Assembly: GCF_009834535.1 (NCBI RefSeq)
Contig: NC_045704.1
Span: forward strand, 21,266,001-21,330,000
Source: Camelus ferus
Taxonomy: Eukaryota
Reading direction: 5' to 3'
Length of the DNA: 64,000 nucleotides
The notes below the pieces were generated by a model. It had not been told where the DNA came from and searched no databases. It saw only the letters and a program-made list of their open reading frames with translations. This document shows, piece by piece, positions 1 through 64,000 of the stretch. The translations under genes were made by a program, and so were the position numbers. The stretch's first letter is position 1; each line of letters opens with the position of its first letter.

Positions 1-489
1 GGTCTTGTGGGTTGTTGTTGGGAACATTGACTTTTACCTGGAGTAGGGTCCAGTAAGCAGATGCCTCAAGGAGGACGCTGATGTAAAAGGTGTTCCTAGG
101 TACCTATAGCTGCATATAGGGTGGGCGTGGTGAGGAGGGAGCAGGGAGAACAGAGGAGGCTGCTGCCATAGTCCAGGTGGTAGAGGATGAAGGAAAGACC
201 AGGATGAGGGCCTGGGGTTAGGGGTGAGGGATGAAATTCTGGAAATATTTTTGGTGGAGCTACTGGGCCTGCCCATTAGAAGGATGAGGGGTGGAAGGCA
301 AAGTCAGCTGTTCTTGTTCAGTTTGGGAAGATTGTGGGCAGTCCAGGCTACAGACAGCCAGATATGATAGCTAAGCCATGATGATGGAAACAAGAAAGCC
401 TGGGCCCTGGGCTAGCTCCTGGAGGGCCTTCTAGGGGAGGGGTCCACTGGCAGATCGATCTATCCCCTAGACACCGCCAAAGCCATGTA

Positions 490-600
490 GCATGGGGATT
501 AAAAGCCCAGACTCTACAGCTAGGCCCCTTGGATTCAAGTCTTAACTCCATCACCTACTTGCTGTGTGCCCTTGGGCAAGTGGCTTAACTTCTCTGGGCC
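490..600 (+). mobile_element. MIR
   Basis: ggattcaagtcttaactcc.tcacctacttgctgtgtgcccttgggcaagtggcttaacttctctg. Confidence 0.75.
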
Positions 601-779
601 TGGTAAGTGCTGTGTGGGCACTATGAGATGATAATGACGATGAAGCTGATTAGAGGAATCTCTACAGAATCATCTGAGACATCCCTTGTATAGGGCGAGC
701 ACGGAGAGGGGATCAGGTCTGATATGTGAGGGAGATAAAATACCCATCACCATCACACACTTAGACCTCTACCCTAACT

Positions 780-1214
780 GGCCTTGTTCGGGGGCCCGCG
801 GGAAGGCGCTATCACAGCGGGATGGGCAAAACGAACTGTACCCATTTTCCCATCCCTCTCTTTGCGCTCTGGCCCCTGCTTCATCTTTCTCCTGTCTCCA
901 TGTCTCACATCCTTCTTCGTGGCCATTGCTTCTTCCTCTCCCCATCCTAGGTGTCTATCCCCTTTGCATCGCTGCCTCCAGCCCTTTCATCAATGCGACC
1001 AGCCTGGCGGTATCTCCGCCCCCGCGCCTGGTTGGGGGTGACACAGCGCATGCGCCTTCAGCGCCCCTCCCTCTCCACCCCCACCCCTCTTCGGCGTCTG
1101 GGCCTCGTCCCCTTCTCTCTGTCTCCTTCTCCCCCATCACTTCTCCCGGCACTGACACCCCATTACTCCAATTCCCCGGGTCTCAGCTTTGGTCTCCAGC
1201 CCCATCCACCCGAG
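780..1214 (+). promoter_or_regulatory. CLIP3: CpG-rich CLIP3 promoter / probable non-coding first exon
   Basis: Local CpG enrichment, NRF1-type palindrome GCGCATGCGC at 1046-1055, consensus donor GAG|GTAAGC at 1215, and acceptor CCCTAG| at 1529 ahead of the ATG exon. Confidence 0.55.
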
Positions 1215-1588
1215 GTAAGCTGGGTAGAGGGAGGCCTGCGGAGAAGGGGAGGGGCAAAGCATCCTGCATCCTGAGATAAACAAACCCGGGGAGGGGGCGG
1301 CCTATACTGAGGGGCCTGACGCGGGAGAAGAATGGGAGACAGGACCGGGTAATGGAAGTGGTAGGCGTTGGACCCATATACCAGGGTCCTCTGATGGATG
1401 ACTGGCGTCTCTGTGATGCCCCCAAATCCAGAGCTGGGGGCGTGGGAGCCATCCGGAGCCCTGGAAGCGTCTGGGGTCTCAGATTCCGGAGACCGTGGGG
1501 CACCCTCTCTAGCTAACCTCTGCCCCTAGGATTTGCCTGACGGCTGCCCCCAACTCTGCTCCTGCCCCCCTGAGGGCCACCAAGGACC

Positions 1589-4500
1589 ATGACTAAGACA
1601 GATCCCGCCCCGATGGCCCCGCCGCTCAGGGCGGAGGAAGAAGAGGAGGAGGAGGATGAGCCTGTCCCGGAGCCCCCCAGCCCCACCCAGGAGCGCCGGC
1701 AGAAGCCTGTTGTGCACCCCTCGGCACCTGCCCCCCTCCCCAAGGACTATGGTAACCACCCTCCCCACCCTGCAATATGGCCTGGAGCCTTGGGTGGCCA
1801 GGGAGGTTTGGCTGAACTCTGCTGGTGGAGATGGTGGGAGGATTCTGGAGCATTTGATGGTGGTCTGGAGGAGTCATGGCCCTTGGATCCCCACCCCCTT
1901 CATTAATTCATTGATTCACCCATTGGAGAATAGAATTGGGATAATCCTAATTTTTGATTCATGACACATCATTCAGTCATTTAGTCATTCAACATTTTTG
2001 AACGCCTGCTGTGGACCTCGGAGCTGGGGGCACAGCATGGAGCATGACAGACCCAGTCTTTGCCTGAGAGAACTCACAGGTGGCCTCAATAATGACTGCA
2101 CAAATAAGTATAACGATATAAGTATATAATTACAAGACGTGATGAGAATTGTGTTTGCCAAGAACAGGATTCTACAAGAGCTTTTTAAGATATGGTTTCC
2201 CTGAGGAAATAACATTTAAGGGAGACCTAAGGATGAGTTGGGGGTTAACAAGGGAAAGGCTCAGGGGAAGGGGGTTACCCAGGAGAGATTACCACAGGAG
2301 TAAAGTCTCCAAGAATGTAGCGCTGAGAGGGTGGCCTCTTGGAGAAACTGAAAGTGTCTACTCATTCACCAAGCAATATTTATCCATCATGACTACTCTG
2401 TGACAAGTCTTGTGTTGGGAGATGGAGATTTAATGGTGAGCAATCCAGGCATGATCCCTGCTCTCAGGAGAGAAGGTGAGACTAAACAAGTAACAAATGA
2501 ATCAGATAAGTTCAGACGAGTGAATGATATGAAAGAAATTAAAAGGTGGAGATATAATAGAAAATGGCTAGGGAGCAGCATCTTGAGGCAGAGTGGTCAG
2601 GGTGGGTCTTTCTGATGAGGTGGCATTTCGGTTGAGACCCAGAGCACGAGGAGGAATCAGCCATATAAGAGCTAGGGAAAGAGAGTTCCAGGCTGTAAGT
2701 GGCAAGTGCAAAAGCCCTGAGGCAGGATTGAACTTGGAACAGAGAAAATCATGGTGCTACCCTTAGGGAGTGAAGGGAGTTAAGGTCAGAGGTTGGCAGT
2801 GCCTAGATCTGGAAGGACCTTAAAGGCTAGTATGAGGACTTTAGATTTATCCTGAGTGTGATGAGGGGAGAGCAGTTGTAGGGGATGGGTATTTGAAAGC
2901 AGACAGGTGGTAGGTCTGATTTATATTTTTAACAGCTCCTTCTGGCTACTGAGCAGGAAAGGTGGAGCTCAGCCAGGATTGAATACAGGAAGGGCTTTTA
3001 GAAGATGTTGGCTGGGAATCCCCAGCAGCTGTAAGTTCAGAAACTAGATTCCAAGTTTTGAGAGTAGGCATCACCAAGATAGTGCAGGAGGGATGACATC
3101 TGTGGACATGTCACCCACTAGAGGTGGGTCGGGGTCAGGGAGGCCACAAGTTGCCCTCAGTCTGATAGAAAAATAAGAACTTTATCTGGGTGTCCGGGGT
3201 TGGATATTCACCCCAGGAAACTGGAAAATCTTCTCTGGAAATGTGGCTGGGGCCTGTGGGCCAGAGGGAAGTCTTAAAGAGTCTAGGGTGCCTGTCCCCT
3301 GCCCCCAGAATCCTGCCTGTAGAACAAGGAGGGTTTGGTTACAGAATGCAAAGGAATCTGAAAATATGATCTAGGACAGAGAGAAGGCTAAGGTGGATTC
3401 CAAAAGAAACTTGTGTATTTATTTAAGAAATTTGTACATTAATACCGTCAAGACTGACTGAGCACCTAGTGCCTGCCAGGTGCTGTGCTGGGCCCTGCGA
3501 ATAAGGGAGTGAACACGGCAGCATGGAAACAGCCAAGTGACATTTTTAAAGAAATAAAGAAGGGCAGAGGTGCTGATTTAGCCAAGATGGTCTGGGGAGG
3601 CCTCTCTGAAGCCTTCAGAAGATCTGAGGGAAGACTGGCCCAGGCAAGAAAAACAGCAAGCACAAAGCCCTGAGACAGGAATTTGTCGGGCGAGTTGGAA
3701 GGACAGAAGGAGGCCAGTGTGGCTCGAGGGGAATGAGTGAAGGGGGAGAGGGCAGAGAACAGAGGAGGCCAGTTTGTGCAGGGCCTGCGGGCTGGCATGA
3801 GGACTTTGGTTTGTAATCTGAGTGTGATGGGAGCCAGGGTTCCCAGCCAAGGAGCGCTGTGCTGTGACTGGGGTTTTAATAGGCTGATTCCTGGAGAACC
3901 CTCCTCCGCAGCTCTTCCCTGGGCTCTGTATCATCTGGTCATTCATTTGCTCATCCATTCAACGTGCGCTGCACTCCTGCCCTGTGCCAGGCCCTGTGTT
4001 GGGTGCTGACGTTACTACAGAGTCTAAGAGGGGAGATGCAGTTCCTCGGGGCACCACCCTGGCTAGTCACAGCTTGGACCCTGCTCATGGATATGTTTTG
4101 AAAAATTGGGGGAGATTTTTCATAAAAACTGTGATCTCTGGCTTTTTAATTTTCTTTACTCTGGAGATCTGGCCAACCTGTGCCCATGCTCTGACAGGGC
4201 AACAGGGGCCAGAGCAGCAGCAGCCACTGTTGGGCATGCTGGGCACCCCCTCATTTCAAGGGGTGGAGTTTGCTGCTACATAGGAATTGCCTGATCTTCC
4301 AGTTTTTCCAGACATGCTGGGCACCCACATTTTTAGGTGAAACCCTCCCAATTTTGAAACCCCGTGCTGGCCACACAGAAAATGCCTGTGGCCCATGTGC
4401 CACCAGTTTGAGACCCTGCATTAGAAGGTCTTAAAGGCAAAGACCTAGAACTCCCCTGCCTCAGGATGGAAGGAGGGGGTCACTTTGCCTGGGTGACCTC

Positions 4501-7500
4501 GGACCTCTCACTACCCCAGCCTTCACCTTCTTCGACCCCAACGACCCTGCCTGCCAGGAGATTCTGTTTGACCCGCAGACTACCATCCCTGAGCTGTTCG
4601 CCATTGTGCGCCAGTGGGTGCCCCAAGTCCAGCACAAAATCGATGTCATTGGCAATGAGGTAAGAACGCTGGGGAAGCCAGGGAGGAGACAGTGGGGTCC
4701 TTCACGTGTTTGGGTAACCCTGCTTGGTCCCCTGGTACTCCCAGATTCTGCGCCGAGGCTGCCACGTGAATGATCGTGATGGGCTGACTGACATGACACT
4801 GCTCCATTATGCTTGCAAGGCTGGGGCTCACGGAGTCGGTGAGGGTCCCAACCCCCAAACGACAAACCCAAAACCTAGGCTCCCACACCCGACACCTTCA
4901 GAACCCAGCCCGTGGACCCCCAACTTGAACCCGCAGCCTAAGATCCCAAAGGGTCTTCCCCATGCGCTGGGTCCACACTCTAGAGGAAGGGACCCAAGCT
5001 GACCCGGGCTGTCGCGCAGGGGACCCCGCGGCGGCTGTGCGCCTCTCTCAGCAGCTGCTCGCGCTGGGCGCGGACGTGACCCTGCGCAGCCGCTGGACCA
5101 ACATGAACGCGCTTCACTACGCGGCCTATTTCGATGTGCCCGACCTCGTGCGCGTGCTGCTGAAGGGCGCGCGGCCCAGAGGTGAGGAGGAGGGGCTGGG
5201 CTGGGAGGGGACAGGACCTAGACGAGGAAGGGGATCTGGAAGCAGAAGGAGGGTGCCCGGATGTGGGGAAAGGAGACGTGATGTGAAGCAGGCAGGGCAG
5301 GTGAGTGATGGGGCCTGGTGGGAGATACGGGTGGGAGGGGAGGCTGCAGGCAGAAGGTTGGCGAGATGGGGCTCAGTGGTCCATAACCCCATGGCCTGGC
5401 AGGAGCTGGTCAGGAGGGGAGTGGCCAAGGAGGGCAGGGCTCTGCGGTGGGGCGGGGCTCTGCAGCAGAGGCTGCGAGAGGCACTGAAGCCTGCGGTTTA
5501 AGAGATGGATGAAGAGATGGACTTCCGGAGGCTGGAAGGTACCAGGAGGGCTGGGGTGCCAAGGGCGCTCACCCGGAACCCTCCTCTCACCCACTTCCCA
5601 GTGGTGAACTCCACGTGCAGTGACTTCAACCACGGCTCAGCCCTGCACATCGCTGCCTCCAACCTGTGCCTGGGCGCGGCCAAATGCTTGCTGGAGCACG
5701 GCGCCAACCCAGCTCTTCGGGTACTGCCACCCTGGCCCAGCCCTGTTGTCTTCCTTCTCCTTCTTCCCCAATCCCTTTCCCGGCCAGCAGACCTATGGTG
5801 GGGAGGGGGCAGGACCACTTCAGTTTCTTGAAGCTCTCAAAATATGGCAAAAATCTTCTATACATTCAACAAATGTAACAGCTGACATTTACTTAGTGTT
5901 CATGATATGTCAGGTGAACCCTGTTTTGAGCCCTATTTTACAATGGAGAAACTGAGGCAGAAAGAGTGATTCGTCCAGGGTCACCCTGCAAGGAGTATCT
6001 TCTTTAAATCTGGGCTGGACCCATGGCTGTGTGTACACAGAGACCCTTGGCCCCCCATAAGCCCTCTATATGATCTTTGACCCCTGACCCATCCATTTCC
6101 AGGTCCTATCCCCAACATCAGTTTCTCTGCAGCATCCCAGGCACAGATATCGCAGGGGGACATGGCCTGCGCCCCTGAGGTTCTGCCTTTCCCCATTCTG
6201 CATTGGCCTAGCTGGACCCCTGAGCCAGTACCACACAGTACCATTTTCAGTGTTTGACCTTCACATGGTCCCATTCCAGGCTTGGGGTCTTGGCCTTGAG
6301 GCCGTGACCTACAGCTCCGAAGTGGGACCTTCATTCCCTATTGGCTCCACCCCAGTCCGACCCTCAATTATTTGACATCCCCAGCCTGAGGTCTTGAGTG
6401 GACTTCCCTGGGGACCGTGGTCTACACCTTAATGTCACACTCCTTCTATTTTCTTGTTGGTCCAGGGTATGACCTAGGCCCACCTCTGCTTCACCTAGAC
6501 CTGGGGTCTCTTGGTGGGGGGAAGGGGCTCAGTGGGGGTGTGGATTACATCACTGAGTTTTCACCCTCTCTCTTCATGTTGATGCCCAGAACCGAAAGGG
6601 ACAGGTGCCAGCGGAGGTGGTCCCAGACCCCATGGACATGTCCCTGGACAAGGCAGAGGCGGCACTGGTGGCCAAGGAGCTGCGGACACTGTTGGAGGAG
6701 GCTGTGCCACTCTCCTGTGCCCTCCCCAAGGTCACACTACCCAACTATGACAACGTCCCAGGCAATCTCATGCTCAGTGCACTGGGCCTGCGCCTGGGAG
6801 ACCGCGTGCTACTGGATGGCCAGAAGGTCAGGGACTGGAGCAGGGATGGGAGGGCAGGGCTCAGCCCTCATCCCTCAGAGATGGGTCCTTGGGCAGAGTG
6901 CAGCCTCTCCCCTTTGTCTGCCCACCCTCCTGATCATTCACACAGTATTGATTTCACCTCACAGTTGCTCTGTGAGTGCCTCCTTTGTGACCCACCCTAG
7001 GCTGAGCTCTCAGTCCATGTTGGAAGACAGATCCAACACCTGACAGTGACAGCCCAGAGCAGCCATGGCTGTCATGAGGAAGCACAAGCAGAGTGATCAG
7101 TGCAGCTCTGCCCCATTTGGGTCCCCCGGGCCTTTTAGTCCCCATGCAGGGCCCACTTGTGCTCCCAGGGTGATCAATACTTTGATTAGGAAAAAAGTAC
7201 AAGTCAGAGTGATCAAGGGTGTGATGGGGAAGACACACTTGAAGATGCAGATGAGTGAGCCAGGAGAAGAAAGGAAGGGGGGGGGGGTCTAAGGGAAAGG
7301 GAGCAGGTCTAAAGGCCCAGAGGACAGAGAGAATCTTCACTCATCCAGGAATTCCAAGTTTTATTCATTTACCTGGTGTCCCTCAGGCTCCATGCTGGAC
7401 CCAGCCCATCCTTGGGATAAAGGGCTGTGTTGGTCCCAGCCCTGCTCTCAGAGTTCCCTTTCTATTGAAGAAGAGACAGTCAATAAAGTAAGCCCATAGT

Positions 7501-10500
7501 TAAGATAATTTCTGGTAGCAACAAGGGCCTTGAAAACCATTAAATACTTGGATTTAGTAAATTGTCCCTGGCTGAGGGCAGAGGTTGTTTTTAGCTAGGG
7601 TGTTCTGAGACGGCTTCTCTGAAAAGCTAGGGTGGTATCTGATTGGAAGGAGCTCATCTTGCAAAAATATGGAGACACAGGAAACAGTAGGTACAAAGGC
7701 CTGGAGGAGGGAAGGGGTAGTGTAACAGGGGAGTTACCAAGGGAGGGTGAGGTGGAGAGGTTAGCAGAGGTTAGCAGATGACACCAGACCTGCAGGCCAC
7801 TGAAATGAATTTGCATTTTGTTTCTTTGCACAGAGAGAAACCCTAAAAGTCACATTTTATTTCCTAATCAAGAGTTTTGCATGAATCAACCCCATCTAGA
7901 AAGCTTCTATACATGATCTGATCAAATCCACGTGTGACAATTTTGAAAGCAGGATGGGTTGACTTTTCCCATTTTACAACACAGAAGACTGTACGAGGCT
8001 CAGAGAGGTGAAACCCTTTGTCTGAAGACATCACAATCTCTGCCCATAGAGGAGCAGCAGAGCACAATGGTTATAAGCTCAGGCTCAGGGATTTGCTCAG
8101 CCAAATCTTAGCTTTGCCACATACTAGCTGTGGGGCTTGGGGCCAGTGATTTCACCTCTCTGGACATCAGTTTCTTCATCTGTAAAATGGAGCTAACAGT
8201 AGCCACTTCAGCAGGTCATATGAGGTTTAAATGAGTTAAAATGTGTAAAGCCCTTAGAACAGGGCTTGATGCACACTAAGTGCCCTTTGTGTGTCAGGCA
8301 CTGCTCTGATCCCCACACCACTTCTTCAAAGTAGGCATTATTATTTAGCCCATTTTACAGACAAAGAGCTGAGGCTTAGAGAGGTGAGGGAACCTCACAC
8401 AATGATATTAGTCACACTCAGTGCAGCTAAGCAACTTTGTGTATATCAAAGATGTTTCAACCAGACAACCAGCCTATGAAGTGGATTGTTTTCCCCATTT
8501 TCCAGATGAAACTGAGGACTGTGAGTTATCAAAGTCACAGGATAATAAGAGTCAACACTTACTGATCCCTTACTCAGTAGCAGATCCTATTCTGAGGGTG
8601 TTAATTTCACTATAGCATTCATGTCCAATAGACCTTGTGATGATGGAAATGTTCTGTGTCTGTGTTATCCAATGCAGTAACCACAAGCCACCTGTGGCTA
8701 TTAAGCACTTGAAATGTGGCCAGTGTGATTGGGGAAATGATATTTTAATTTAATTTTAGTTAATTTAATTTGCCATATGTGGCCAGTGGCTATTTACTGC
8801 TTCCGACAGGGCAGCTTTGTAATGATCCTATAAGGTGGGTGTGAATTCTGTTCCCATTTTGCAGATGAGGATGTTGAGGCACAGTATGGTTAAGTCATAT
8901 GGCCAGTGAATGGTGATGTCCAAGCTGAGATTTGAGCCTGGGGCTTCCTCACCTGCCCCACCAGCTGCCTGTGTATCAGTGATCTGTGATGGCCTCCCAA
9001 GGCCCACCCAAACTATATCCTCCCTTGTTTCTGCAGACGGGCACACTGCGGTTCTGCGGGACCACCGAGTTCGCCAGTGGTCAGTGGGTGGGCGTGGAGC
9101 TGGATGAACCTGAGGGCAAGAATGATGGCAGTGTTGGGGGTGTCCGGTACTTCATCTGCCCTCCCAAGCAGGGTGAGTCCCACAGGGGCTCAAAAGGGTG
9201 GTGATGGTTTCCACTCAGTAGTTCTGATGCTGCCAGCTGAGGGGGTTGGGGGGTGATGGTGGGGCAGAGGGCAGAGGCTTGGACAACTCCCAGCCCAGGC
9301 TATGTCCCCCCAGGTCTCTTTGCCTCTGTGTCCAAGATCTCCAAGGCAGTGGACGCACCTCCCTCATCTGTTACCTCCACACCTCGGACTCCCCGGATGG
9401 ACTTCTCCCGCGTCACTGGCAAAGGCCGCAGGGAACACAAAGGTCAGAGCGGGAGCCCTGGGGCTGAGGAGAGCCAGTCTTGAGCATCTTCTGTGGGTAG
9501 CCCAGCTTCTGTGACTCAGTTTCTCCTCAGGCCCAAAGTCCCATTTTAGAGGACGATCTCTGAGTCCCTGACTTCTATGACTTAGTGTCTCCTTTGACTC
9601 AGTACTGGCCCCACCCGGTTCTTGAAAGGACCTGTGGGTTCCCTGCCCACTGTGACACAGTTTCTCGTCAGACCCAAAGGTTTTCTCCCAGTTTCAGGGA
9701 AGAATCTATGGGGTTCCTGGCTTTAGTGACTTGATTTATTCTCAGACCCAGTAGCCACTTCATTGTGAAAGGATAGTTTCTGGGTTCCTGACTTCTGAGA
9801 CTCAGTTTTTCCTTTGGCTTAAGTAGCCTCAACTTTGAGAAGGAGTTTTGGAATTCTCCAGGTTCTTGACTCAGTTTTCCCTCTGGCCTAAAGCCCCCAG
9901 CCCCAGTTATCTGACAACTGGGGATGTTTCCTTTCAAGCCCACCCACCCCCCAATTTGGAGGAAGGCTCTGCTTTTCCTCTGATTGGAACCAGGCAAGAG
10001 CTTCTACCTTGTGGCTTTCTGGTGACACAGGGTCCCCAGGGCTGGCATTTAGAGGCCTCTCCCTCACCCCTTGTACCCTCCAACCCCAGGCAAGAAGAAG
10101 CCCCCGTCATCCCCATCTCTGGGCAGCCTGCAGCAGCGCGACGGAGCCAAGGCTGAGGTTGGAGACCAGGTCCTCGTTGCAGGCCAGAAGCAAGGGATTG
10201 TGCGCTTCTATGGGAAGACAGACTTTGCCCCAGGTGAGGACAGATATCTGGGCTGGGGAGCAGGCAGGACCTTGAGGCATCCTGACACCCTCCTGCCGCA
10301 GGTTACTGGTACGGCATTGAGCTAGACCAGCCCACCGGGAAGCACGATGGCTCTGTCTTTGGCGTCCGGTACTTTACCTGCCCCCCAAAGCATGGAGTCT
10401 TTGCTCCAGCATCTCGAATTCAGAGGTGAGTCCAAACTCTGATCCCAAAACAGGGCACCACCCAGAGCCCTGATTTCTCCCTCAGGTGCCCTGGAGGGGT

Positions 10501-11637
10501 GTTCCTCCTCGTGGACCAGGAGGACAGTGTGGATACCCACCCCCACGCCCTAGCTCTTTCCTTGTAGGCTCCCTGGCGCACAGCTCCTGGCCAGACCCTG
10601 CCTGACCTCTTGTGGCTCTGACTCCTCCCACCCCTCGTGTCTCCCTAGGATTGGTGGATCCACCGATCCCCCTGGCGACAATGTTGGAGCCAAAAAAGTA
10701 CATCAAGTGACAAGTGAGTTGGGGGCTGGGTATGAGGAGGAGTGTGGGTTTGGGGATAGGAGGGAAGGTCATGGGTTCTCAGGTCTATGCTGGAGCAGAA
10801 TCTCCAGTGTTCATTTGGGACACAGGATCTGGGAAAATGATGAGACAGGATCCCCCAAAGGGTGGGTGCTATGGGGATGGGGATGTTAATGACAAGGCTC
10901 TGGGCAGGCACTGGAGACATGGGCAGGTCTTGGAAGACACAGGAAATATTATTGACGACAGGTCTAGATGGCTGTTGGGAATGCCAGCCCACCGGTAAGC
11001 ATGATGGCTTTATCTTTGGTGTCTAGTGGGATGTGGATAAGTATTAATGACAAGGAGTCTGGGTGGGTGTTGATAGACAGGTGGGTCTGCCATCCCCTCA
11101 CCTGAGACCTTGCCCTTCCCTTCAGTGTCGCAGCCCAAACGCACCTTCACAACAGTCCGGACTCCAAAGGACATTGCGTCAGAGAACTCCATCTCCAGGT
11201 GCGTAGCAACCCTTGGCCCCCTCTCCTGCGGGATATTCAGGAAAAGGCAATCACCAGGCCATTGGACACAGGGGTCTGGAGCTCTGGGTGGGGCTGGAAG
11301 TAGAGGTTAGGAAAACTTATGGTGAGTTAGCTTAGCCAGACACAGTCTTTACGGAGTGAGGCCCCACACTGAATTCTGGTGACTTCAGCTTTTTAGGGGC
11401 AGGTAGAGGAGGCAGAACATCCTCCGCCCCATGGGAGCCTGAGAAGGCACAGCCAGAGAGGCAGAGGCAGAATCCAGAAAGGCCAAATCCCAGACACGTG
11501 GGGAAGAGCTGGGGGGTGATGGGTCCAGATGCTCTCACCTGCTGCACCCTGCACCAGGGTGTGACACAGTTCTCTTCCCCAGGTTGCTCTTCTGCTGCTG
11601 GTTTCCCTGGATGCTGAGGGCGGAGATGCAGTCTTAG
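1589..11637 (+). CDS. CLIP3: CAP-Gly domain-containing linker protein 3 (CLIPR-59), 13 coding exons, 546 aa
   Basis: Exons 1589-1751, 4520-4659, 4745-4838, 5020-5181, 5602-5720, 6590-6826, 9037-9172, 9314-9442, 10090-10233, 10302-10425, 10649-10713, 11126-11198, 11583-11637. All introns are GT..AG and phases are consistent (1641 nt = 546 aa + stop). Translation runs [12 protein letters not shown]...[14 protein letters not shown], ankyrin repeats ([24 protein letters not shown]), two CAP-Gly domains ([26 protein letters not shown]), and ends [17 protein letters not shown], matching recalled human CLIP3. Confidence 0.97.
1900..3950 (-). mobile_element. Cluster of L2 fragments in CLIP3 intron
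   Basis: Several cattcattcaaca..atttatt/gagcacct starts and aaggccctgagg..gga...ggccagtgtggct blocks, typical of antisense L2 3' ends. Confidence 0.65.
7930..8530. mobile_element. MIR cluster
   Basis: cccattttacaa..agaagactg.ggctcagagagg; actagctgtggggcttgggcc...cagtttcttcatctgtaaaatgg; cccattttacagac...gaggcttagagagg. Confidence 0.7.
8620..8812. mobile_element. MER3-like hAT-Charlie MITE
   Basis: tccaataga...gatgatggaaatgttctg...agccacctgtggctattaagcacttgaaatgtggc...AT-rich core...tgtggccagtggcta; family assigned from recalled consensus. Confidence 0.75.
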
Positions 11638-13113
11638 AGGCCCTGGACATCCCACAAAGAGACACAGAGTCCCCTCTAGTGTCTCCTGACACAAGGAGCC
11701 CCCAAGTCACCCTGAGATAGAGATTCCCAGTAACACATCCAGAATAGAGACCCCCCCAGTAGCCAGCCCTCGATCACTGAGGCCCCATTATTAACAGATT
11801 CCCCCATGATAACTCCCCAAATACAGACCTTGTGTTACCCAGAAAGAGATTCCCTGAGTGTAGCACCTTCAGGCTAGTCCCTATCCCCAACCTCTCAGAG
11901 CAGACCCCCCAGTAACAGATTTCCACATCATTCCAAATGACGGTGACTTTCTCTACATAATGCTCCACAACAGAACATTTCTGAGTCACCTGTCACTGGA
12001 TCAGAACCCTTACCTATTAACAAAGACCCACCCCATCAAGTCCCCTTGAAAGAAACCCCTCCAGAACAACAGGGTAACAAACCCATATTTAATTTCAGTC
12101 CCCTCAAGATGCTGTGACCCCTGTGGTCACCCCAAACCCTTACACTACAATCAGAGACCCCCCTCCACTGACAAAAACCCCTGCTCTTACCCCTCAAGAA
12201 GAGACCCACATTAACCAGCCCACTGTCACCACCAATTTACAGACACCAAAACAGTCCTGGAAGTGCTAATTACAGGACCCCCAAGTCTTCCTATCCTCTG
12301 TACCCTCAAGAAACCCCCAGTGCCTTGTATGAAGCCCACCCCATGTGGCCCACAGTACCTGTGCTGGCCAGGCTCCCAGAAAATTCTCTATTTTTAAAGC
12401 AATTATTTCCCCCTTTGGGGGACCCCAAAATTTGGAGGTCCCATTCTGGGACTCTAAGCATCCTAAACCCCAGATTACATGTCCCAAACTTCCCTGTGCC
12501 CCAAGTCCTACATCCCCTAGGAGACCCCAAAGCCCTAACTCCCAGGACCCCCAAATCATGGAATCCCCAAATCCCCAGGGAACCCCAAATTTAAAAATCC
12601 AATCCCAAGCCCCGAGGAAACCCCAATCATGGAGGTCCTTGTGCCTGGGATGGAGGAGACTGCAGTCAGGATATGTATCCTGGGCTCCCAGGGCACCTTA
12701 GGCCCCATTCATAGGCCCCAGGAGACCCCAAACAGGAATTCTCATCCCTGGAACACAGAGAACTTCAATGCCCTGAGTCAGTAGATCTCAAGACACCCAA
12801 ATTCCAAGAGCCCTAGCCCCAAGGGAACCCCAAATCCTCAAACCTCCATCTCTAATAAATGAAGGGCACCAAGGCCTTGAGGGGATCCCAAATCCTCCAC
12901 TGCAGTCTACTTTCTGGTCACAGGTCCAAGACATTAAATCTTAAGTTACTGGCCCCGAAGGACCTCACAGCTCCCTGGCCAGACTATGCTCGAGGGAGAC
13001 CCTGAAGGCCCAGGCGGTCCACGGCAGACCTGGGGCCCTGAACACCAAGGACAGCTCACAACTGCCCCTTCACTGCATGTCCCCCAAACTCAGCATGACC
13101 CCCGACTCCCTTC

Positions 13114-13119
13114 AATAAA
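13114..13119 (+). terminator. CLIP3: CLIP3 polyadenylation signal (AATAAA)
   Basis: AATAAA about 1.5 kb after the stop codon; a second AATAAA lies at 12854-12859. Confidence 0.6.
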
Positions 13120-13249
13120 GACGTTTCTATGGCTCTCTGCGTTGGGTCTGTGTTTGGCGAGTTACGGCCTTGCCTCTGTATCCTTGCTGGGGGAGGATGG
13201 CAGAGGAAGTTCATACCTCAAGCTCGCCTCCCTGCGGCTTGGATATAAG

Positions 13250-13624
13250 ATCGCCTAGCCTGTGGGAAGTCCATCTAACAGTCGCGTTTTTCCTGAGGCC
13301 GCCACAGCTGCCCCTCGGCGCTGGGCTCTCTCCGCAGTGTGGACAGGTTCTGTTCTGGCGCTCTGATTGGCCGCTGCCAGAAGAAGACGCGTTTCTGAAA
13401 GATCCCCAATGGCTCAGAGGCCAGGAGGTACAGCCTATCACCGAACGAAGCTGAAGGGGCGGGGCAATATTGTGTGAGAGCGCCGATTGGGTGGAAGGCG
13501 GAGCCTTAGAGCCTTTGAGAACTCCCATTGGTCCGAGGACTCTGCGTCAGGCATGTGGGGCGGAAGTGGCTGGGAAGGGAATGGGGGTGTTGAATTTGGA
13601 TTTTGGAGGGGACACTGGTGGACG
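13250..13624 (+). promoter_or_regulatory. ALKBH6: ALKBH6 CpG promoter and first exon
   Basis: CpG-rich, with several CCAAT/ATTGG boxes, a GC box GGGGCGGGG near 13456, an ETS site CGGAAGTG at 13561 and a donor CG|GTCAGT at 13625. The exon translates GMGVLNLDFGGDTGGR, resembling the N-terminal extension of the recalled long human ALKBH6 isoform. Confidence 0.7.
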
Positions 13625-14419
13625 GTCAGTTCTTGGGGGTGGCCGAGGGCGGAGATAAGGGTCTGAGAGGGCTGAGAGTGAGGATTCGGGAAAGCTCAGA
13701 CGGGAGTCCGAGGGAGTTCAAAGCGTGGGATCCAAGGGGTTCAGGGAAGGGGAGGTGTGAGGAGTCAGGCTCCGAGTCAAAGGTCCAAGGGTGCTGCAGT
13801 GAAGGGCTCTTGGAAAGAGAGGTCTGAGGGGAGCCTAGAGTTGGGGGATCCGAGGAGACTGCAAATGGATGTATCTGAGGCGGCTTAGATAGGGGGCACG
13901 AGGGTGCTCAGAATGGGGCGTCTGAAAGGGCTTAAGGAGGGAGGAGGGTCCACGAGGACCTTGAATATTGTTAGAGAGTCGGGCTCAGAGTTGCAGATCC
14001 GAAGTTTTTAGGATGAGGTCTCAAATCGAGGTGTCTAAAGGGGCTCTAGGGTGCAGCCCTGGGGGATATGTGTGGTGGAGCTCTTGAGAAAGGCTCCCAA
14101 TGGACTCAGGGGTTGTTCTCTGTGAGAGGCTTGGGAGGGCAAATACGTGTAGCCTGATAGGCCTTTGGTGGATGGCGTTTGGGGGAGTGTTCTGGGTGCT
14201 CATCGTGTCTAGGCAGGGAGCCTGGGGGTGCATTGGGTGGCTTTTGAGATGTTGAGGACTTAGGTTTTAGAAACCAAGTGAGTTTTGCTAGATGGCTGAG
14301 GTGAGGCCCTGGCCCATGATAAGAGCCGAAGGCTGGATCATATCCTGAGGGTGGCAGTCTTGGTGGCTTCAGTGTGTTCTCTTTCCACAGGACTGACTGG
14401 GTACTCAGAGTTGCTGTTG

Positions 14420-18432
<4,013 letters not shown>

Positions 18433-18594
18433 CGCCAGGTCCCAGGATCCGGCCTGATTCCCGGGCTTTCGCCTGCTCTGGACAGCTGCCACCCTGTGAC
18501 CGTGAAACCCTGGGGCAGAGGCAACTCCTCTCCTCTCTCTCGGGGTTATTTTCCCAGTAACTGTGTGGGAACCATAGGAAAAGGCCCCATTACA

Positions 18595-18600
18595 AATAAA
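18595..18600 (+). terminator. ALKBH6: ALKBH6 polyadenylation signal
   Basis: AATAAA about 160 nt after the stop codon, followed by a T/GT-rich tract (ttattttggttttgg). Confidence 0.75.
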
Positions 18601-19050
18601 CCAACAACAAAAAATACCTTATTTTGGTTTTGGACATGGCAGAAGGGAGGGGTCAGATGCTTGGGTTCCTGAGGGGCGCTGCGCCTGGCACCTTAGAGGG
18701 AGGGTGTGGGCCATGGGGGTCAGATGTATGGGTCACAGAGTGGAGCAGAATCCAGGGCTTTTGAGGGGGGAGGGTTATATCTGGAGACCCCTTATGTGGG
18801 TGGTGCGAGCTTGGGAGGTTCAGCTACTGGTCTGCTGGGGAGGAAGGAGTTAAGTGATACTGCTGTCACCTGAGCTGGGCATCAAATTACCTGGGTCCAG
18901 TTTCCACCTGGGAAGAGCCTGGCCCTGGGCTCCTGGCTACCTCAGGCCTGGGTGAGTCCTACTGAGGAGGTCTAGGGGTGGGTACCCCTGGCTGGGAAAA
19001 GGGCTCCTACTGGGGATCCTCACTGAATCTCTGTTCCCAGGCTCCCGAAT

Positions 19051-22000
19051 ATGGCCCTGCCCCCACCTCTGAGCCCTAGGCCCTCTTCTGAGCCCTTCAG
19101 CCACCACCCTGGAGCGCCTAGGGAGCTGGATACTGCTGAATTCACCATCTACCCTCCATCTGGAGACGAGAGAATCAGGTAGGAGCTGGTGTTTTTGAAA
19201 CTTGGGTCCCAAAAGGGTGGGGGCAGTACCCCTTTTGAGAGTAGGAGATACTGTGAGTATGATCACCTGGGAACACGGGAGAGGTAGCTGGGATAGGGTG
19301 GATAATGGGCACCTACGCTTACCCAGGGACCTGTCAATGTCCCCTACCAGGTTGGAACAGGCTCAGAAGCAGGGGCAGGTCTCCTTGGACCCTCCTGAGC
19401 ACTTCCAGAGTGGACTGAGGGGCACCAAGCCTGCTACTGGCCTCCCCACATTGCCAACATCCTCTTCCCAGGAGGACCCAACTGGGGCCAAACACTGTAA
19501 GGTGAGCTGAGGTGACCTGGGCCCCTCCCTGTGCCAGCTCCTACCTCCTGTTGCTCTCCCAGAATTTTGCTTCCACACCAGGGATGAGGTGATGATTCTG
19601 GAAAAATGTTGGGCATTTGTGTGGGGAGGGATGCTCTGGACAATGATTCTTTACCAACCACTGTAGAAATATTTCAATATTTTCCAGCTGAGAGTTATTT
19701 TTATCATTGGCCCATTCCTTGGCGGGGTTATCCAGCTCCATCACCCCTTCCCTGTCCAGACCTGTAGGCCCTCCATATACACATTTCCAGGAACCTTGGA
19801 ACCTGGAGAATTTGAACTAGAGGTTCTCAGGCCTGGCTCCAATGGGAGGTTTCTCTAGGTGGGAGCAGCCCTGGTGCAGACCCAGTGATAGACTCTGCTG
19901 CAGAGAAGCATCCAGAAGGCAGGAGCCTGCAGAAGAAGGGTGCAATGGGAGTGGGGGCACATCTTAGTTGACTCACCAGCCCTGACTCAGCTCTTTGTGT
20001 TCCCCAGCACTCCATCTCTGGCCAGGAGGTATTGGAGGCTGAGCAGGACAGCCTGCATCTTAGCCTTCTGGGGCTGGGCCTCCAGCTGCAGGACCTGGAG
20101 CGAGGCCTGGGGCCCTGGGAATCAGCCCAGAGCGGGATGGTCCAGCTGCAGGTGGGCAATGGGAAGCTAGGATGTGGGAGGGTGGGCAGGGCCTCAGGAG
20201 TGGGTGCCAGCTCCCTTTGGTAGGAAATGGGTTTATTCCATGTTCTAGGTTGGGAAGGGGAGGAGGGGTTGTAAATCCAGGTCCCAGGTCTCTGGTGCCC
20301 CTGGTGTGTGTGTGTGTGTATGTGTGTGTGGATTGGGGAGGGGAGTGACGTCCAACTCTGTGTACCCAGGCCCTCCAGGCAGACCTCCGTGGGGCAGCTG
20401 AGCGTTTAGATGCACTGCTGGCATTCGGTGAGGGGCTGGCACAGCGGAGTGAGCCCCAAGCCCGGGCACCCCTGGAGCAGGTCCTGAGGGCCTTCAGAGC
20501 CCATCGAGACAGCATCTTCCGGCAGCTGTGGCGGCTGCAGGCCCAGCTGGTCAGCTTCAGCCTGGTATGGACCACCCTGGTGGTCCCTGGTGCAGGCACC
20601 AGTCCCAACCCTCATGACCTCTGTCCTCTGACCAGGTGTTTGAGGAGATCAACACACTGGAGCAGGACTTGGAGGTTGAGGGGGACTCAGACGGGCCAGG
20701 ACATGGTAGGATCTGGGGGCCCTGGGCATCCGGTAGCCTCCCCACTCCTGCAGAGTTGGAGTGGGACCCGGCGGGGGACGTTGGGGGCCTCGGGCCTTTG
20801 GGGCGAAGGACAGCCTGGACACCAGGGGCTCCCTGTGAGCTATGTGGCCACAGGGGCCCCTGGGGCAGGGGACAAAGCCTCGAGGTAAGAGCAGGTGGGG
20901 TCACCTCCCCCCAGGCACCCATGGACCCCTCTGTGTGCCTCCTAGCAGGGTCCTTCCCCTTCAAGGTTTTCATGGCTCTGTTTCTCCCTCTATCCCTCTC
21001 GGGGTCTATTTCTCTTTTGCTATCTCAGTGTCCCCTCCCCTCCCTCCCTCTGCCTCTCTTGGCCTCCATGCCTTCCTCCATCTCACTCTGTTTCCTTCTG
21101 TTGTATCTACATTTCCTCATTTCCTCTCACTCTCTCCCTCACTCACCCCTAGGGGCCACACTATTCCAAATTCACTCCCATCTCAAAGCCCCCAGTGCAT
21201 GCCCAGCTTACCTCCTCATTCATTCGTCTCTCCTCAGATGTTACCTCTTCAGGGAGGCCTGCTCTGCCCTCCAAATATTATTGCTCCTCATCCTTTGACT
21301 TTATTTCCTAACTGCACTTACCACATCTTGACATTATACATTTGTTTATTAACTTATGGTCTCTCCCTCTCTCCTGCTAGAATATAAACTCCATGGATGC
21401 CAGGACTTTGTCTGTTTCTACATCCACTGTGTCCCCAGCTCCTAGAACTGTGCCTGGCATGTAACAGACACTCATTAAATATTTGTTGAATGAATGAATA
21501 AATAATGTCTCCCTTCTCTTGGTTTCTTTGTCTCTGTCCCTCTCTTCATCTCTCCCCGTGATCTCTTTCCCCAGAGTCTCATCTCTACAACACCCACCCC
21601 CCATCTAGGTCCTTTCCCAACCTTGTGTGTCTTTGTCACTGGTTCTCCAAGGACCTCACCACTCTCTTCTCTAAAAGGACATGCTCATGTCAGGCCTCAA
21701 CCATCGGAAACACTTAGCAGGTCACCGAAGACGCTCCCTGCTCCGGAAGTCCCAGGTGAGCTGGTCCTCAACCAGGTGTATCACTCAGGAATCTCGATGG
21801 CAAGTGACAGCAATCCAACCCAAGCTGAGTTGCACAAAAAAGGGGGTGCTATTTTTTTCATGTGACTGAAAAGTCCAGGTGCTGTTGAATTCCAGACCAC
21901 AGCTGCTGTCAGGGCTGAGTTCTCCCCTTTTGGACTCTGCTTCTCCAAGGTGGATTCCTTCTCAGCAAAATGGCTGCCCCAGAAGCAACGTACTCACTTC

Positions 22001-22788
22001 CCACTGGCTTCCCCACCCCAGGAGGAGACAGTGTCACTGTACCTACCTGCAGTTAAAGTCCTAGGGCTGACTCCAGCTTCCCCAACTTGAGTCATGGCCT
22101 AGACCTGGAACCAATCACAGTAGCCAAGCTGATGGAGGGCTGCTATTGGCCAGGTCTGGGTCACATGCCTAATCACGGAAGTGGAGTCGTGAGGTCAGGA
22201 GAGTGGGGAGGTATGACACCCACCCCCACCAGCTGAACCACTGTTACCAGGAAAAGGGGGATTGGATGGAGGGCAGGCACAAACAGACATCCACTACACT
22301 TGGAGGTATTCCAAGCCTGTGTGGGGTCCTGGGGATGGAGGGGGTGCTAGGAAAGGAGGAGAAATAAGCTCAGCTCTGTAGGTCTACAGCAGCAAGGGAA
22401 AGACCACATTAAGTGCCACTTCTACCCATTCTAATGCTGGCTGCTATCTACCCTTAGGACAAGGTGAGGCAAGTATCTCCCAATCTCCAGGATGTGATGC
22501 TAGAGGTAGACCCTGGGTGAGATGCCTGGAAGATGGGTCTGGGGGGTGTGGGGGACAGGGCTCACGGTGGCAGCCCAGCCACACATTTAACACTACATTT
22601 CCCTTCACAGAGCCCCCAGTTCTACATCCAGGCGGCCCCTGACCTTCCTCCTTCTCTTCCTCTTCCTTCTCCTGGTGGGTGCCATGTTGCTCCTGCCCAC
22701 GTCAGGGGGCTCCTGCTGCTCTCCTGCCCGACTGGCCAGGACACCTTACCTGGTGCTCAGCTATGTCAATGGTCCTCCCCCAATCTGA
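19051..22788 (+). CDS. SYNE4: Nesprin-4 (KASH-domain outer nuclear membrane protein), 8 exons, 393 aa
   Basis: Exons 19051-19178, 19351-19501, 20008-20151, 20370-20564, 20636-20884, 21678-21755, 22458-22516, 22611-22788 (1182 nt). Contains a spectrin-like repeat ([29 protein letters not shown]), the kinesin light chain motif LEWD at 20756-20767, TM segment [20 protein letters not shown] and KASH end [15 protein letters not shown]. Confidence 0.95.
20304..20330 (+). repeat. Interrupted (GT)n microsatellite in SYNE4 intron 3
   Basis: Read directly from the sequence. Confidence 0.9.
21200..21500 (+). mobile_element. L2 3' end
   Basis: cctagaactgtgcctggcatgtaacagacactcattaaatatttgttgaatgaatgaat. 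Confidence 0.75.
21785..22260. mobile_element. MLT1J/K-like MaLR LTR in SYNE4 intron 6
   Basis: gcaagtgacagcaatccaacccaagctgag...catgtgactgaaaagtccagg...attggccaggtctgggtcacatgcc; recalled MLT1 motifs. Confidence 0.6.
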
Positions 22789-22807
22789 GTACAGTCCAGA
22801 TATACGT

Positions 22808-22813
22808 AATAAA
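22808..22813 (+). terminator. SYNE4: SYNE4 polyadenylation signal
   Basis: AATAAA 20 nt after the TGA, followed by a GT-rich tract (tgtgtctgtctgtt). Confidence 0.7.
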
Positions 22814-22829
22814 TAGTTGCCATCAAAGG

Positions 22830-22953
22830 ATGTGTCTGTCTGTTCCAGCTGCTGTAACAAAATGATGTAGACTGGGTGGCTTATGAACAATAGAAATTGA
22901 TTTCTCACAGCTGAAAAGTCCAAGATCAAGGTGCTGGAAGATTCAGTGTCTGA
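22830..22953. mobile_element. MLT1/MST-type MaLR LTR fragment running into an N gap
   Basis: gctgctgtaacaaaatg...agactgggtggcttat..aacaatagaaattgatttctcacag...aagtccaagatcaaggtgc. Confidence 0.75.
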
Positions 22954-23175
22954 NNNNNNNNNNNNNNNNNNNNNNNNNNNNNNNNNNNNNNNNNNNNNNN
23001 NNNNNNNNNNNNNNNNNNNNNNNNNNNNNNNNNNNNNNNNNNNNNNNNNNNNNNNNNNNNNNNNNNNNNNNNNNNNNNNNNNNNNNNNNNNNNNNNNNNN
23101 NNNNNNNNNNNNNNNNNNNNNNNNNNNNNNNNNNNNNNNNNNNNNNNNNNNNNNNNNNNNNNNNNNNNNNNNNNN
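22954..23175. other. N run (222 nt)
   Basis: Undetermined bases inside a MaLR LTR region. Confidence 1.
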
Positions 23176-23304
23176 AGTCTATAGCAGGATGTGTGAGGAC
23201 ACTGGGTGCCCAAGGATTGAGAATCTAGGAAATGGTCCTGATACATCTGGACGCCTCCTCCACAGATCCCTTTGCCTTGAGCATAGAACACAGAACGGAA
23301 TCAG

Positions 23305-23700
23305 CCCACATTGGGTTGGGTTCCCCCAGAATCTGAGACAAAGATTTAGGCACAGGTAGCTTTTTCGGGGAGGTGATCCTAAGCAGATTGACAGGGAAGT
23401 GGGAAGTGAGCCAGGGAAGGGAGTTAATGAGCTGGTTGCTGCTCTGGCACCGGGGGTGCCATCCCCCTGGGGAACTCTGGGAGACTAGAACACATTCAAA
23501 GTTGTTCTACCCAAGAGGGAAAGAGGTTGTGGCATGTGTACCAGCTCCCATCTCTCATTGGTTAAGGACTGTTCCTGGAGATGTTAACTCCCAGCACTTC
23601 CAGCCTCTCCTGCCTGTAAAAGACCCTTAGGCAAAGAGGCACAGATGCTTGCCACAGGAAGCTAGAGGAAGGGTGCAAGTGTACAGGAGGGGTGCAGGTG
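23305..23700. mobile_element. MLT1L/N-like MaLR LTR
   Basis: ttgggttcccccagaatctgagacaaagatt...gggaggtgatcc...cattggttaaggactg...cccagcacttccagcc. Confidence 0.55.
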
Positions 23701-25020
23701 ATGTGGGTGGGTTGCCTATGGCCCCTGACCTGCATTCAACCAGGAGCTCTGTTTAAACATTCTACATGGTGGGCTTCCAGGCTGGCCAGCACTGGTGCAG
23801 GACTGTGAAAGCTCCCCTCTCCCAGGTCTTGACGACACCAAGCTGAATTGCCAGGGCTTAGACCCGGAGTCCATTCCCCAGCCTCAGGTATCTAAGCTCA
23901 TCCTGTCCCCAGAGTTTAAGGCATCAGGACAAGAGGTGGGGCAGACTCAGACTCAGGAACAGAGGCAGGAGCCCTGTGCTAGGCTCCTGGATATGCCCTT
24001 AAGACAGATCCCTTCACCTTTAATTCTCATAACCACCGTGATGTGTCCCTCCTTAACAGAATGGGAAACTGAGGCTCTAGAGGGGAAGCCCCTAGTCTGA
24101 GGCCACACAGGGAGCAAGTGACTGAAGCCTAATCCCCATGATTTAAAAAGAAATGGGAATTTATTTTCGTGAGTAACAGAAAAGGTCAGGACTGCAAGCA
24201 TAGCTGGATCCAGGGGCTCAGTTCTTTCCTCTGTTTTGGCTTCATTCTTATCCAAGTGGTGGCCAGAGTGCCCCGCAAAGCCCCCAAGCAGACATCCCAC
24301 CAATTTGGCAGCTGATAGGAGAGTTACTTGTCCCTTGCAGTTCCAACCAAAGTCCCACGTGCTTCGCTGGCCCTGCAGTCAGCCTTGCCTGAACCATGAA
24401 AACGGGGAGGAGTGGTTCTCCAAAAACAGTCAGGGAACTGTTACCAGATGGGGAATGGACACTGAGGGAGTGGGGCGGGAAGCAGCAGATGCTGGGAGTT
24501 ACTCCAGGTTCTGGGAGAAGTCAAGATGCAAACCTGGGTCTGTTCTGTTTCAAATGGGAGACTGGGTCTCTGTTCCCAACCAAGGAGGAGACATGGTCTC
24601 CCTGGGGTCACCAGCTAATAAGATAGTCTTGGTAATACTGACCCAACCAACCGGGCAATGGAGCAAGTTGTACCATTCATTCACTCATTCATTTAATATT
24701 GACTAAATGTTTGCTATGAACCAGGTCCTGGTCAAAGAGCAGGGCTATGACCCCGAACAAGGCAGGCTAAGATCCTGGTCCATGTTGCTGACATTCTAGT
24801 CGGGGAAAGCTAACAGTAAGTAAAAGAGATAGGCAAAATCTGTCACAGGTCAGGTAGTGAAAGATGCTAAGGAGAAAACTAAAGCGTGCAAAGGCAGGGT
24901 GTGTGGGTGCAATTTAATTAGGATGGATAAGGAAGGAATCAGGGAGACAATTATTATGCAACAATTATGTCATTATATCAAATTGCAGTGAGGACACAAG
25001 CCACAGGGACTCCTAGAGGG

Positions 25021-25473
25021 GGGCTGTCTGATAGAAATACAATGTGAACCACGAATATAATTTTGAATTTCCTGTCACAGTAAAACAGTAGAAACAGATG
25101 AAATTTATTTTAATAATTTAATTTATACTCTAACCCAACATATCCAAAATATCACTTCAACATGTCATCAGTATAAAAATAGAGGTCTTTTACAATCCTT
25201 TTTTTTTCTTACTGCATCTTTGAAATCTGGTGTGTGTTTTATACTTTTTAGCACGTCTCAATTTGGACACCTTAATTTGCAACAGATAAAATGAAATGTA
25301 GTGCTACCAATACAATACAGCTGTGTTTAATGACAAACTATTTTACACTGCTTCAATTTTAAATTTAAATTATTTAAAGTTTATAAAAATTAAAAAAAAT
25401 TCCCTGGTTGCAATAATCACATTTAAAATGCTCAAGTCACAGGTAGCTCCCAGCTACTGTACTGGACAGTGCA
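25021..25473. mobile_element. MER33/Charlie1-like hAT DNA transposon remnant
   Basis: ctgtctgatagaaatacaatg...aacccaacatatccaaaatat...tttgaaatctggtgtg...tactggacagtgcag; termini resemble the recalled MER33 consensus. Confidence 0.7.
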
Positions 25474-26429
25474 GACCTGGAAGAGCATTCCAGGTAAAGG
25501 GAACAGCAAGTACAAAGGCCCTGAGGTAGGATTTTGCCTGGCACATGGGAAGGCCAGTGTGGCTGGAGCATGAATGGTGGAGTGGGCGACTGGAGAGAGG
25601 TAAGGTGAAAGAGACAATGGAGACAGATCAGGTGGACTGTGGACCACAGTGAGGACTTCTAGTCTGCATGAGATGGGCACGGGAGGGTTTTTGGTTGTTG
25701 TTTTTTCAACTTTCATTCTGGGAATTTTTGAACTTGTACAAAAGGGGAAGGAACAGCATTACAAGTCCTTGTGGACTCATTACTGACTCTGATCATTAGC
25801 GACTCAGGGCACCTCTCAGGTGCCCACTCCCCTCTTCCTAGATTACTTTGAAGCCAGTTCTAGATATCATATCCTTTTTTTCACCAACAATTCAAGGAGC
25901 GTCTCCAGAAGATCAATTTTGTTTTAAAACCCAGTCACAACACTCCTATCACTGTAAAGACAATTCCAGTCACTCCTCCACATCATCATCCCTCAGATGT
26001 CGCTGTCGGAGGGAGCTGAGCAGGAGAGGTGGGAACTCATGGGTGTGCCTGGTGACTCCTCATGGGGTACTGTGAGTGTCCCAGAATTCCCCAAGGCCCC
26101 ACTGGGCCACCTCATGCTCCTGGTCATTGTCTTGGCCCCTTTGGGACCACTGAGTTTGTGACCCAAGACAAGGACATATTCTAGTGACCTGTCATTCCTA
26201 ATAGGGTGGAGATCAGAATCTGTAAGGGAGTGCAGATGTTATTATTTCCAAGCTCAGAAATTTAATTGAAACTGATGGCTAAGTCTGTGAAGAAGTTATG
26301 TACAGAAGTTAATAAAGTCTCAGAAAATACAGGCTTTCCTTTTCTCAAATCTCTTGAAAAAATGCGCCCTCTGTACAAAGATCTCTGGTGCTCAAAGATA
26401 AATGACCAGTGACACATTGATATGACCAT

Positions 26430-26710
26430 TGTCTATTTTGTTTTTTGTAACTTTTAGTTTTGTTTCAAGTTACTGAAAAGTTTTAAGACTAGTACTACAA
26501 ACCCCCATACACCCTTCACCCACATTCACCAATTGTTAACATTTTACCTCATGGGCTTCACCACTCGGTCTCACTGATATGTATGTGCACATATTTTTGG
26601 AACCATTTGAGAGTAACTATACTTCAGCGTACAGTTCTTAAGATCAAGGGCATCCTCTTACGCAACTAGAGTACAATTACGAGAATTAGGAAATGTAGTA
26701 ACTCAATTCA
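26430..26710 (-). mobile_element. Old L1 3' end fragment (L1MB/MC-like)
   Basis: cccatacacccttcacccacattcaccaattgttaacatttt...gaaccatttgagagtaa...aagggcatcctctta. Confidence 0.6.
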
Positions 26711-28404
26711 TTCAATGACGGCTGTCCCTCACAAGCTTCCGTTTGCTCCTGAGGCCATTAACCCACCTCACATAACTCAAGAAAGCCCTCAAGCAGAAGA
26801 GCAGAGTTGCAGGGGCTCAGAGTAGGAAGCTGGCAGCCTCTAGAGAACCCTCTTGTGCAGCTACAAGTGAACACAAATAGGCAGGAGGGTTATGGGGTTG
26901 GGACATTATCATCTGCTGCCACATGTATTTCACTATATCATCATAACAGCCACATGAGGGAGGCACCATTAGCACGCCCATTTTGCAGATAAGGGTGTTG
27001 AGGCACAAAGAGGTTAAATCACTTGCCTATGATCATGTAATCAGTAAGCGTTGGAACTGGGGTTTAAACCCAGGCATTCCATTTCCAGAGTCTATAATCA
27101 CTGCTCACTCACCTACAATCTCCTCCCTCAAATCGGGCATTCTCCTCCCCCATCCTCTTTACCAGGCAAACTCCATTCACTGGTAATACCCAGGTGAATG
27201 TCTCCCTTCCTGACCAGGATGCCCGGCCCCAGTGGGGACTCGATCACGGCTTGCAGCCCTGCCAGAAGCTCCCATCCTGGAGTTTATTAGGGCTCAAGAT
27301 CTTGGAGTCAGAAGTGAGCAAGACGGGGGAAAAAAAAACAGAAGTGAGGAAGAGGGAGATTAAAGGTGGAGACGTAATGGGGGTGAGATGGGTAGGACCC
27401 CATCTCAACCCCATTACCCACTTTCAAGACTCTGATTTTCACTCTGAAATGGAGCCAGGCCAGGAGTAACTGCATCACCCTGCTGAAAAACAGGCTGCGA
27501 GAGATGAACGTGGCTGCGGAGGTCTGAGTACCAACCAGAGACAAAGCTGAAGTAGAAGCCACATGCACAAACCTCACAGCCTGTGCTCTGGGCACTCCAA
27601 GTCCCAGCTGGGCCCCTGCATTTCTCCCTTTTGTCCTCTCCAGGCCTCTACCCACACTGGTCCTCCTGCTTAAAAGTCTATCCCTACCTTCTGGCAAACA
27701 CCTTATAATTCTTCACATTTCAATTCCACCTTATAACTATTCGAGTACCTCCTCCCCCACTGGGATTGGGGCAGAGATTGTTTCTCATCTGTCCATCCTC
27801 CCTTTGGTCCAAGGTCTGGGCTCCTTTCCTAAGGCCTTCCTCCTCCTCTCAACTGCATCTTGCTAAGAATTCAACTGCTTTCCATTTATTTAACAGACAT
27901 GGGTGCAAATACAGCTGAGGGCTGCAAAATGCAGTACCCCAGAGAATGTCTAGAGCAGGTCCATGTGAGGACATGGGAGGAGGTACGCCTGTGGCCCATG
28001 GGTCTCTCTCTCCTCCCCTACCCCTGGGCGTTGCTAACAAAAATCTCGGCCTATAGCTGAGGCTGGACTCAGTCAGGTTTGAGGGCCCCGCCACTGCCTC
28101 AGGGATTACCAGCCAGGCCTCCTCTGCTCTATCATTTCCTCTCCTGCTTCACTACTCTCCATTAAGGAGTTAACTGGGGCTTCTTTGGGGTCAAGCCAGG
28201 GTAGGTTCCCTCCATGGGTCTGCTCAGGAGAACTATGCTGCTCCAACCAATCTGCCAATCTAGAGGCTCCAGAGGGGGAAGAGACAGCTCCCCACACCCA
28301 TCCCCTCCCAGAGGGTCACTTCTGGGTATGTTGGGGGGGGGGGACACTTCAAAAACCCCCAAACACATTAAGACCACCAAAAGGGAAGTAAGCAAATCCC
28401 CAAT

Positions 28405-28410
28405 TTTATT
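28405..28410 (-). terminator. SDHAF1: SDHAF1 polyadenylation signal
   Basis: Plus-strand TTTATT (AATAAA on minus) about 650-720 nt past the stop codon. Confidence 0.6.
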
Positions 28411-29125
28411 CCCTTTGTCCAACAGTCCTGAGCAGGAAAGTGGGCAGGAGTTGCGGCTCCCCCTCAGAACCATCATGTAGAGGTCTTGAGGAGGTCTTTA
28501 ATTGATTAGCTGAAGTGAAAGAACCCTAGCCCCTTCCTCACCGGTCCAAGTTTGTCACAATGGGGCAAAGGTTTTTCTAAGGGGGATTCCAGACTTCTCA
28601 TCCTCCATCAGGGCATCTTTTCAAACTCCTCAGCAAAAAGTCTGTTCTTTTCAGAGTTAAATACAGGAGAAGGGAGTTTCCTTGAGGAACCAGGAGTAGG
28701 TATGTTCTCAGGAGTCAAGAGAGGGGCATGTCAGTTTCTTTCTGTCCAACAGCCGGGCCTCCCGGCTCCCCAGGCCTGAGGGTAAGTAGCTCTCAGCTTG
28801 AGAGTCCAGCCAGCCGGCGACCCAGGCCGCCCCCAGCCTTCATGGGGAAGTTTGACCCGTTACCATACATCGGGCAAGGTCGGGCATCTCTCGCCATCGG
28901 ACCCTTCATCATCAAGAAGGCACTCCACTATCCCCAGTCTGTCGATCTAGTCTCTTAAGACCGCTCACCTTCCATCAGGCGGGTTCCCTTGTCCCCCCCA
29001 CGCAGTCAGGCGGGCCCCTCGTTCCCCTGGGCCATCGGGCGAGCCCTTCTGCCAGTCACCGTCCTTCGGACGGGGTCTCCGGTGCCCCCATGCTGTCAAG
29101 CGGTCTCCTTGGACCGTCATCAACG

Positions 29126-29413
29126 TCAGGCGGAGTCCCTGGGGTTTCCCGCGCCACGGGTCTCCTCGATCGGTTCCCCCAAACGCACGAAGGCGCCCAT
29201 GGCCTTGGCGTGGCCGGAGCGTAGCAGCTGGAGCTGGCGGCGCCCGCGGCGGTACAGGTACTCAATGCGCAGTACGTCGGAGCGTGGCAGGCTGGCGTGC
29301 TGCCGGAATTCGGCCCGCACCCGCGCCTCGGCGCCCGGCTTCCCGCGCCCGGCGCGCAGTAGCTCGCGGTACAGGCTCAGAACTTGTCTCTGCAGCCGGC
29401 TGGGGCGACTCAT
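29126..29413 (-). CDS. SDHAF1: Succinate dehydrogenase assembly factor 1 (LYRM8), single exon; 95 aa as written, 118 aa if an apparent +1 frameshift at 29145-29147 is corrected (stop then at 29056)
   Basis: [68 protein letters not shown] is an LYR domain. The orthologue-like tail PRRPLDSMGAPETPSEGR* lies in a different frame. Confidence 0.95.
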
Positions 29414-29419
29414 GGTTAC

Positions 29420-29620
29420 AGCTGGGCCGCGGGCGCACACAGTCAACGCGTCACAAAGTCGTGCGGCAGCACTGTTGGGAAAAGCGGCGTTGCAAGGCAA
29501 CAGGCACTTCCGCCTCCTGCTTTGAGGCACCGTCGCGTCCCATTGGCTGTCGCTGTAGTTGCATCACAATGTCGCGAGTAAGGGGCGGGGCCTCTGAATT
29601 ACTGGCCCGCCCAACAGGGA
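29420..29620 (-). promoter_or_regulatory. SDHAF1: SDHAF1 CpG promoter
   Basis: CpG-rich, with ETS site CACTTCCG near 29505, a CCAAT (plus-strand ATTGG) near 29543 and a GC box GGGGCGGGG near 29582. Confidence 0.65.
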
Positions 29621-29761
29621 ATAGGTGTCCTTGTGAGGACAGTAGTTCTGAGGCGGTCAGACTCTAAGGTTTGGGGTCGGAAGGAAACAGGGTGTCCTGA
29701 CTTAACTCCCGGGTCCTGGGAGAGAGAGAAGACAGGCACAAGCATGTTTTTTGCCACGTTA

Positions 29762-29767
29762 TTTATT
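29762..29767 (-). terminator. Polyadenylation signal of the FCGBP-like locus
   Basis: AATAAA on the minus strand, followed by ggcaaaaaac and a TG/T-rich tract (tgcttgtgcctgtcttctctctc). Candidate last-exon acceptor CTTCCTACAG| at 29895. Confidence 0.6.
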
Positions 29768-30033
29768 AAAGCCATCTCCGTGCGTTCTCACCCCCGGGGC
29801 AGGTGTGCGTTGAGGGTCCCAACCCTGGGGACGCACAGAGGGACGATGTCAGGCGCTGAAGCGTTGGGTCATAGCCAGCACTACAAGCTCAGTGCTGTAG
29901 GAAGACGTCTGAGCATAGAGAGATGGTGTGGGCTGCAATCCCCTAAAGGCAGCCTGTAGCGCAGGGAGCTGGGCTGGTAGCGCCCTCTGCCGATGTGAGT
30001 CTGACCCGGGGGTAGGAGAGGGAGCTGCCTCAC

Positions 30034-30321
30034 CAGCTGTTGAAGCCCCAAGTTGAAGGGGCTGTTGAAGCCCCAAGTCCAGCATGCTTGGGACACGTCG
30101 ACTAGGCTGGCACCCCGGTGTCCTCCAGGGAGTATCAGGTCATCCGTCGCAATTCGTTGTAGTCCCCACAGGATACGCGGAGGCATCCTCGTAGCACTGG
30201 GGAGGCCCGCAAGGCCATGGCCCCCTTGGGCCCTACCAGCACCTGGAGCGTAGGGGACCTCGCTTAGCTTGCGACCACGCCTCCGCACACCTGGGCAGCG
30301 AGCTGCGTGGGGCGTCAGTTC
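30034..30321 (-). pseudogene. FCGBP-like exon: C-half of the terminal VWD
   Basis: N*RPTQLAAQV...S*...LQVLVGPKGAMALRASPVLRGCLRVSCGDYN then (after a 1-nt deletion) IATDDL...WTWGFNS. Compare FCGBP VNGLRVDLPAE...VQVWLGANGKVAVIVSNDHAGKLCGACGNFDGDQTNDW...WRAQDFSP. Stops at 30317-30315 and 30266-30264; donor GTGAGG at 30033. Confidence 0.82.
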
Positions 30322-30446
30322 CTTTGTGGAGAGTGGAGGCGGGTCAGGGGCTGGGATGAGGGCCGGAGTCCGGGAGTCAAAGGGGAACTCAGAAACCACT
30401 GTGAATCCCGCCCGCCCGTGTCTCTATCAGAAATGCATATTCGTCT

Positions 30447-30612
30447 GGGGGGAGGGTATAGCTCAGAGATCGAGCGCATGCATAGCATGCAGGACTTTCT
30501 GGGTTCAATCTCCAGTACCTCCATTAAAAAAAAAAAACACACCAAAAAACCAAAAAACATAAACCTAATTACCTCCTGCCCCCAAAGAAATAGATTTTTA
30601 AAAAATAAAAAT
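30447..30612 (+). mobile_element. tRNA-derived SINE (camelid vic-1-like) with 12-bp TSD
   Basis: GGGGAGGGTATAGCTCAG (A box) ... GGGTTCAATCTCCAGTACCTCC (B box), A-rich linker, AAACCTAATTACCTCC tail. TSD AAATGCATATTC at 30431-30442 and 30613-30624. Confidence 0.88.
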
Positions 30613-31857
30613 AAATGCATATTCAGGTCTTTGCTAGAGGAATAAGTTCTGAGATTTTCTTCAAAATCCTCCAACACAAACAAAACAAAAAGAGTGGGAG
30701 GAAAAGATGCCTTAAAGCAAGAATGGCAAAATATTTGTAACCATAATGGGGTTTCATAACACTCTTCTCTCTTCTTTTGTGACGCTTGAAATTTTCTATA
30801 ATGAACACTTTCTTAAAAGGAAGCTTGAGAGAGAAAAAAAGCCTCTAGAATCTGTCATATCTCTCTCACCTGTGTCTTCATAATCTAATAACCATTTACT
30901 GAGCACATACTCTGTTCCAGGCACTATTCCAAGGGCTTTATAAATATTTATCTTATAATGTGTAACACAGTATGTTAACATAATATGCAATATAATAGAA
31001 TGCAATTGATTTTTTAATATATTGTCACCTAATTTATATTTTATGTAATACATTTATTTTAAAATAGTGACTATTTAAGGTAGTTTATTAAACATTTAAT
31101 ATTTTAAGTGATATTAAATCCTCACCAACACTCTGACAATCTAGATCTGCAGCACCATATGCCTTCTGCCTCCTAGGAAACTAGGGCCAGAAAAGTAACA
31201 TAGCCTGCCTAGGTTTACATAGTTGTTAAGTGGCAGAGTCAGGTTTTTGAAACCTAGGGGTCTGACTTCATGACCTGTGTTTTTAGCCACTCTGCTATCT
31301 ATACTGCCTCTCCAAAAAATAATATAAAAGTGGCTGCTAGAGCTATCACAGCTTATACTTGTTGAGTACTTATGCCAAGCCTCTTACTTTATCTTCACAG
31401 CTACCCTATGCAGTGGGTAGTGTTATCACCACTTTTAGTGGATGAGGAAACAGGCATAGAGACTGAGTCACTTACCCAAAGTTACACTAGAATTCTAAGA
31501 AACATAGTCGGAGTCTCTTGACCCTCTAGCCAAAGGCTCTGGCTTAGCTTACCTGCTAGGTTGTGGCAGATACCCAAGCAGTTCTCTTGCTGGTCCATTC
31601 CCCCATTCCTACAAGTAGCCTTGAACTCACAGGTGATTCTATTTCTCATCATGGGATTTCAAGTTTGTTTTCCCCTTATAATTACTACCCATTTTGCCTG
31701 CCTGGATTCTAGTTCTTCTGTGGCTCTCCTGCTTCCGTGTTCCTTGGGGACCCAGGGATCTCTACCCTGGCATCTTTCCCTGCTGGGTTTCCAACCTCTC
31801 CTTGTCTGGCTTCTTCCCATTAGCACTTAAACATCCCCAAGTTTCTCCCATCTCAAT

Positions 31858-31911
<54 letters not shown>
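31858..31911 (+). repeat. (AAC)18 microsatellite
   Basis: Perfect trinucleotide run read directly from the sequence. Confidence 0.97.
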
Positions 31912-31915
<4 letters not shown>

Positions 31916-32647
31916 ATAAATCAGCTCTAAGATACTCTGCCTCTTCCTAGCTGATCTTTTTTCTCCCCTTTCTGCATAGACATCTTGTCAAGAGAGGGGT
32001 CTATGCCTGCTGTCTGTACTTGTCTCATTCCTCAGCCCTGCAGTCCAGGAGATGACCTCTTGATGTGATTTCTTAAATCACCAACAGCCTCCTTGGTCCT
32101 AACTCCACAGACATTTAGTGGGATATTTTATACTCATTTGTTGACTTTTACCGCAGCCCCAAGTGTAGCATCTCCCTTTTTCTGGCCTTGTCTTACAGTT
32201 CTCCTCCTTGCTCTCTTTCCCAGCTTAATGTCAGGTCTCAGCTCATTTGTCATCTCCTTCAGAAGGCCTTGACTGATCCCCTAAACTGGAGGTACTGCCT
32301 CTGGGTTCCCACAGCCTGCCTATTCAAGCCCTGATCACTCCAACATGTGCTGCCCTATTATAGCTCTGGTCACTCAGTCAGTAGTTTCCAGGAGTTCAGC
32401 AGCTCTCATGTCAAGGTGGGGTCAGCGGGTCCTGAGAAGTCCAGGGTGAGGTTTATGTGGGGTCTAGAGGGTCACGGGAGATCAGGGCAAGGACATTTAG
32501 TCAGTGGAGGTCAATGTGAGATCAGAGGATTATGGGAGAACAGTTCTACATGAAAAGGGTATGGAAGGTCAGTGAGGGGTTAAGAGGCCCCTGAGATCAG
32601 TGCTAGGTTACACAAAGGTCTTGGCTGGAATTGAGGTAGCCCTTTAC

Positions 32648-32909
32648 TCATATTTCCCAATTGGGTCCCACAGCTGCACAGCCATCTCTGAAGCTGATGA
32701 TCATTTGTGGTTGGGAGCAGTGCAGCCAGGACAGTCTGGGAAGTCAGAAATTACATGGAACCAGTCAGGATCTCGGGGCCTAGAACCCACCAATGTGGCT
32801 AGCTCACAGGCACAGGGTGTGATAGGCATGGGTGTGAGCCCACTGAAGCCATCAAAGGTGGTGAAGAGGCCCCCAGGTGCTAGATCGAAAAAGTGACAAT
32901 TGCTAGCCT
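32648..32909 (-). pseudogene. FCGBP-like exon: N-half of the terminal VWD
   Basis: LAPGGLFTTFDG...DWFHVISDFPDC; shifted frame QMIISFRDGCAAVGPNWEI*| (TGG to TGA at 32650-32648). Matches the recalled FCGBP last VWD LSVGANLTTFDG...PWYRVVAEVQIC...QVHIFFQDGMVTLTPNKGVW. Confidence 0.85.
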
Positions 32910-33169
32910 CTATAGAATTGGCCGCCTGGAGGCATCATGATGCCATTCTAAGTCTTCTGATGAGAAAATGATTCTTTTGATTGTTATTGATGCTTTATTG
33001 TTTGAGCCATGGCTATATAACCTACCCCATCCCCAAAGTGGGTTCACAGTTTTGAAGGCACTAGCCTGCTGTGAGTACCTTTTGCCCAGCAAAGTAATAG
33101 AGCTACCTCTTTTCTTCTAAGCTCCAAGACCCAGTCCCTGAGTTATTTGGCTCATCAGGGACAGGGGCG

Positions 33170-33316
33170 GAACTTTCGGCAACAACAACACTGTACATCC
33201 TCACCCAGGATGCAACCTATGGTTTGTGGGCAAGAAAAGGGCTGGCACTGAAGGCCTTGGCCATGTAAGCACATACAGCACTCTTGGCAGTCAGGCCGGA
33301 CCAATGCCTCCCCAAT
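33170..33316 (-). pseudogene. FCGBP-like exon: TILa/VWC-like cysteine module
   Basis: Acceptor TCTCTGCAG|; IGEALVRPDCQECCMCLHGQGLQCQPFSCPQTIGCILGEDVQC, compare recalled FCGBP SDCSERCSCSSSSGLTCQAAGCPPGRVC. The 3' end is approximate. Confidence 0.75.
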
Positions 33317-33329
33317 CTGCAGAGACAAA

Positions 33330-33610
33330 GACTCAATATCGGGTCCAAAAAGCCATCATAAACATGAATGGACAAACAATGAAGCACCTGTGTAGCACAT
33401 ATCACAGACAAAGGACTAATTTCCCTAAATATGTAAAGAGTTCCTAGAAATCAAAAACAAAAAGACCAACAACACAATATTTTTTCAATGGGCAAAGGCT
33501 ATTCAGAAAGTTAATAAAAAAGGAAATAGAAATGTTTCTTAGATATATGAAAAGATGCTCAACCTCCTAATAAGACATACAAATTAAAAATCTATTGAGA
33601 TATTTTGTGT
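33330..33610 (+). mobile_element. Old L1 (L1M) ORF2 3' fragment
   Basis: catatcacagacaaaggactaat...aaagagttcctagaaatcaa...aaatgggcaaagg...tatgaaaagatgctcaacctc. Confidence 0.75.
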
Positions 33611-34852
33611 GTCTATGCAGAACAGACAGCCCCAGCTGTAGGCTCGGAGGTAATGGCCACAAAAGAAGGACAGTGATTCCAGAATTCCGTCCAGCTACAG
33701 AGAGGGCATGGGGGGTGGGAGAACAGCCAGGGAAGGGAGTATTGGCAGTCAGCAGACATTCTTGGAACTGTCAATGAAGGATCAGAGAGAGATCAAGGAG
33801 AACATTCATTAGGGATCAAAAGAGAATTCAGTGGGAAGTCAATGGAGGCTAAATGGGGGGGTCACCAAAGGATCCAATGGGGGATCAATGATAGAGTGAC
33901 TGAATGGTCAGAATTAAAGAGAGGTCAATGGACAATCAATGAAGGTGGTAAAAAAAAGAATGATTAGGGAGTCAGTGGGAAAAGTCAGTGAGGAATCAAA
34001 GGGAGGATCAAGAAGAGGGCAAATGGAGAAAGTGAAATGAGTCACTGAAGATCAAGAGAAGGCTTTGGGTGGAACTAGGGGTGCTGCTCAACTGGAGGGT
34101 AAATGAGGGTGGAGTTAGAAGGTGAGTCGATGAATTAATGAGACACTATGAAAGGCTCAATGGATGAGATAATGAGTCAAAGAGGCTCAGCTGGGTAACA
34201 GAAAAGCCTGAGAATTCAATGGAGGAGTCAGTATCAACAGGAAGCTCAATAGCAAGATCTGCAGTGGTGTAAGTGGGGGCATTAATGGGCCAGTCATGGA
34301 TCACTGGGAGTGTCAATTAGATAGCTCAGCACGGATCAGTGGGGTAACAGTGTGGGGTGGGGTCAACAGGGCAGTAAATAGGGTTAATGGGTGAGTCAAT
34401 ATAACAGTAGTAGGATCAGTTGGGGAGGGGCAATGGGTTAATGGGATATTAAAAGGGGGGTGAAAGAGGGTCAATGGGGAGGTCAGGGCTGAGCCGGTGG
34501 GTTAAAGGGGAGTCAATCAGGGAGTCAATGGAAGACTCAATGGAGAGTTAATGGGAGGGTAGTAGGAGTCTCAAGGGTGGTTAAGCATGAACAAGTCAGA
34601 GTCAGTGGAAGGAGTCGACAAGCAAGTCAGTGAGAAGGAGGGTCAGTAACCACCAGTAAGGGATAAATAGGGCCACTAGGGAATTGGAGTGGACATATTT
34701 GAGAACCAGTGGGAGAGGCAGTAAAAGAGGCATCAACAGGAAAAGAAGGGTCACTATGGGTTATCTGAGAATAGTGGGGACAGTGAGGGATGGTGGGTCA
34801 GTGTGGGCCTTTGGAACCTCCCCTAGAAGTAGTTGAGATCTTTCAGACTCAC

Positions 34853-35400
34853 ATCTAGCCTCAGAGCATAGGCTGAGGGGGTCAGGTCCTTGGGCAGCCA
34901 CATGGCCACAGAAGTGGGGTCAAATTGAGGCTGAAGGGCTCAAAGTTGGCGTGGCCTGTGTCACAGAGACCTGCCAGGTGGTAGACGCAGGAACCAGGGA
35001 ATTCACAGTGGGTTCCTCCAAATGTGTGGAAGTGGAAGTCTCCAGTGGCAGTGCAGACCAGTGGCTCCTCCAGGGTGGTGGTGCTGGGTGGGGGCTGGGC
35101 TAACAGGTAGTGATGCCAGCCACCTGTGGCAGCCTTGCAGCGACCACAGCCCTTCTCAGGCCAGCAGCCGGTAGACTGCTCACCAGGGCCCCAGGGGCTG
35201 GGCAGTGGCAGTTCTGAATACAGTTGTCTGTCCAGAAAGTGCAGCATTGGCACAGGAAGCAGGAGCAGTGGCACGGAGCACACATCAACCCTCCAGCAGC
35301 GAAGAGCAGGCAGGCACTGGCAGGTAGGGGCACAGGGGTGGCTACAGTGCTCTGGGGCTGAGGGATTGGCACATGTGGCTGGATGTGCAGAGACACATGG
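34853..35400 (-). pseudogene. FCGBP-like exon: TIL + TILa + VWD N-half
   Basis: PATCANPSAPEHCSHPCAPTCQCLP (TIL); in another frame TFWTDNCIQNCHCPAPGALVS (TILa); CTATGDFHFHTFGGTHCEFPGSCVYHLAGLCDT (VWD start); donor GTGAGT at 34852. Confidence 0.9.
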
Positions 35401-35624
35401 GAAAAAGCAGGAGTTTGTCAGGCACTGGGGACTGGGGCCAAGGACCAATGATGGGGAACCAGCAGTGGGGCCACCGGGCTCAGGGCAGGGGCCAAGGTGG
35501 CTGAGGGGGAGAACAAGGGTCAGGGACCTATTAGTTGCAGGAGTCTGGGTCACCAGTCCCCTCCTTCCCAAGACCCAGAGGTCACGCCTCTATCTCTGAC
35601 GCCTCAGACCACAGCCCTGCTCAC

Positions 35625-36027
35625 CTTGCAGTAGAGCCTAGGAGTCCATCTGTGATGCCACAGACCTCCTCCGTAAGGCAGCTGAAGGGAACACAAGCCA
35701 GGCGCCCTCCAGGGCTGCACACTGGCACCAGCCGTCTGGCAGGCGGCCACATAGGCTTGCAGGCAGGCCACAGAGCACTTTGTGGTTCCTGAGGGCACAG
35801 CCCATGTTGACCACAGAGGTCTGGAAGAAGGGCTCCGGTGGCAGGCATGCGTGGCAGGGCGCCAGCAGGCCGCTGGGCTCACACGGAAGGCCACAGGTGC
35901 TGTGTCTGGGCTCTTGTCCTATGTGGCTGCTGGACAGCTGGCATCTGGGCAGGGATGCAGTGCAGGCCTAGGCCTCGGCTGCTGCAGGTTACCTGTCGAA
36001 GTCGCCACAGAGGCTGTGCACCCGCCC
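35625..36027 (-). pseudogene. FCGBP-like exon: VWD tail + C8
   Basis: GRVHSLCGDFDR*; CGLPCEPSGLLAPCHACLPPEPFFQT; after a frameshift CLQAYVAACQTAGASVQPWRAPGLC; donor AAG|GTGAGC at 35624. Confidence 0.9.
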
Positions 36028-37004
36028 CTGTCAGTGCAAGGACAGGCAGCCGAAGGTCAGTGGTGGGGGTCAGGGACTGGGGAGAATCAAGGAGAAGAGG
36101 GGTTGGCAGTGGTGTGGGGAGAGTGTGTGGAAGCTAAGAGAGGTGGTGTGCTGGAACACGGGGAGAGTGGAGAGGGAGGGGAAGAGGGAGAGGAGGGATG
36201 TGGGGGTGAAGTAAAGGGGGAGAGGGAGTCAAGGCAGAAGGGGCAATCACGGCAGCTCTTGGGAGTGGGTACTGAAGAGTAGGAAGAAGACCAGGAAAGG
36301 TGTGGGAGGAGGTGTGTGGAGGTTAGAAGAGGGGAAGGAAAATGAGGGGAGGCGAGTGGTGGGGTGGGCACGGGGGTGTAAGATAGAGGGAGTATTCCTA
36401 TTTGGGGACAAGGGAGAGACCTAGATGGCATCTGTGGACCTGGGGGATAAGGAGGCGGCAATGGAGGGCTGGAGAGCCAGGGAAGATGTTGGGACAGGAG
36501 GAGGGGAGAGGATGCGAGGCAGGAGGAAAGGCAGAGGTGAGAGAAGGGCACGCAGGGAAGGAAGGTGGTCAAGCAGGGACTGGGGTTGGGGATGCCAGGT
36601 GGGAGTTGGGGAAGAGGTAACGGTAATCATGGAGCATGGAGGGCACCCGGAGACCCAGGCAGAGGAAAAGAGACCTGGAGATGAAGATGCGGGGGGTGGG
36701 AGAGACAGGTGGGGTGGGCATACTGGGGTGAAGAGAAGTGGGGGAGGGAAGTGGGAGAAACAGAGAGCCTGGGCAGTATGGAGAAGGGACATGTGGACCC
36801 AGCTGTTGGGAGAGGGGCTGAAAGGAGAAAGGGAAGGAAGAGAGGGAGGAGGAGGTGGAGAACAGAGAAGGAAGAAGGAAAAGAGAGTGGAAATGAGGGT
36901 GATGGGGGGAGGAAGGCCTCAGTGGGGGGGTAGGCAGAGATTGGACCGCCAGAACAGAGACTGGATGGTAGCTGAAAGGAGGCAAAGAGGGGGTGGGATC
37001 TCAC

Positions 37005-37481
37005 CTTGACGCATCCCTGGTCCAGGAGGAAGCGGTGGAGCAGCACGTGGTGGAGTTCAGGCATCCATGAGCCGTTTTCCAGCACTACCTTGAAGGGCCA
37101 CGTACCCGAAGGCGACATTTCTCTGTGCCCACCAATGAATAGGTGCAGGCGTTGGGGAGGTGGAAGGTGGTGCCCTCGAAGTTGCGGTAATGGAGCCTGC
37201 CTGGGGCAAGGCAGAGATCAGGGCCATCCATCCTGCTTGGCACAGTTTGCAGGCCATCTGGCCGCCAGGTGGCAGTGGCAGCAGCGGCTGTGTGCGGAGT
37301 GAAGGGCGGGCAGCGGCGCCGGCGCAGCTCAGCACAAAGCCCGCTTCGCACACGCAGCCCTCGTAGCCCTGGAGGCAGCACCCGCGATCCTCGCAGCCGG
37401 GTGGCCGCTCCTGTCCTGCGAAAGTGTCTGGGCAGCTTGGAGCACACAGTGTGTAGTGTGAGTGTGTGCGGCAAAGCAAGC
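37005..37481 (-). pseudogene. FCGBP-like exon: TIL + TILa remnant + VWD N-half
   Basis: Phase-1 acceptor CTCGCAG|; LLCRTHSHYTLCAPSCP...EGCVCEAGFVLS (TIL); after frameshifts LCLAPGRLHYRNFEGTTFHLPNACTYSLVG and FKVVLENG; donor AAG|GTGAGA at 37004. Confidence 0.9.
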
Positions 37482-38049
37482 CTGCGAGGAGTAGGAATGG
37501 AGGGTTACTTGATGGCAAGTGGCTGCTGGAGTCTCACCCTCACCTCTGGGGCTGGGCTGCGACATCTGGGGCCTTGCAGGGGTAAGGGATGGAAAGATTG
37601 ACTTGGGCAGAGCTGAAGCTAACTTTGAAATGGGTAAAGACCAGGTAGCTAACCATGAATCAGAAGCACAGTTAATCCCTAAGGGTTTGGGATGGGTAAG
37701 GGTTTGGGGGCTGGACCATGAACAGGTCTGAGTTTCTGAAGAGGTAAGGGTTGAAGGGCTGGACCATAATCAGGGCTAAGAAGTAGGAAGGATAAGAGCC
37801 AGGGGAAGGACTTTCGTCTGAGATGGGTTGACACTTTTGGATGGGCAAAGTATGAGGTCCCCGACCATGACGGGGAGTGGAGAAGTGGTTGGAGGCTGGC
37901 ACTGTGGGAAGTATGGGTCTCAAGGACTAAATTGTGTGTGGCAGGTGGGGGGTGGGGAGGCTGGCACACTGAGATGGGCAACAAGGAGCTGAACTGGGGT
38001 CAGGAGTGGGTCAGAGAGGAGAGGCTGGACCGAGGCCCTGGACACTCAC

Positions 38050-38406
38050 TGCACAGGCTCAATTTCTGCCAGGGGAAGACCTGGCTGCCCAGCAGCTGGC
38101 AAGTTTCACGGTAGACAGTTAGCATCTAGCAGGGTACAGTGCCCAGGCATACATCCACCATGCAATCTTGGACATAGGGGTTTGGGGCAAGCAGTTTACA
38201 GCACAGTCAGAAGGGCCCCAGTGGGGCCAAGAGGATGTCACATATGTAGACAAAGTGGGCTGGGGTGCTGGTGTTTGGCAGGGTGACACAGGATGGTAGC
38301 AGTGGCAGCATCTTGCCAGCAGCATCCAGGTACCCAGCGCGGGAACCCACCAAGAAACTATGGCCGAAGGCCCAGGCCAATGCATCCTCAGGCAGCTTGG
38401 TGCCCC
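38050..38406 (-). pseudogene. FCGBP-like exon: VWD tail + C8
   Basis: AFGHSFLV...CDILLAPLGPF*LCCKLLAPNPYVQDCMVDVCLGTVPC*MLTVYRETCQLLGSQVFPWQKLSLC; in-frame stops at 38209-38207 and 38128-38126; phase-1 donor GTGAGT at 38049. Confidence 0.88.
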
Positions 38407-38916
38407 CTAGAGTGGAGGCTTTGCAGCCCCCAGCCCCAGCAATCCTCACCTCACATAGTAAAGTTTCTGTCTTCAGAAACCAGAAGTCCCTTCTCCAGAA
38501 CATAAAAGTCAAGCCATGGGACATGAAACCCTCACTGCAGACCCTGGAGTCTTCACTGCCTAGAGGACTTTTCCATCCACCAAATCTAGGAATCTTGCCT
38601 TTTAGAACTGCGTAATTCTGGACCCCAGAAACTATGTCTTCACTTTCAGGACCCACAGACTCCAACTCCAAGACCCAGGTGTTCCAGTCCTCAGAACCCA
38701 GAAGCCCCACCCCTAGGGTGGAGGAGTCTCCACCCTCAGACCCAAGAAGCCCTGGCTCCAGAGCCTCAGCAGTCCCATCCCTAAGGCCCGAGGCCATCCC
38801 ACCCCAGGGACTCTGAGCTTTGCCCCAGGAATCAACTCTAGTATCAAGGAATGTCCCCTCTAGTTTCCAGAGTCCCTTTCACCAGCAGCCCATAGCCCTT
38901 TACTTCTAAGGCTCAC

Positions 38917-39472
38917 TCAAGGCAACCAGCCTGGAATTTCCAGGGGTGGACGCTGATACTCAGGTGCTGACAAGCAGGCATATAGACCTGGAGGGCCACG
39001 CAAAGCCCAAGTTGGTAGTTGGGGAAGAGACAGATTGACAGGTCCAAGCACTGCAGCTGGACTCAAAGAGTGTAGGCTGCAGCAGATAATCGCAGTGGCC
39101 TGATGACCTGTTCAGAGTTCCTAGGACAGCACAGGGCCCTGGGGTCTCTGGTTGGGGTGCGGGCTGGGCACAGGAAGCATCCCAGAGGGTGTGGCATGGG
39201 GTAGCAGGTGGCTGCAGGGCCCAATTGCACAAGAAGACACGAGGCTTGGGACCTCCCACATCTTCGGGAGTTTCCCAGTTGAAGTTCCCGCACAGGCCTG
39301 CCATGTGTGCACGTTAGCTGCTGGTCATTTGCAGAGACCACATGTGCTGCCAGTTGGTGACGAGGCACAGTTCGGGTGGCTCTTGTTTCAGATTTGCCTC
39401 TGCTCATAATTTAGAGCTGTGAGGGTACAACCACAGCTGCCCATCACTCAGGGTCACTGGCTGCCACAGCCA
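38917..39472 (-). pseudogene. FCGBP-like exon: VWD C-half + C8
   Basis: QPVTLSDGQLWL...NWQHMWSLQMTSS*RAHMAGLCGNFN (TGA 39406-39404; TAA 39316-39314 sits where family members have the Tyr of PSSY), then after a frameshift LCVALQVYMPACQHLSISVHPWKFQAGC. Donor GTGAGC at 38916. Confidence 0.88.
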
Positions 39473-39869
39473 CTGCTGGGCAGGGCGACCCAAGAGCCAG
39501 AGTCACCAGAAAGGCTGTATTCCTAAGCATTTGAGGAGGGGTGAGGGTTGGAAGCTGAGGGAGTTGAATGTTGGGGTACTGAGTGAGTGGGGGCTTCAAG
39601 GTCTCATCCTCAGCCACTAACCAAGAGTCTTGTTTCCACACCCAGATGTGTCCTCACGCAAAACTCAAAAGTCTTTCTCTGAGGAATCCAGATAAGTTAT
39701 TTCCACTAAGGAGCTAGGACTGCCCACTTCCTCCAGTTCATAGGAAAGCCTTCAGCCAGAACTCAAATGTCTTTCCCACAATTACCAAGAGCCTCTGCTA
39801 AGAGCTTCCAAATCAGATGGTATCTCCCTTCTCTCAATCCATGATTTCCTTTGTTATCCTCTATCCCCC

Positions 39870-40580
39870 AGAAGGTTTCCAACCCACCTTTTAGTCTCCC
39901 TCACTGCCTCCATCCTGGCCCAACCCCCATCATCTCCTGCCAGGACTACTGCAGCAAACCTCCTCACTGGTCTCCCAGCACTTCCTTCTCAAGCTCCAGA
40001 GTCTGTCCCCCACATGGCAGCCACAAGGATCTTATTCACATGAAAGTGATAGTTCATCCCTCCTCTGCACAAAATCTTTCCTTGGCTCCCACCTCACAAA
40101 GAATAAAAGCTAAAGTTGCTGTGAGAGCCCACATGGCCGTACACAATCTGACCCCCGTGATCTCTCCCTTTTCTCGGCACCATGATCCCTCCACTTCAGC
40201 CTGGACTTCTTGCCGTTCCTCTAATGCGCCTGGCAGATTTTCACTTTAGGCACTTGCTGTTCCCTCTGCCTGGAATGCTCTTTTCTCAGATACCCACATG
40301 GCCCTCTCCCTCACTTCCTTTAAGACTTGGCTTAAGTTTCATCTTCTCAGCGAGGCCCTCCTATTTAAAACTGTACTCTCAGAAATCCTGATCCCACTTT
40401 CCTTGCTCTATTTTTTCTCTTTAGCACGTATCATCTTCTAACATACTATAAAATTAACTTAAATGTGTGGCTTATCTCTCGCCGCTAGAATATAAGCACC
40501 GGAAGAACAAGGATTTTGTCTGCCTTGGTTGCTGATGTGTCTTCAGTTTCTTCAACAAGGTCTGATACACAATAATTAAA
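39870..40580 (+). mobile_element. L2 fragment
   Basis: ggactactgcagcaaacctcctcactggtctccc...ctgttccctctgcctggaatgctc...ctagaatataagc..gaagaacaaggattttgtctg. Confidence 0.75.
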
Positions 40581-41364
40581 AATATTCCTCAATTAATGAG
40601 GGAACTCAGGAGTGTCAGGTCCCTGGGAGATGGGGGCCCATGTGGTGAGAGTAAAAATCTGGAGCCCTGAGAATTTGAGGATGCTGGAGACCTGGAATGG
40701 AGGCTGAAGAATGCTGAGGAACCACTAGAGCACTTGGGGGAAGTCCTGACTCCTGAGTGTCAGGGCAAGCTCTCAAGGGGTGTGGAGGGGAGTATGGACC
40801 ATCATGGGCTCCCACAGCAAGTCAGCATCATACACTTTCTGAGCTTTCCATGTATTCTCATTTTTGTCCTCAATACAACCCTATGGATTAGGTCTTTACA
40901 TCATTCTGATTTCACAGATGAAGAAACAGAGGCTCAGAGAGGTTAAATAATCTGCCCAAAGTCATACAAATAAATAGTCAAGTTGGGATTGCACCCATGC
41001 CATATGGGTCCAGAGTCTGTTGTCCTTCTATAGTGCTGAAAGGTGGCTTTGCTACATCCATAACCTCCATGAGTTTTCCCCCTCTAGCAACTCTGATTAA
41101 ATATAGTCTAGCCCCCACAACCTTCCATGCAGAGCACTGTCCCTAAATCTTCCCTGAGGAAAAATGTGGGACATACCCGTGGCTGCATATGGTCCGAGGA
41201 CATGACCAAAGCTCAGAGAATTTGGAGGCTCCAGATGCCAGTGTTAGGGGGCAATAAACATAGCAAACATCCTTCACATGACACTTACCATGAAATGGAC
41301 TCTGTTCCAAGTGCTTTTCATATATTAACTCATTCCCACCTTACAGCGACCTGACGAGGTGGGT

Positions 41365-41692
41365 GCTAGAGATCCATAATCCCTTAACTACAATCCCCCA
41401 ATGCAAAACTGGTCTGAAGACAGAAAGATGTTTTGTGTGTTTGATGTTAAAACTAAATTGGCAGCGAAAGCTGACCTGAACTTATGAGTGGCTGCTTACT
41501 GTCTTAACTTATTCCACTTGGTATGAATATTCAGACATGTCACTGCAGAGATATTAATATTTGTTATTTTTAACACCCACTAGGAGTATTATATAAAATA
41601 CGTGGCATTTGCATGATATGACCATTTGAAATTCCAAAATCTGAAATGCACTTGGCCCCAGTCATTTTAGATAATGGACTGTGGACCTGCAT
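41365..41692. mobile_element. TcMar-Tigger-type MITE
   Basis: Imperfect terminal inverted repeats (agatccataatccctta ... agataatggactgtggacctg) and a ttccaaaatctgaaa motif typical of MER2/Tigger ends. Confidence 0.6.
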
Positions 41693-41775
41693 AATTGCCT
41701 CCATTTCTGAGATGGCAAAACTGAGGGACAGAGAAGGATAGGGCTTCCCAGGATTCCATACAGTATGATTCTTAC

Positions 41776-42652
41776 CGGAACAAAGCAGAACTCATGTTTG
41801 ACTGTAGCGATGGTAATGCCAAAGATGTGCCTTGTGACAAAGCATGGGCTGTCTCCCTCCAGAGTAGGCAACACACAGTTGGAAGGCAGGGAGGCCACTG
41901 GGCAGGGTCTGAGGGTGCAGCCTCAAGGCATGGGGAAAGAGTAGCCATCAAAAGTGTAGATGTATGGTAACCCAGAGGCCCAAAAGTTACCCCTTGTGAT
42001 GGACCCCTGCCCATTACTAGAGACAGTTGCTATCTCTGATTTGCACAAGTATCATTTTGGACCCAAACACAGTTTCAAGTTCTGGTTTCTCCACTGCTAC
42101 AGCCTCTGAGCTTGGCTCAATCACTGGCACCCACCTTGAGCCCCAGCTTGGCCACTGAGGCAATTTCTGACCGAGACCAATACACTGTCTTGGATTTGGG
42201 CTCTGGTTCAGCTGAGCATGGGCAGGGAGATAGGTGCAGGTGCTGGTTCAACTACAGCTGCAGATTTAGGCCAGGGTTCATTCACAGCCCCTGTGCAAGC
42301 CCCAGATAAGCTGCAGCCACAGGTAAAAAAAAGCCCTGGTTCAGCTTCATGTATGCTCTCTGATCCTGGTCTGACCATTACCATGGTTTTAGCTCTGGAC
42401 GCTGTTTTGGAGTCCTTTAGAGATACTGTCTTGAAACTGGACATGGTCTTGGATCCAGATGTGTCCTGAGTGCTGTGTATACACTTCGCTTTGTGCTTCA
42501 CAAGGTGACTTGTGGTCCCATCAGAGCATGCATAGTCCTTACAGGAGAATGGAACTGGAGGGGCATCATCACGGAAGATTCTAGGCATCATTAGGGAAGA
42601 TTCTAGGAAGGAATGGGATTCCATGGGAGGGTCCACAGCCGTCTCAGAACAC
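41776..42652 (-). pseudogene. FCGBP-like exon 3: Pro/Glu/Ser-rich linker + N-half of VWD1
   Basis: Acceptor CTCATCTCCAG| at 42653 and donor CCG|GTAAG at 41775. Contains WASGLPYIYTFDGYSFPMP*GCT (VWD start consensus CxASGDPHYxTFDG..F.GxC) with TGA at 41925-41923, then PCFVTRHIFGITIAT. Confidence 0.8.
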
Positions 42653-43985
42653 CTGGAGATGAGAGGAGAGGATGCAACAGAACTGAATCCTGGCATTTAA
42701 TTTCATCCCTGACCTGCCTCCACACCCTAAGCATCCAGGGTCCCTGGCATTGAGGACTCAACATTCAGAAGCTAACAGGGTTCCCAATCTAAAATGAATT
42801 GGGGTCCGTATCAGCAGAAAGAGAAGGGTGGGGCTGAGGGACAATACAGAAATGATCAGCACAGCCTGGGTGTATAATAGGACTTTGATAAGCCAGTGAG
42901 AACAAGCTTCCTCTAAAGACAGCTATACCAATTATTTAAAAGTATCTGTGCTAGTAAGTCCAAACACATCTGTAAGTTGATTTTGGCCAGTGAAGACTTC
43001 CATCTTGTCATGTTAAGCAGCCTTAAGAAGTGTGTGTGTGTGTGTGTATGCATTCTTTGGGGGAGGGATTGGAAACATATATCCTCCCTAATTTCTAGGG
43101 AGAGGATTTATTTTTCATAATTGTTGGTGCGTGAAGTTAGCCATCTACAAAGTAAACTTGAAAGAAATTATTTGTTCTGTAGGATTTTGTATATTTTCCA
43201 TCAAGATGAAATACAGAGTTTTGGTGTGGATTAGAATGGGAGCTTAAGTATCAGCTCCTCAGGGTAGGGATGTTGTCTATGTTGTTCATTGCATTTCCAG
43301 TGCCTAGAACAGGCCTGGCCTGAGGGAAATATTTTTAAAACTTATTGAAAAATAATGGCAAATATTTACTGCATGCCAGACGCTGTTCTATTAACTCATC
43401 TTTTAAAAGGCAAGAAAACCTTATGATGTTGTTGGTATTATTACCCACACTTCACCGAGGAGAAACTAGAGGGTTCGAGAAGCGAAGTGACCTGCCCAGA
43501 AGCACACAGCTTATTGCAAGATTTTAAGCCTCTTGGCTCCAGAGTCCAGCTCTGAGCCATTATGAATAAATGACTTGAAGTATATATCTTCGTTTCTAAA
43601 ATACCCTAGCCTCTCTGAGTATTCCCTCACGCCTCTCTCATCTCCCCGGTCTCCTGCTGTTTTTCGGAACTGGAAGATATTGGATGGGAGCCCCCTGATT
43701 CCAGGGTTACGGGGAAATCCCGAGTGCCTTGGCACAATTCAGGACCATGGTCAGCGTCCAGTTACCATTTACACTGAGTCAGCGCGGAGCGCAGCGCTCA
43801 CTGTGGCGATGCGCCTCTTTGGAGCAGCCTGAGAGAATGTGGATCGCGGCTGCCACACTCTCCGTGTGTAGATTTGGGAAGTGATTTTGCGACTTCAACC
43901 TTCAACTGCTCCCTCTATAAAATGCGGATTTTATAAAAATCTGCCTCCACGGTGGCTACGAGGAATACATTACATAATGTACATG

Positions 43986-43990
<5 letters not shown>

Positions 43991-44018
<28 letters not shown>
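43991..44018 (+). repeat. (TA)14 microsatellite
   Basis: Read directly from the sequence. Confidence 0.95.
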
Positions 44019-44021
<3 letters not shown>

Positions 44022-44494
44022 TTAACTCATAAATCTGGACTATAAGTGTTTGTGAGGCAGTACAAAAAGCAAACAAAAGAAAAAGACGGTTAAACAACTT
44101 GTGTGCTGGAAGTAAGTGGACCAGGGTTCAAATCCTGACTCTGCTCCTTTCTAGCTTGGCAAAAGATTTGAGCTCCAGCCCTTCCCCTTCCTTTCTCCAG
44201 GAGAAAAAAAGGAGGGGAATTATTATAATATTATTATAGCGTCTACCCTAAAGGCTAGGAGGAAGGTTAAGCATTCAATATTAACTTTGTTATTTTATCT
44301 CTCCCTCCCCATTGTTCATATTTTACACTATAATAAAGAAAAAGAGCACGTGACCATCAGCAATAACTTCCCCTTGAGCCCAGTACCTGGTATAAAAATA
44401 ATGTGGCACACATTTAATAAATTATAGTTATTATTATTCATTCCATAAATGTTTACGGAGTGCTGGGCACTATCATGGGTGCTAGTGATTCAAT

Positions 44495-44654
44495 GGTGAA
44501 CAAAACACTTTTGTAAAAATCTGACCACTTGAAGCTATTTGGGGTGACAGAAATATTCTATAACTTGATCTAGGTGATGGTTACACGGGTGTGTATATAT
44601 ATGGGAATATTAATCAGGCAGGTTACTTTAAGATTGTGCAATTAACTGTGTATC
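44495..44654 (+). mobile_element. L1 3' end fragment
   Basis: ttggggtgacagaaatattctataacttgatctaggtgatggttacacgggtgt; inserted in an L2 and itself interrupted by the SINE at 44669. Confidence 0.65.
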
Positions 44655-44668
44655 TTAAGCCTTACTTT

Positions 44669-44829
44669 TTGTTGTTGATTTTAGTTTGTTTTTGTGGGGG
44701 AGGGAGGTAATTAGGTGTGTGTATGTATATATGTATGTATGTATGTATTTAATGGAGGTACTGGGAATTGAACCCAGGACCTCATGAATGCTAGGTACAC
44801 ACTCTACTACTGAGCTATACCCTCCCCCC
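44669..44829 (-). mobile_element. tRNA-derived SINE (camelid vic-1-like) with 14-bp TSD
   Basis: Same head, B box and CCTAATTACCTCC tail in reverse orientation, with an internal (TATG)n tract. TSD TTAAGCCTTACTTT at 44655-44668 and 44831-44844. Confidence 0.9.
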
Positions 44830-44859
44830 TTTAAGCCTTACTTTAAAAAAATTGCTCTC

Positions 44860-45310
44860 AAGGAACTAATGTGTAGCAGAGAGAGAAAATAAGTTAAGAA
44901 TAAAGAAAGTGACATGCTTTATGGGAAAAAAAGCAGGGAAGGGCTAAAGATTGTAGGGCTTGGAGAGTTGCTATTTTAAATTGGGTGGTCAGGTTGGCCT
45001 CAATAAGAAGATTCAATTGAGTAAACAATTGAAGGAGGTGAGGGAGTGACCCAAAAGTATATTATGGGGACAGCCAGTGCAAAGGCCCTGGAGCAGGGAG
45101 AAAAGAGTAAGGTGGCCAATGTGGCTGCAGTGAGGGAGGACAAGAGAGGAGATGAGATCAGAAAGGTAATGGGAGCAGGTCGTATGGGGCCTTACAAAAC
45201 ACTGTAAGGACTTTTGTTTTTTACTGGGAGTGAGGTGGAATGATTGCATGGGAGGGACGTGACTTGGCATTTTAAAACTGTCTCTTTGGCTGCTAGTTGA
45301 GCAATCGAGT
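44860..45310 (-). mobile_element. L2 fragment
   Basis: gccagtgcaaaggccctggagcagg...ggccaatgtggctgcag...aaggacttttgttttttactg...ttttaaaactgtctctttggctgct. Confidence 0.7.
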
Positions 45311-45354
45311 GTAGTGTTATGATTTTCGATCCTCATCCCCTGAAATCCCATTAC

Positions 45355-46671
45355 CTGCCCACCGCCTCTCTTGGGCCCCAGAGCTGGTCACCCGCTGCCG
45401 GGAACCCCGCGGCTTGGGTCCGGAAGCCAGCGCCGTGGGCGGTGCTGGAGCTGAACTACGCCCGCCGCGTCTCCTGGCTGCGCACGGCATCGCGCCAGCG
45501 CCTGGGCCCATAGGCCAACTCGGTAACTCGGTCGAGGCGAAGCTCTGAGCCAAGACGTGCTTTGGCCAGAATACTGCCCGGGATGAGGCTCAGGACCAGC
45601 AGGAATGAGACTCCAGTGCGAGCTGGGCAGCGGCTGCTGATTGGAGAAGCCTGGCAACGCCTCGAGCGCGAAGCTCAGTCTGAATGCGCCCACTGGGAGC
45701 ATGAGGGCAAAAAAAAAAAAAGGATTGTAGGTGACGCCCGCGCAGGCGGCGGCTGCAGCCAGGAAAGTATCTGCTGGCGGGCGGGGAAGCTCAGCACTAG
45801 CGGGCGCACCGGATCCACGTCCAAGCGCAGCAAGGCGCCAGGGCTCAGAGCCCGCGCTCTTTTCGGGGCTGCCCCCCGCGGCCAACAAGCGCAGGCCACC
45901 GGGACCGAGAACCGCCAAGTACACAAGGTCTCCGGGCCCGGGATCCAGGAGGCGCGAATGGAAGCACGGCGTAGACATGGCCCCAGCGACTCTGGGGCAG
46001 CAGCTGTTCGCACACGTGGCCACAGGCTTTGTCTCCGCTTGCCGGCAACTGTGATCGGCTAGGAGCGCGACGGGATGAGTGGCCATGACGTGGGTGCCCC
46101 ACACGTCTCCTGAGCTCTAACCCCCTCGGTGCCTGGAAGGGCTCGAGGTGTACGAGGAGGGGCCGGCGGGCAGCGTGCTCGGGGCCGTCCAGAGGGACCG
46201 GCACCGGAGTTCTGAGACGCAGGCACATGGGCCCAGCGCCGGGCACCACGGCAAACTCCTTGTGCCCGTCGTGGGGCTGCAGAGACGGCGTCACAACCCC
46301 GTAGAGAGGACCCAGCGGGCAGTGCGGAAGAGCCAGGGAGAATCTCAGGAGGCTCGCTCACCATCACAGTCACTCCCACCGACCGCCACGCGCTGCCCGC
46401 CGCCCGCCCCGAGCCCCGCAGCTCCACAGCGCGGGGCAGGCGCACGGACGCACTGGCGCTTGGCCGCAGGCTCAGCGCGCGCCGGAAGGGCGGCGCCCCC
46501 AGCGGGGGCGCTCTCACTAGCACTGCCCTTGCGGGGCGGAGTGGGGGCCCTTGGGCGGTGGCGACACGTACGGCCGGAAGTGGGGCTTCTCAGTGCTGGA
46601 TTTCTCTAAGAAAGCCGTGATGAAGTAATGGCCCTGGAAACTCATAAACGCAGCCATTGGGCTTGAGGGAT
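45355..46671 (-). pseudogene. FCGBP-like exon 2: IgGFc-binding N-terminal domain, frameshifted
   Basis: Acceptor TTCCCAG| at 46672 (in frame with exon 1) and donor GCAG|GTAATG at 45354. Segments across frames match recalled FCGBP: GHYFITAFLEK (GREEFLTAFLQN), LSLRPSASASVRLP (VTVRPGESVMVNIS), LGPLYGVVTP (LGTEYFVLTP), GHKEFAVVPGA (NVKEFAVVAGA), ACGHVCEQLLPQSRWGHVYAV (TCNHVVEQLLPTSAWGTHYVV), GVTYNPF (EVTYDPY). Confidence 0.92.
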
Positions 46672-46699
46672 CTGGGAATACGGAGGAAAGAGTCAGCAT

Positions 46700-46910
46700 A
46701 ATCCTGTGGATTTTGAGGCCAAATAAATCAGGTTTTAATTCTGACTGCCACTCCCCGGCCATTTGAACATGGGCAAGGTATTTAACTTATCTGGGCCTCA
46801 TTTGTAAGAGGAGTTCTTAGCTCACACTCCACAGGGCTAAAGGGAAGATTAGATGAGATAATATACGTAAAGGCCATGGAACAGTGTCTGGTATATAAAT
46901 ATCAGCTTAA
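46700..46910 (+). mobile_element. MIR in intron 1 of the FCGBP-like locus
   Basis: ggttttaattctgactgccact...catgggcaaggtatttaacttatctgggcctca...agattagatgagataatatacgtaaagg. Confidence 0.7.
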
Positions 46911-47170
46911 AATACAGTTGTTCCATTGGGCCACCGTCCCGGAAAGGCGTGACTGGCCCCCTTCCTACAAGTAGTTTGGCCAATCCCTCTCCACAGAGTC
47001 TGCCCAAATAGTCCCTTGTCCCAGCTGGCCAGGGCCCTGTCCCTAGAAGCTCCACTGTGGCCAATCCCAGAATTTGCCAGGCAGCCCCCCAACCCTAGCC
47101 AGCACAACCAGTCCCTGCTGCAGACCCAGACCAGATCACCAGCCTACTGGGTCTCCCATGGATCCCTCAC

Positions 47171-47225
47171 CCCGTAGGAAACTCAGGGCCCCTAGGCACA
47201 GCAGGGCCGGTGTGACGGCAGCCAT
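47171..47225 (-). pseudogene. FCGBP-like exon 1: signal peptide
   Basis: ccagccATGG Kozak context; MAAVTPALLCLGALSFLR + G then GTGAGG donor, i.e. 18 codons + phase 1. The recalled FCGBP leader (MGALWSWWILWAGATLLW-G) is also 18 residues + G. Confidence 0.8.
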
Positions 47226-47428
47226 GGCTGGAGAGAGAAGGGATGGATCCAGGCTAGTCAGTGCAGTCTCTCCCCCAAGTCTGCCCTCCAGCCCTCCTAC
47301 TGCAGGAGCAGAAGGGGACACAAGAGGAATTCCAGAGAAAGGCTTGGGCCTCAGAGCCAGGGGAAAAGGCAAGGTTGGGGGTCTCACTTGCCAGGAGCTG
47401 GACTAAGGCCAGGCATATCGTGGGGGCA

Positions 47429-47434
47429 TTTATA
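47429..47434 (-). promoter_or_regulatory. TATA box of the FCGBP-like locus
   Basis: GACTATAAATG on the minus strand about 200 nt upstream of the Kozak ATG at 47225. Confidence 0.5.
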
Positions 47435-47959
47435 GTCCCAGATGCCTGGGCCTGGCCCTCAGCACTCTTGCAGGGTCAGCACACAGATGCCCCCATTAGC
47501 ACTGGCTCCAGCCTGACCTGGTGCCATTGATCATAATGTTGGCGGGGTCAGGGAGAATGGGCAGTGGAGAGACAGGGAGGGGAGGGGAGAGACAGTGAGC
47601 AGAGACACTGAAAGAAGGAGAGGGAAAAAAAATGCAAGAAAATTACTGTGAGATGGAGAGATGGGTGTGGGGCAAGGGACAGACAGGGTGAGAAAGGTAG
47701 AGAGAGTTCAGAGTGGTGGACAGACATAAGGACCAAAAGAGAGACAAGAAAGATATTTCTTCAAGGAGGGCCTTCGAGTGTGGAGGAAGTGGTTGTGTCT
47801 GAAAGGAATGACTGCTCCAAGCTTGAGACAGAAAATTACACATTAGGGGATTGAAGTGGGCCAGGCAACAATACCATGGTTCCTCAGAAAAGAAGGGCTC
47901 CTGAGCCTGCTGAGGAAGGAGAGTTTTCAGGCTTGAGCTTTGGGGATCTTGGGGAAGAG

Positions 47960-48110
47960 GGTGCCAGGAGCCCACACTCCTGGATTCTGTGCAAGGAGGG
48001 ACTGGAGACTGGATTTCTGTGTCTGAGGGAGGAGAACTGGGGACCTAAACTCCTGAACCTGGGGAAGGAGGGAGCTGCAGCCTGGACCCTAGGCCCTGGA
48101 AGTGACTGGA
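47960..48110 (+). repeat. Degenerate MSR1-like ~37-bp minisatellite units
   Basis: gggaggagaactggggacctaaactcctgaacctgg and neighbouring units resemble the recalled MSR1 unit GGGAGGAGGGGCTGGGGGCCTGGACTCCTGGGTCTGA. Confidence 0.55.
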
Positions 48111-49924
48111 GACAGGCAGGAGAGGACACCATGGGCCTGGTATGTGGAGGGCTGGAGGATTTGGGGATGGAGCTCCCCAAGGGAAGACAATGGCTTCCAG
48201 TCACTCCCATCCTTCCAGAATGGTCCTGAACTGAAGAACAATGAAGCCACACCCTCCACCCTCCGTGGAGGATCTGGGAGGAAGGACAAGCTGGGGCTCT
48301 AGACAGGGACCTTGGATACAGTTTCCAGCCCCTCCCTCCCCCAGGTCCCCGGAGCCTGTGCCCTTAGCCCTTTCCCCCCAGAACCCTTGCCTTTGGTGGG
48401 AGGAGTAGGGGGAATATTCAAGAAGGAACCAAGTTTCTTTCAGTAGTTTCATTTCTTACCTGCTTAAGGTCCTGCCGGGCTCTTCATCACAAGCTGAGGT
48501 GAGGGAAGGCTCTGCGGAGGGCACAGGGAACAAGGTGAGGGAGGGTGTGGGAGTGTAAAGGTGTGGGCCTTTCAGGGAGCAGTGATTTCCTTCCAGCCTG
48601 AGGTGGGGAACGTATGTGCTAGAGATGCAACCAGGCAGGGGCCGGTGGGGGGGGGGGGCAAGGCCTGTCCAGCCCTGCTGAGGAGCTGGGACACTGTCCC
48701 ATGAAACTTGGAGATCCATGGAGGATTCTATGTAGAGGAGGGTCAGGTTTGGCTTTAGGAAGATTCCCTGGACCAGAGGGTGAGACTTTTGGACAGAAAC
48801 CCAAGGGAAGGAGGTGCAGAGACCCGGGTGGTTGACCAGAGCTAGAATGGGAAGGGGCCAGAGAAAGGAGGAAGAGAAGGTGGGTGGGATGCTCAGGAGG
48901 CCGAGTGAGGGTTGCCCTGAGACAGGACCAGCGTGGGACCCAGTGTGTGTGAGAGGCCTGAAGGATGTCCAGGAAGCCAAGGTCAGCCAGGCCTGGGGTT
49001 TCGGAGAGGGGCCAGGGAAGGGGACAGATATATGGAGGTTGTCAGCAGAGAAAGAAAACAGAGGCGTCGGGGTGTGCCGGCAGATGATGGCCCAGAATGA
49101 GGTGAGTGGAGAAGCAGGAAGAGGGTGAGTTCCCAGCCCTGGGGACCACAGCATTCAGGGTCATGGATGCAGAGGAAGTTCCTGAAGAACTGATGTTTTA
49201 TCCAGAGGACCAGGCAGAGTGAAGTGTATCCCAGGGGTTCCACAAAGGTGAAGCCAGAATATACTCAGAATAAAGTCCTTTGAAGTCTCACATTTTATAC
49301 TCTAAATTCTTGCCAATTTTGCATTCACGTCCATTGGTCTATCCATGTGAGTTCTCATATGAAAAGGTTTCTAGTATTGCCAGTGACACCCTTTCATCCA
49401 CCCTTGTGTATTCATCCCTCCCCCCGCAACCAGTGAAAATCTTTAAGTGAAAATGAAGCTCTGGGTTCAGCCTGTGGCTTAAGGATCTCCCTGGCCAGTC
49501 TCCTGGTGCACTGAGGTGTCTGTCGCCCAAGCATTTCAGGCTCCTCACAAGCCTGCCCAGTGGCCAGACATTCCCAACCCCTCGACAGGCAACTAAGCCT
49601 CCCACCCCTGACCTTGTTCTTTGCCATGTGCCCCTAACCATCCTCCCCACCATAGCCTAATAGATCTTTCTAAAGTCCATATCTGACCCTGTCCCTCTCT
49701 TGGCTCCCCAGTGCCCCTGGCGTGGAGTCACAGTTTCTCAGTCTGGCATCAGGTGCCTGCCCACCTCGTGAGCTCACCTGTCACCATTCCTTTTCTCCCA
49801 CTCTGTCCTCCAGCTACACAGAACTTTGACCAGATCTCCAAGCGCACAATCCTCTCTTACCTTTTGCATACAATGGCCTCTCTCCTTGGAAGACCCTCTC
49901 TTTTCCAGGTTCTCTGTATAAACT

Positions 49925-50091
49925 TCAAGTGTGCAGGGCTCAGTGCTAAATGGAAATGTGGAGTCCCTTGTTCAAAAATCATTAAGAATTTCACAGTGGT
50001 GACAGCGGGGCATCAACCAAGCACAGAGTCCTTTTAAACATAGGGTGCTGTGCGACCGCACAGGTCACACTGCCGTGAAGCCAGCCCTGCC
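49925..50091 (-). mobile_element. MER45A-like hAT-Tip100 element
   Basis: ccttgttcaaaaatcattaagaatttca...gcgaccgcacaggtcacac...tgaagccagccctg is the reverse complement of the recalled MER45A consensus. Confidence 0.75.
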
Positions 50092-51379
50092 TTCAGGAAC
50101 TCTTGGACTCTCCCCACCTCCCTCCCACGCGCAATCAGGAGCTCCTTCTGGATTCCCAGAGCCTTTGGCTTAAACAAGTCCCAATCATTCTTGCCTGTGC
50201 TTCCCCTACCCCAGCCCTGACCATCCTGGGCTGCCACTGTTTGGTGACTGTTTATTTCCTCCACTGGACTGGAACTCTGAGAGGGCAGAGTCTGGGGCTG
50301 CACTGGTCACCACTGTGTTCCCAGCATCACTCTGCACAGGTCAGGGCAGCACTGAACACTGATACCTCTCCCTGCTTTTTGTGAAGCGGGAAAGGACACA
50401 GGCACCAGGGAGGAACCAAAGATAAGAGCCATTCCCAAGTTCAATCTAGAAAAAAATATCCCCATCCTGAGGACACTTTATCTGATTCTCCCACATGTAT
50501 GTCCAGGAAAAGAGCTGCAAAGGCTTGGTATTAGCTGAGGCCTTACGAGGGTCTGCAGGTATGTCATCACTCAGGGCCTGTGATGGATGACCCACACCCA
50601 GACACATGGGTTGGATCTGGCAGGAAATAGGGGAGAGCCCTGGTATCAGGACTACAGTGTCTTCAAGAAAATGCTCCAGTAGCCTGGAGCTTTTGGCCTC
50701 TGGAAAGCTAGTCTCAAAAACGTGCAGAGAACTCTCAAGGCCAGGTAGAGCATGGACAGTGGAAAGATTATCACTCCCTGAGCTTAAGAAACTGGTGGAC
50801 TCACTGGGCAATGTCAGACAAGCTGCATTTTAACTTTAAATTCTAGATACATGTGATAATTTGTCCACAGTCATATTGTTTCTGCATGGGGATGGGGGAT
50901 GGTCCAGGCATCCTGTGGGGGAGGCAGAGGGGGACCACGCTAGAGGGACCAGCTTGCCCGAGTACCTCCTCCCACCCCCCTACTTCCGAATGTGTAATAA
51001 GCTACCACTGAGTGTGTGTCCCTGTTCTGGTCCTGCATTTCCTGTGTCCACATTCCCCACAACCAGTCATGGCCTTTGTCTTGCAGTCTCAGTCCGAGTC
51101 CTTGAACCTGGAAAAGGTCCTTAATTCCTGTACTACAGAGAAGTCAGCTCCCCCATCAAAGGGATAGATCCTTGGATATCAGAGACCAAGACCCCACAAC
51201 TCTTCTTCCCCAGTCTCTCTGCAGTCTTGCCTGAGAAACATGTAGTTGGTCAGTGGTCCACATCGTCCACTTCTGTGTAGGAGATGGAGGCCTCTGGTGA
51301 GGTGATTTCAAATCTCTCAATCCAGACACTTCAGGTCCCAACCTCGTCTGGTCACTTTTCTGCCTGGACCATCGCCTGG

Positions 51380-51980
51380 CCTCCTCCCTCATCTCCCTGC
51401 TTCCCCTTTGCCCTGCATGTGCAAACAGAACTGCCTCTGGAGCTTCCTCGAGAGCAGGGAGCACTACTCTCCTCACTGCTCAAAACCCTCCAAAGGTTTC
51501 TCATGCCACTGAGAATAGAACCCAGGCTCCTCCCAGTGGCCTAAGGGTCCTGCGTCATCCGCCCCTTTCCCACTCTCCAGCCTCAACATGGCGTCACCCC
51601 CCTTCCCTCACCCCATTCCAGCCTCCTGGCCTCCAGTGATGCTGTCGCAATTGCCTGTAATGCCCTTTCCACCCCTTGCGTAGTAAACTCCAACCTGAGC
51701 ATCCTTCAGGTCTCAGCAGAGGCGTTACTTCCTCCAGGAAGCCTCCCTCAACCCCTCTTCCTGGATCCAACCCCCTGGTGATAGGGTCTCACAGTTCCAA
51801 GGCGCTCTCCCCCATGGCCCATCTTGTCACCACAGATGCTTTACACTTGCTTCATTATTTAACGCTGTTTCCCCCACCAAATGGTGAGATATGTGAGGGC
51901 AGGACAGGCCTGTATTTGTTCAGTATTGAATCCCCGGCACGTCGCACACAGTGGGCACGCAACAAATTGTTCCAATTGAA
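51380..51980 (+). mobile_element. L2 fragment
   Basis: ctctcctcactgctcaaaaccctccaaaggtttctc...ccttcaggtctcagc..ttacttcctccaggaagcct...cacacagtgggcacgcaacaaattgtt. Confidence 0.7.
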
Positions 51981-53219
51981 AAAGGAGGGTTGAGGAATGG
52001 CGCCCTCTAGCTCCCCCTCATGGCAGCATCTGGTATTTTGTACCTGGCATTAGGTAGCCATCCAATCCTCCCACTCCCTAGGCACCTCACACTCCCTGGT
52101 GGCTTCACCTGACCTCAGCCACAGAGGGTGACAAACAAGAAGAACCTCAGGATGCTGCTGGAGTACTCGGGGGTCAGACCAGGTCCCTGGGACTCAGATG
52201 GTTCCCTTGTCCAATGGGGGATCATTTGTAACCCTATACCCAACAAAAAAGTGTGGCAGAATCTAGGATGTTATCTCACAGGGACAAGTCATGTGTGCAC
52301 CGAAAATGATCACGCAAATGGTCAGTCCAATCTTGGGCCCTCTTCCCCATGCCCCTCACACATCACTACATAGAAGAATGACAGGACACGTGTTCCCTCT
52401 GCATCTCTGCCTCTGGATCATCAGAGGTGGCCTGAGGTCAGGGAGCGCTATTCCTCTGACTGCCGATCCCATTCCTGGATCTCCACTGAGGCTCGACATT
52501 CCCAAGGCCCAGGGTTTGGTTCCCCAAACCTCTGAGCCTGGTGTTGTGAGGGCAGCCTAGGGCAGTCCTAGGCAGAGTGAGGACCAGTCCTGGAGAGACA
52601 GCATGCGGAAAGGCCCGGATCCACCTGAACTAGGCTCTAGGCCCCCAGAATTGCAGGGTCTACATGCCCTGTCTACACTTTCTCACCTCCTACTCTCAAA
52701 TCTGCTGAATCTGGCACCTGCCCACCTGATCCCCTAGCACTGCTCTCACGGAGGTCACCACAGCCTTGATGTCATTAAACACAGAAGTCACTTGGGTCTG
52801 ACTTGCCTGGTTTGCTTTACTCTGTCCCTCCACTTAATGCCCCTGTTTAGTCTGTCTTTTTTAGTTTAGGCTTTTCTTTGCCTGTCCTTTACATATGAGA
52901 AGTCTGGTTGCCTCAGTTCCCCATCACAGCTGACAGAGCCCTCATTTCTGTTCCCAAGCTCCTGTCTTAGAACATGGGTCCTGAGGCCCCCTGGCTGCCA
53001 CCTCTTGGAGGTATCCTTGGTGACATGCCCATTCTCTGGGCTCCCCATATCCACCAAGTCCCACACTGGTCTCAGTATCTTCCCCAACCCCCCCACCCCC
53101 ATCCTGCATCAGGGCAGCTCTACTGTCCCCTCCCCTGGCCAGAGCCCTGGGCCTTACCCTGGACACTTCCCTCCCCCCCAAGGCCCTTCAGCTCCATAAC
53201 CCACCCATTCAGCTTCTTG

Positions 53220-53815
53220 ACTCTCTTACCCACCCCTTGCTGCTTTCGCCCAGCCCTGCCCTGGTCCAGCCTTGTCCTCACCCACCCAGCTCCCTGCCCT
53301 GGTTTTCCCCCAGGCTCCCAGCTTCAGTCTTCTCCTGTGGTCTTCCCTCTTCCTAACAGCTAGAAGGATCTTAAAGCCCAAACCTGACCCTGTCCCTCCC
53401 TTGCATAGACCCCTCTGTGGCTCCCCAGTACTATCAGGCTGGAGTCTGAACGGGAGTTCTGACCCCTCTCACCCCTCCTGCCTCACTTCTACCACCCCCA
53501 GGGCCTGGTACTTCCTAAGCCCTTGCTTGTGGTGTCCCTCTGCCTGGCACATCTTTCCCTCTGCTCTTTGCCCAATTGTCTCCTTCAGATGTCACTCTCA
53601 GATCACATGTCTCCTTCATGAAGCCCTCCCCGACCACACCTGTGCTGAGTCAGGCCCCTTTTCTGGGCTCCTGGAATCTCCTAGGCTTCTCTCATCCCCA
53701 GGTCTCTGATCACTCTGAGCTATCACTGTCTAAGGGGCAGGGCTTGGGGCTGCCTGGGTCACTGTAGCATCACCCAGCACAGGACAGGCCCAGAGAGGAT
53801 ACTCAAGGAATGTCT
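53220..53815 (+). mobile_element. L2 fragment
   Basis: tgtccctcccttgc...ccctctgcctggcacatctttcc...ccttcagatgtcactctcagatcacatgtctcc...cacccagcacagg...atactcaaggaatgtctg. Confidence 0.6.
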
Positions 53816-54136
53816 GCCGACTGAGGCATAACCATCATCAGCCCCATCCAGGGACCTCAGATGGAACTGGGATGGGGAGGTTCTCTCACCAGAGGAGGCA
53901 CCCCAGCTCCAGACCCCTGAACGATCCCCCAACCCCAACAGACAAGAGACAAGGGCAAGGGCCCAGGCCCAAGCTTAGAAAAATAGGACTTTCTTGTTGT
54001 GCCCCAGTGCCCCGACACCCTCCCCATCAGAGTTTTAAAAACCATGAGCAATTTGGTGAGTCTGAGGCCAGATCCCATGGGGTGTCTGGGTCCTGCCACC
54101 CCAGGGGCCAGAAGGGTCGTTGAGGTGGGCTCCAAG

Positions 54137-57100
54137 CTAGGGTCCCGTGGGTTCATGGCTGGGCCCCCAGGGCTCACAGTCCAGCTGGACCACTGTGTGG
54201 GCCCTGGGTGCAGCAGGCTCAGGGGCCGGTGGGGCCGGCACGGTGCCCAGAGCGCCATTGGTCTGGGAGCAAACGCTGCTGACAGGCGCTGATGCCTTGG
54301 CCTTGCCTGGGGGCTGGCCGCCGTGCACCTTGTAGCGCATAAGCAGCACGAAGATGAAGACCAGTACCGAGGCCACGATGACCCCACCCAGCGCGATGAT
54401 CATAGTGCCGCCCAGGAACGGTGCGTGTGGGGCCCCGCAGGGCCGCAGCGCCGGCTCAGTGGAGAAGTGGTTGCAGCCTACGGGCCGCGTGGCCGTCAGC
54501 CCTGTCGCGCTGTCCTCGTACACAGCTAGCACACACAGATCGTAGGTGCGGCCTGATGCCAGGTCTGTCAACAGGAAGGAGCTGCTGTCGGCCGGGATCA
54601 TCCTGGAGGGACAGGCAGCTGGGGGTCAGCACTCACCCTACACTCTGCCCCAACCCTCCAGTCTGGAAGATTTCTCCCCTGTCAGCTGCCTCATTTCACC
54701 CTAGACCCTGAGTTCCCTCTAACCACTACTTGAATTCCTTTAGGTCTGATAGTCATCAGCTGCCCGGTGTCCCTCCATTCTGTTAGCCAGTTCTACCCAA
54801 GCCCACTCTCTCGCTTCCCTGTTGCCTGCTGCTGAAATGCCCGTTTGATCTCCCTCTGGCTGCAATGCACAAATTCCCTCCAGTGCTGCTGCCCACCTTC
54901 CCTCCGCTCTGCTGCCCAGTTTCATGCCAGCCCCATTGCCCCCCAACCCCCACACCGAGTCCGTCTTCATTTTATACCCAGCTGCCAAGTTCCTATCCTG
55001 CACTGCCACCTGATTTCCCTGCAGCCCAAGTTCTCTAGCTTTGCTGCCCAATTTTGCTCCGTTCCCCTGCCCTATTTCACTCTGTTCCACTGCCTGATTT
55101 CACTTTGGTTCCCCCACCCTATTCTCCCCTAGCTCACTGCCTGAGTCCCTCCAGCCTACCTCCCAATTTCCCACCAGCCCACTGCCCAAGCTCCCTCTAG
55201 CCTGACAACTCTCACTGCCCCGTTTTGCTCTAACTCTGATATTCCTCTAACTCAATGACCTTTTCCTTCTGGCCACCCCCATTCACTTTCCTTCTAATCC
55301 CACCTCCAAGTCTCCCTCCAGATGCTCATCCGATTTTCCTCTTTTCTCCTGTCTGACTTTCCTCCAGCCAGTGCCTTATTTCCCTTTTCCAGCTGCCTGA
55401 CTTTCCTCTAGTGCAAAGCTAGAATTCACTCTAATCTAACCGCCTGACTCCCCCATCAGGCTGCTGCCTGATGTCCTTCTAACCTGCCAATGAATGTTCT
55501 CCAACCCTGCTGCCGTATTATTATTACTCTAGCTATAGACGGCTTTCCAGTGAGCCCTGTCTTCTGATTCCGTTTTCATTAAACTGATGCGCCTCAGTCA
55601 CCACTGCTGATTTCTTTTTCTCCCTGTTGCCTTATTTCTTTCCAGCTCTGTCTCCCAATTCCCTTTCATCTCTGTGGCCTGGTTTCGATATATCCTTATC
55701 TTTCCCATTTCCTTTTATCCTTAGTACCCAATTCCACTCTATTTCCTTTTATAGCAGAACACCCTGTTGGAGATTTAACTTGTTTTATAATCTCTGTTTT
55801 ATTCCTAAACTGCTTTAATGAGGGAACTCTGTGATTGTCTGTAGGAGAGCATTGTGCCATCCCCTGCCAGGCAAGGTGGACAGGACTTGTGTGATTTTCG
55901 GGTGTGGGCCCTCAGTGGAATGTACTGAGTACTGCTGTCTTAGAAAGAGAGTGGAAAAAGCTCACTGGATTTCCAGGACTGAAAAGGAAATCAAGTGACG
56001 ATCTCTTGAGGTTTGGGCCTCTGAGGGGGGAAAGGGAACTCAGGTCCTGGGTTTACAAGGTGCAGACCCTACGCCTTGAGAGGCCTGGTCCTCTGCAGCC
56101 AGGCCTCAGGGCCTGAACCCTTGACCCAGCCTGGCAGTGAGAACAGGGAGCCGTGCATGCAAGGTTGGACTTAGGTCAGAGGTGTCAGCAGCCCCTGGGT
56201 CAGAGAGCCACCATGAGTGACCACATGTGGCCACAGCAGATGTTCCAAGTGCTCTCCAGCTAGGGGGCAGAAATTATGCTAATCCACCTCTTGGAGTGTG
56301 TAAGCCCCAAGTTCTGTGTTTGCAACCAGAGAACAGAGAAGGGAGTCCCCAACAGTGGCAAACTGAACATTCCTGTTCACCCAGCGGTGGAGCTTGAACT
56401 AGGGTTAATTTGATTTAGAGAACCAAACGTTGATATATCACCATGTTAGACCTCCAGACACGTGGAGCAGGTCACACCACAGAGACCTAAATCATAATCG
56501 CTATGTAACTTTCTCCCCCATTTTCTTTTTAACCTCTGGTCTGAGTTCCTTGGCAGCAGGGCTGGCTCATTTCATTTCCCCATGATCCCTGTACCTTCCT
56601 GCTTGATCTCTTTTTCTTCCTGCAGCCTGGCTTGAATCTAGCCCTGTTACCTGGAAACACCTGGTTTCCTTTTCTACTTAAATTTGTATCCCCTCAACCT
56701 TACCCCTCACCCTCCAATTAACTTTTTACTCTCTGGCTTGATTTCTTTTACTCCTGCTGCCTGATTTCCTCTTTTCTGTTACTATTTACTTCTGCTGCCT
56801 TCTTTCTTTTTACCACTGCTGCCTGATTTCTTTTACCTTTGCGATCTGATTTTCTTTGTAACCTTGCAGCCTCATTTCCTGTGCTGCAGCCTAGGGTATC
56901 AGTAGGTGTACCTCCAACCCTCCCTCCACCTCACTCCCCCTCCCAAATTGCCCACCACGTGGACCCTGCACCTGTAGACGAGGATGTCGTCGGCTGAGCT
57001 GTTGTACTGGATCTGGTACATGCGGATGCCAGGGATAGGCCGCTGATCTGGCCACTGGACGAGAGCAGCTGTGGCCCCATGCTCAGTCACCTGGACGCCA

Positions 57101-58398
57101 CGATCAGTAGGGGGCCCAGTGTCAGCTGCCTTGGCGGACGCAGAGGCAGAGGCAGCGGCAGCAGAGGGCGGGGTGAGGGTATCAGGATCCCCGTCCCGCG
57201 GGGGGTCACAGCTGGTGCTGTTGGCTAGCTGGGGGGGCGGCGGGGGACCCACGGTCAGCTCAACTGCAGCTGTGGCCTCGCCAGCTGCATTGGCCGCAAT
57301 GCAGGTGAAGATGCCGCCATCGCCCGGCTCGGTGACCAGCAGCTCCAGCGTCCCATTAGGGAAGGCGCGAGCCCGGCTCGAGTTGCCCAGCAGCCGGCCC
57401 TGGGGTGACACCCAGCGCACACGGGGCTCGGGGTCCCCCACTGCCCGGCAACGCAGGGCGGCTGGCCGACCGGCAGGCACCGCCAGGGGCGGCGAGCGGT
57501 GAGTCACCACGGGCGGCTCGCACACGAACTCNNNNNNNNNNNNNNNNNNNNNNNNNNNNNNNNNNNNNNNNNNNNNNNNNNNNNNNNNNNNNNNNNNNNN
57601 NNNNNNNNNNNNNNNNNNNNNNNNNNNNNNNNNNNNNNNNNNNNNNNNNNNNNNNNNNNNNNNNNNNNNNNNNAGGGCGGATGCGGGGGAGCCGCGGGGC
57701 CGGGCTAGCAGCGGCAGGCGGGAGAAGAGTGGGTCGGGCGGGATGGTGGTCAGGCGGTTGGAGGTCATGTCCAGCCGCGCCAACTTGTGTAAGCGGGAGA
57801 AGGCGCCGGCGGGCACGGAAGCCAGCAGGTTGTGGTCCAGGCCCAACGTATTGACGTTGCCCAGGCGGCCCAAAGCCTCCCAGGGCAGCTGTTCCAGGTT
57901 GTTGTAGGAGAGGTCGAGGTCCTCGAGGGTCTCGGCGCAGTCGTCCAGGGCGCCGGCCGCCAGGGCTGCCAGCTGGTTGTTGCTCAGGATGAGGTGGCGC
58001 AAGTTGACCAGGCCGCGCAGCTGTCCCTCGCCCAGCGAGGTCAGCCGGTTGCCGTCCAGGTGCAGAGCGCGCAGGGCCCGAAGGTCAGCGAAGGCGCCGG
58101 CTGCCACGTGGCGGATGGTGTTGCGTGACAAGCTCAGATGCAGCAGGCCCGTCATGTTGGCCAGGTCGCGGCGCCGCACGGCCGCAATGAAGTTGTCAGC
58201 CAGGCGCAGCTCGGCCGCCCGGCGGTCCAGCGAGGGTGGCACAAACAGAAGGCCTGCCCCTGGGCACAGCACGCTTAGGGGCAGGGATTGTGTCTGGCAG
58301 CGGCAGCGGCGGGGACACGGGCTGGCTGTGGCTGGCTGTGGTGGAGACGAGGCAGGGGCCAGCGGCAGCAGGCAGAGGAGCAGCGGGAGGATGGCCAT
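54137..58398 (-). CDS. LRFN3: Leucine-rich repeat and fibronectin type III domain-containing 3 (SALM4), 2 coding exons, about 630 aa
   Basis: Exons 58398-56972 (N gap at 57532-57673) and 54602-54137, joined in phase 2 (AG|G = Arg). Signal peptide [30 protein letters not shown], LRRs, Ig domain ([11 protein letters not shown]...FTC), FN3, TM ([23 protein letters not shown]), end EPTGP* with no PDZ-binding motif, as known for SALM4. Acceptor CCCCGCAG| at 58415. Confidence 0.96.
57532..57673. other. N run (142 nt) inside the LRFN3 CDS
   Basis: Undetermined bases covering the expected LRRCT cap; the reading frame is preserved across the run. Confidence 1.
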
Positions 58399-60739
58399 CG
58401 CGGGCAGGGGTGGCCTGCGGGGAAGAAGGGGGATGTTAGGGCAGGCGGAGGTCAGAAGAGGGGTTTCAGAGGGGGTGAGGTGGTCCAAGACCAGAAGAGA
58501 AAGTCACAGAGGGCTGAAGCATAAGAGTTGGTCAAAGATGGTCAGAGAGAGGCGTGGTCAGACAGATCAAAAGCCAGAGGAGATGGTCACAGACTCAGAG
58601 AGATGTGTCACGGGGGAATAGAGTTAAGCAGAAATGAAGAAAGATGGTTAGAGGGAAGGAGGTGATTAGAAATGATCAGAGGCAGTCAGAGAACAGGAGC
58701 AGGGGTCAGGGTTGGTGGAAGGTAAGCCAGAGAGCTTTAGACGTGGTCAAAGAGGGATGCTCCAAGATGGCCCAAGAGAGAAGAGGTAGTTAGGGCGGTG
58801 GGAATGATTAGAAGTAGCCAGACATGACCAGACAAGAGAGGTAGTTAGAGATGATCAAGAAGATGAGAAGTCAACAGAGAGAGAGGAAGTGGCCAGGGGC
58901 GGTCAGGTCCAGGAGAGAGGGTCTGAAATGGTCAAAAGGCAGAGAGGCAGTTAGAGAGAGGAGAGAACAGACATGGCAGAGACAGTTGGAGATGGGACAG
59001 ATGGGTGTGGGGAGAGAGGAAAGGCAGCCAGAGATGTTAAAAATGGTCAGAGAACACCAATGAGCAAGAAAGACAGAGAGAACAGAGGTGGTCAGTAAAG
59101 GCGAGAGGTGGTCAGATGGTCATAGACTGGCAGTTTAGGGTCAGGAGTGGGTGGAGGGCAAAAGAGGTGGTGAAAGATGGTCAGAGAGATAAAAGGCCGA
59201 CAGAAGAAGCCAGGAGGAGAGACAGACAGAAGCAGCTGGAAAGAAGATTTAGAGAGAAAGATGTCAAAGATGGTCAGAGACAGTCATACATCAAAGCTTA
59301 AAGTCAGGGGTAGACACTGGCAAGAGAGCCGGTAAAAGATGATTAGAGAGAGGTACCGCGGACAGAGATGTCAAAGGTGGTCATTGAGTGAAACAGTAGA
59401 CAGAGGTGGCCAGAGAGAGGAGCTATGGACAGGGGTGTTTAAGATGACGATCAAAGACAGAAGAGGCAAACAGAGATGGTCACTGAGAGGAGTGGTAGCC
59501 AGAGGGGCCAGAGATAAGAGCAGTGGACAAAAGTGTCAAAGATGATTAGAGAGAGGAGAGGTGAATAGAGATGGTCAGTGAGGAGAGGTGGAGAAAGGAG
59601 ACTGGAGAGAGGAGTGGTGGACAGGAGAGGCGGCTGGAGATGATCAAATAAGACAGATGGTCGGGAGAGGCTGGAGTGCCAGGGTGGAGGTGGTCATAGA
59701 CCTGGAGATGCCATCACCTGGGGAAGACGAGGTCAGAGAGGGGCAGGGCTGGCCAAGTGTCCATAGAGTGTTGGAGGCAGAGCAGGAGCTGGAGGCAGAT
59801 ACTTGACGGGGTATGGCTGTTATCTGGGGAAATTCTAAGGGTGTCTAGGGGGACCTGGTCCTCCTTACCTCCACCCTGAGCCACAAAGTTCCTCCCAAGT
59901 CCCTCCCCACCATGGGGGTCTCCCAGTAGCCTTACCTGAGCTGGAAGCTGCCCCAGGGAGCAGAGTCCTCAAGCTCCAAGGGGGTCAGGGGTCAGGACTC
60001 TGGAGGGGGTGCCTGGTCATGCCTTCCCTGTCCCCAAGTTCTCTGCAGAGGGATTGTCTGTTGTATCTCAGTTCAGATTTGTGGCCACAGAGTCTCTCGA
60101 TCTTGTCACTTTGGGTCCTAGATCTCCAAACATTGGGCCTCTAAGGGTCCAGTTTTAGAGACCCAGGCCCCAGTGTGGGTTGCTCAGAGTCAGGGTCTCC
60201 CAGCTCCAGGCTTGGGATGCTAAACAGACAAAAGGAGAGTTTAACGTCTGAGTCCCAAGCCCAGTCTTGGGATCAGATATTGGGGTGCTAAATCAAGATT
60301 TGCCCCAAATTTCAGCATTCAGTTTTGCAGCAAGGACTTCAGGCCCAAACTCAAGTTTAGGCCCCTTTGAATGCCAGGGTTCAGATCTTGGAATCTGAGG
60401 CCTAAAACTCAGGGTTCAGGTCCCAAAAAGCAGGTTCCAGGGTACAGAAATGAGAATCCAGTCCCAGATTTCAAGGTCCCAGGCACACAACTCAGAGTTT
60501 AGCTCCAGATTTGGGGTTTCAGATGCCAAATCTTGAGGTTCAGGCTCCAAATCTTGGGGTCCATATTACAATTCTTGGGGTTCAGGCTCCAAATCTTGGG
60601 ATCCCAGGAACTGATGTTGAGATTTCAGCCCCAGATATGGATGTTCAGGCTCCAGGTCTTGGGGTCCCAGCCCCAGTTTAGGCTCTCAGGCTTGGGTGTC
60701 CAGTTATCTGGATCCAATCTCAGGGTGCAGGCCCCCGAT

Positions 60740-61140
60740 TTCGGGGTGCAGGCCCTGGGTCTGGAATCGCGGCGTCCTGGCTTGCTTCCCCGGCTGAGGT
60801 GGGGGCTGGCCCAGAGGGAGGGGGCGGCTGCGGAGGGGGTGGGGGGGCGGCCAGGCAGCCCCGGGGGCCGGAGTGGGGCGAGGCCGAGAGGCGGACAGAC
60901 GGACAGACAGGCACAGGCAGGGTACGGGTACCGCAGCACAGGCGGGGGCGCAGGGGGGAGGGGCCGCGCTCAGAGACCCCTCCCCCGCCGGGGCCGGGGC
61001 GTGGGCCTGGCGGGGGCCGGGCAGGCGGGCCGGGTCCTGGCGCTCCCGCGGCCTCCTCGCCGGGAACCCAGGGCCCTGCGCGCGCCCGCGCTTAAAGGCG
61101 CAGGCCCCGCGCGCGCCCGCGCTTAAAGGTGTAGGCAGGC
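60740..61140 (-). promoter_or_regulatory. LRFN3: LRFN3 CpG island promoter / non-coding first exon
   Basis: Very GC- and CpG-rich block about 2.5 kb upstream of the ATG. Consensus minus-strand donors (AG|GTAAG) at 59935 and 59868 suggest further 5' UTR exons. Confidence 0.65.
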
Positions 61141-62884
61141 CCCTCTCTCAAAGGCGAGTCCCTGGCCCCACCTCCCATGGAGTCATCCTGGTTTTGCCTG
61201 CGAGAGAGAATCCTTGGATACAGAGTCAAGAGAGACAGAGAGACACACAGAGGTAGAAAAAGACAGACAAAAAGATAGGCAGGCTTAGACTGAGCGAAAG
61301 AGAAGAGCAGAATGAGAGGGGCAGATGGGTAGACAGAGAGATAGAAAGACACACATATTCAAGGAGAGATGGAAATACAGAGACAGTGAGAGACCCAGAA
61401 AGAAACAGACAAGAGACAGGACAAGTTAGAGATAGACAGAGAGACATAGAGAAAGTCAAAGAGACAGAGACACGAGGAGAGAGAGAGAGACAGGGACAGA
61501 CTGAGCGACTCAGCTGTGAGGATGGGGATGTGTGTGTGGGTGTGTCCAGATCTCATTCACAGCTTTGAATCTGATTCTCCATCTCAGAGCCACCTGCCCC
61601 CCATGCCTGTCTCCTTCTGCCCCTCTGTCTCAGCACCACCGTTCTGGGATGTCCTTCCCACAGGTGGAGTCTCCTTACTTGGACTCTGCTCAGCAACAAG
61701 CTTGATCTTTCAGGCCAGAGGGTAGACTCTGCTCCTTCCCAAGTCTCCTTGGCCTGGATGCAAGGGGAAAGCTTGGCTCCAAGTCCCTGTGCCTCTGGAA
61801 TTAGAGCTAGACCTCAAGACACACTGGCCAGATATCCCATGGAGGAAGGGGAAGATAGGAACTGGGACAGAGGCAGGGGGCTGGTCAGACTGACCCAGAA
61901 AAGTATGTCCACTGCCTTCCTCTCTCCCCAACTCAGGTCCACTGCTCTGCAGGGTACCCTACTAGAATTGTACTAACACATGACTCACCGGGAGTGGTGT
62001 CTGCCTGTACTGATGCTTGTGGAAGATAGTGGAGGGGAGCAGGGGGGAGGGGTCCCACATGTTTCCTGACAGATGGTATTGCAGGAAGAGGGATGTGGGC
62101 CGTGGTCCACAAGCCTGGCTTGGGAACTTGGTTATAGCAACACGGGGACCTAATCTTGGGAGGTCTGGTCCAAAGGGGCCACCGCTTTTGTTTGTGGTCG
62201 CAGCCCTACCCTGGGGAAACCTGATCACGCCAACCCAGGGAACGCCCATCTGAGAGGAAGAGTAAAGCAAACTTGTTGGGGGCAGGGGCATGAATGCACA
62301 TCCACCCTGGCATCCCTAGCTCTGCTGAAGGTTTCAGAGCAGACTTTTGGCTCCTTCCACTTCTGTGTATTGAAAAATTGCAGCTAAAATTAACTCAGCT
62401 CAGGGGCCCGCCTTTCTCGATCATTAGCAAAGTTCATCAGTGCTCCTGGCCCAGCATAGCAGATACTGGCTTCCCAGACATTCAGAAAAAGGATGAGACG
62501 TTTCGGAGACGCTACAGAAGTGGTGGAGGTGGGTGAGATAGAGGGAAATACCTGGAGACAATCCCGAAAAGACGGGGATTAGAATTCAGTGGAACTGGGC
62601 TGATTTGGGCGTGGCCCCAGGAAATGGGCAAGGGACGTGGAAGAGCGAGGCAGAGGAGGAACAGTTAATAGGAGGTTCAGATGAGGAGCAGGTTATTCCT
62701 TTGGACAACTGGGGCTCAGTTCTGCTGGGGAACATTTAGGTAGAGAGGCTGGGGCATTTATCCACCGAATCTTGCCGCATTTGGTGATGACTGTCCATTT
62801 GGTGAGAGGCGGTGGTGCTGAGAGCCATCTGAAATTTGAGGTGAAAAAGCAGAGAGGGATGCCTTGCGGGAGCTGGACCAGAGG

Positions 62885-63036
62885 TCCTCACACTGTAGCT
62901 GCATCAGGATCACCTGGAGGACTTGTTACTGTAGATCTCCAGGCCCTAGTCCCACAGTTTCTGATTTGCATTTCTAAATTCCCAGGCAATGGTAATGCTG
63001 TTGGCCTAGGGACCATATTTTGAGACCCACTGGGCT
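62885..63036. mobile_element. MER5A-like hAT-Charlie element
   Basis: ctgcatcaggatcacctggag...tttgcatttctaaattcccagg...gggaccatattttgagacccactgg. Confidence 0.7.
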
Positions 63037-64000
63037 AAACCAGGAACATCAGCAGTGTGCATGGTTCTGTCCACCACAGCTATGCCAAAATGTGGTGCTC
63101 TGAGGGCATGTTACACCCTAAGTGTGTGCCAAAGAAACCAACATGTTTAGAGACATAAAATGGGATTTGGCATTAGAGAGAGGCAGAGGCAAAGATGCCA
63201 GTTCAACATTTACTTTGGATTTCTGGGCATGGTTGTGTACTAGATGACACTGCAGTAAAAGTGTGACCAAGACAGCATCAGGGCCGGCTTCATGGAACTC
63301 ACATTCCAAAAGGGAGAAAGACACATCTCCAGACAGCCCAGAGTGGTCAGGGCCAGGATGGGAGAATCTTGGTGTAAAAAGATTGGGACTGTCATGACAG
63401 AGGCCTAGGCCACAGTGGTCAGGGTGTGATCAGGGAAGCAGAGGGCAAAATAATAAGGGCTTTGATAACAAAGCACAGGCCAGAGTGATCAGGGCTCTGT
63501 TGAGGGAAACAGAGTGTGTGGGGCCCCAAAAGCAGAGTCTAACCCTTCCACCCCCTCCCCCCAGAGTCAGGAGGGCTTCCTGGAGGAAGGGAACTTTATA
63601 CTGAGACCTGAAGGATAAGTACGAATGAAGCCGGTGGCCAAAGGGAACCCCTATGCTGTTTGTGTGTCTTCATGCCATGGCATGTGCAGTCTAGGGGTCC
63701 CTGTGGTGCCTGAATGGTACCACGAGTGTGTCTGCATGTGCTGTAATCCCTCATTAGCTCCCGGAAGGGGATCCTAGTGGGATGGTTGTTTTCGGGGACT
63801 CCGCTTAATTGCTGCATTTACTTAATTGCAACATCTGGAGAAGGGGACAGAAGCAGCGGAAACAGCCACAGCAGGAAGAATGAGGTTAAACTGCCTGAGA
63901 GCTGAGGGAGCTGAGGGAGGAAGGGAACTGCTCATATCCACACACGGAATCTCCCTGAAAATATACATGCATACTCACACATGCACATCACATCCTCAGA

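What the first reader, a model, noticed from the sequence alone, without database searches (positions are those of the whole stretch)
29745..47434. A complete but decayed FCGBP paralogue hidden between SDHAF1 and LRFN3
Seen in sequence: about 12 minus-strand exon remnants in colinear order, namely TATA box, Kozak ATG, 18-codon signal exon, IgGFc-binding N-domain exon, linker, VWD-C8, VWD tail-C8, TIL-VWD, C8, TIL-TILa-VWD, TILa, terminal VWD in two exons, and polyA signal. No single ORF shows this because the motifs are split across frames by stops and indels. Established: the combination of an IgGFc-binding N-domain with a terminal VWD of the TTFDG...W(Y/F)RVV...FQDG...PN..W type defines FCGBP, a mucus protein that partners MUC2/TFF3; human FCGBP lies several Mb away on 19q13.2. 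Inference: this is an ancient, smaller (at least 5 VWD) non-adjacent FCGBP paralogue lost in this lineage. It could still be an intact, poorly described mucosal gene in other mammals.
Basis: partly seen in the sequence, partly recalled or inferred. Interest (0 to 1): 0.88.

Follow-up and report, generated by a model that had tools for sequence, protein, structure and literature searches.

The report
Dead FCGBP-like mucus gene in camels
Between SDHAF1 and LRFN3 this camel genome carries the wreck of a second, uncharacterised FCGBP-like secreted mucus-type gene that still looks intact in dogs, mustelids, seals and a marsupial, and that was already broken in the common ancestor of camels and dolphins.

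Summary
On the minus strand, from a TATAAAT at 47434 to an AATAAA at 29762, lie 11 colinear exon remnants of an FCGBP-family gene (Pfam IgGFc_binding, VWD, C8, TIL, TILa). The window is Camelus: it is 99.4-100% identical to C. ferus.

The remnants are orthologous to an automatically annotated "IgGFc-binding protein-like" gene of about 2,900 aa. That gene sits in the same LRFN3-SDHAF1 interval in Mustela nigripes, Canis aureus and the marsupial Sminthopsis. Canis versus Mustela shows no frameshift or premature stop in 14 exons, with dN/dS 0.35.

The camel copy has about 32-36 frameshifting indels, at least 11 in-frame stops, a 274-bp insertion and three deletions that remove five or more exons. 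Several lesions are shared base-for-base with the dolphin Sousa chinensis, including a 3.4-kb deletion junction and a 10-bp deletion. The gene therefore died before crown Artiodactyla diversified. A rhinoceros copy is also dead, with its own lesions.

The paralogue is distinct from canonical FCGBP: about 33% identity in the N-domain, no GDPH self-cleavage motifs, and a separate clade with 100/100 support. No paper describing it was found. One dog-saliva peptide matches it exactly.

Verdict: an ordinary unitary pseudogene of an interesting, uncharacterised gene. The scan had not noted it elsewhere.

The parts
47428..47434 (-). TATAAAT box about 200 nt upstream of the ATG
   Evidence: Read. The same motif lies at the aligned position in Mustela and Canis.
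47169..47225 (-). Exon 1: ATG plus 19-codon signal peptide, still open, followed by a GT donor
   Evidence: 15/19 residues identical to Mustela exon 1, with no lesion.
45393..46663 (-). Exon 2 remnant: IgGFc_binding (FCGBP_N) domain
   Evidence: Pfam IgGFc_binding 26.6 bits. 261/411 residues identical to the seal orthologue after correction. 10-11 frameshifts.
41776..42660 (-). Exon 3 remnant: linker plus start of the first VWD
   Evidence: 153/274 identical to Mustela. 5-9 frameshifts and one stop at 41925.
38909..39484 (-). Exon 4 remnant: VWD tail plus C8
   Evidence: 103/189 identical. Stops at 39406 and 39316, an 8-bp insertion and a further frameshift.
38405..38436 (-). Junction of a 3.4-kb deletion that removed exon 5 and the 5' third of exon 6
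   Evidence: Mustela L001 19397-22805 collapses to these 31 bp. The junction is the same in Sousa chinensis.
38048..38404 (-). Exon 6 remnant: VWD tail plus C8
   Evidence: 74% identical to the seal orthologue over 119 aa. Stops at 38209 and 38128.
37002..37479 (-). Exon 7 remnant: TIL plus start of a VWD
   Evidence: Pfam TIL. Four frameshifts including a 59-bp deletion.
35670..36123 (-). Exon 8 remnant: VWD tail plus C8
   Evidence: Pfam C8. Three stops and three frameshifts. The 10-bp and 4-bp deletions are shared with Sousa.
35692..35700 (-). Junction of a roughly 1.7-kb camel-specific deletion removing the small exons for Mustela residues 1695-1797
   Evidence: Mustela L001 25758-27449 has no counterpart in the camel, but Sousa and Diceros keep it.
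34820..35501 (-). Exon 9 remnant: TIL-TILa plus start of a VWD (GDFH, not GDPH)
   Evidence: Pfam VWD 27.1 bits. 150/225 identical. 4-5 frameshifts. TGA at orthologue codon 1873 is shared with Sousa, and there is a stop at 34825.
33609..33691 (-). Exon 10 stump (first 28 or so codons)
   Evidence: 68% identical over 28 aa. The exon breaks off at the same base as in Sousa.
33606..33609 (-). Junction of a 5.1-kb deletion removing the rest of exon 10 and exons 11-13
   Evidence: Mustela L001 29552-34652 and Canis L003 32368-37684 collapse to this point.
32645..33322 (-). Exon 14 remnant: TILa plus start of the terminal VWD, split by a 274-bp insertion (about 32910-33185)
   Evidence: Pfam TILa. 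93/134 identical. The insertion is absent from Mustela, Canis and Diceros. A 1-bp deletion and a stop at 32650.
30019..30320 (-). Exon 15 remnant: end of the terminal VWD
   Evidence: 62/100 identical. Stops at 30317 and 30266, a 1-bp deletion and a 24-bp deletion.
29762..29767 (-). AATAAA polyadenylation signal, about 350 bp upstream of the SDHAF1 start codon (29413)
   Evidence: Read.

Best explanation
This is a unitary, unprocessed pseudogene in a camel (genus Camelus). It is the decayed orthologue of a second mammalian FCGBP-family gene, here called the LS gene, which occupies the LRFN3-SDHAF1 interval.

Where it looks intact, in caniform carnivores and a dasyurid marsupial, the LS gene encodes a secreted protein of about 2,900-3,065 aa. 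The architecture is a signal peptide, an IgGFc_binding N-domain, a linker of about 200 aa, and 6-7 VWD-C8-TIL(-TILa) units. It has no GDPH self-cleavage motif.

In the camel no protein longer than about 67 aa can be made from the original start. Exon 2 is frameshifted at about codon 59. Every later retained exon carries frameshifts or stops. Three deletions removed exon 5, part of exon 6, the exons for residues 1695-1797, and exons 10 (part) to 13.

Shown: the lesions, the orthology and synteny, and lesions shared with a dolphin, so inactivation preceded the camelid/cetacean split.

Inferred: the LS gene arose by duplication of FCGBP in the mammalian stem lineage, and in species that keep it it works as a secreted mucosal or salivary protein. 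The camel remnant may still be transcribed as non-coding RNA in the reproductive tract.
For: Family: Pfam hits on stop-free pieces and colinear tblastn to LS proteins summing to 1,406 bits, against 321 bits for lion FCGBP.

Species: the window is 99.4-100% identical to Camelus ferus KB017008.

Synteny: the order LRFN3 - LS gene - SDHAF1 (- SYNE4 - ALKBH6) is seen in Mustela nigripes, Canis aureus and Sminthopsis. The whole interval is colinear at the DNA level with the window.

Function elsewhere: the Mustela protein matches its own genome without lesions. Canis versus Mustela shows only 3n indels and no premature stop in 14 exons (a 2-nt gap at the exon-8 splice edge is treated as a boundary artefact), with dN/dS 0.35 over 2,730 codons. 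A published dog-saliva peptide matches Canis LS residue 820 exactly.

Decay: 32-36 frameshifting indels, at least 11 stops, a 274-bp insertion and three deletions. 1,876 of 2,897 codons are still alignable, at 60% identity.

The lesions are real: the independent C. ferus assembly has the same deletion breakpoints. Fourteen DNA (or probable DNA) runs from two organisms hold 94-100% of the 31-mers of 34800-39400.

Age: the camel and Sousa share the 3.4-kb deletion junction, a 10-bp deletion, a 4-bp deletion, a TGA and the exon-10 breakpoint.

Paralogy: window plus carnivores 100/100, plus marsupials 100/100. Window with canonical FCGBP is rejected at p-AU 1.5e-50. GDPH count is 0 against 5.
Against: Nothing contradicts the pseudogene call.

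Open points:
- Two reproductive-tract RNA runs hold 57-65% of the sampled words of 34800-39400 and were not listed as holders of the upstream intergenic control. Some transcription, and therefore some non-coding role, is not excluded. Read-level evidence could not be obtained.
- Mustela-camel dN/dS is only 0.52, lower than a naive expectation for a very old pseudogene. The estimate uses only well-aligned codons and mixes a constrained carnivore branch.
- The sister relation of the LS clade to mammalian FCGBP has weak support (90/69).
- The taxonomic distribution of intact copies rests on word-limited protein searches.
- The saliva evidence is one low-scoring peptide.
Confidence: 0.93

Rival explanations
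1. The gene is intact in camels, and the stops, frameshifts and missing exons are assembly or sequencing errors.
For: One neighbouring difference between assemblies exists: a 1-nt A insertion in SDHAF1 relative to C. ferus. So single-base errors or polymorphisms do occur in this region.
Against: There are more than 40 lesions, including three kilobase-scale deletions. The same breakpoints occur in the independent C. ferus assembly. 94-100% of the 31-mers are present in 14 DNA (or probable DNA) runs of two organisms. Several lesions are shared base-for-base with a dolphin.
Confidence: 0.01
2. It is a duplicated fragment or decayed copy of canonical FCGBP that landed here recently, not a separate ancient gene.
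For: The domain vocabulary is the same as FCGBP's. From general knowledge, FCGBP lies on the same ancestral chromosome.
Against: The N-domain is 62% identical to the LS genes but only about 33% identical to canonical FCGBP. A clade with canonical FCGBP is rejected at p-AU 1.5e-50. Exon-intron structure, flanks and introns are colinear with the carnivore LS gene. A marsupial orthologue sits in the same interval.
Confidence: 0.02
3. The coding capacity is lost, but the locus survives as a transcribed non-coding RNA gene or regulatory element with a function in the camel reproductive tract.
For: The TATA box, ATG exon and splice donor are preserved. RNA runs X15 and X16 hold 0.65 and 0.57 of the words of 34800-39400, but were not listed among holders (down to 0.11) of intergenic 47700-51500.
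Against: Coverage exceeds the exonic share of the stretch (about 53%), which points to unspliced or background RNA. Sibling runs of the same study hold 0.11-0.24 of the intergenic control, so host DNA or pervasive signal is present in that study. In the window-Mustela alignment, HSPs spanning exons are no more identical than intronic and flanking blocks, all about 67-79%. No read-level or splice evidence was obtained.
Confidence: 0.12
4. The loss is older than Artiodactyla: one inactivation in a common ancestor of artiodactyls and perissodactyls, with camel, dolphin and rhinoceros inheriting it.
For: The rhinoceros copy is also riddled with stops and frameshifts. A 1-bp deletion near codon 2762-2764 and a stop at codon 1273 coincide in camel and rhinoceros.
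Against: The stop is TGA in the camel, TAG in the rhinoceros and an intact CAG in the dolphin. The 1-bp deletion lies in a C-run and aligns at different bases in different alignments. With about 40 lesions per species, one or two coincidences are expected by chance. None of the clear camel-dolphin lesions is in the rhinoceros.
Confidence: 0.15

Closest known systems
Automatically annotated 'IgGFc-binding protein-like' genes of caniform carnivores and marsupials. Examples: Mustela nigripes XP_059237595.1, Halichoerus grypus XP_035923990.1, Canis aureus (P0085), Sminthopsis crassicaudata (P0087).
   Same: They are true orthologues. They sit in the same LRFN3-SDHAF1 interval, on the same strand, with the same exon order. 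They are 60% identical in protein over 1,876 alignable codons and form a 100/100 clade.
   Different: Those are open reading frames under purifying selection (dN/dS 0.35). The camel copy has lost about a third of the coding sequence and is broken in every exon after the first.
Canonical FCGBP (IgGFc-binding protein, the goblet-cell mucus partner of MUC2)
   Same: Signal peptide, N-terminal IgGFc_binding domain, then repeated VWD-C8-TIL-TILa units ending in an atypical C-terminal VWD. Similar length to non-primate FCGBP: 3,000 aa with 7 VWD.
   Different: A different locus. About 33% identity in the N-domain. An extra linker of about 200 aa before the first VWD. No GDPH autocatalytic motif against five in 3,000-aa FCGBP. 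Much weaker VWD profile scores: 334 bits for 6 domains against 780 bits for 7.
Other multi-VWD proteins (zonadhesin, alpha-tectorin, gel-forming mucins)
   Same: They share VWD-C8-TIL modules.
   Different: They lack the IgGFc_binding N-domain that the remnant and its orthologues carry. No MAM, NIDO, ZP or PTS domains were seen here.
Other unitary pseudogenes noted in this camel genome by the scan (e.g. HELZ2, s1-148976)
   Same: The same class of event: a single-copy gene dead at its ancestral position, with damage shared across camel genomes.
   Different: Here the parent gene itself is uncharacterised, and the loss is shared with cetaceans rather than independent.

Membership tests
FCGBP family (FCGBP_N plus multi-VWD secreted proteins) | N-terminal IgGFc_binding (FCGBP_N, PF17517) domain | tested here: met
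   The piece 45848-46357 scores 26.6 bits, above the 25.6 cut-off. The corrected exon 2 is 63% identical to the seal domain, which itself scores 152.9 bits.
FCGBP family (FCGBP_N plus multi-VWD secreted proteins) | Repeated VWD-C8-TIL(-TILa) units following the N-domain | tested here: met
   VWD, C8, TIL and TILa hits lie in colinear order. Orthologues have 6-7 VWD, 5 C8, 6 TIL and 4 TILa.
FCGBP family (FCGBP_N plus multi-VWD secreted proteins) | Signal peptide (secreted protein) | tested here: inconclusive
   A 19-codon hydrophobic first exon is conserved with carnivores. No signal-peptide predictor was available.
Canonical FCGBP (orthologue of human and mouse FCGBP) | Groups with FCGBP orthologues in a tree and lies at the FCGBP locus | tested here: not met
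   A clade with lion and Rhynchocyon FCGBP is rejected at p-AU 1.5e-50. The locus is LRFN3-SDHAF1.
Canonical FCGBP (orthologue of human and mouse FCGBP) | GDPH autocatalytic cleavage motifs at the start of most VWD domains | tested here: not met
   No GDPH in seal, Mustela or dunnart LS proteins, against 5 in each 3,000-aa FCGBP. The camel exon 9 reads GDFH.
Unitary (unprocessed) pseudogene | No open reading frame: multiple disabling mutations | tested here: met
   32-36 frameshifting indels, at least 11 stops and three exon-removing deletions.
Unitary (unprocessed) pseudogene | Intron-exon structure retained at the ancestral syntenic position, with an apparently intact orthologue in other species | tested here: met
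   Introns and flanks are colinear with Mustela and Canis. Gene order is the same in three species. Canis and Mustela exons are intact, with dN/dS 0.35.
Unitary (unprocessed) pseudogene | No functional copy of the same gene elsewhere in the genome | not testable with these tools
   Only this 64-kb window of the camel genome was available. Protein searches returned no camelid LS protein other than the mis-predicted C. ferus EPY81234.1, which lies at this same locus.
Unitary (unprocessed) pseudogene | Lesions are real, not assembly artefacts | tested here: met
   An independent C. ferus assembly, 14 DNA (or probable DNA) runs, and lesions shared with Sousa.

The most novel reading that the evidence does not exclude
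The LRFN3-SDHAF1 gene is a previously uncharacterised second FCGBP of mammals. It would be a stem-mammal duplicate that lost all GDPH self-cleavage sites and acquired a linker. It survives as a secreted salivary or mucosal protein in caniform carnivores and marsupials. It has been lost repeatedly in other placentals: once before crown Artiodactyla, separately in rhinoceroses, and apparently in many other orders. The camel wreck may still be transcribed in the reproductive tract.
Probability: 0.6. Interest if true: 0.55.

Novelty: new member of a known kind. Interest (0 to 1): 0.45.

Why it matters
FCGBP is a major but poorly understood component of intestinal and airway mucus. Its covalent chemistry is attributed to GDPH autocleavage.

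This locus shows that mammals ancestrally had a second gene of the same architecture without any GDPH site. That gene is kept under purifying selection in dogs, mustelids, seals and a marsupial, and discarded in artiodactyls and rhinoceroses. It is a natural contrast for asking what the GDPH chemistry and the N-domain are for. Dog and ferret are the accessible models.

It also adds a clean, datable marker (the shared 3.4-kb and 10-bp deletions) for gene loss at the base of Artiodactyla.

Finally, it flags mis-annotations. The 'hypothetical proteins' in Camelus ferus (EPY81234.1) and Diceros bicornis (KAF5924289.1 and its neighbours) are read out of pseudogene debris.

For the camel itself the finding is an ordinary dead gene.

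Tried and rejected
- Read laying on 34000-39600 with four RNA runs failed on a filter at 36820-36856.
- SDHAF1 was sought next to the squamate FCGBP-like genes (Phrynosoma L004, Varanus L005) and not found within 10 kb. Their high scores came from tandem N-domains. A clade of LS plus squamates is rejected at p-AU 0.013, so I dropped the idea that the paralogue dates to the amniote ancestor.
- The camel-rhinoceros shared lesions (stop at codon 1273, 1-bp deletion near 2762-2764) were examined base by base. I judged them coincidental or ambiguous.
- Three word-indexed protein searches to widen the species list returned only caniforms, marsupials, a rhinoceros fragment and unnamed Logan fragments. 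The distribution in other orders stays open.
- A self-search of the 274-bp insertion in exon 14 found no other copy in the window, so its origin is unknown.
- The Rfam scan of the interval found only a tRNA-like SINE head.
- Literature searches for the paralogue, for FCGBP pseudogenes, and for FCGBP with LRFN3 or SDHAF1 found nothing specific.
- A rough date from dN/dS was not pursued, because the pairwise estimate mixes branches.

Full report
**What is there.** The window holds SDHAF1 (start codon at 29413, minus strand) and LRFN3 (coding exons about 53.8-58.5 kb, minus strand). Between them, minus-strand stop-free pieces hit Pfam as follows:
- IgGFc_binding: 45848-46357, 26.6 bits
- VWD: 34885-35589, 27.1 bits
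- C8: 35607-35918, 24.9 bits
- TIL: 37060-37533, 23.5 bits
- TILa: 33158-33355, 21.5 bits

The only meaningful PDB match is FCGBP, 8r0t.
- TATAAAT at 47434-47428
- a Kozak-type ATG at 47225
- a 19-codon signal exon ending at a GT donor
- AATAAA at 29767-29762

The TATA box, ATG and donor align with those of the carnivore gene.

**Whose genome, and what gene.** An exhaustive phmmer search with the 235-aa piece 34885-35589 returned walrus and ferret proteins. It also returned a Camelus ferus "hypothetical protein" that is 87-100% identical to window pieces. The C. ferus locus is 99.4-100% identical to the window, so the window is a Camelus genome.

The carnivore hits belong to clusters named "IgGFc-binding protein-like":
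- Halichoerus, 2,905 aa
- Mustela nigripes, 2,897 aa
- Odobenus, 2,641 aa
- Lutra, 2,451 aa

tblastn of these proteins against the window is colinear from residue 20 (46660) to residue 2889 (30061).

**Orthology.** The gene order is LRFN3 - this gene - SDHAF1 in three species, all on one strand as in the window:
- Mustela nigripes, followed by SYNE4 and ALKBH6
- Canis aureus
- the marsupial Sminthopsis crassicaudata (its upstream gene matches the window's LRFN3 exons)

The whole interval, introns and flanks included, is colinear with Mustela and Canis at 67-80% identity. I call the gene the LS gene.

**The LS gene looks functional where it is open.** The Mustela protein matches its own genome without frameshifts or stops. 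Canis versus Mustela shows only 3n indels and no premature stop across 14 exons. A 2-nt gap at the exon-8 splice edge is treated as a boundary artefact. dN/dS is 0.35 over 2,730 codons and below 1 in every exon.

Pfam gives IgGFc_binding, 6 VWD, 5 C8, 6 TIL and 4 TILa in the seal protein, and 7 VWD in the dunnart. That is the same plan and size as the 3,000-aa lion FCGBP.

A dog-saliva proteomics paper lists the peptide VAGLCGNFNRDPADDVDGPDPR for an "IgGFc-binding protein-like" entry (PMC6279226). It is a single low-scoring peptide, so it is a lead, not proof.

**The camel copy is dead.** I combined a frameshift-aware protein-to-DNA alignment with exon-by-exon DNA alignments.

| Exon | State in the camel |
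|---|---|
| 1 | intact |
| 2 | 10-11 frameshifts |
| 3 | 5-9 frameshifts, 1 stop |
| 4 | 2 stops, 1-2 frameshifts |
| 5 and first third of 6 | deleted (Mustela 19397-22805 collapses to window 38436-38405) |
| rest of 6 | 2 stops |
| 7 | 4 frameshifts, including a 59-bp deletion |
| 8 | 3 stops, 3 frameshifts |
| small exons for residues 1695-1797 | deleted (35692-35700) |
| 9 | 4-5 frameshifts, up to 2 stops |
| 10 | stump of about 28 codons |
| rest of 10, and 11-13 | deleted (33609-33606) |
| 14 | 274-bp insertion, 1-bp deletion, 1 stop |
| 15 | 2 stops, 1 frameshift |

In total 1,876 of 2,897 orthologous codons remain alignable, at 60% identity. From the original ATG the longest conceivable product is about 67 aa.

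These are not assembly errors. The same breakpoints are in the independent C. ferus assembly. Fourteen DNA (or probable DNA) runs from two organisms hold 94-100% of the 31-mers of 34800-39400.

**When it died.** The Sousa chinensis locus has SDHAF1 3.5 kb downstream. It shares these lesions with the camel:
- the 3.4-kb deletion, with the same junction sequence
- a 10-bp deletion at orthologue codon 1611
- a 4-bp deletion at codon 1691 and a TGA at codon 1873
- the point at which exon 10 breaks off

Camelids and cetaceans span the deepest split of living artiodactyls. From general knowledge that split is roughly 60 million years old. The gene was therefore already broken in their common ancestor. 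The camel's 1.7-kb and 5.1-kb deletions and the 274-bp insertion came later.

The black rhinoceros locus keeps all exons from exon 3 onwards (exons 1-2 lie outside the fetched stretch). It has about 40 lesions of its own. Only two coincide with camel lesions, and both are ambiguous. I therefore treat the rhinoceros loss as probably independent.

**Relation to FCGBP.** In an N-domain tree the camel remnant groups with the carnivore LS genes (100/100), and these group with the marsupial genes (100/100). The clade sits on a long branch, sister to mammalian FCGBP with weak support (90/69).

| Grouping tested | Result |
|---|---|
| window with canonical FCGBP | rejected, p-AU 1.5e-50 |
| LS with squamate FCGBP-like genes | rejected, p-AU 0.013 |

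The N-domain is 30-35% identical to canonical FCGBP. The LS proteins have no GDPH motif, where 3,000-aa FCGBPs have five. They also carry about 200 extra residues before the first VWD.

The most economical reading is a duplication of FCGBP in the mammalian stem, before the therian split, followed by fast divergence. This step is inference.

**Distribution and literature.** Protein searches found LS proteins only in caniforms (mustelids, pinnipeds, Canis) and marsupials. They also found pseudogene-derived fragments in camel, dolphin and rhinoceros. Felids, a pangolin and an elephant-shrew returned only canonical FCGBP. These searches are word-limited, so absence elsewhere is not shown.

The main evolutionary paper on FCGBP (PMC4948705) does not separate a second mammalian paralogue. 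No paper on this locus was found.

**Transcription.** Two "reproductive system" RNA runs hold 0.65 and 0.57 of the sampled words of 34800-39400. They are not among the listed holders, down to 0.11, of the intergenic control 47700-51500. Sibling runs of the same study do hold some of the control. The covered share also exceeds the exonic share of the stretch. This suggests transcription and no more. The one read-laying run failed.

**Verdict.** The camel locus is an ordinary, very old unitary pseudogene. The interest lies in its parent, an uncharacterised GDPH-free FCGBP paralogue retained in few mammalian lineages.

Noticed in passing
window about 29147 (SDHAF1, minus strand): Relative to Camelus ferus the window has one extra A (GGGAAACCCC against GGGAACCCC). 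This shifts the frame after about codon 89 and replaces the last 29 or so residues of SDHAF1, giving 95 aa instead of 118 aa. The LYR domain is untouched. It could be a species difference, a polymorphism or a homopolymer error.
   Followed up: partly
window about 35970-37000: A tract of about 1 kb that is strongly purine-rich on the plus strand (GC skew 0.45, AT skew 0.23) lies in the intron between pseudogene exons 7 and 8. It is only partly alignable to the carnivore intron.
   Followed up: no
window 32910-33185: A 274-bp insertion splits pseudogene exon 14. It is absent from Mustela, Canis and Diceros, has no other copy in the window, and its origin is unknown.
   Followed up: partly
window 44753-44824 (minus); also about 30400-30560: A tRNA-like sequence (Rfam tRNA, 42.3 bits) with a SINE-like continuation lies in pseudogene intron 2. 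A similar SINE-like stretch lies downstream of exon 15.
   Followed up: no
window 31854-31913: A (CAA)20 microsatellite in the intron between exons 14 and 15.
   Followed up: no
L008 (Camelus ferus) 10001-17720; L007 (Diceros bicornis) 1-18452: Annotated 'hypothetical proteins' are gene predictions threaded through pseudogene debris. They are EPY81234.1 (341 aa) in the camel, and KAF5924289.1 (1,019 aa) with two neighbours in the rhinoceros. They should be re-annotated as a pseudogene.
   Followed up: partly
L001 (Mustela nigripes) about 38730: A TGA at orthologue codon 2884 is conserved in Canis and Diceros and is read as a stop in Mustela's own exon 15. The last 13 residues of the Mustela model probably come from a mis-predicted extra splice.
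   Followed up: no
L003 (Canis aureus) 22202-26010: The Canis annotation splits the LS gene into a 2,170-aa model and a nested 495-aa VWD-C8-TIL model, although all 14 exons align intact to Mustela. The dog-family gene models are probably incomplete rather than the gene being shorter.
   Followed up: partly
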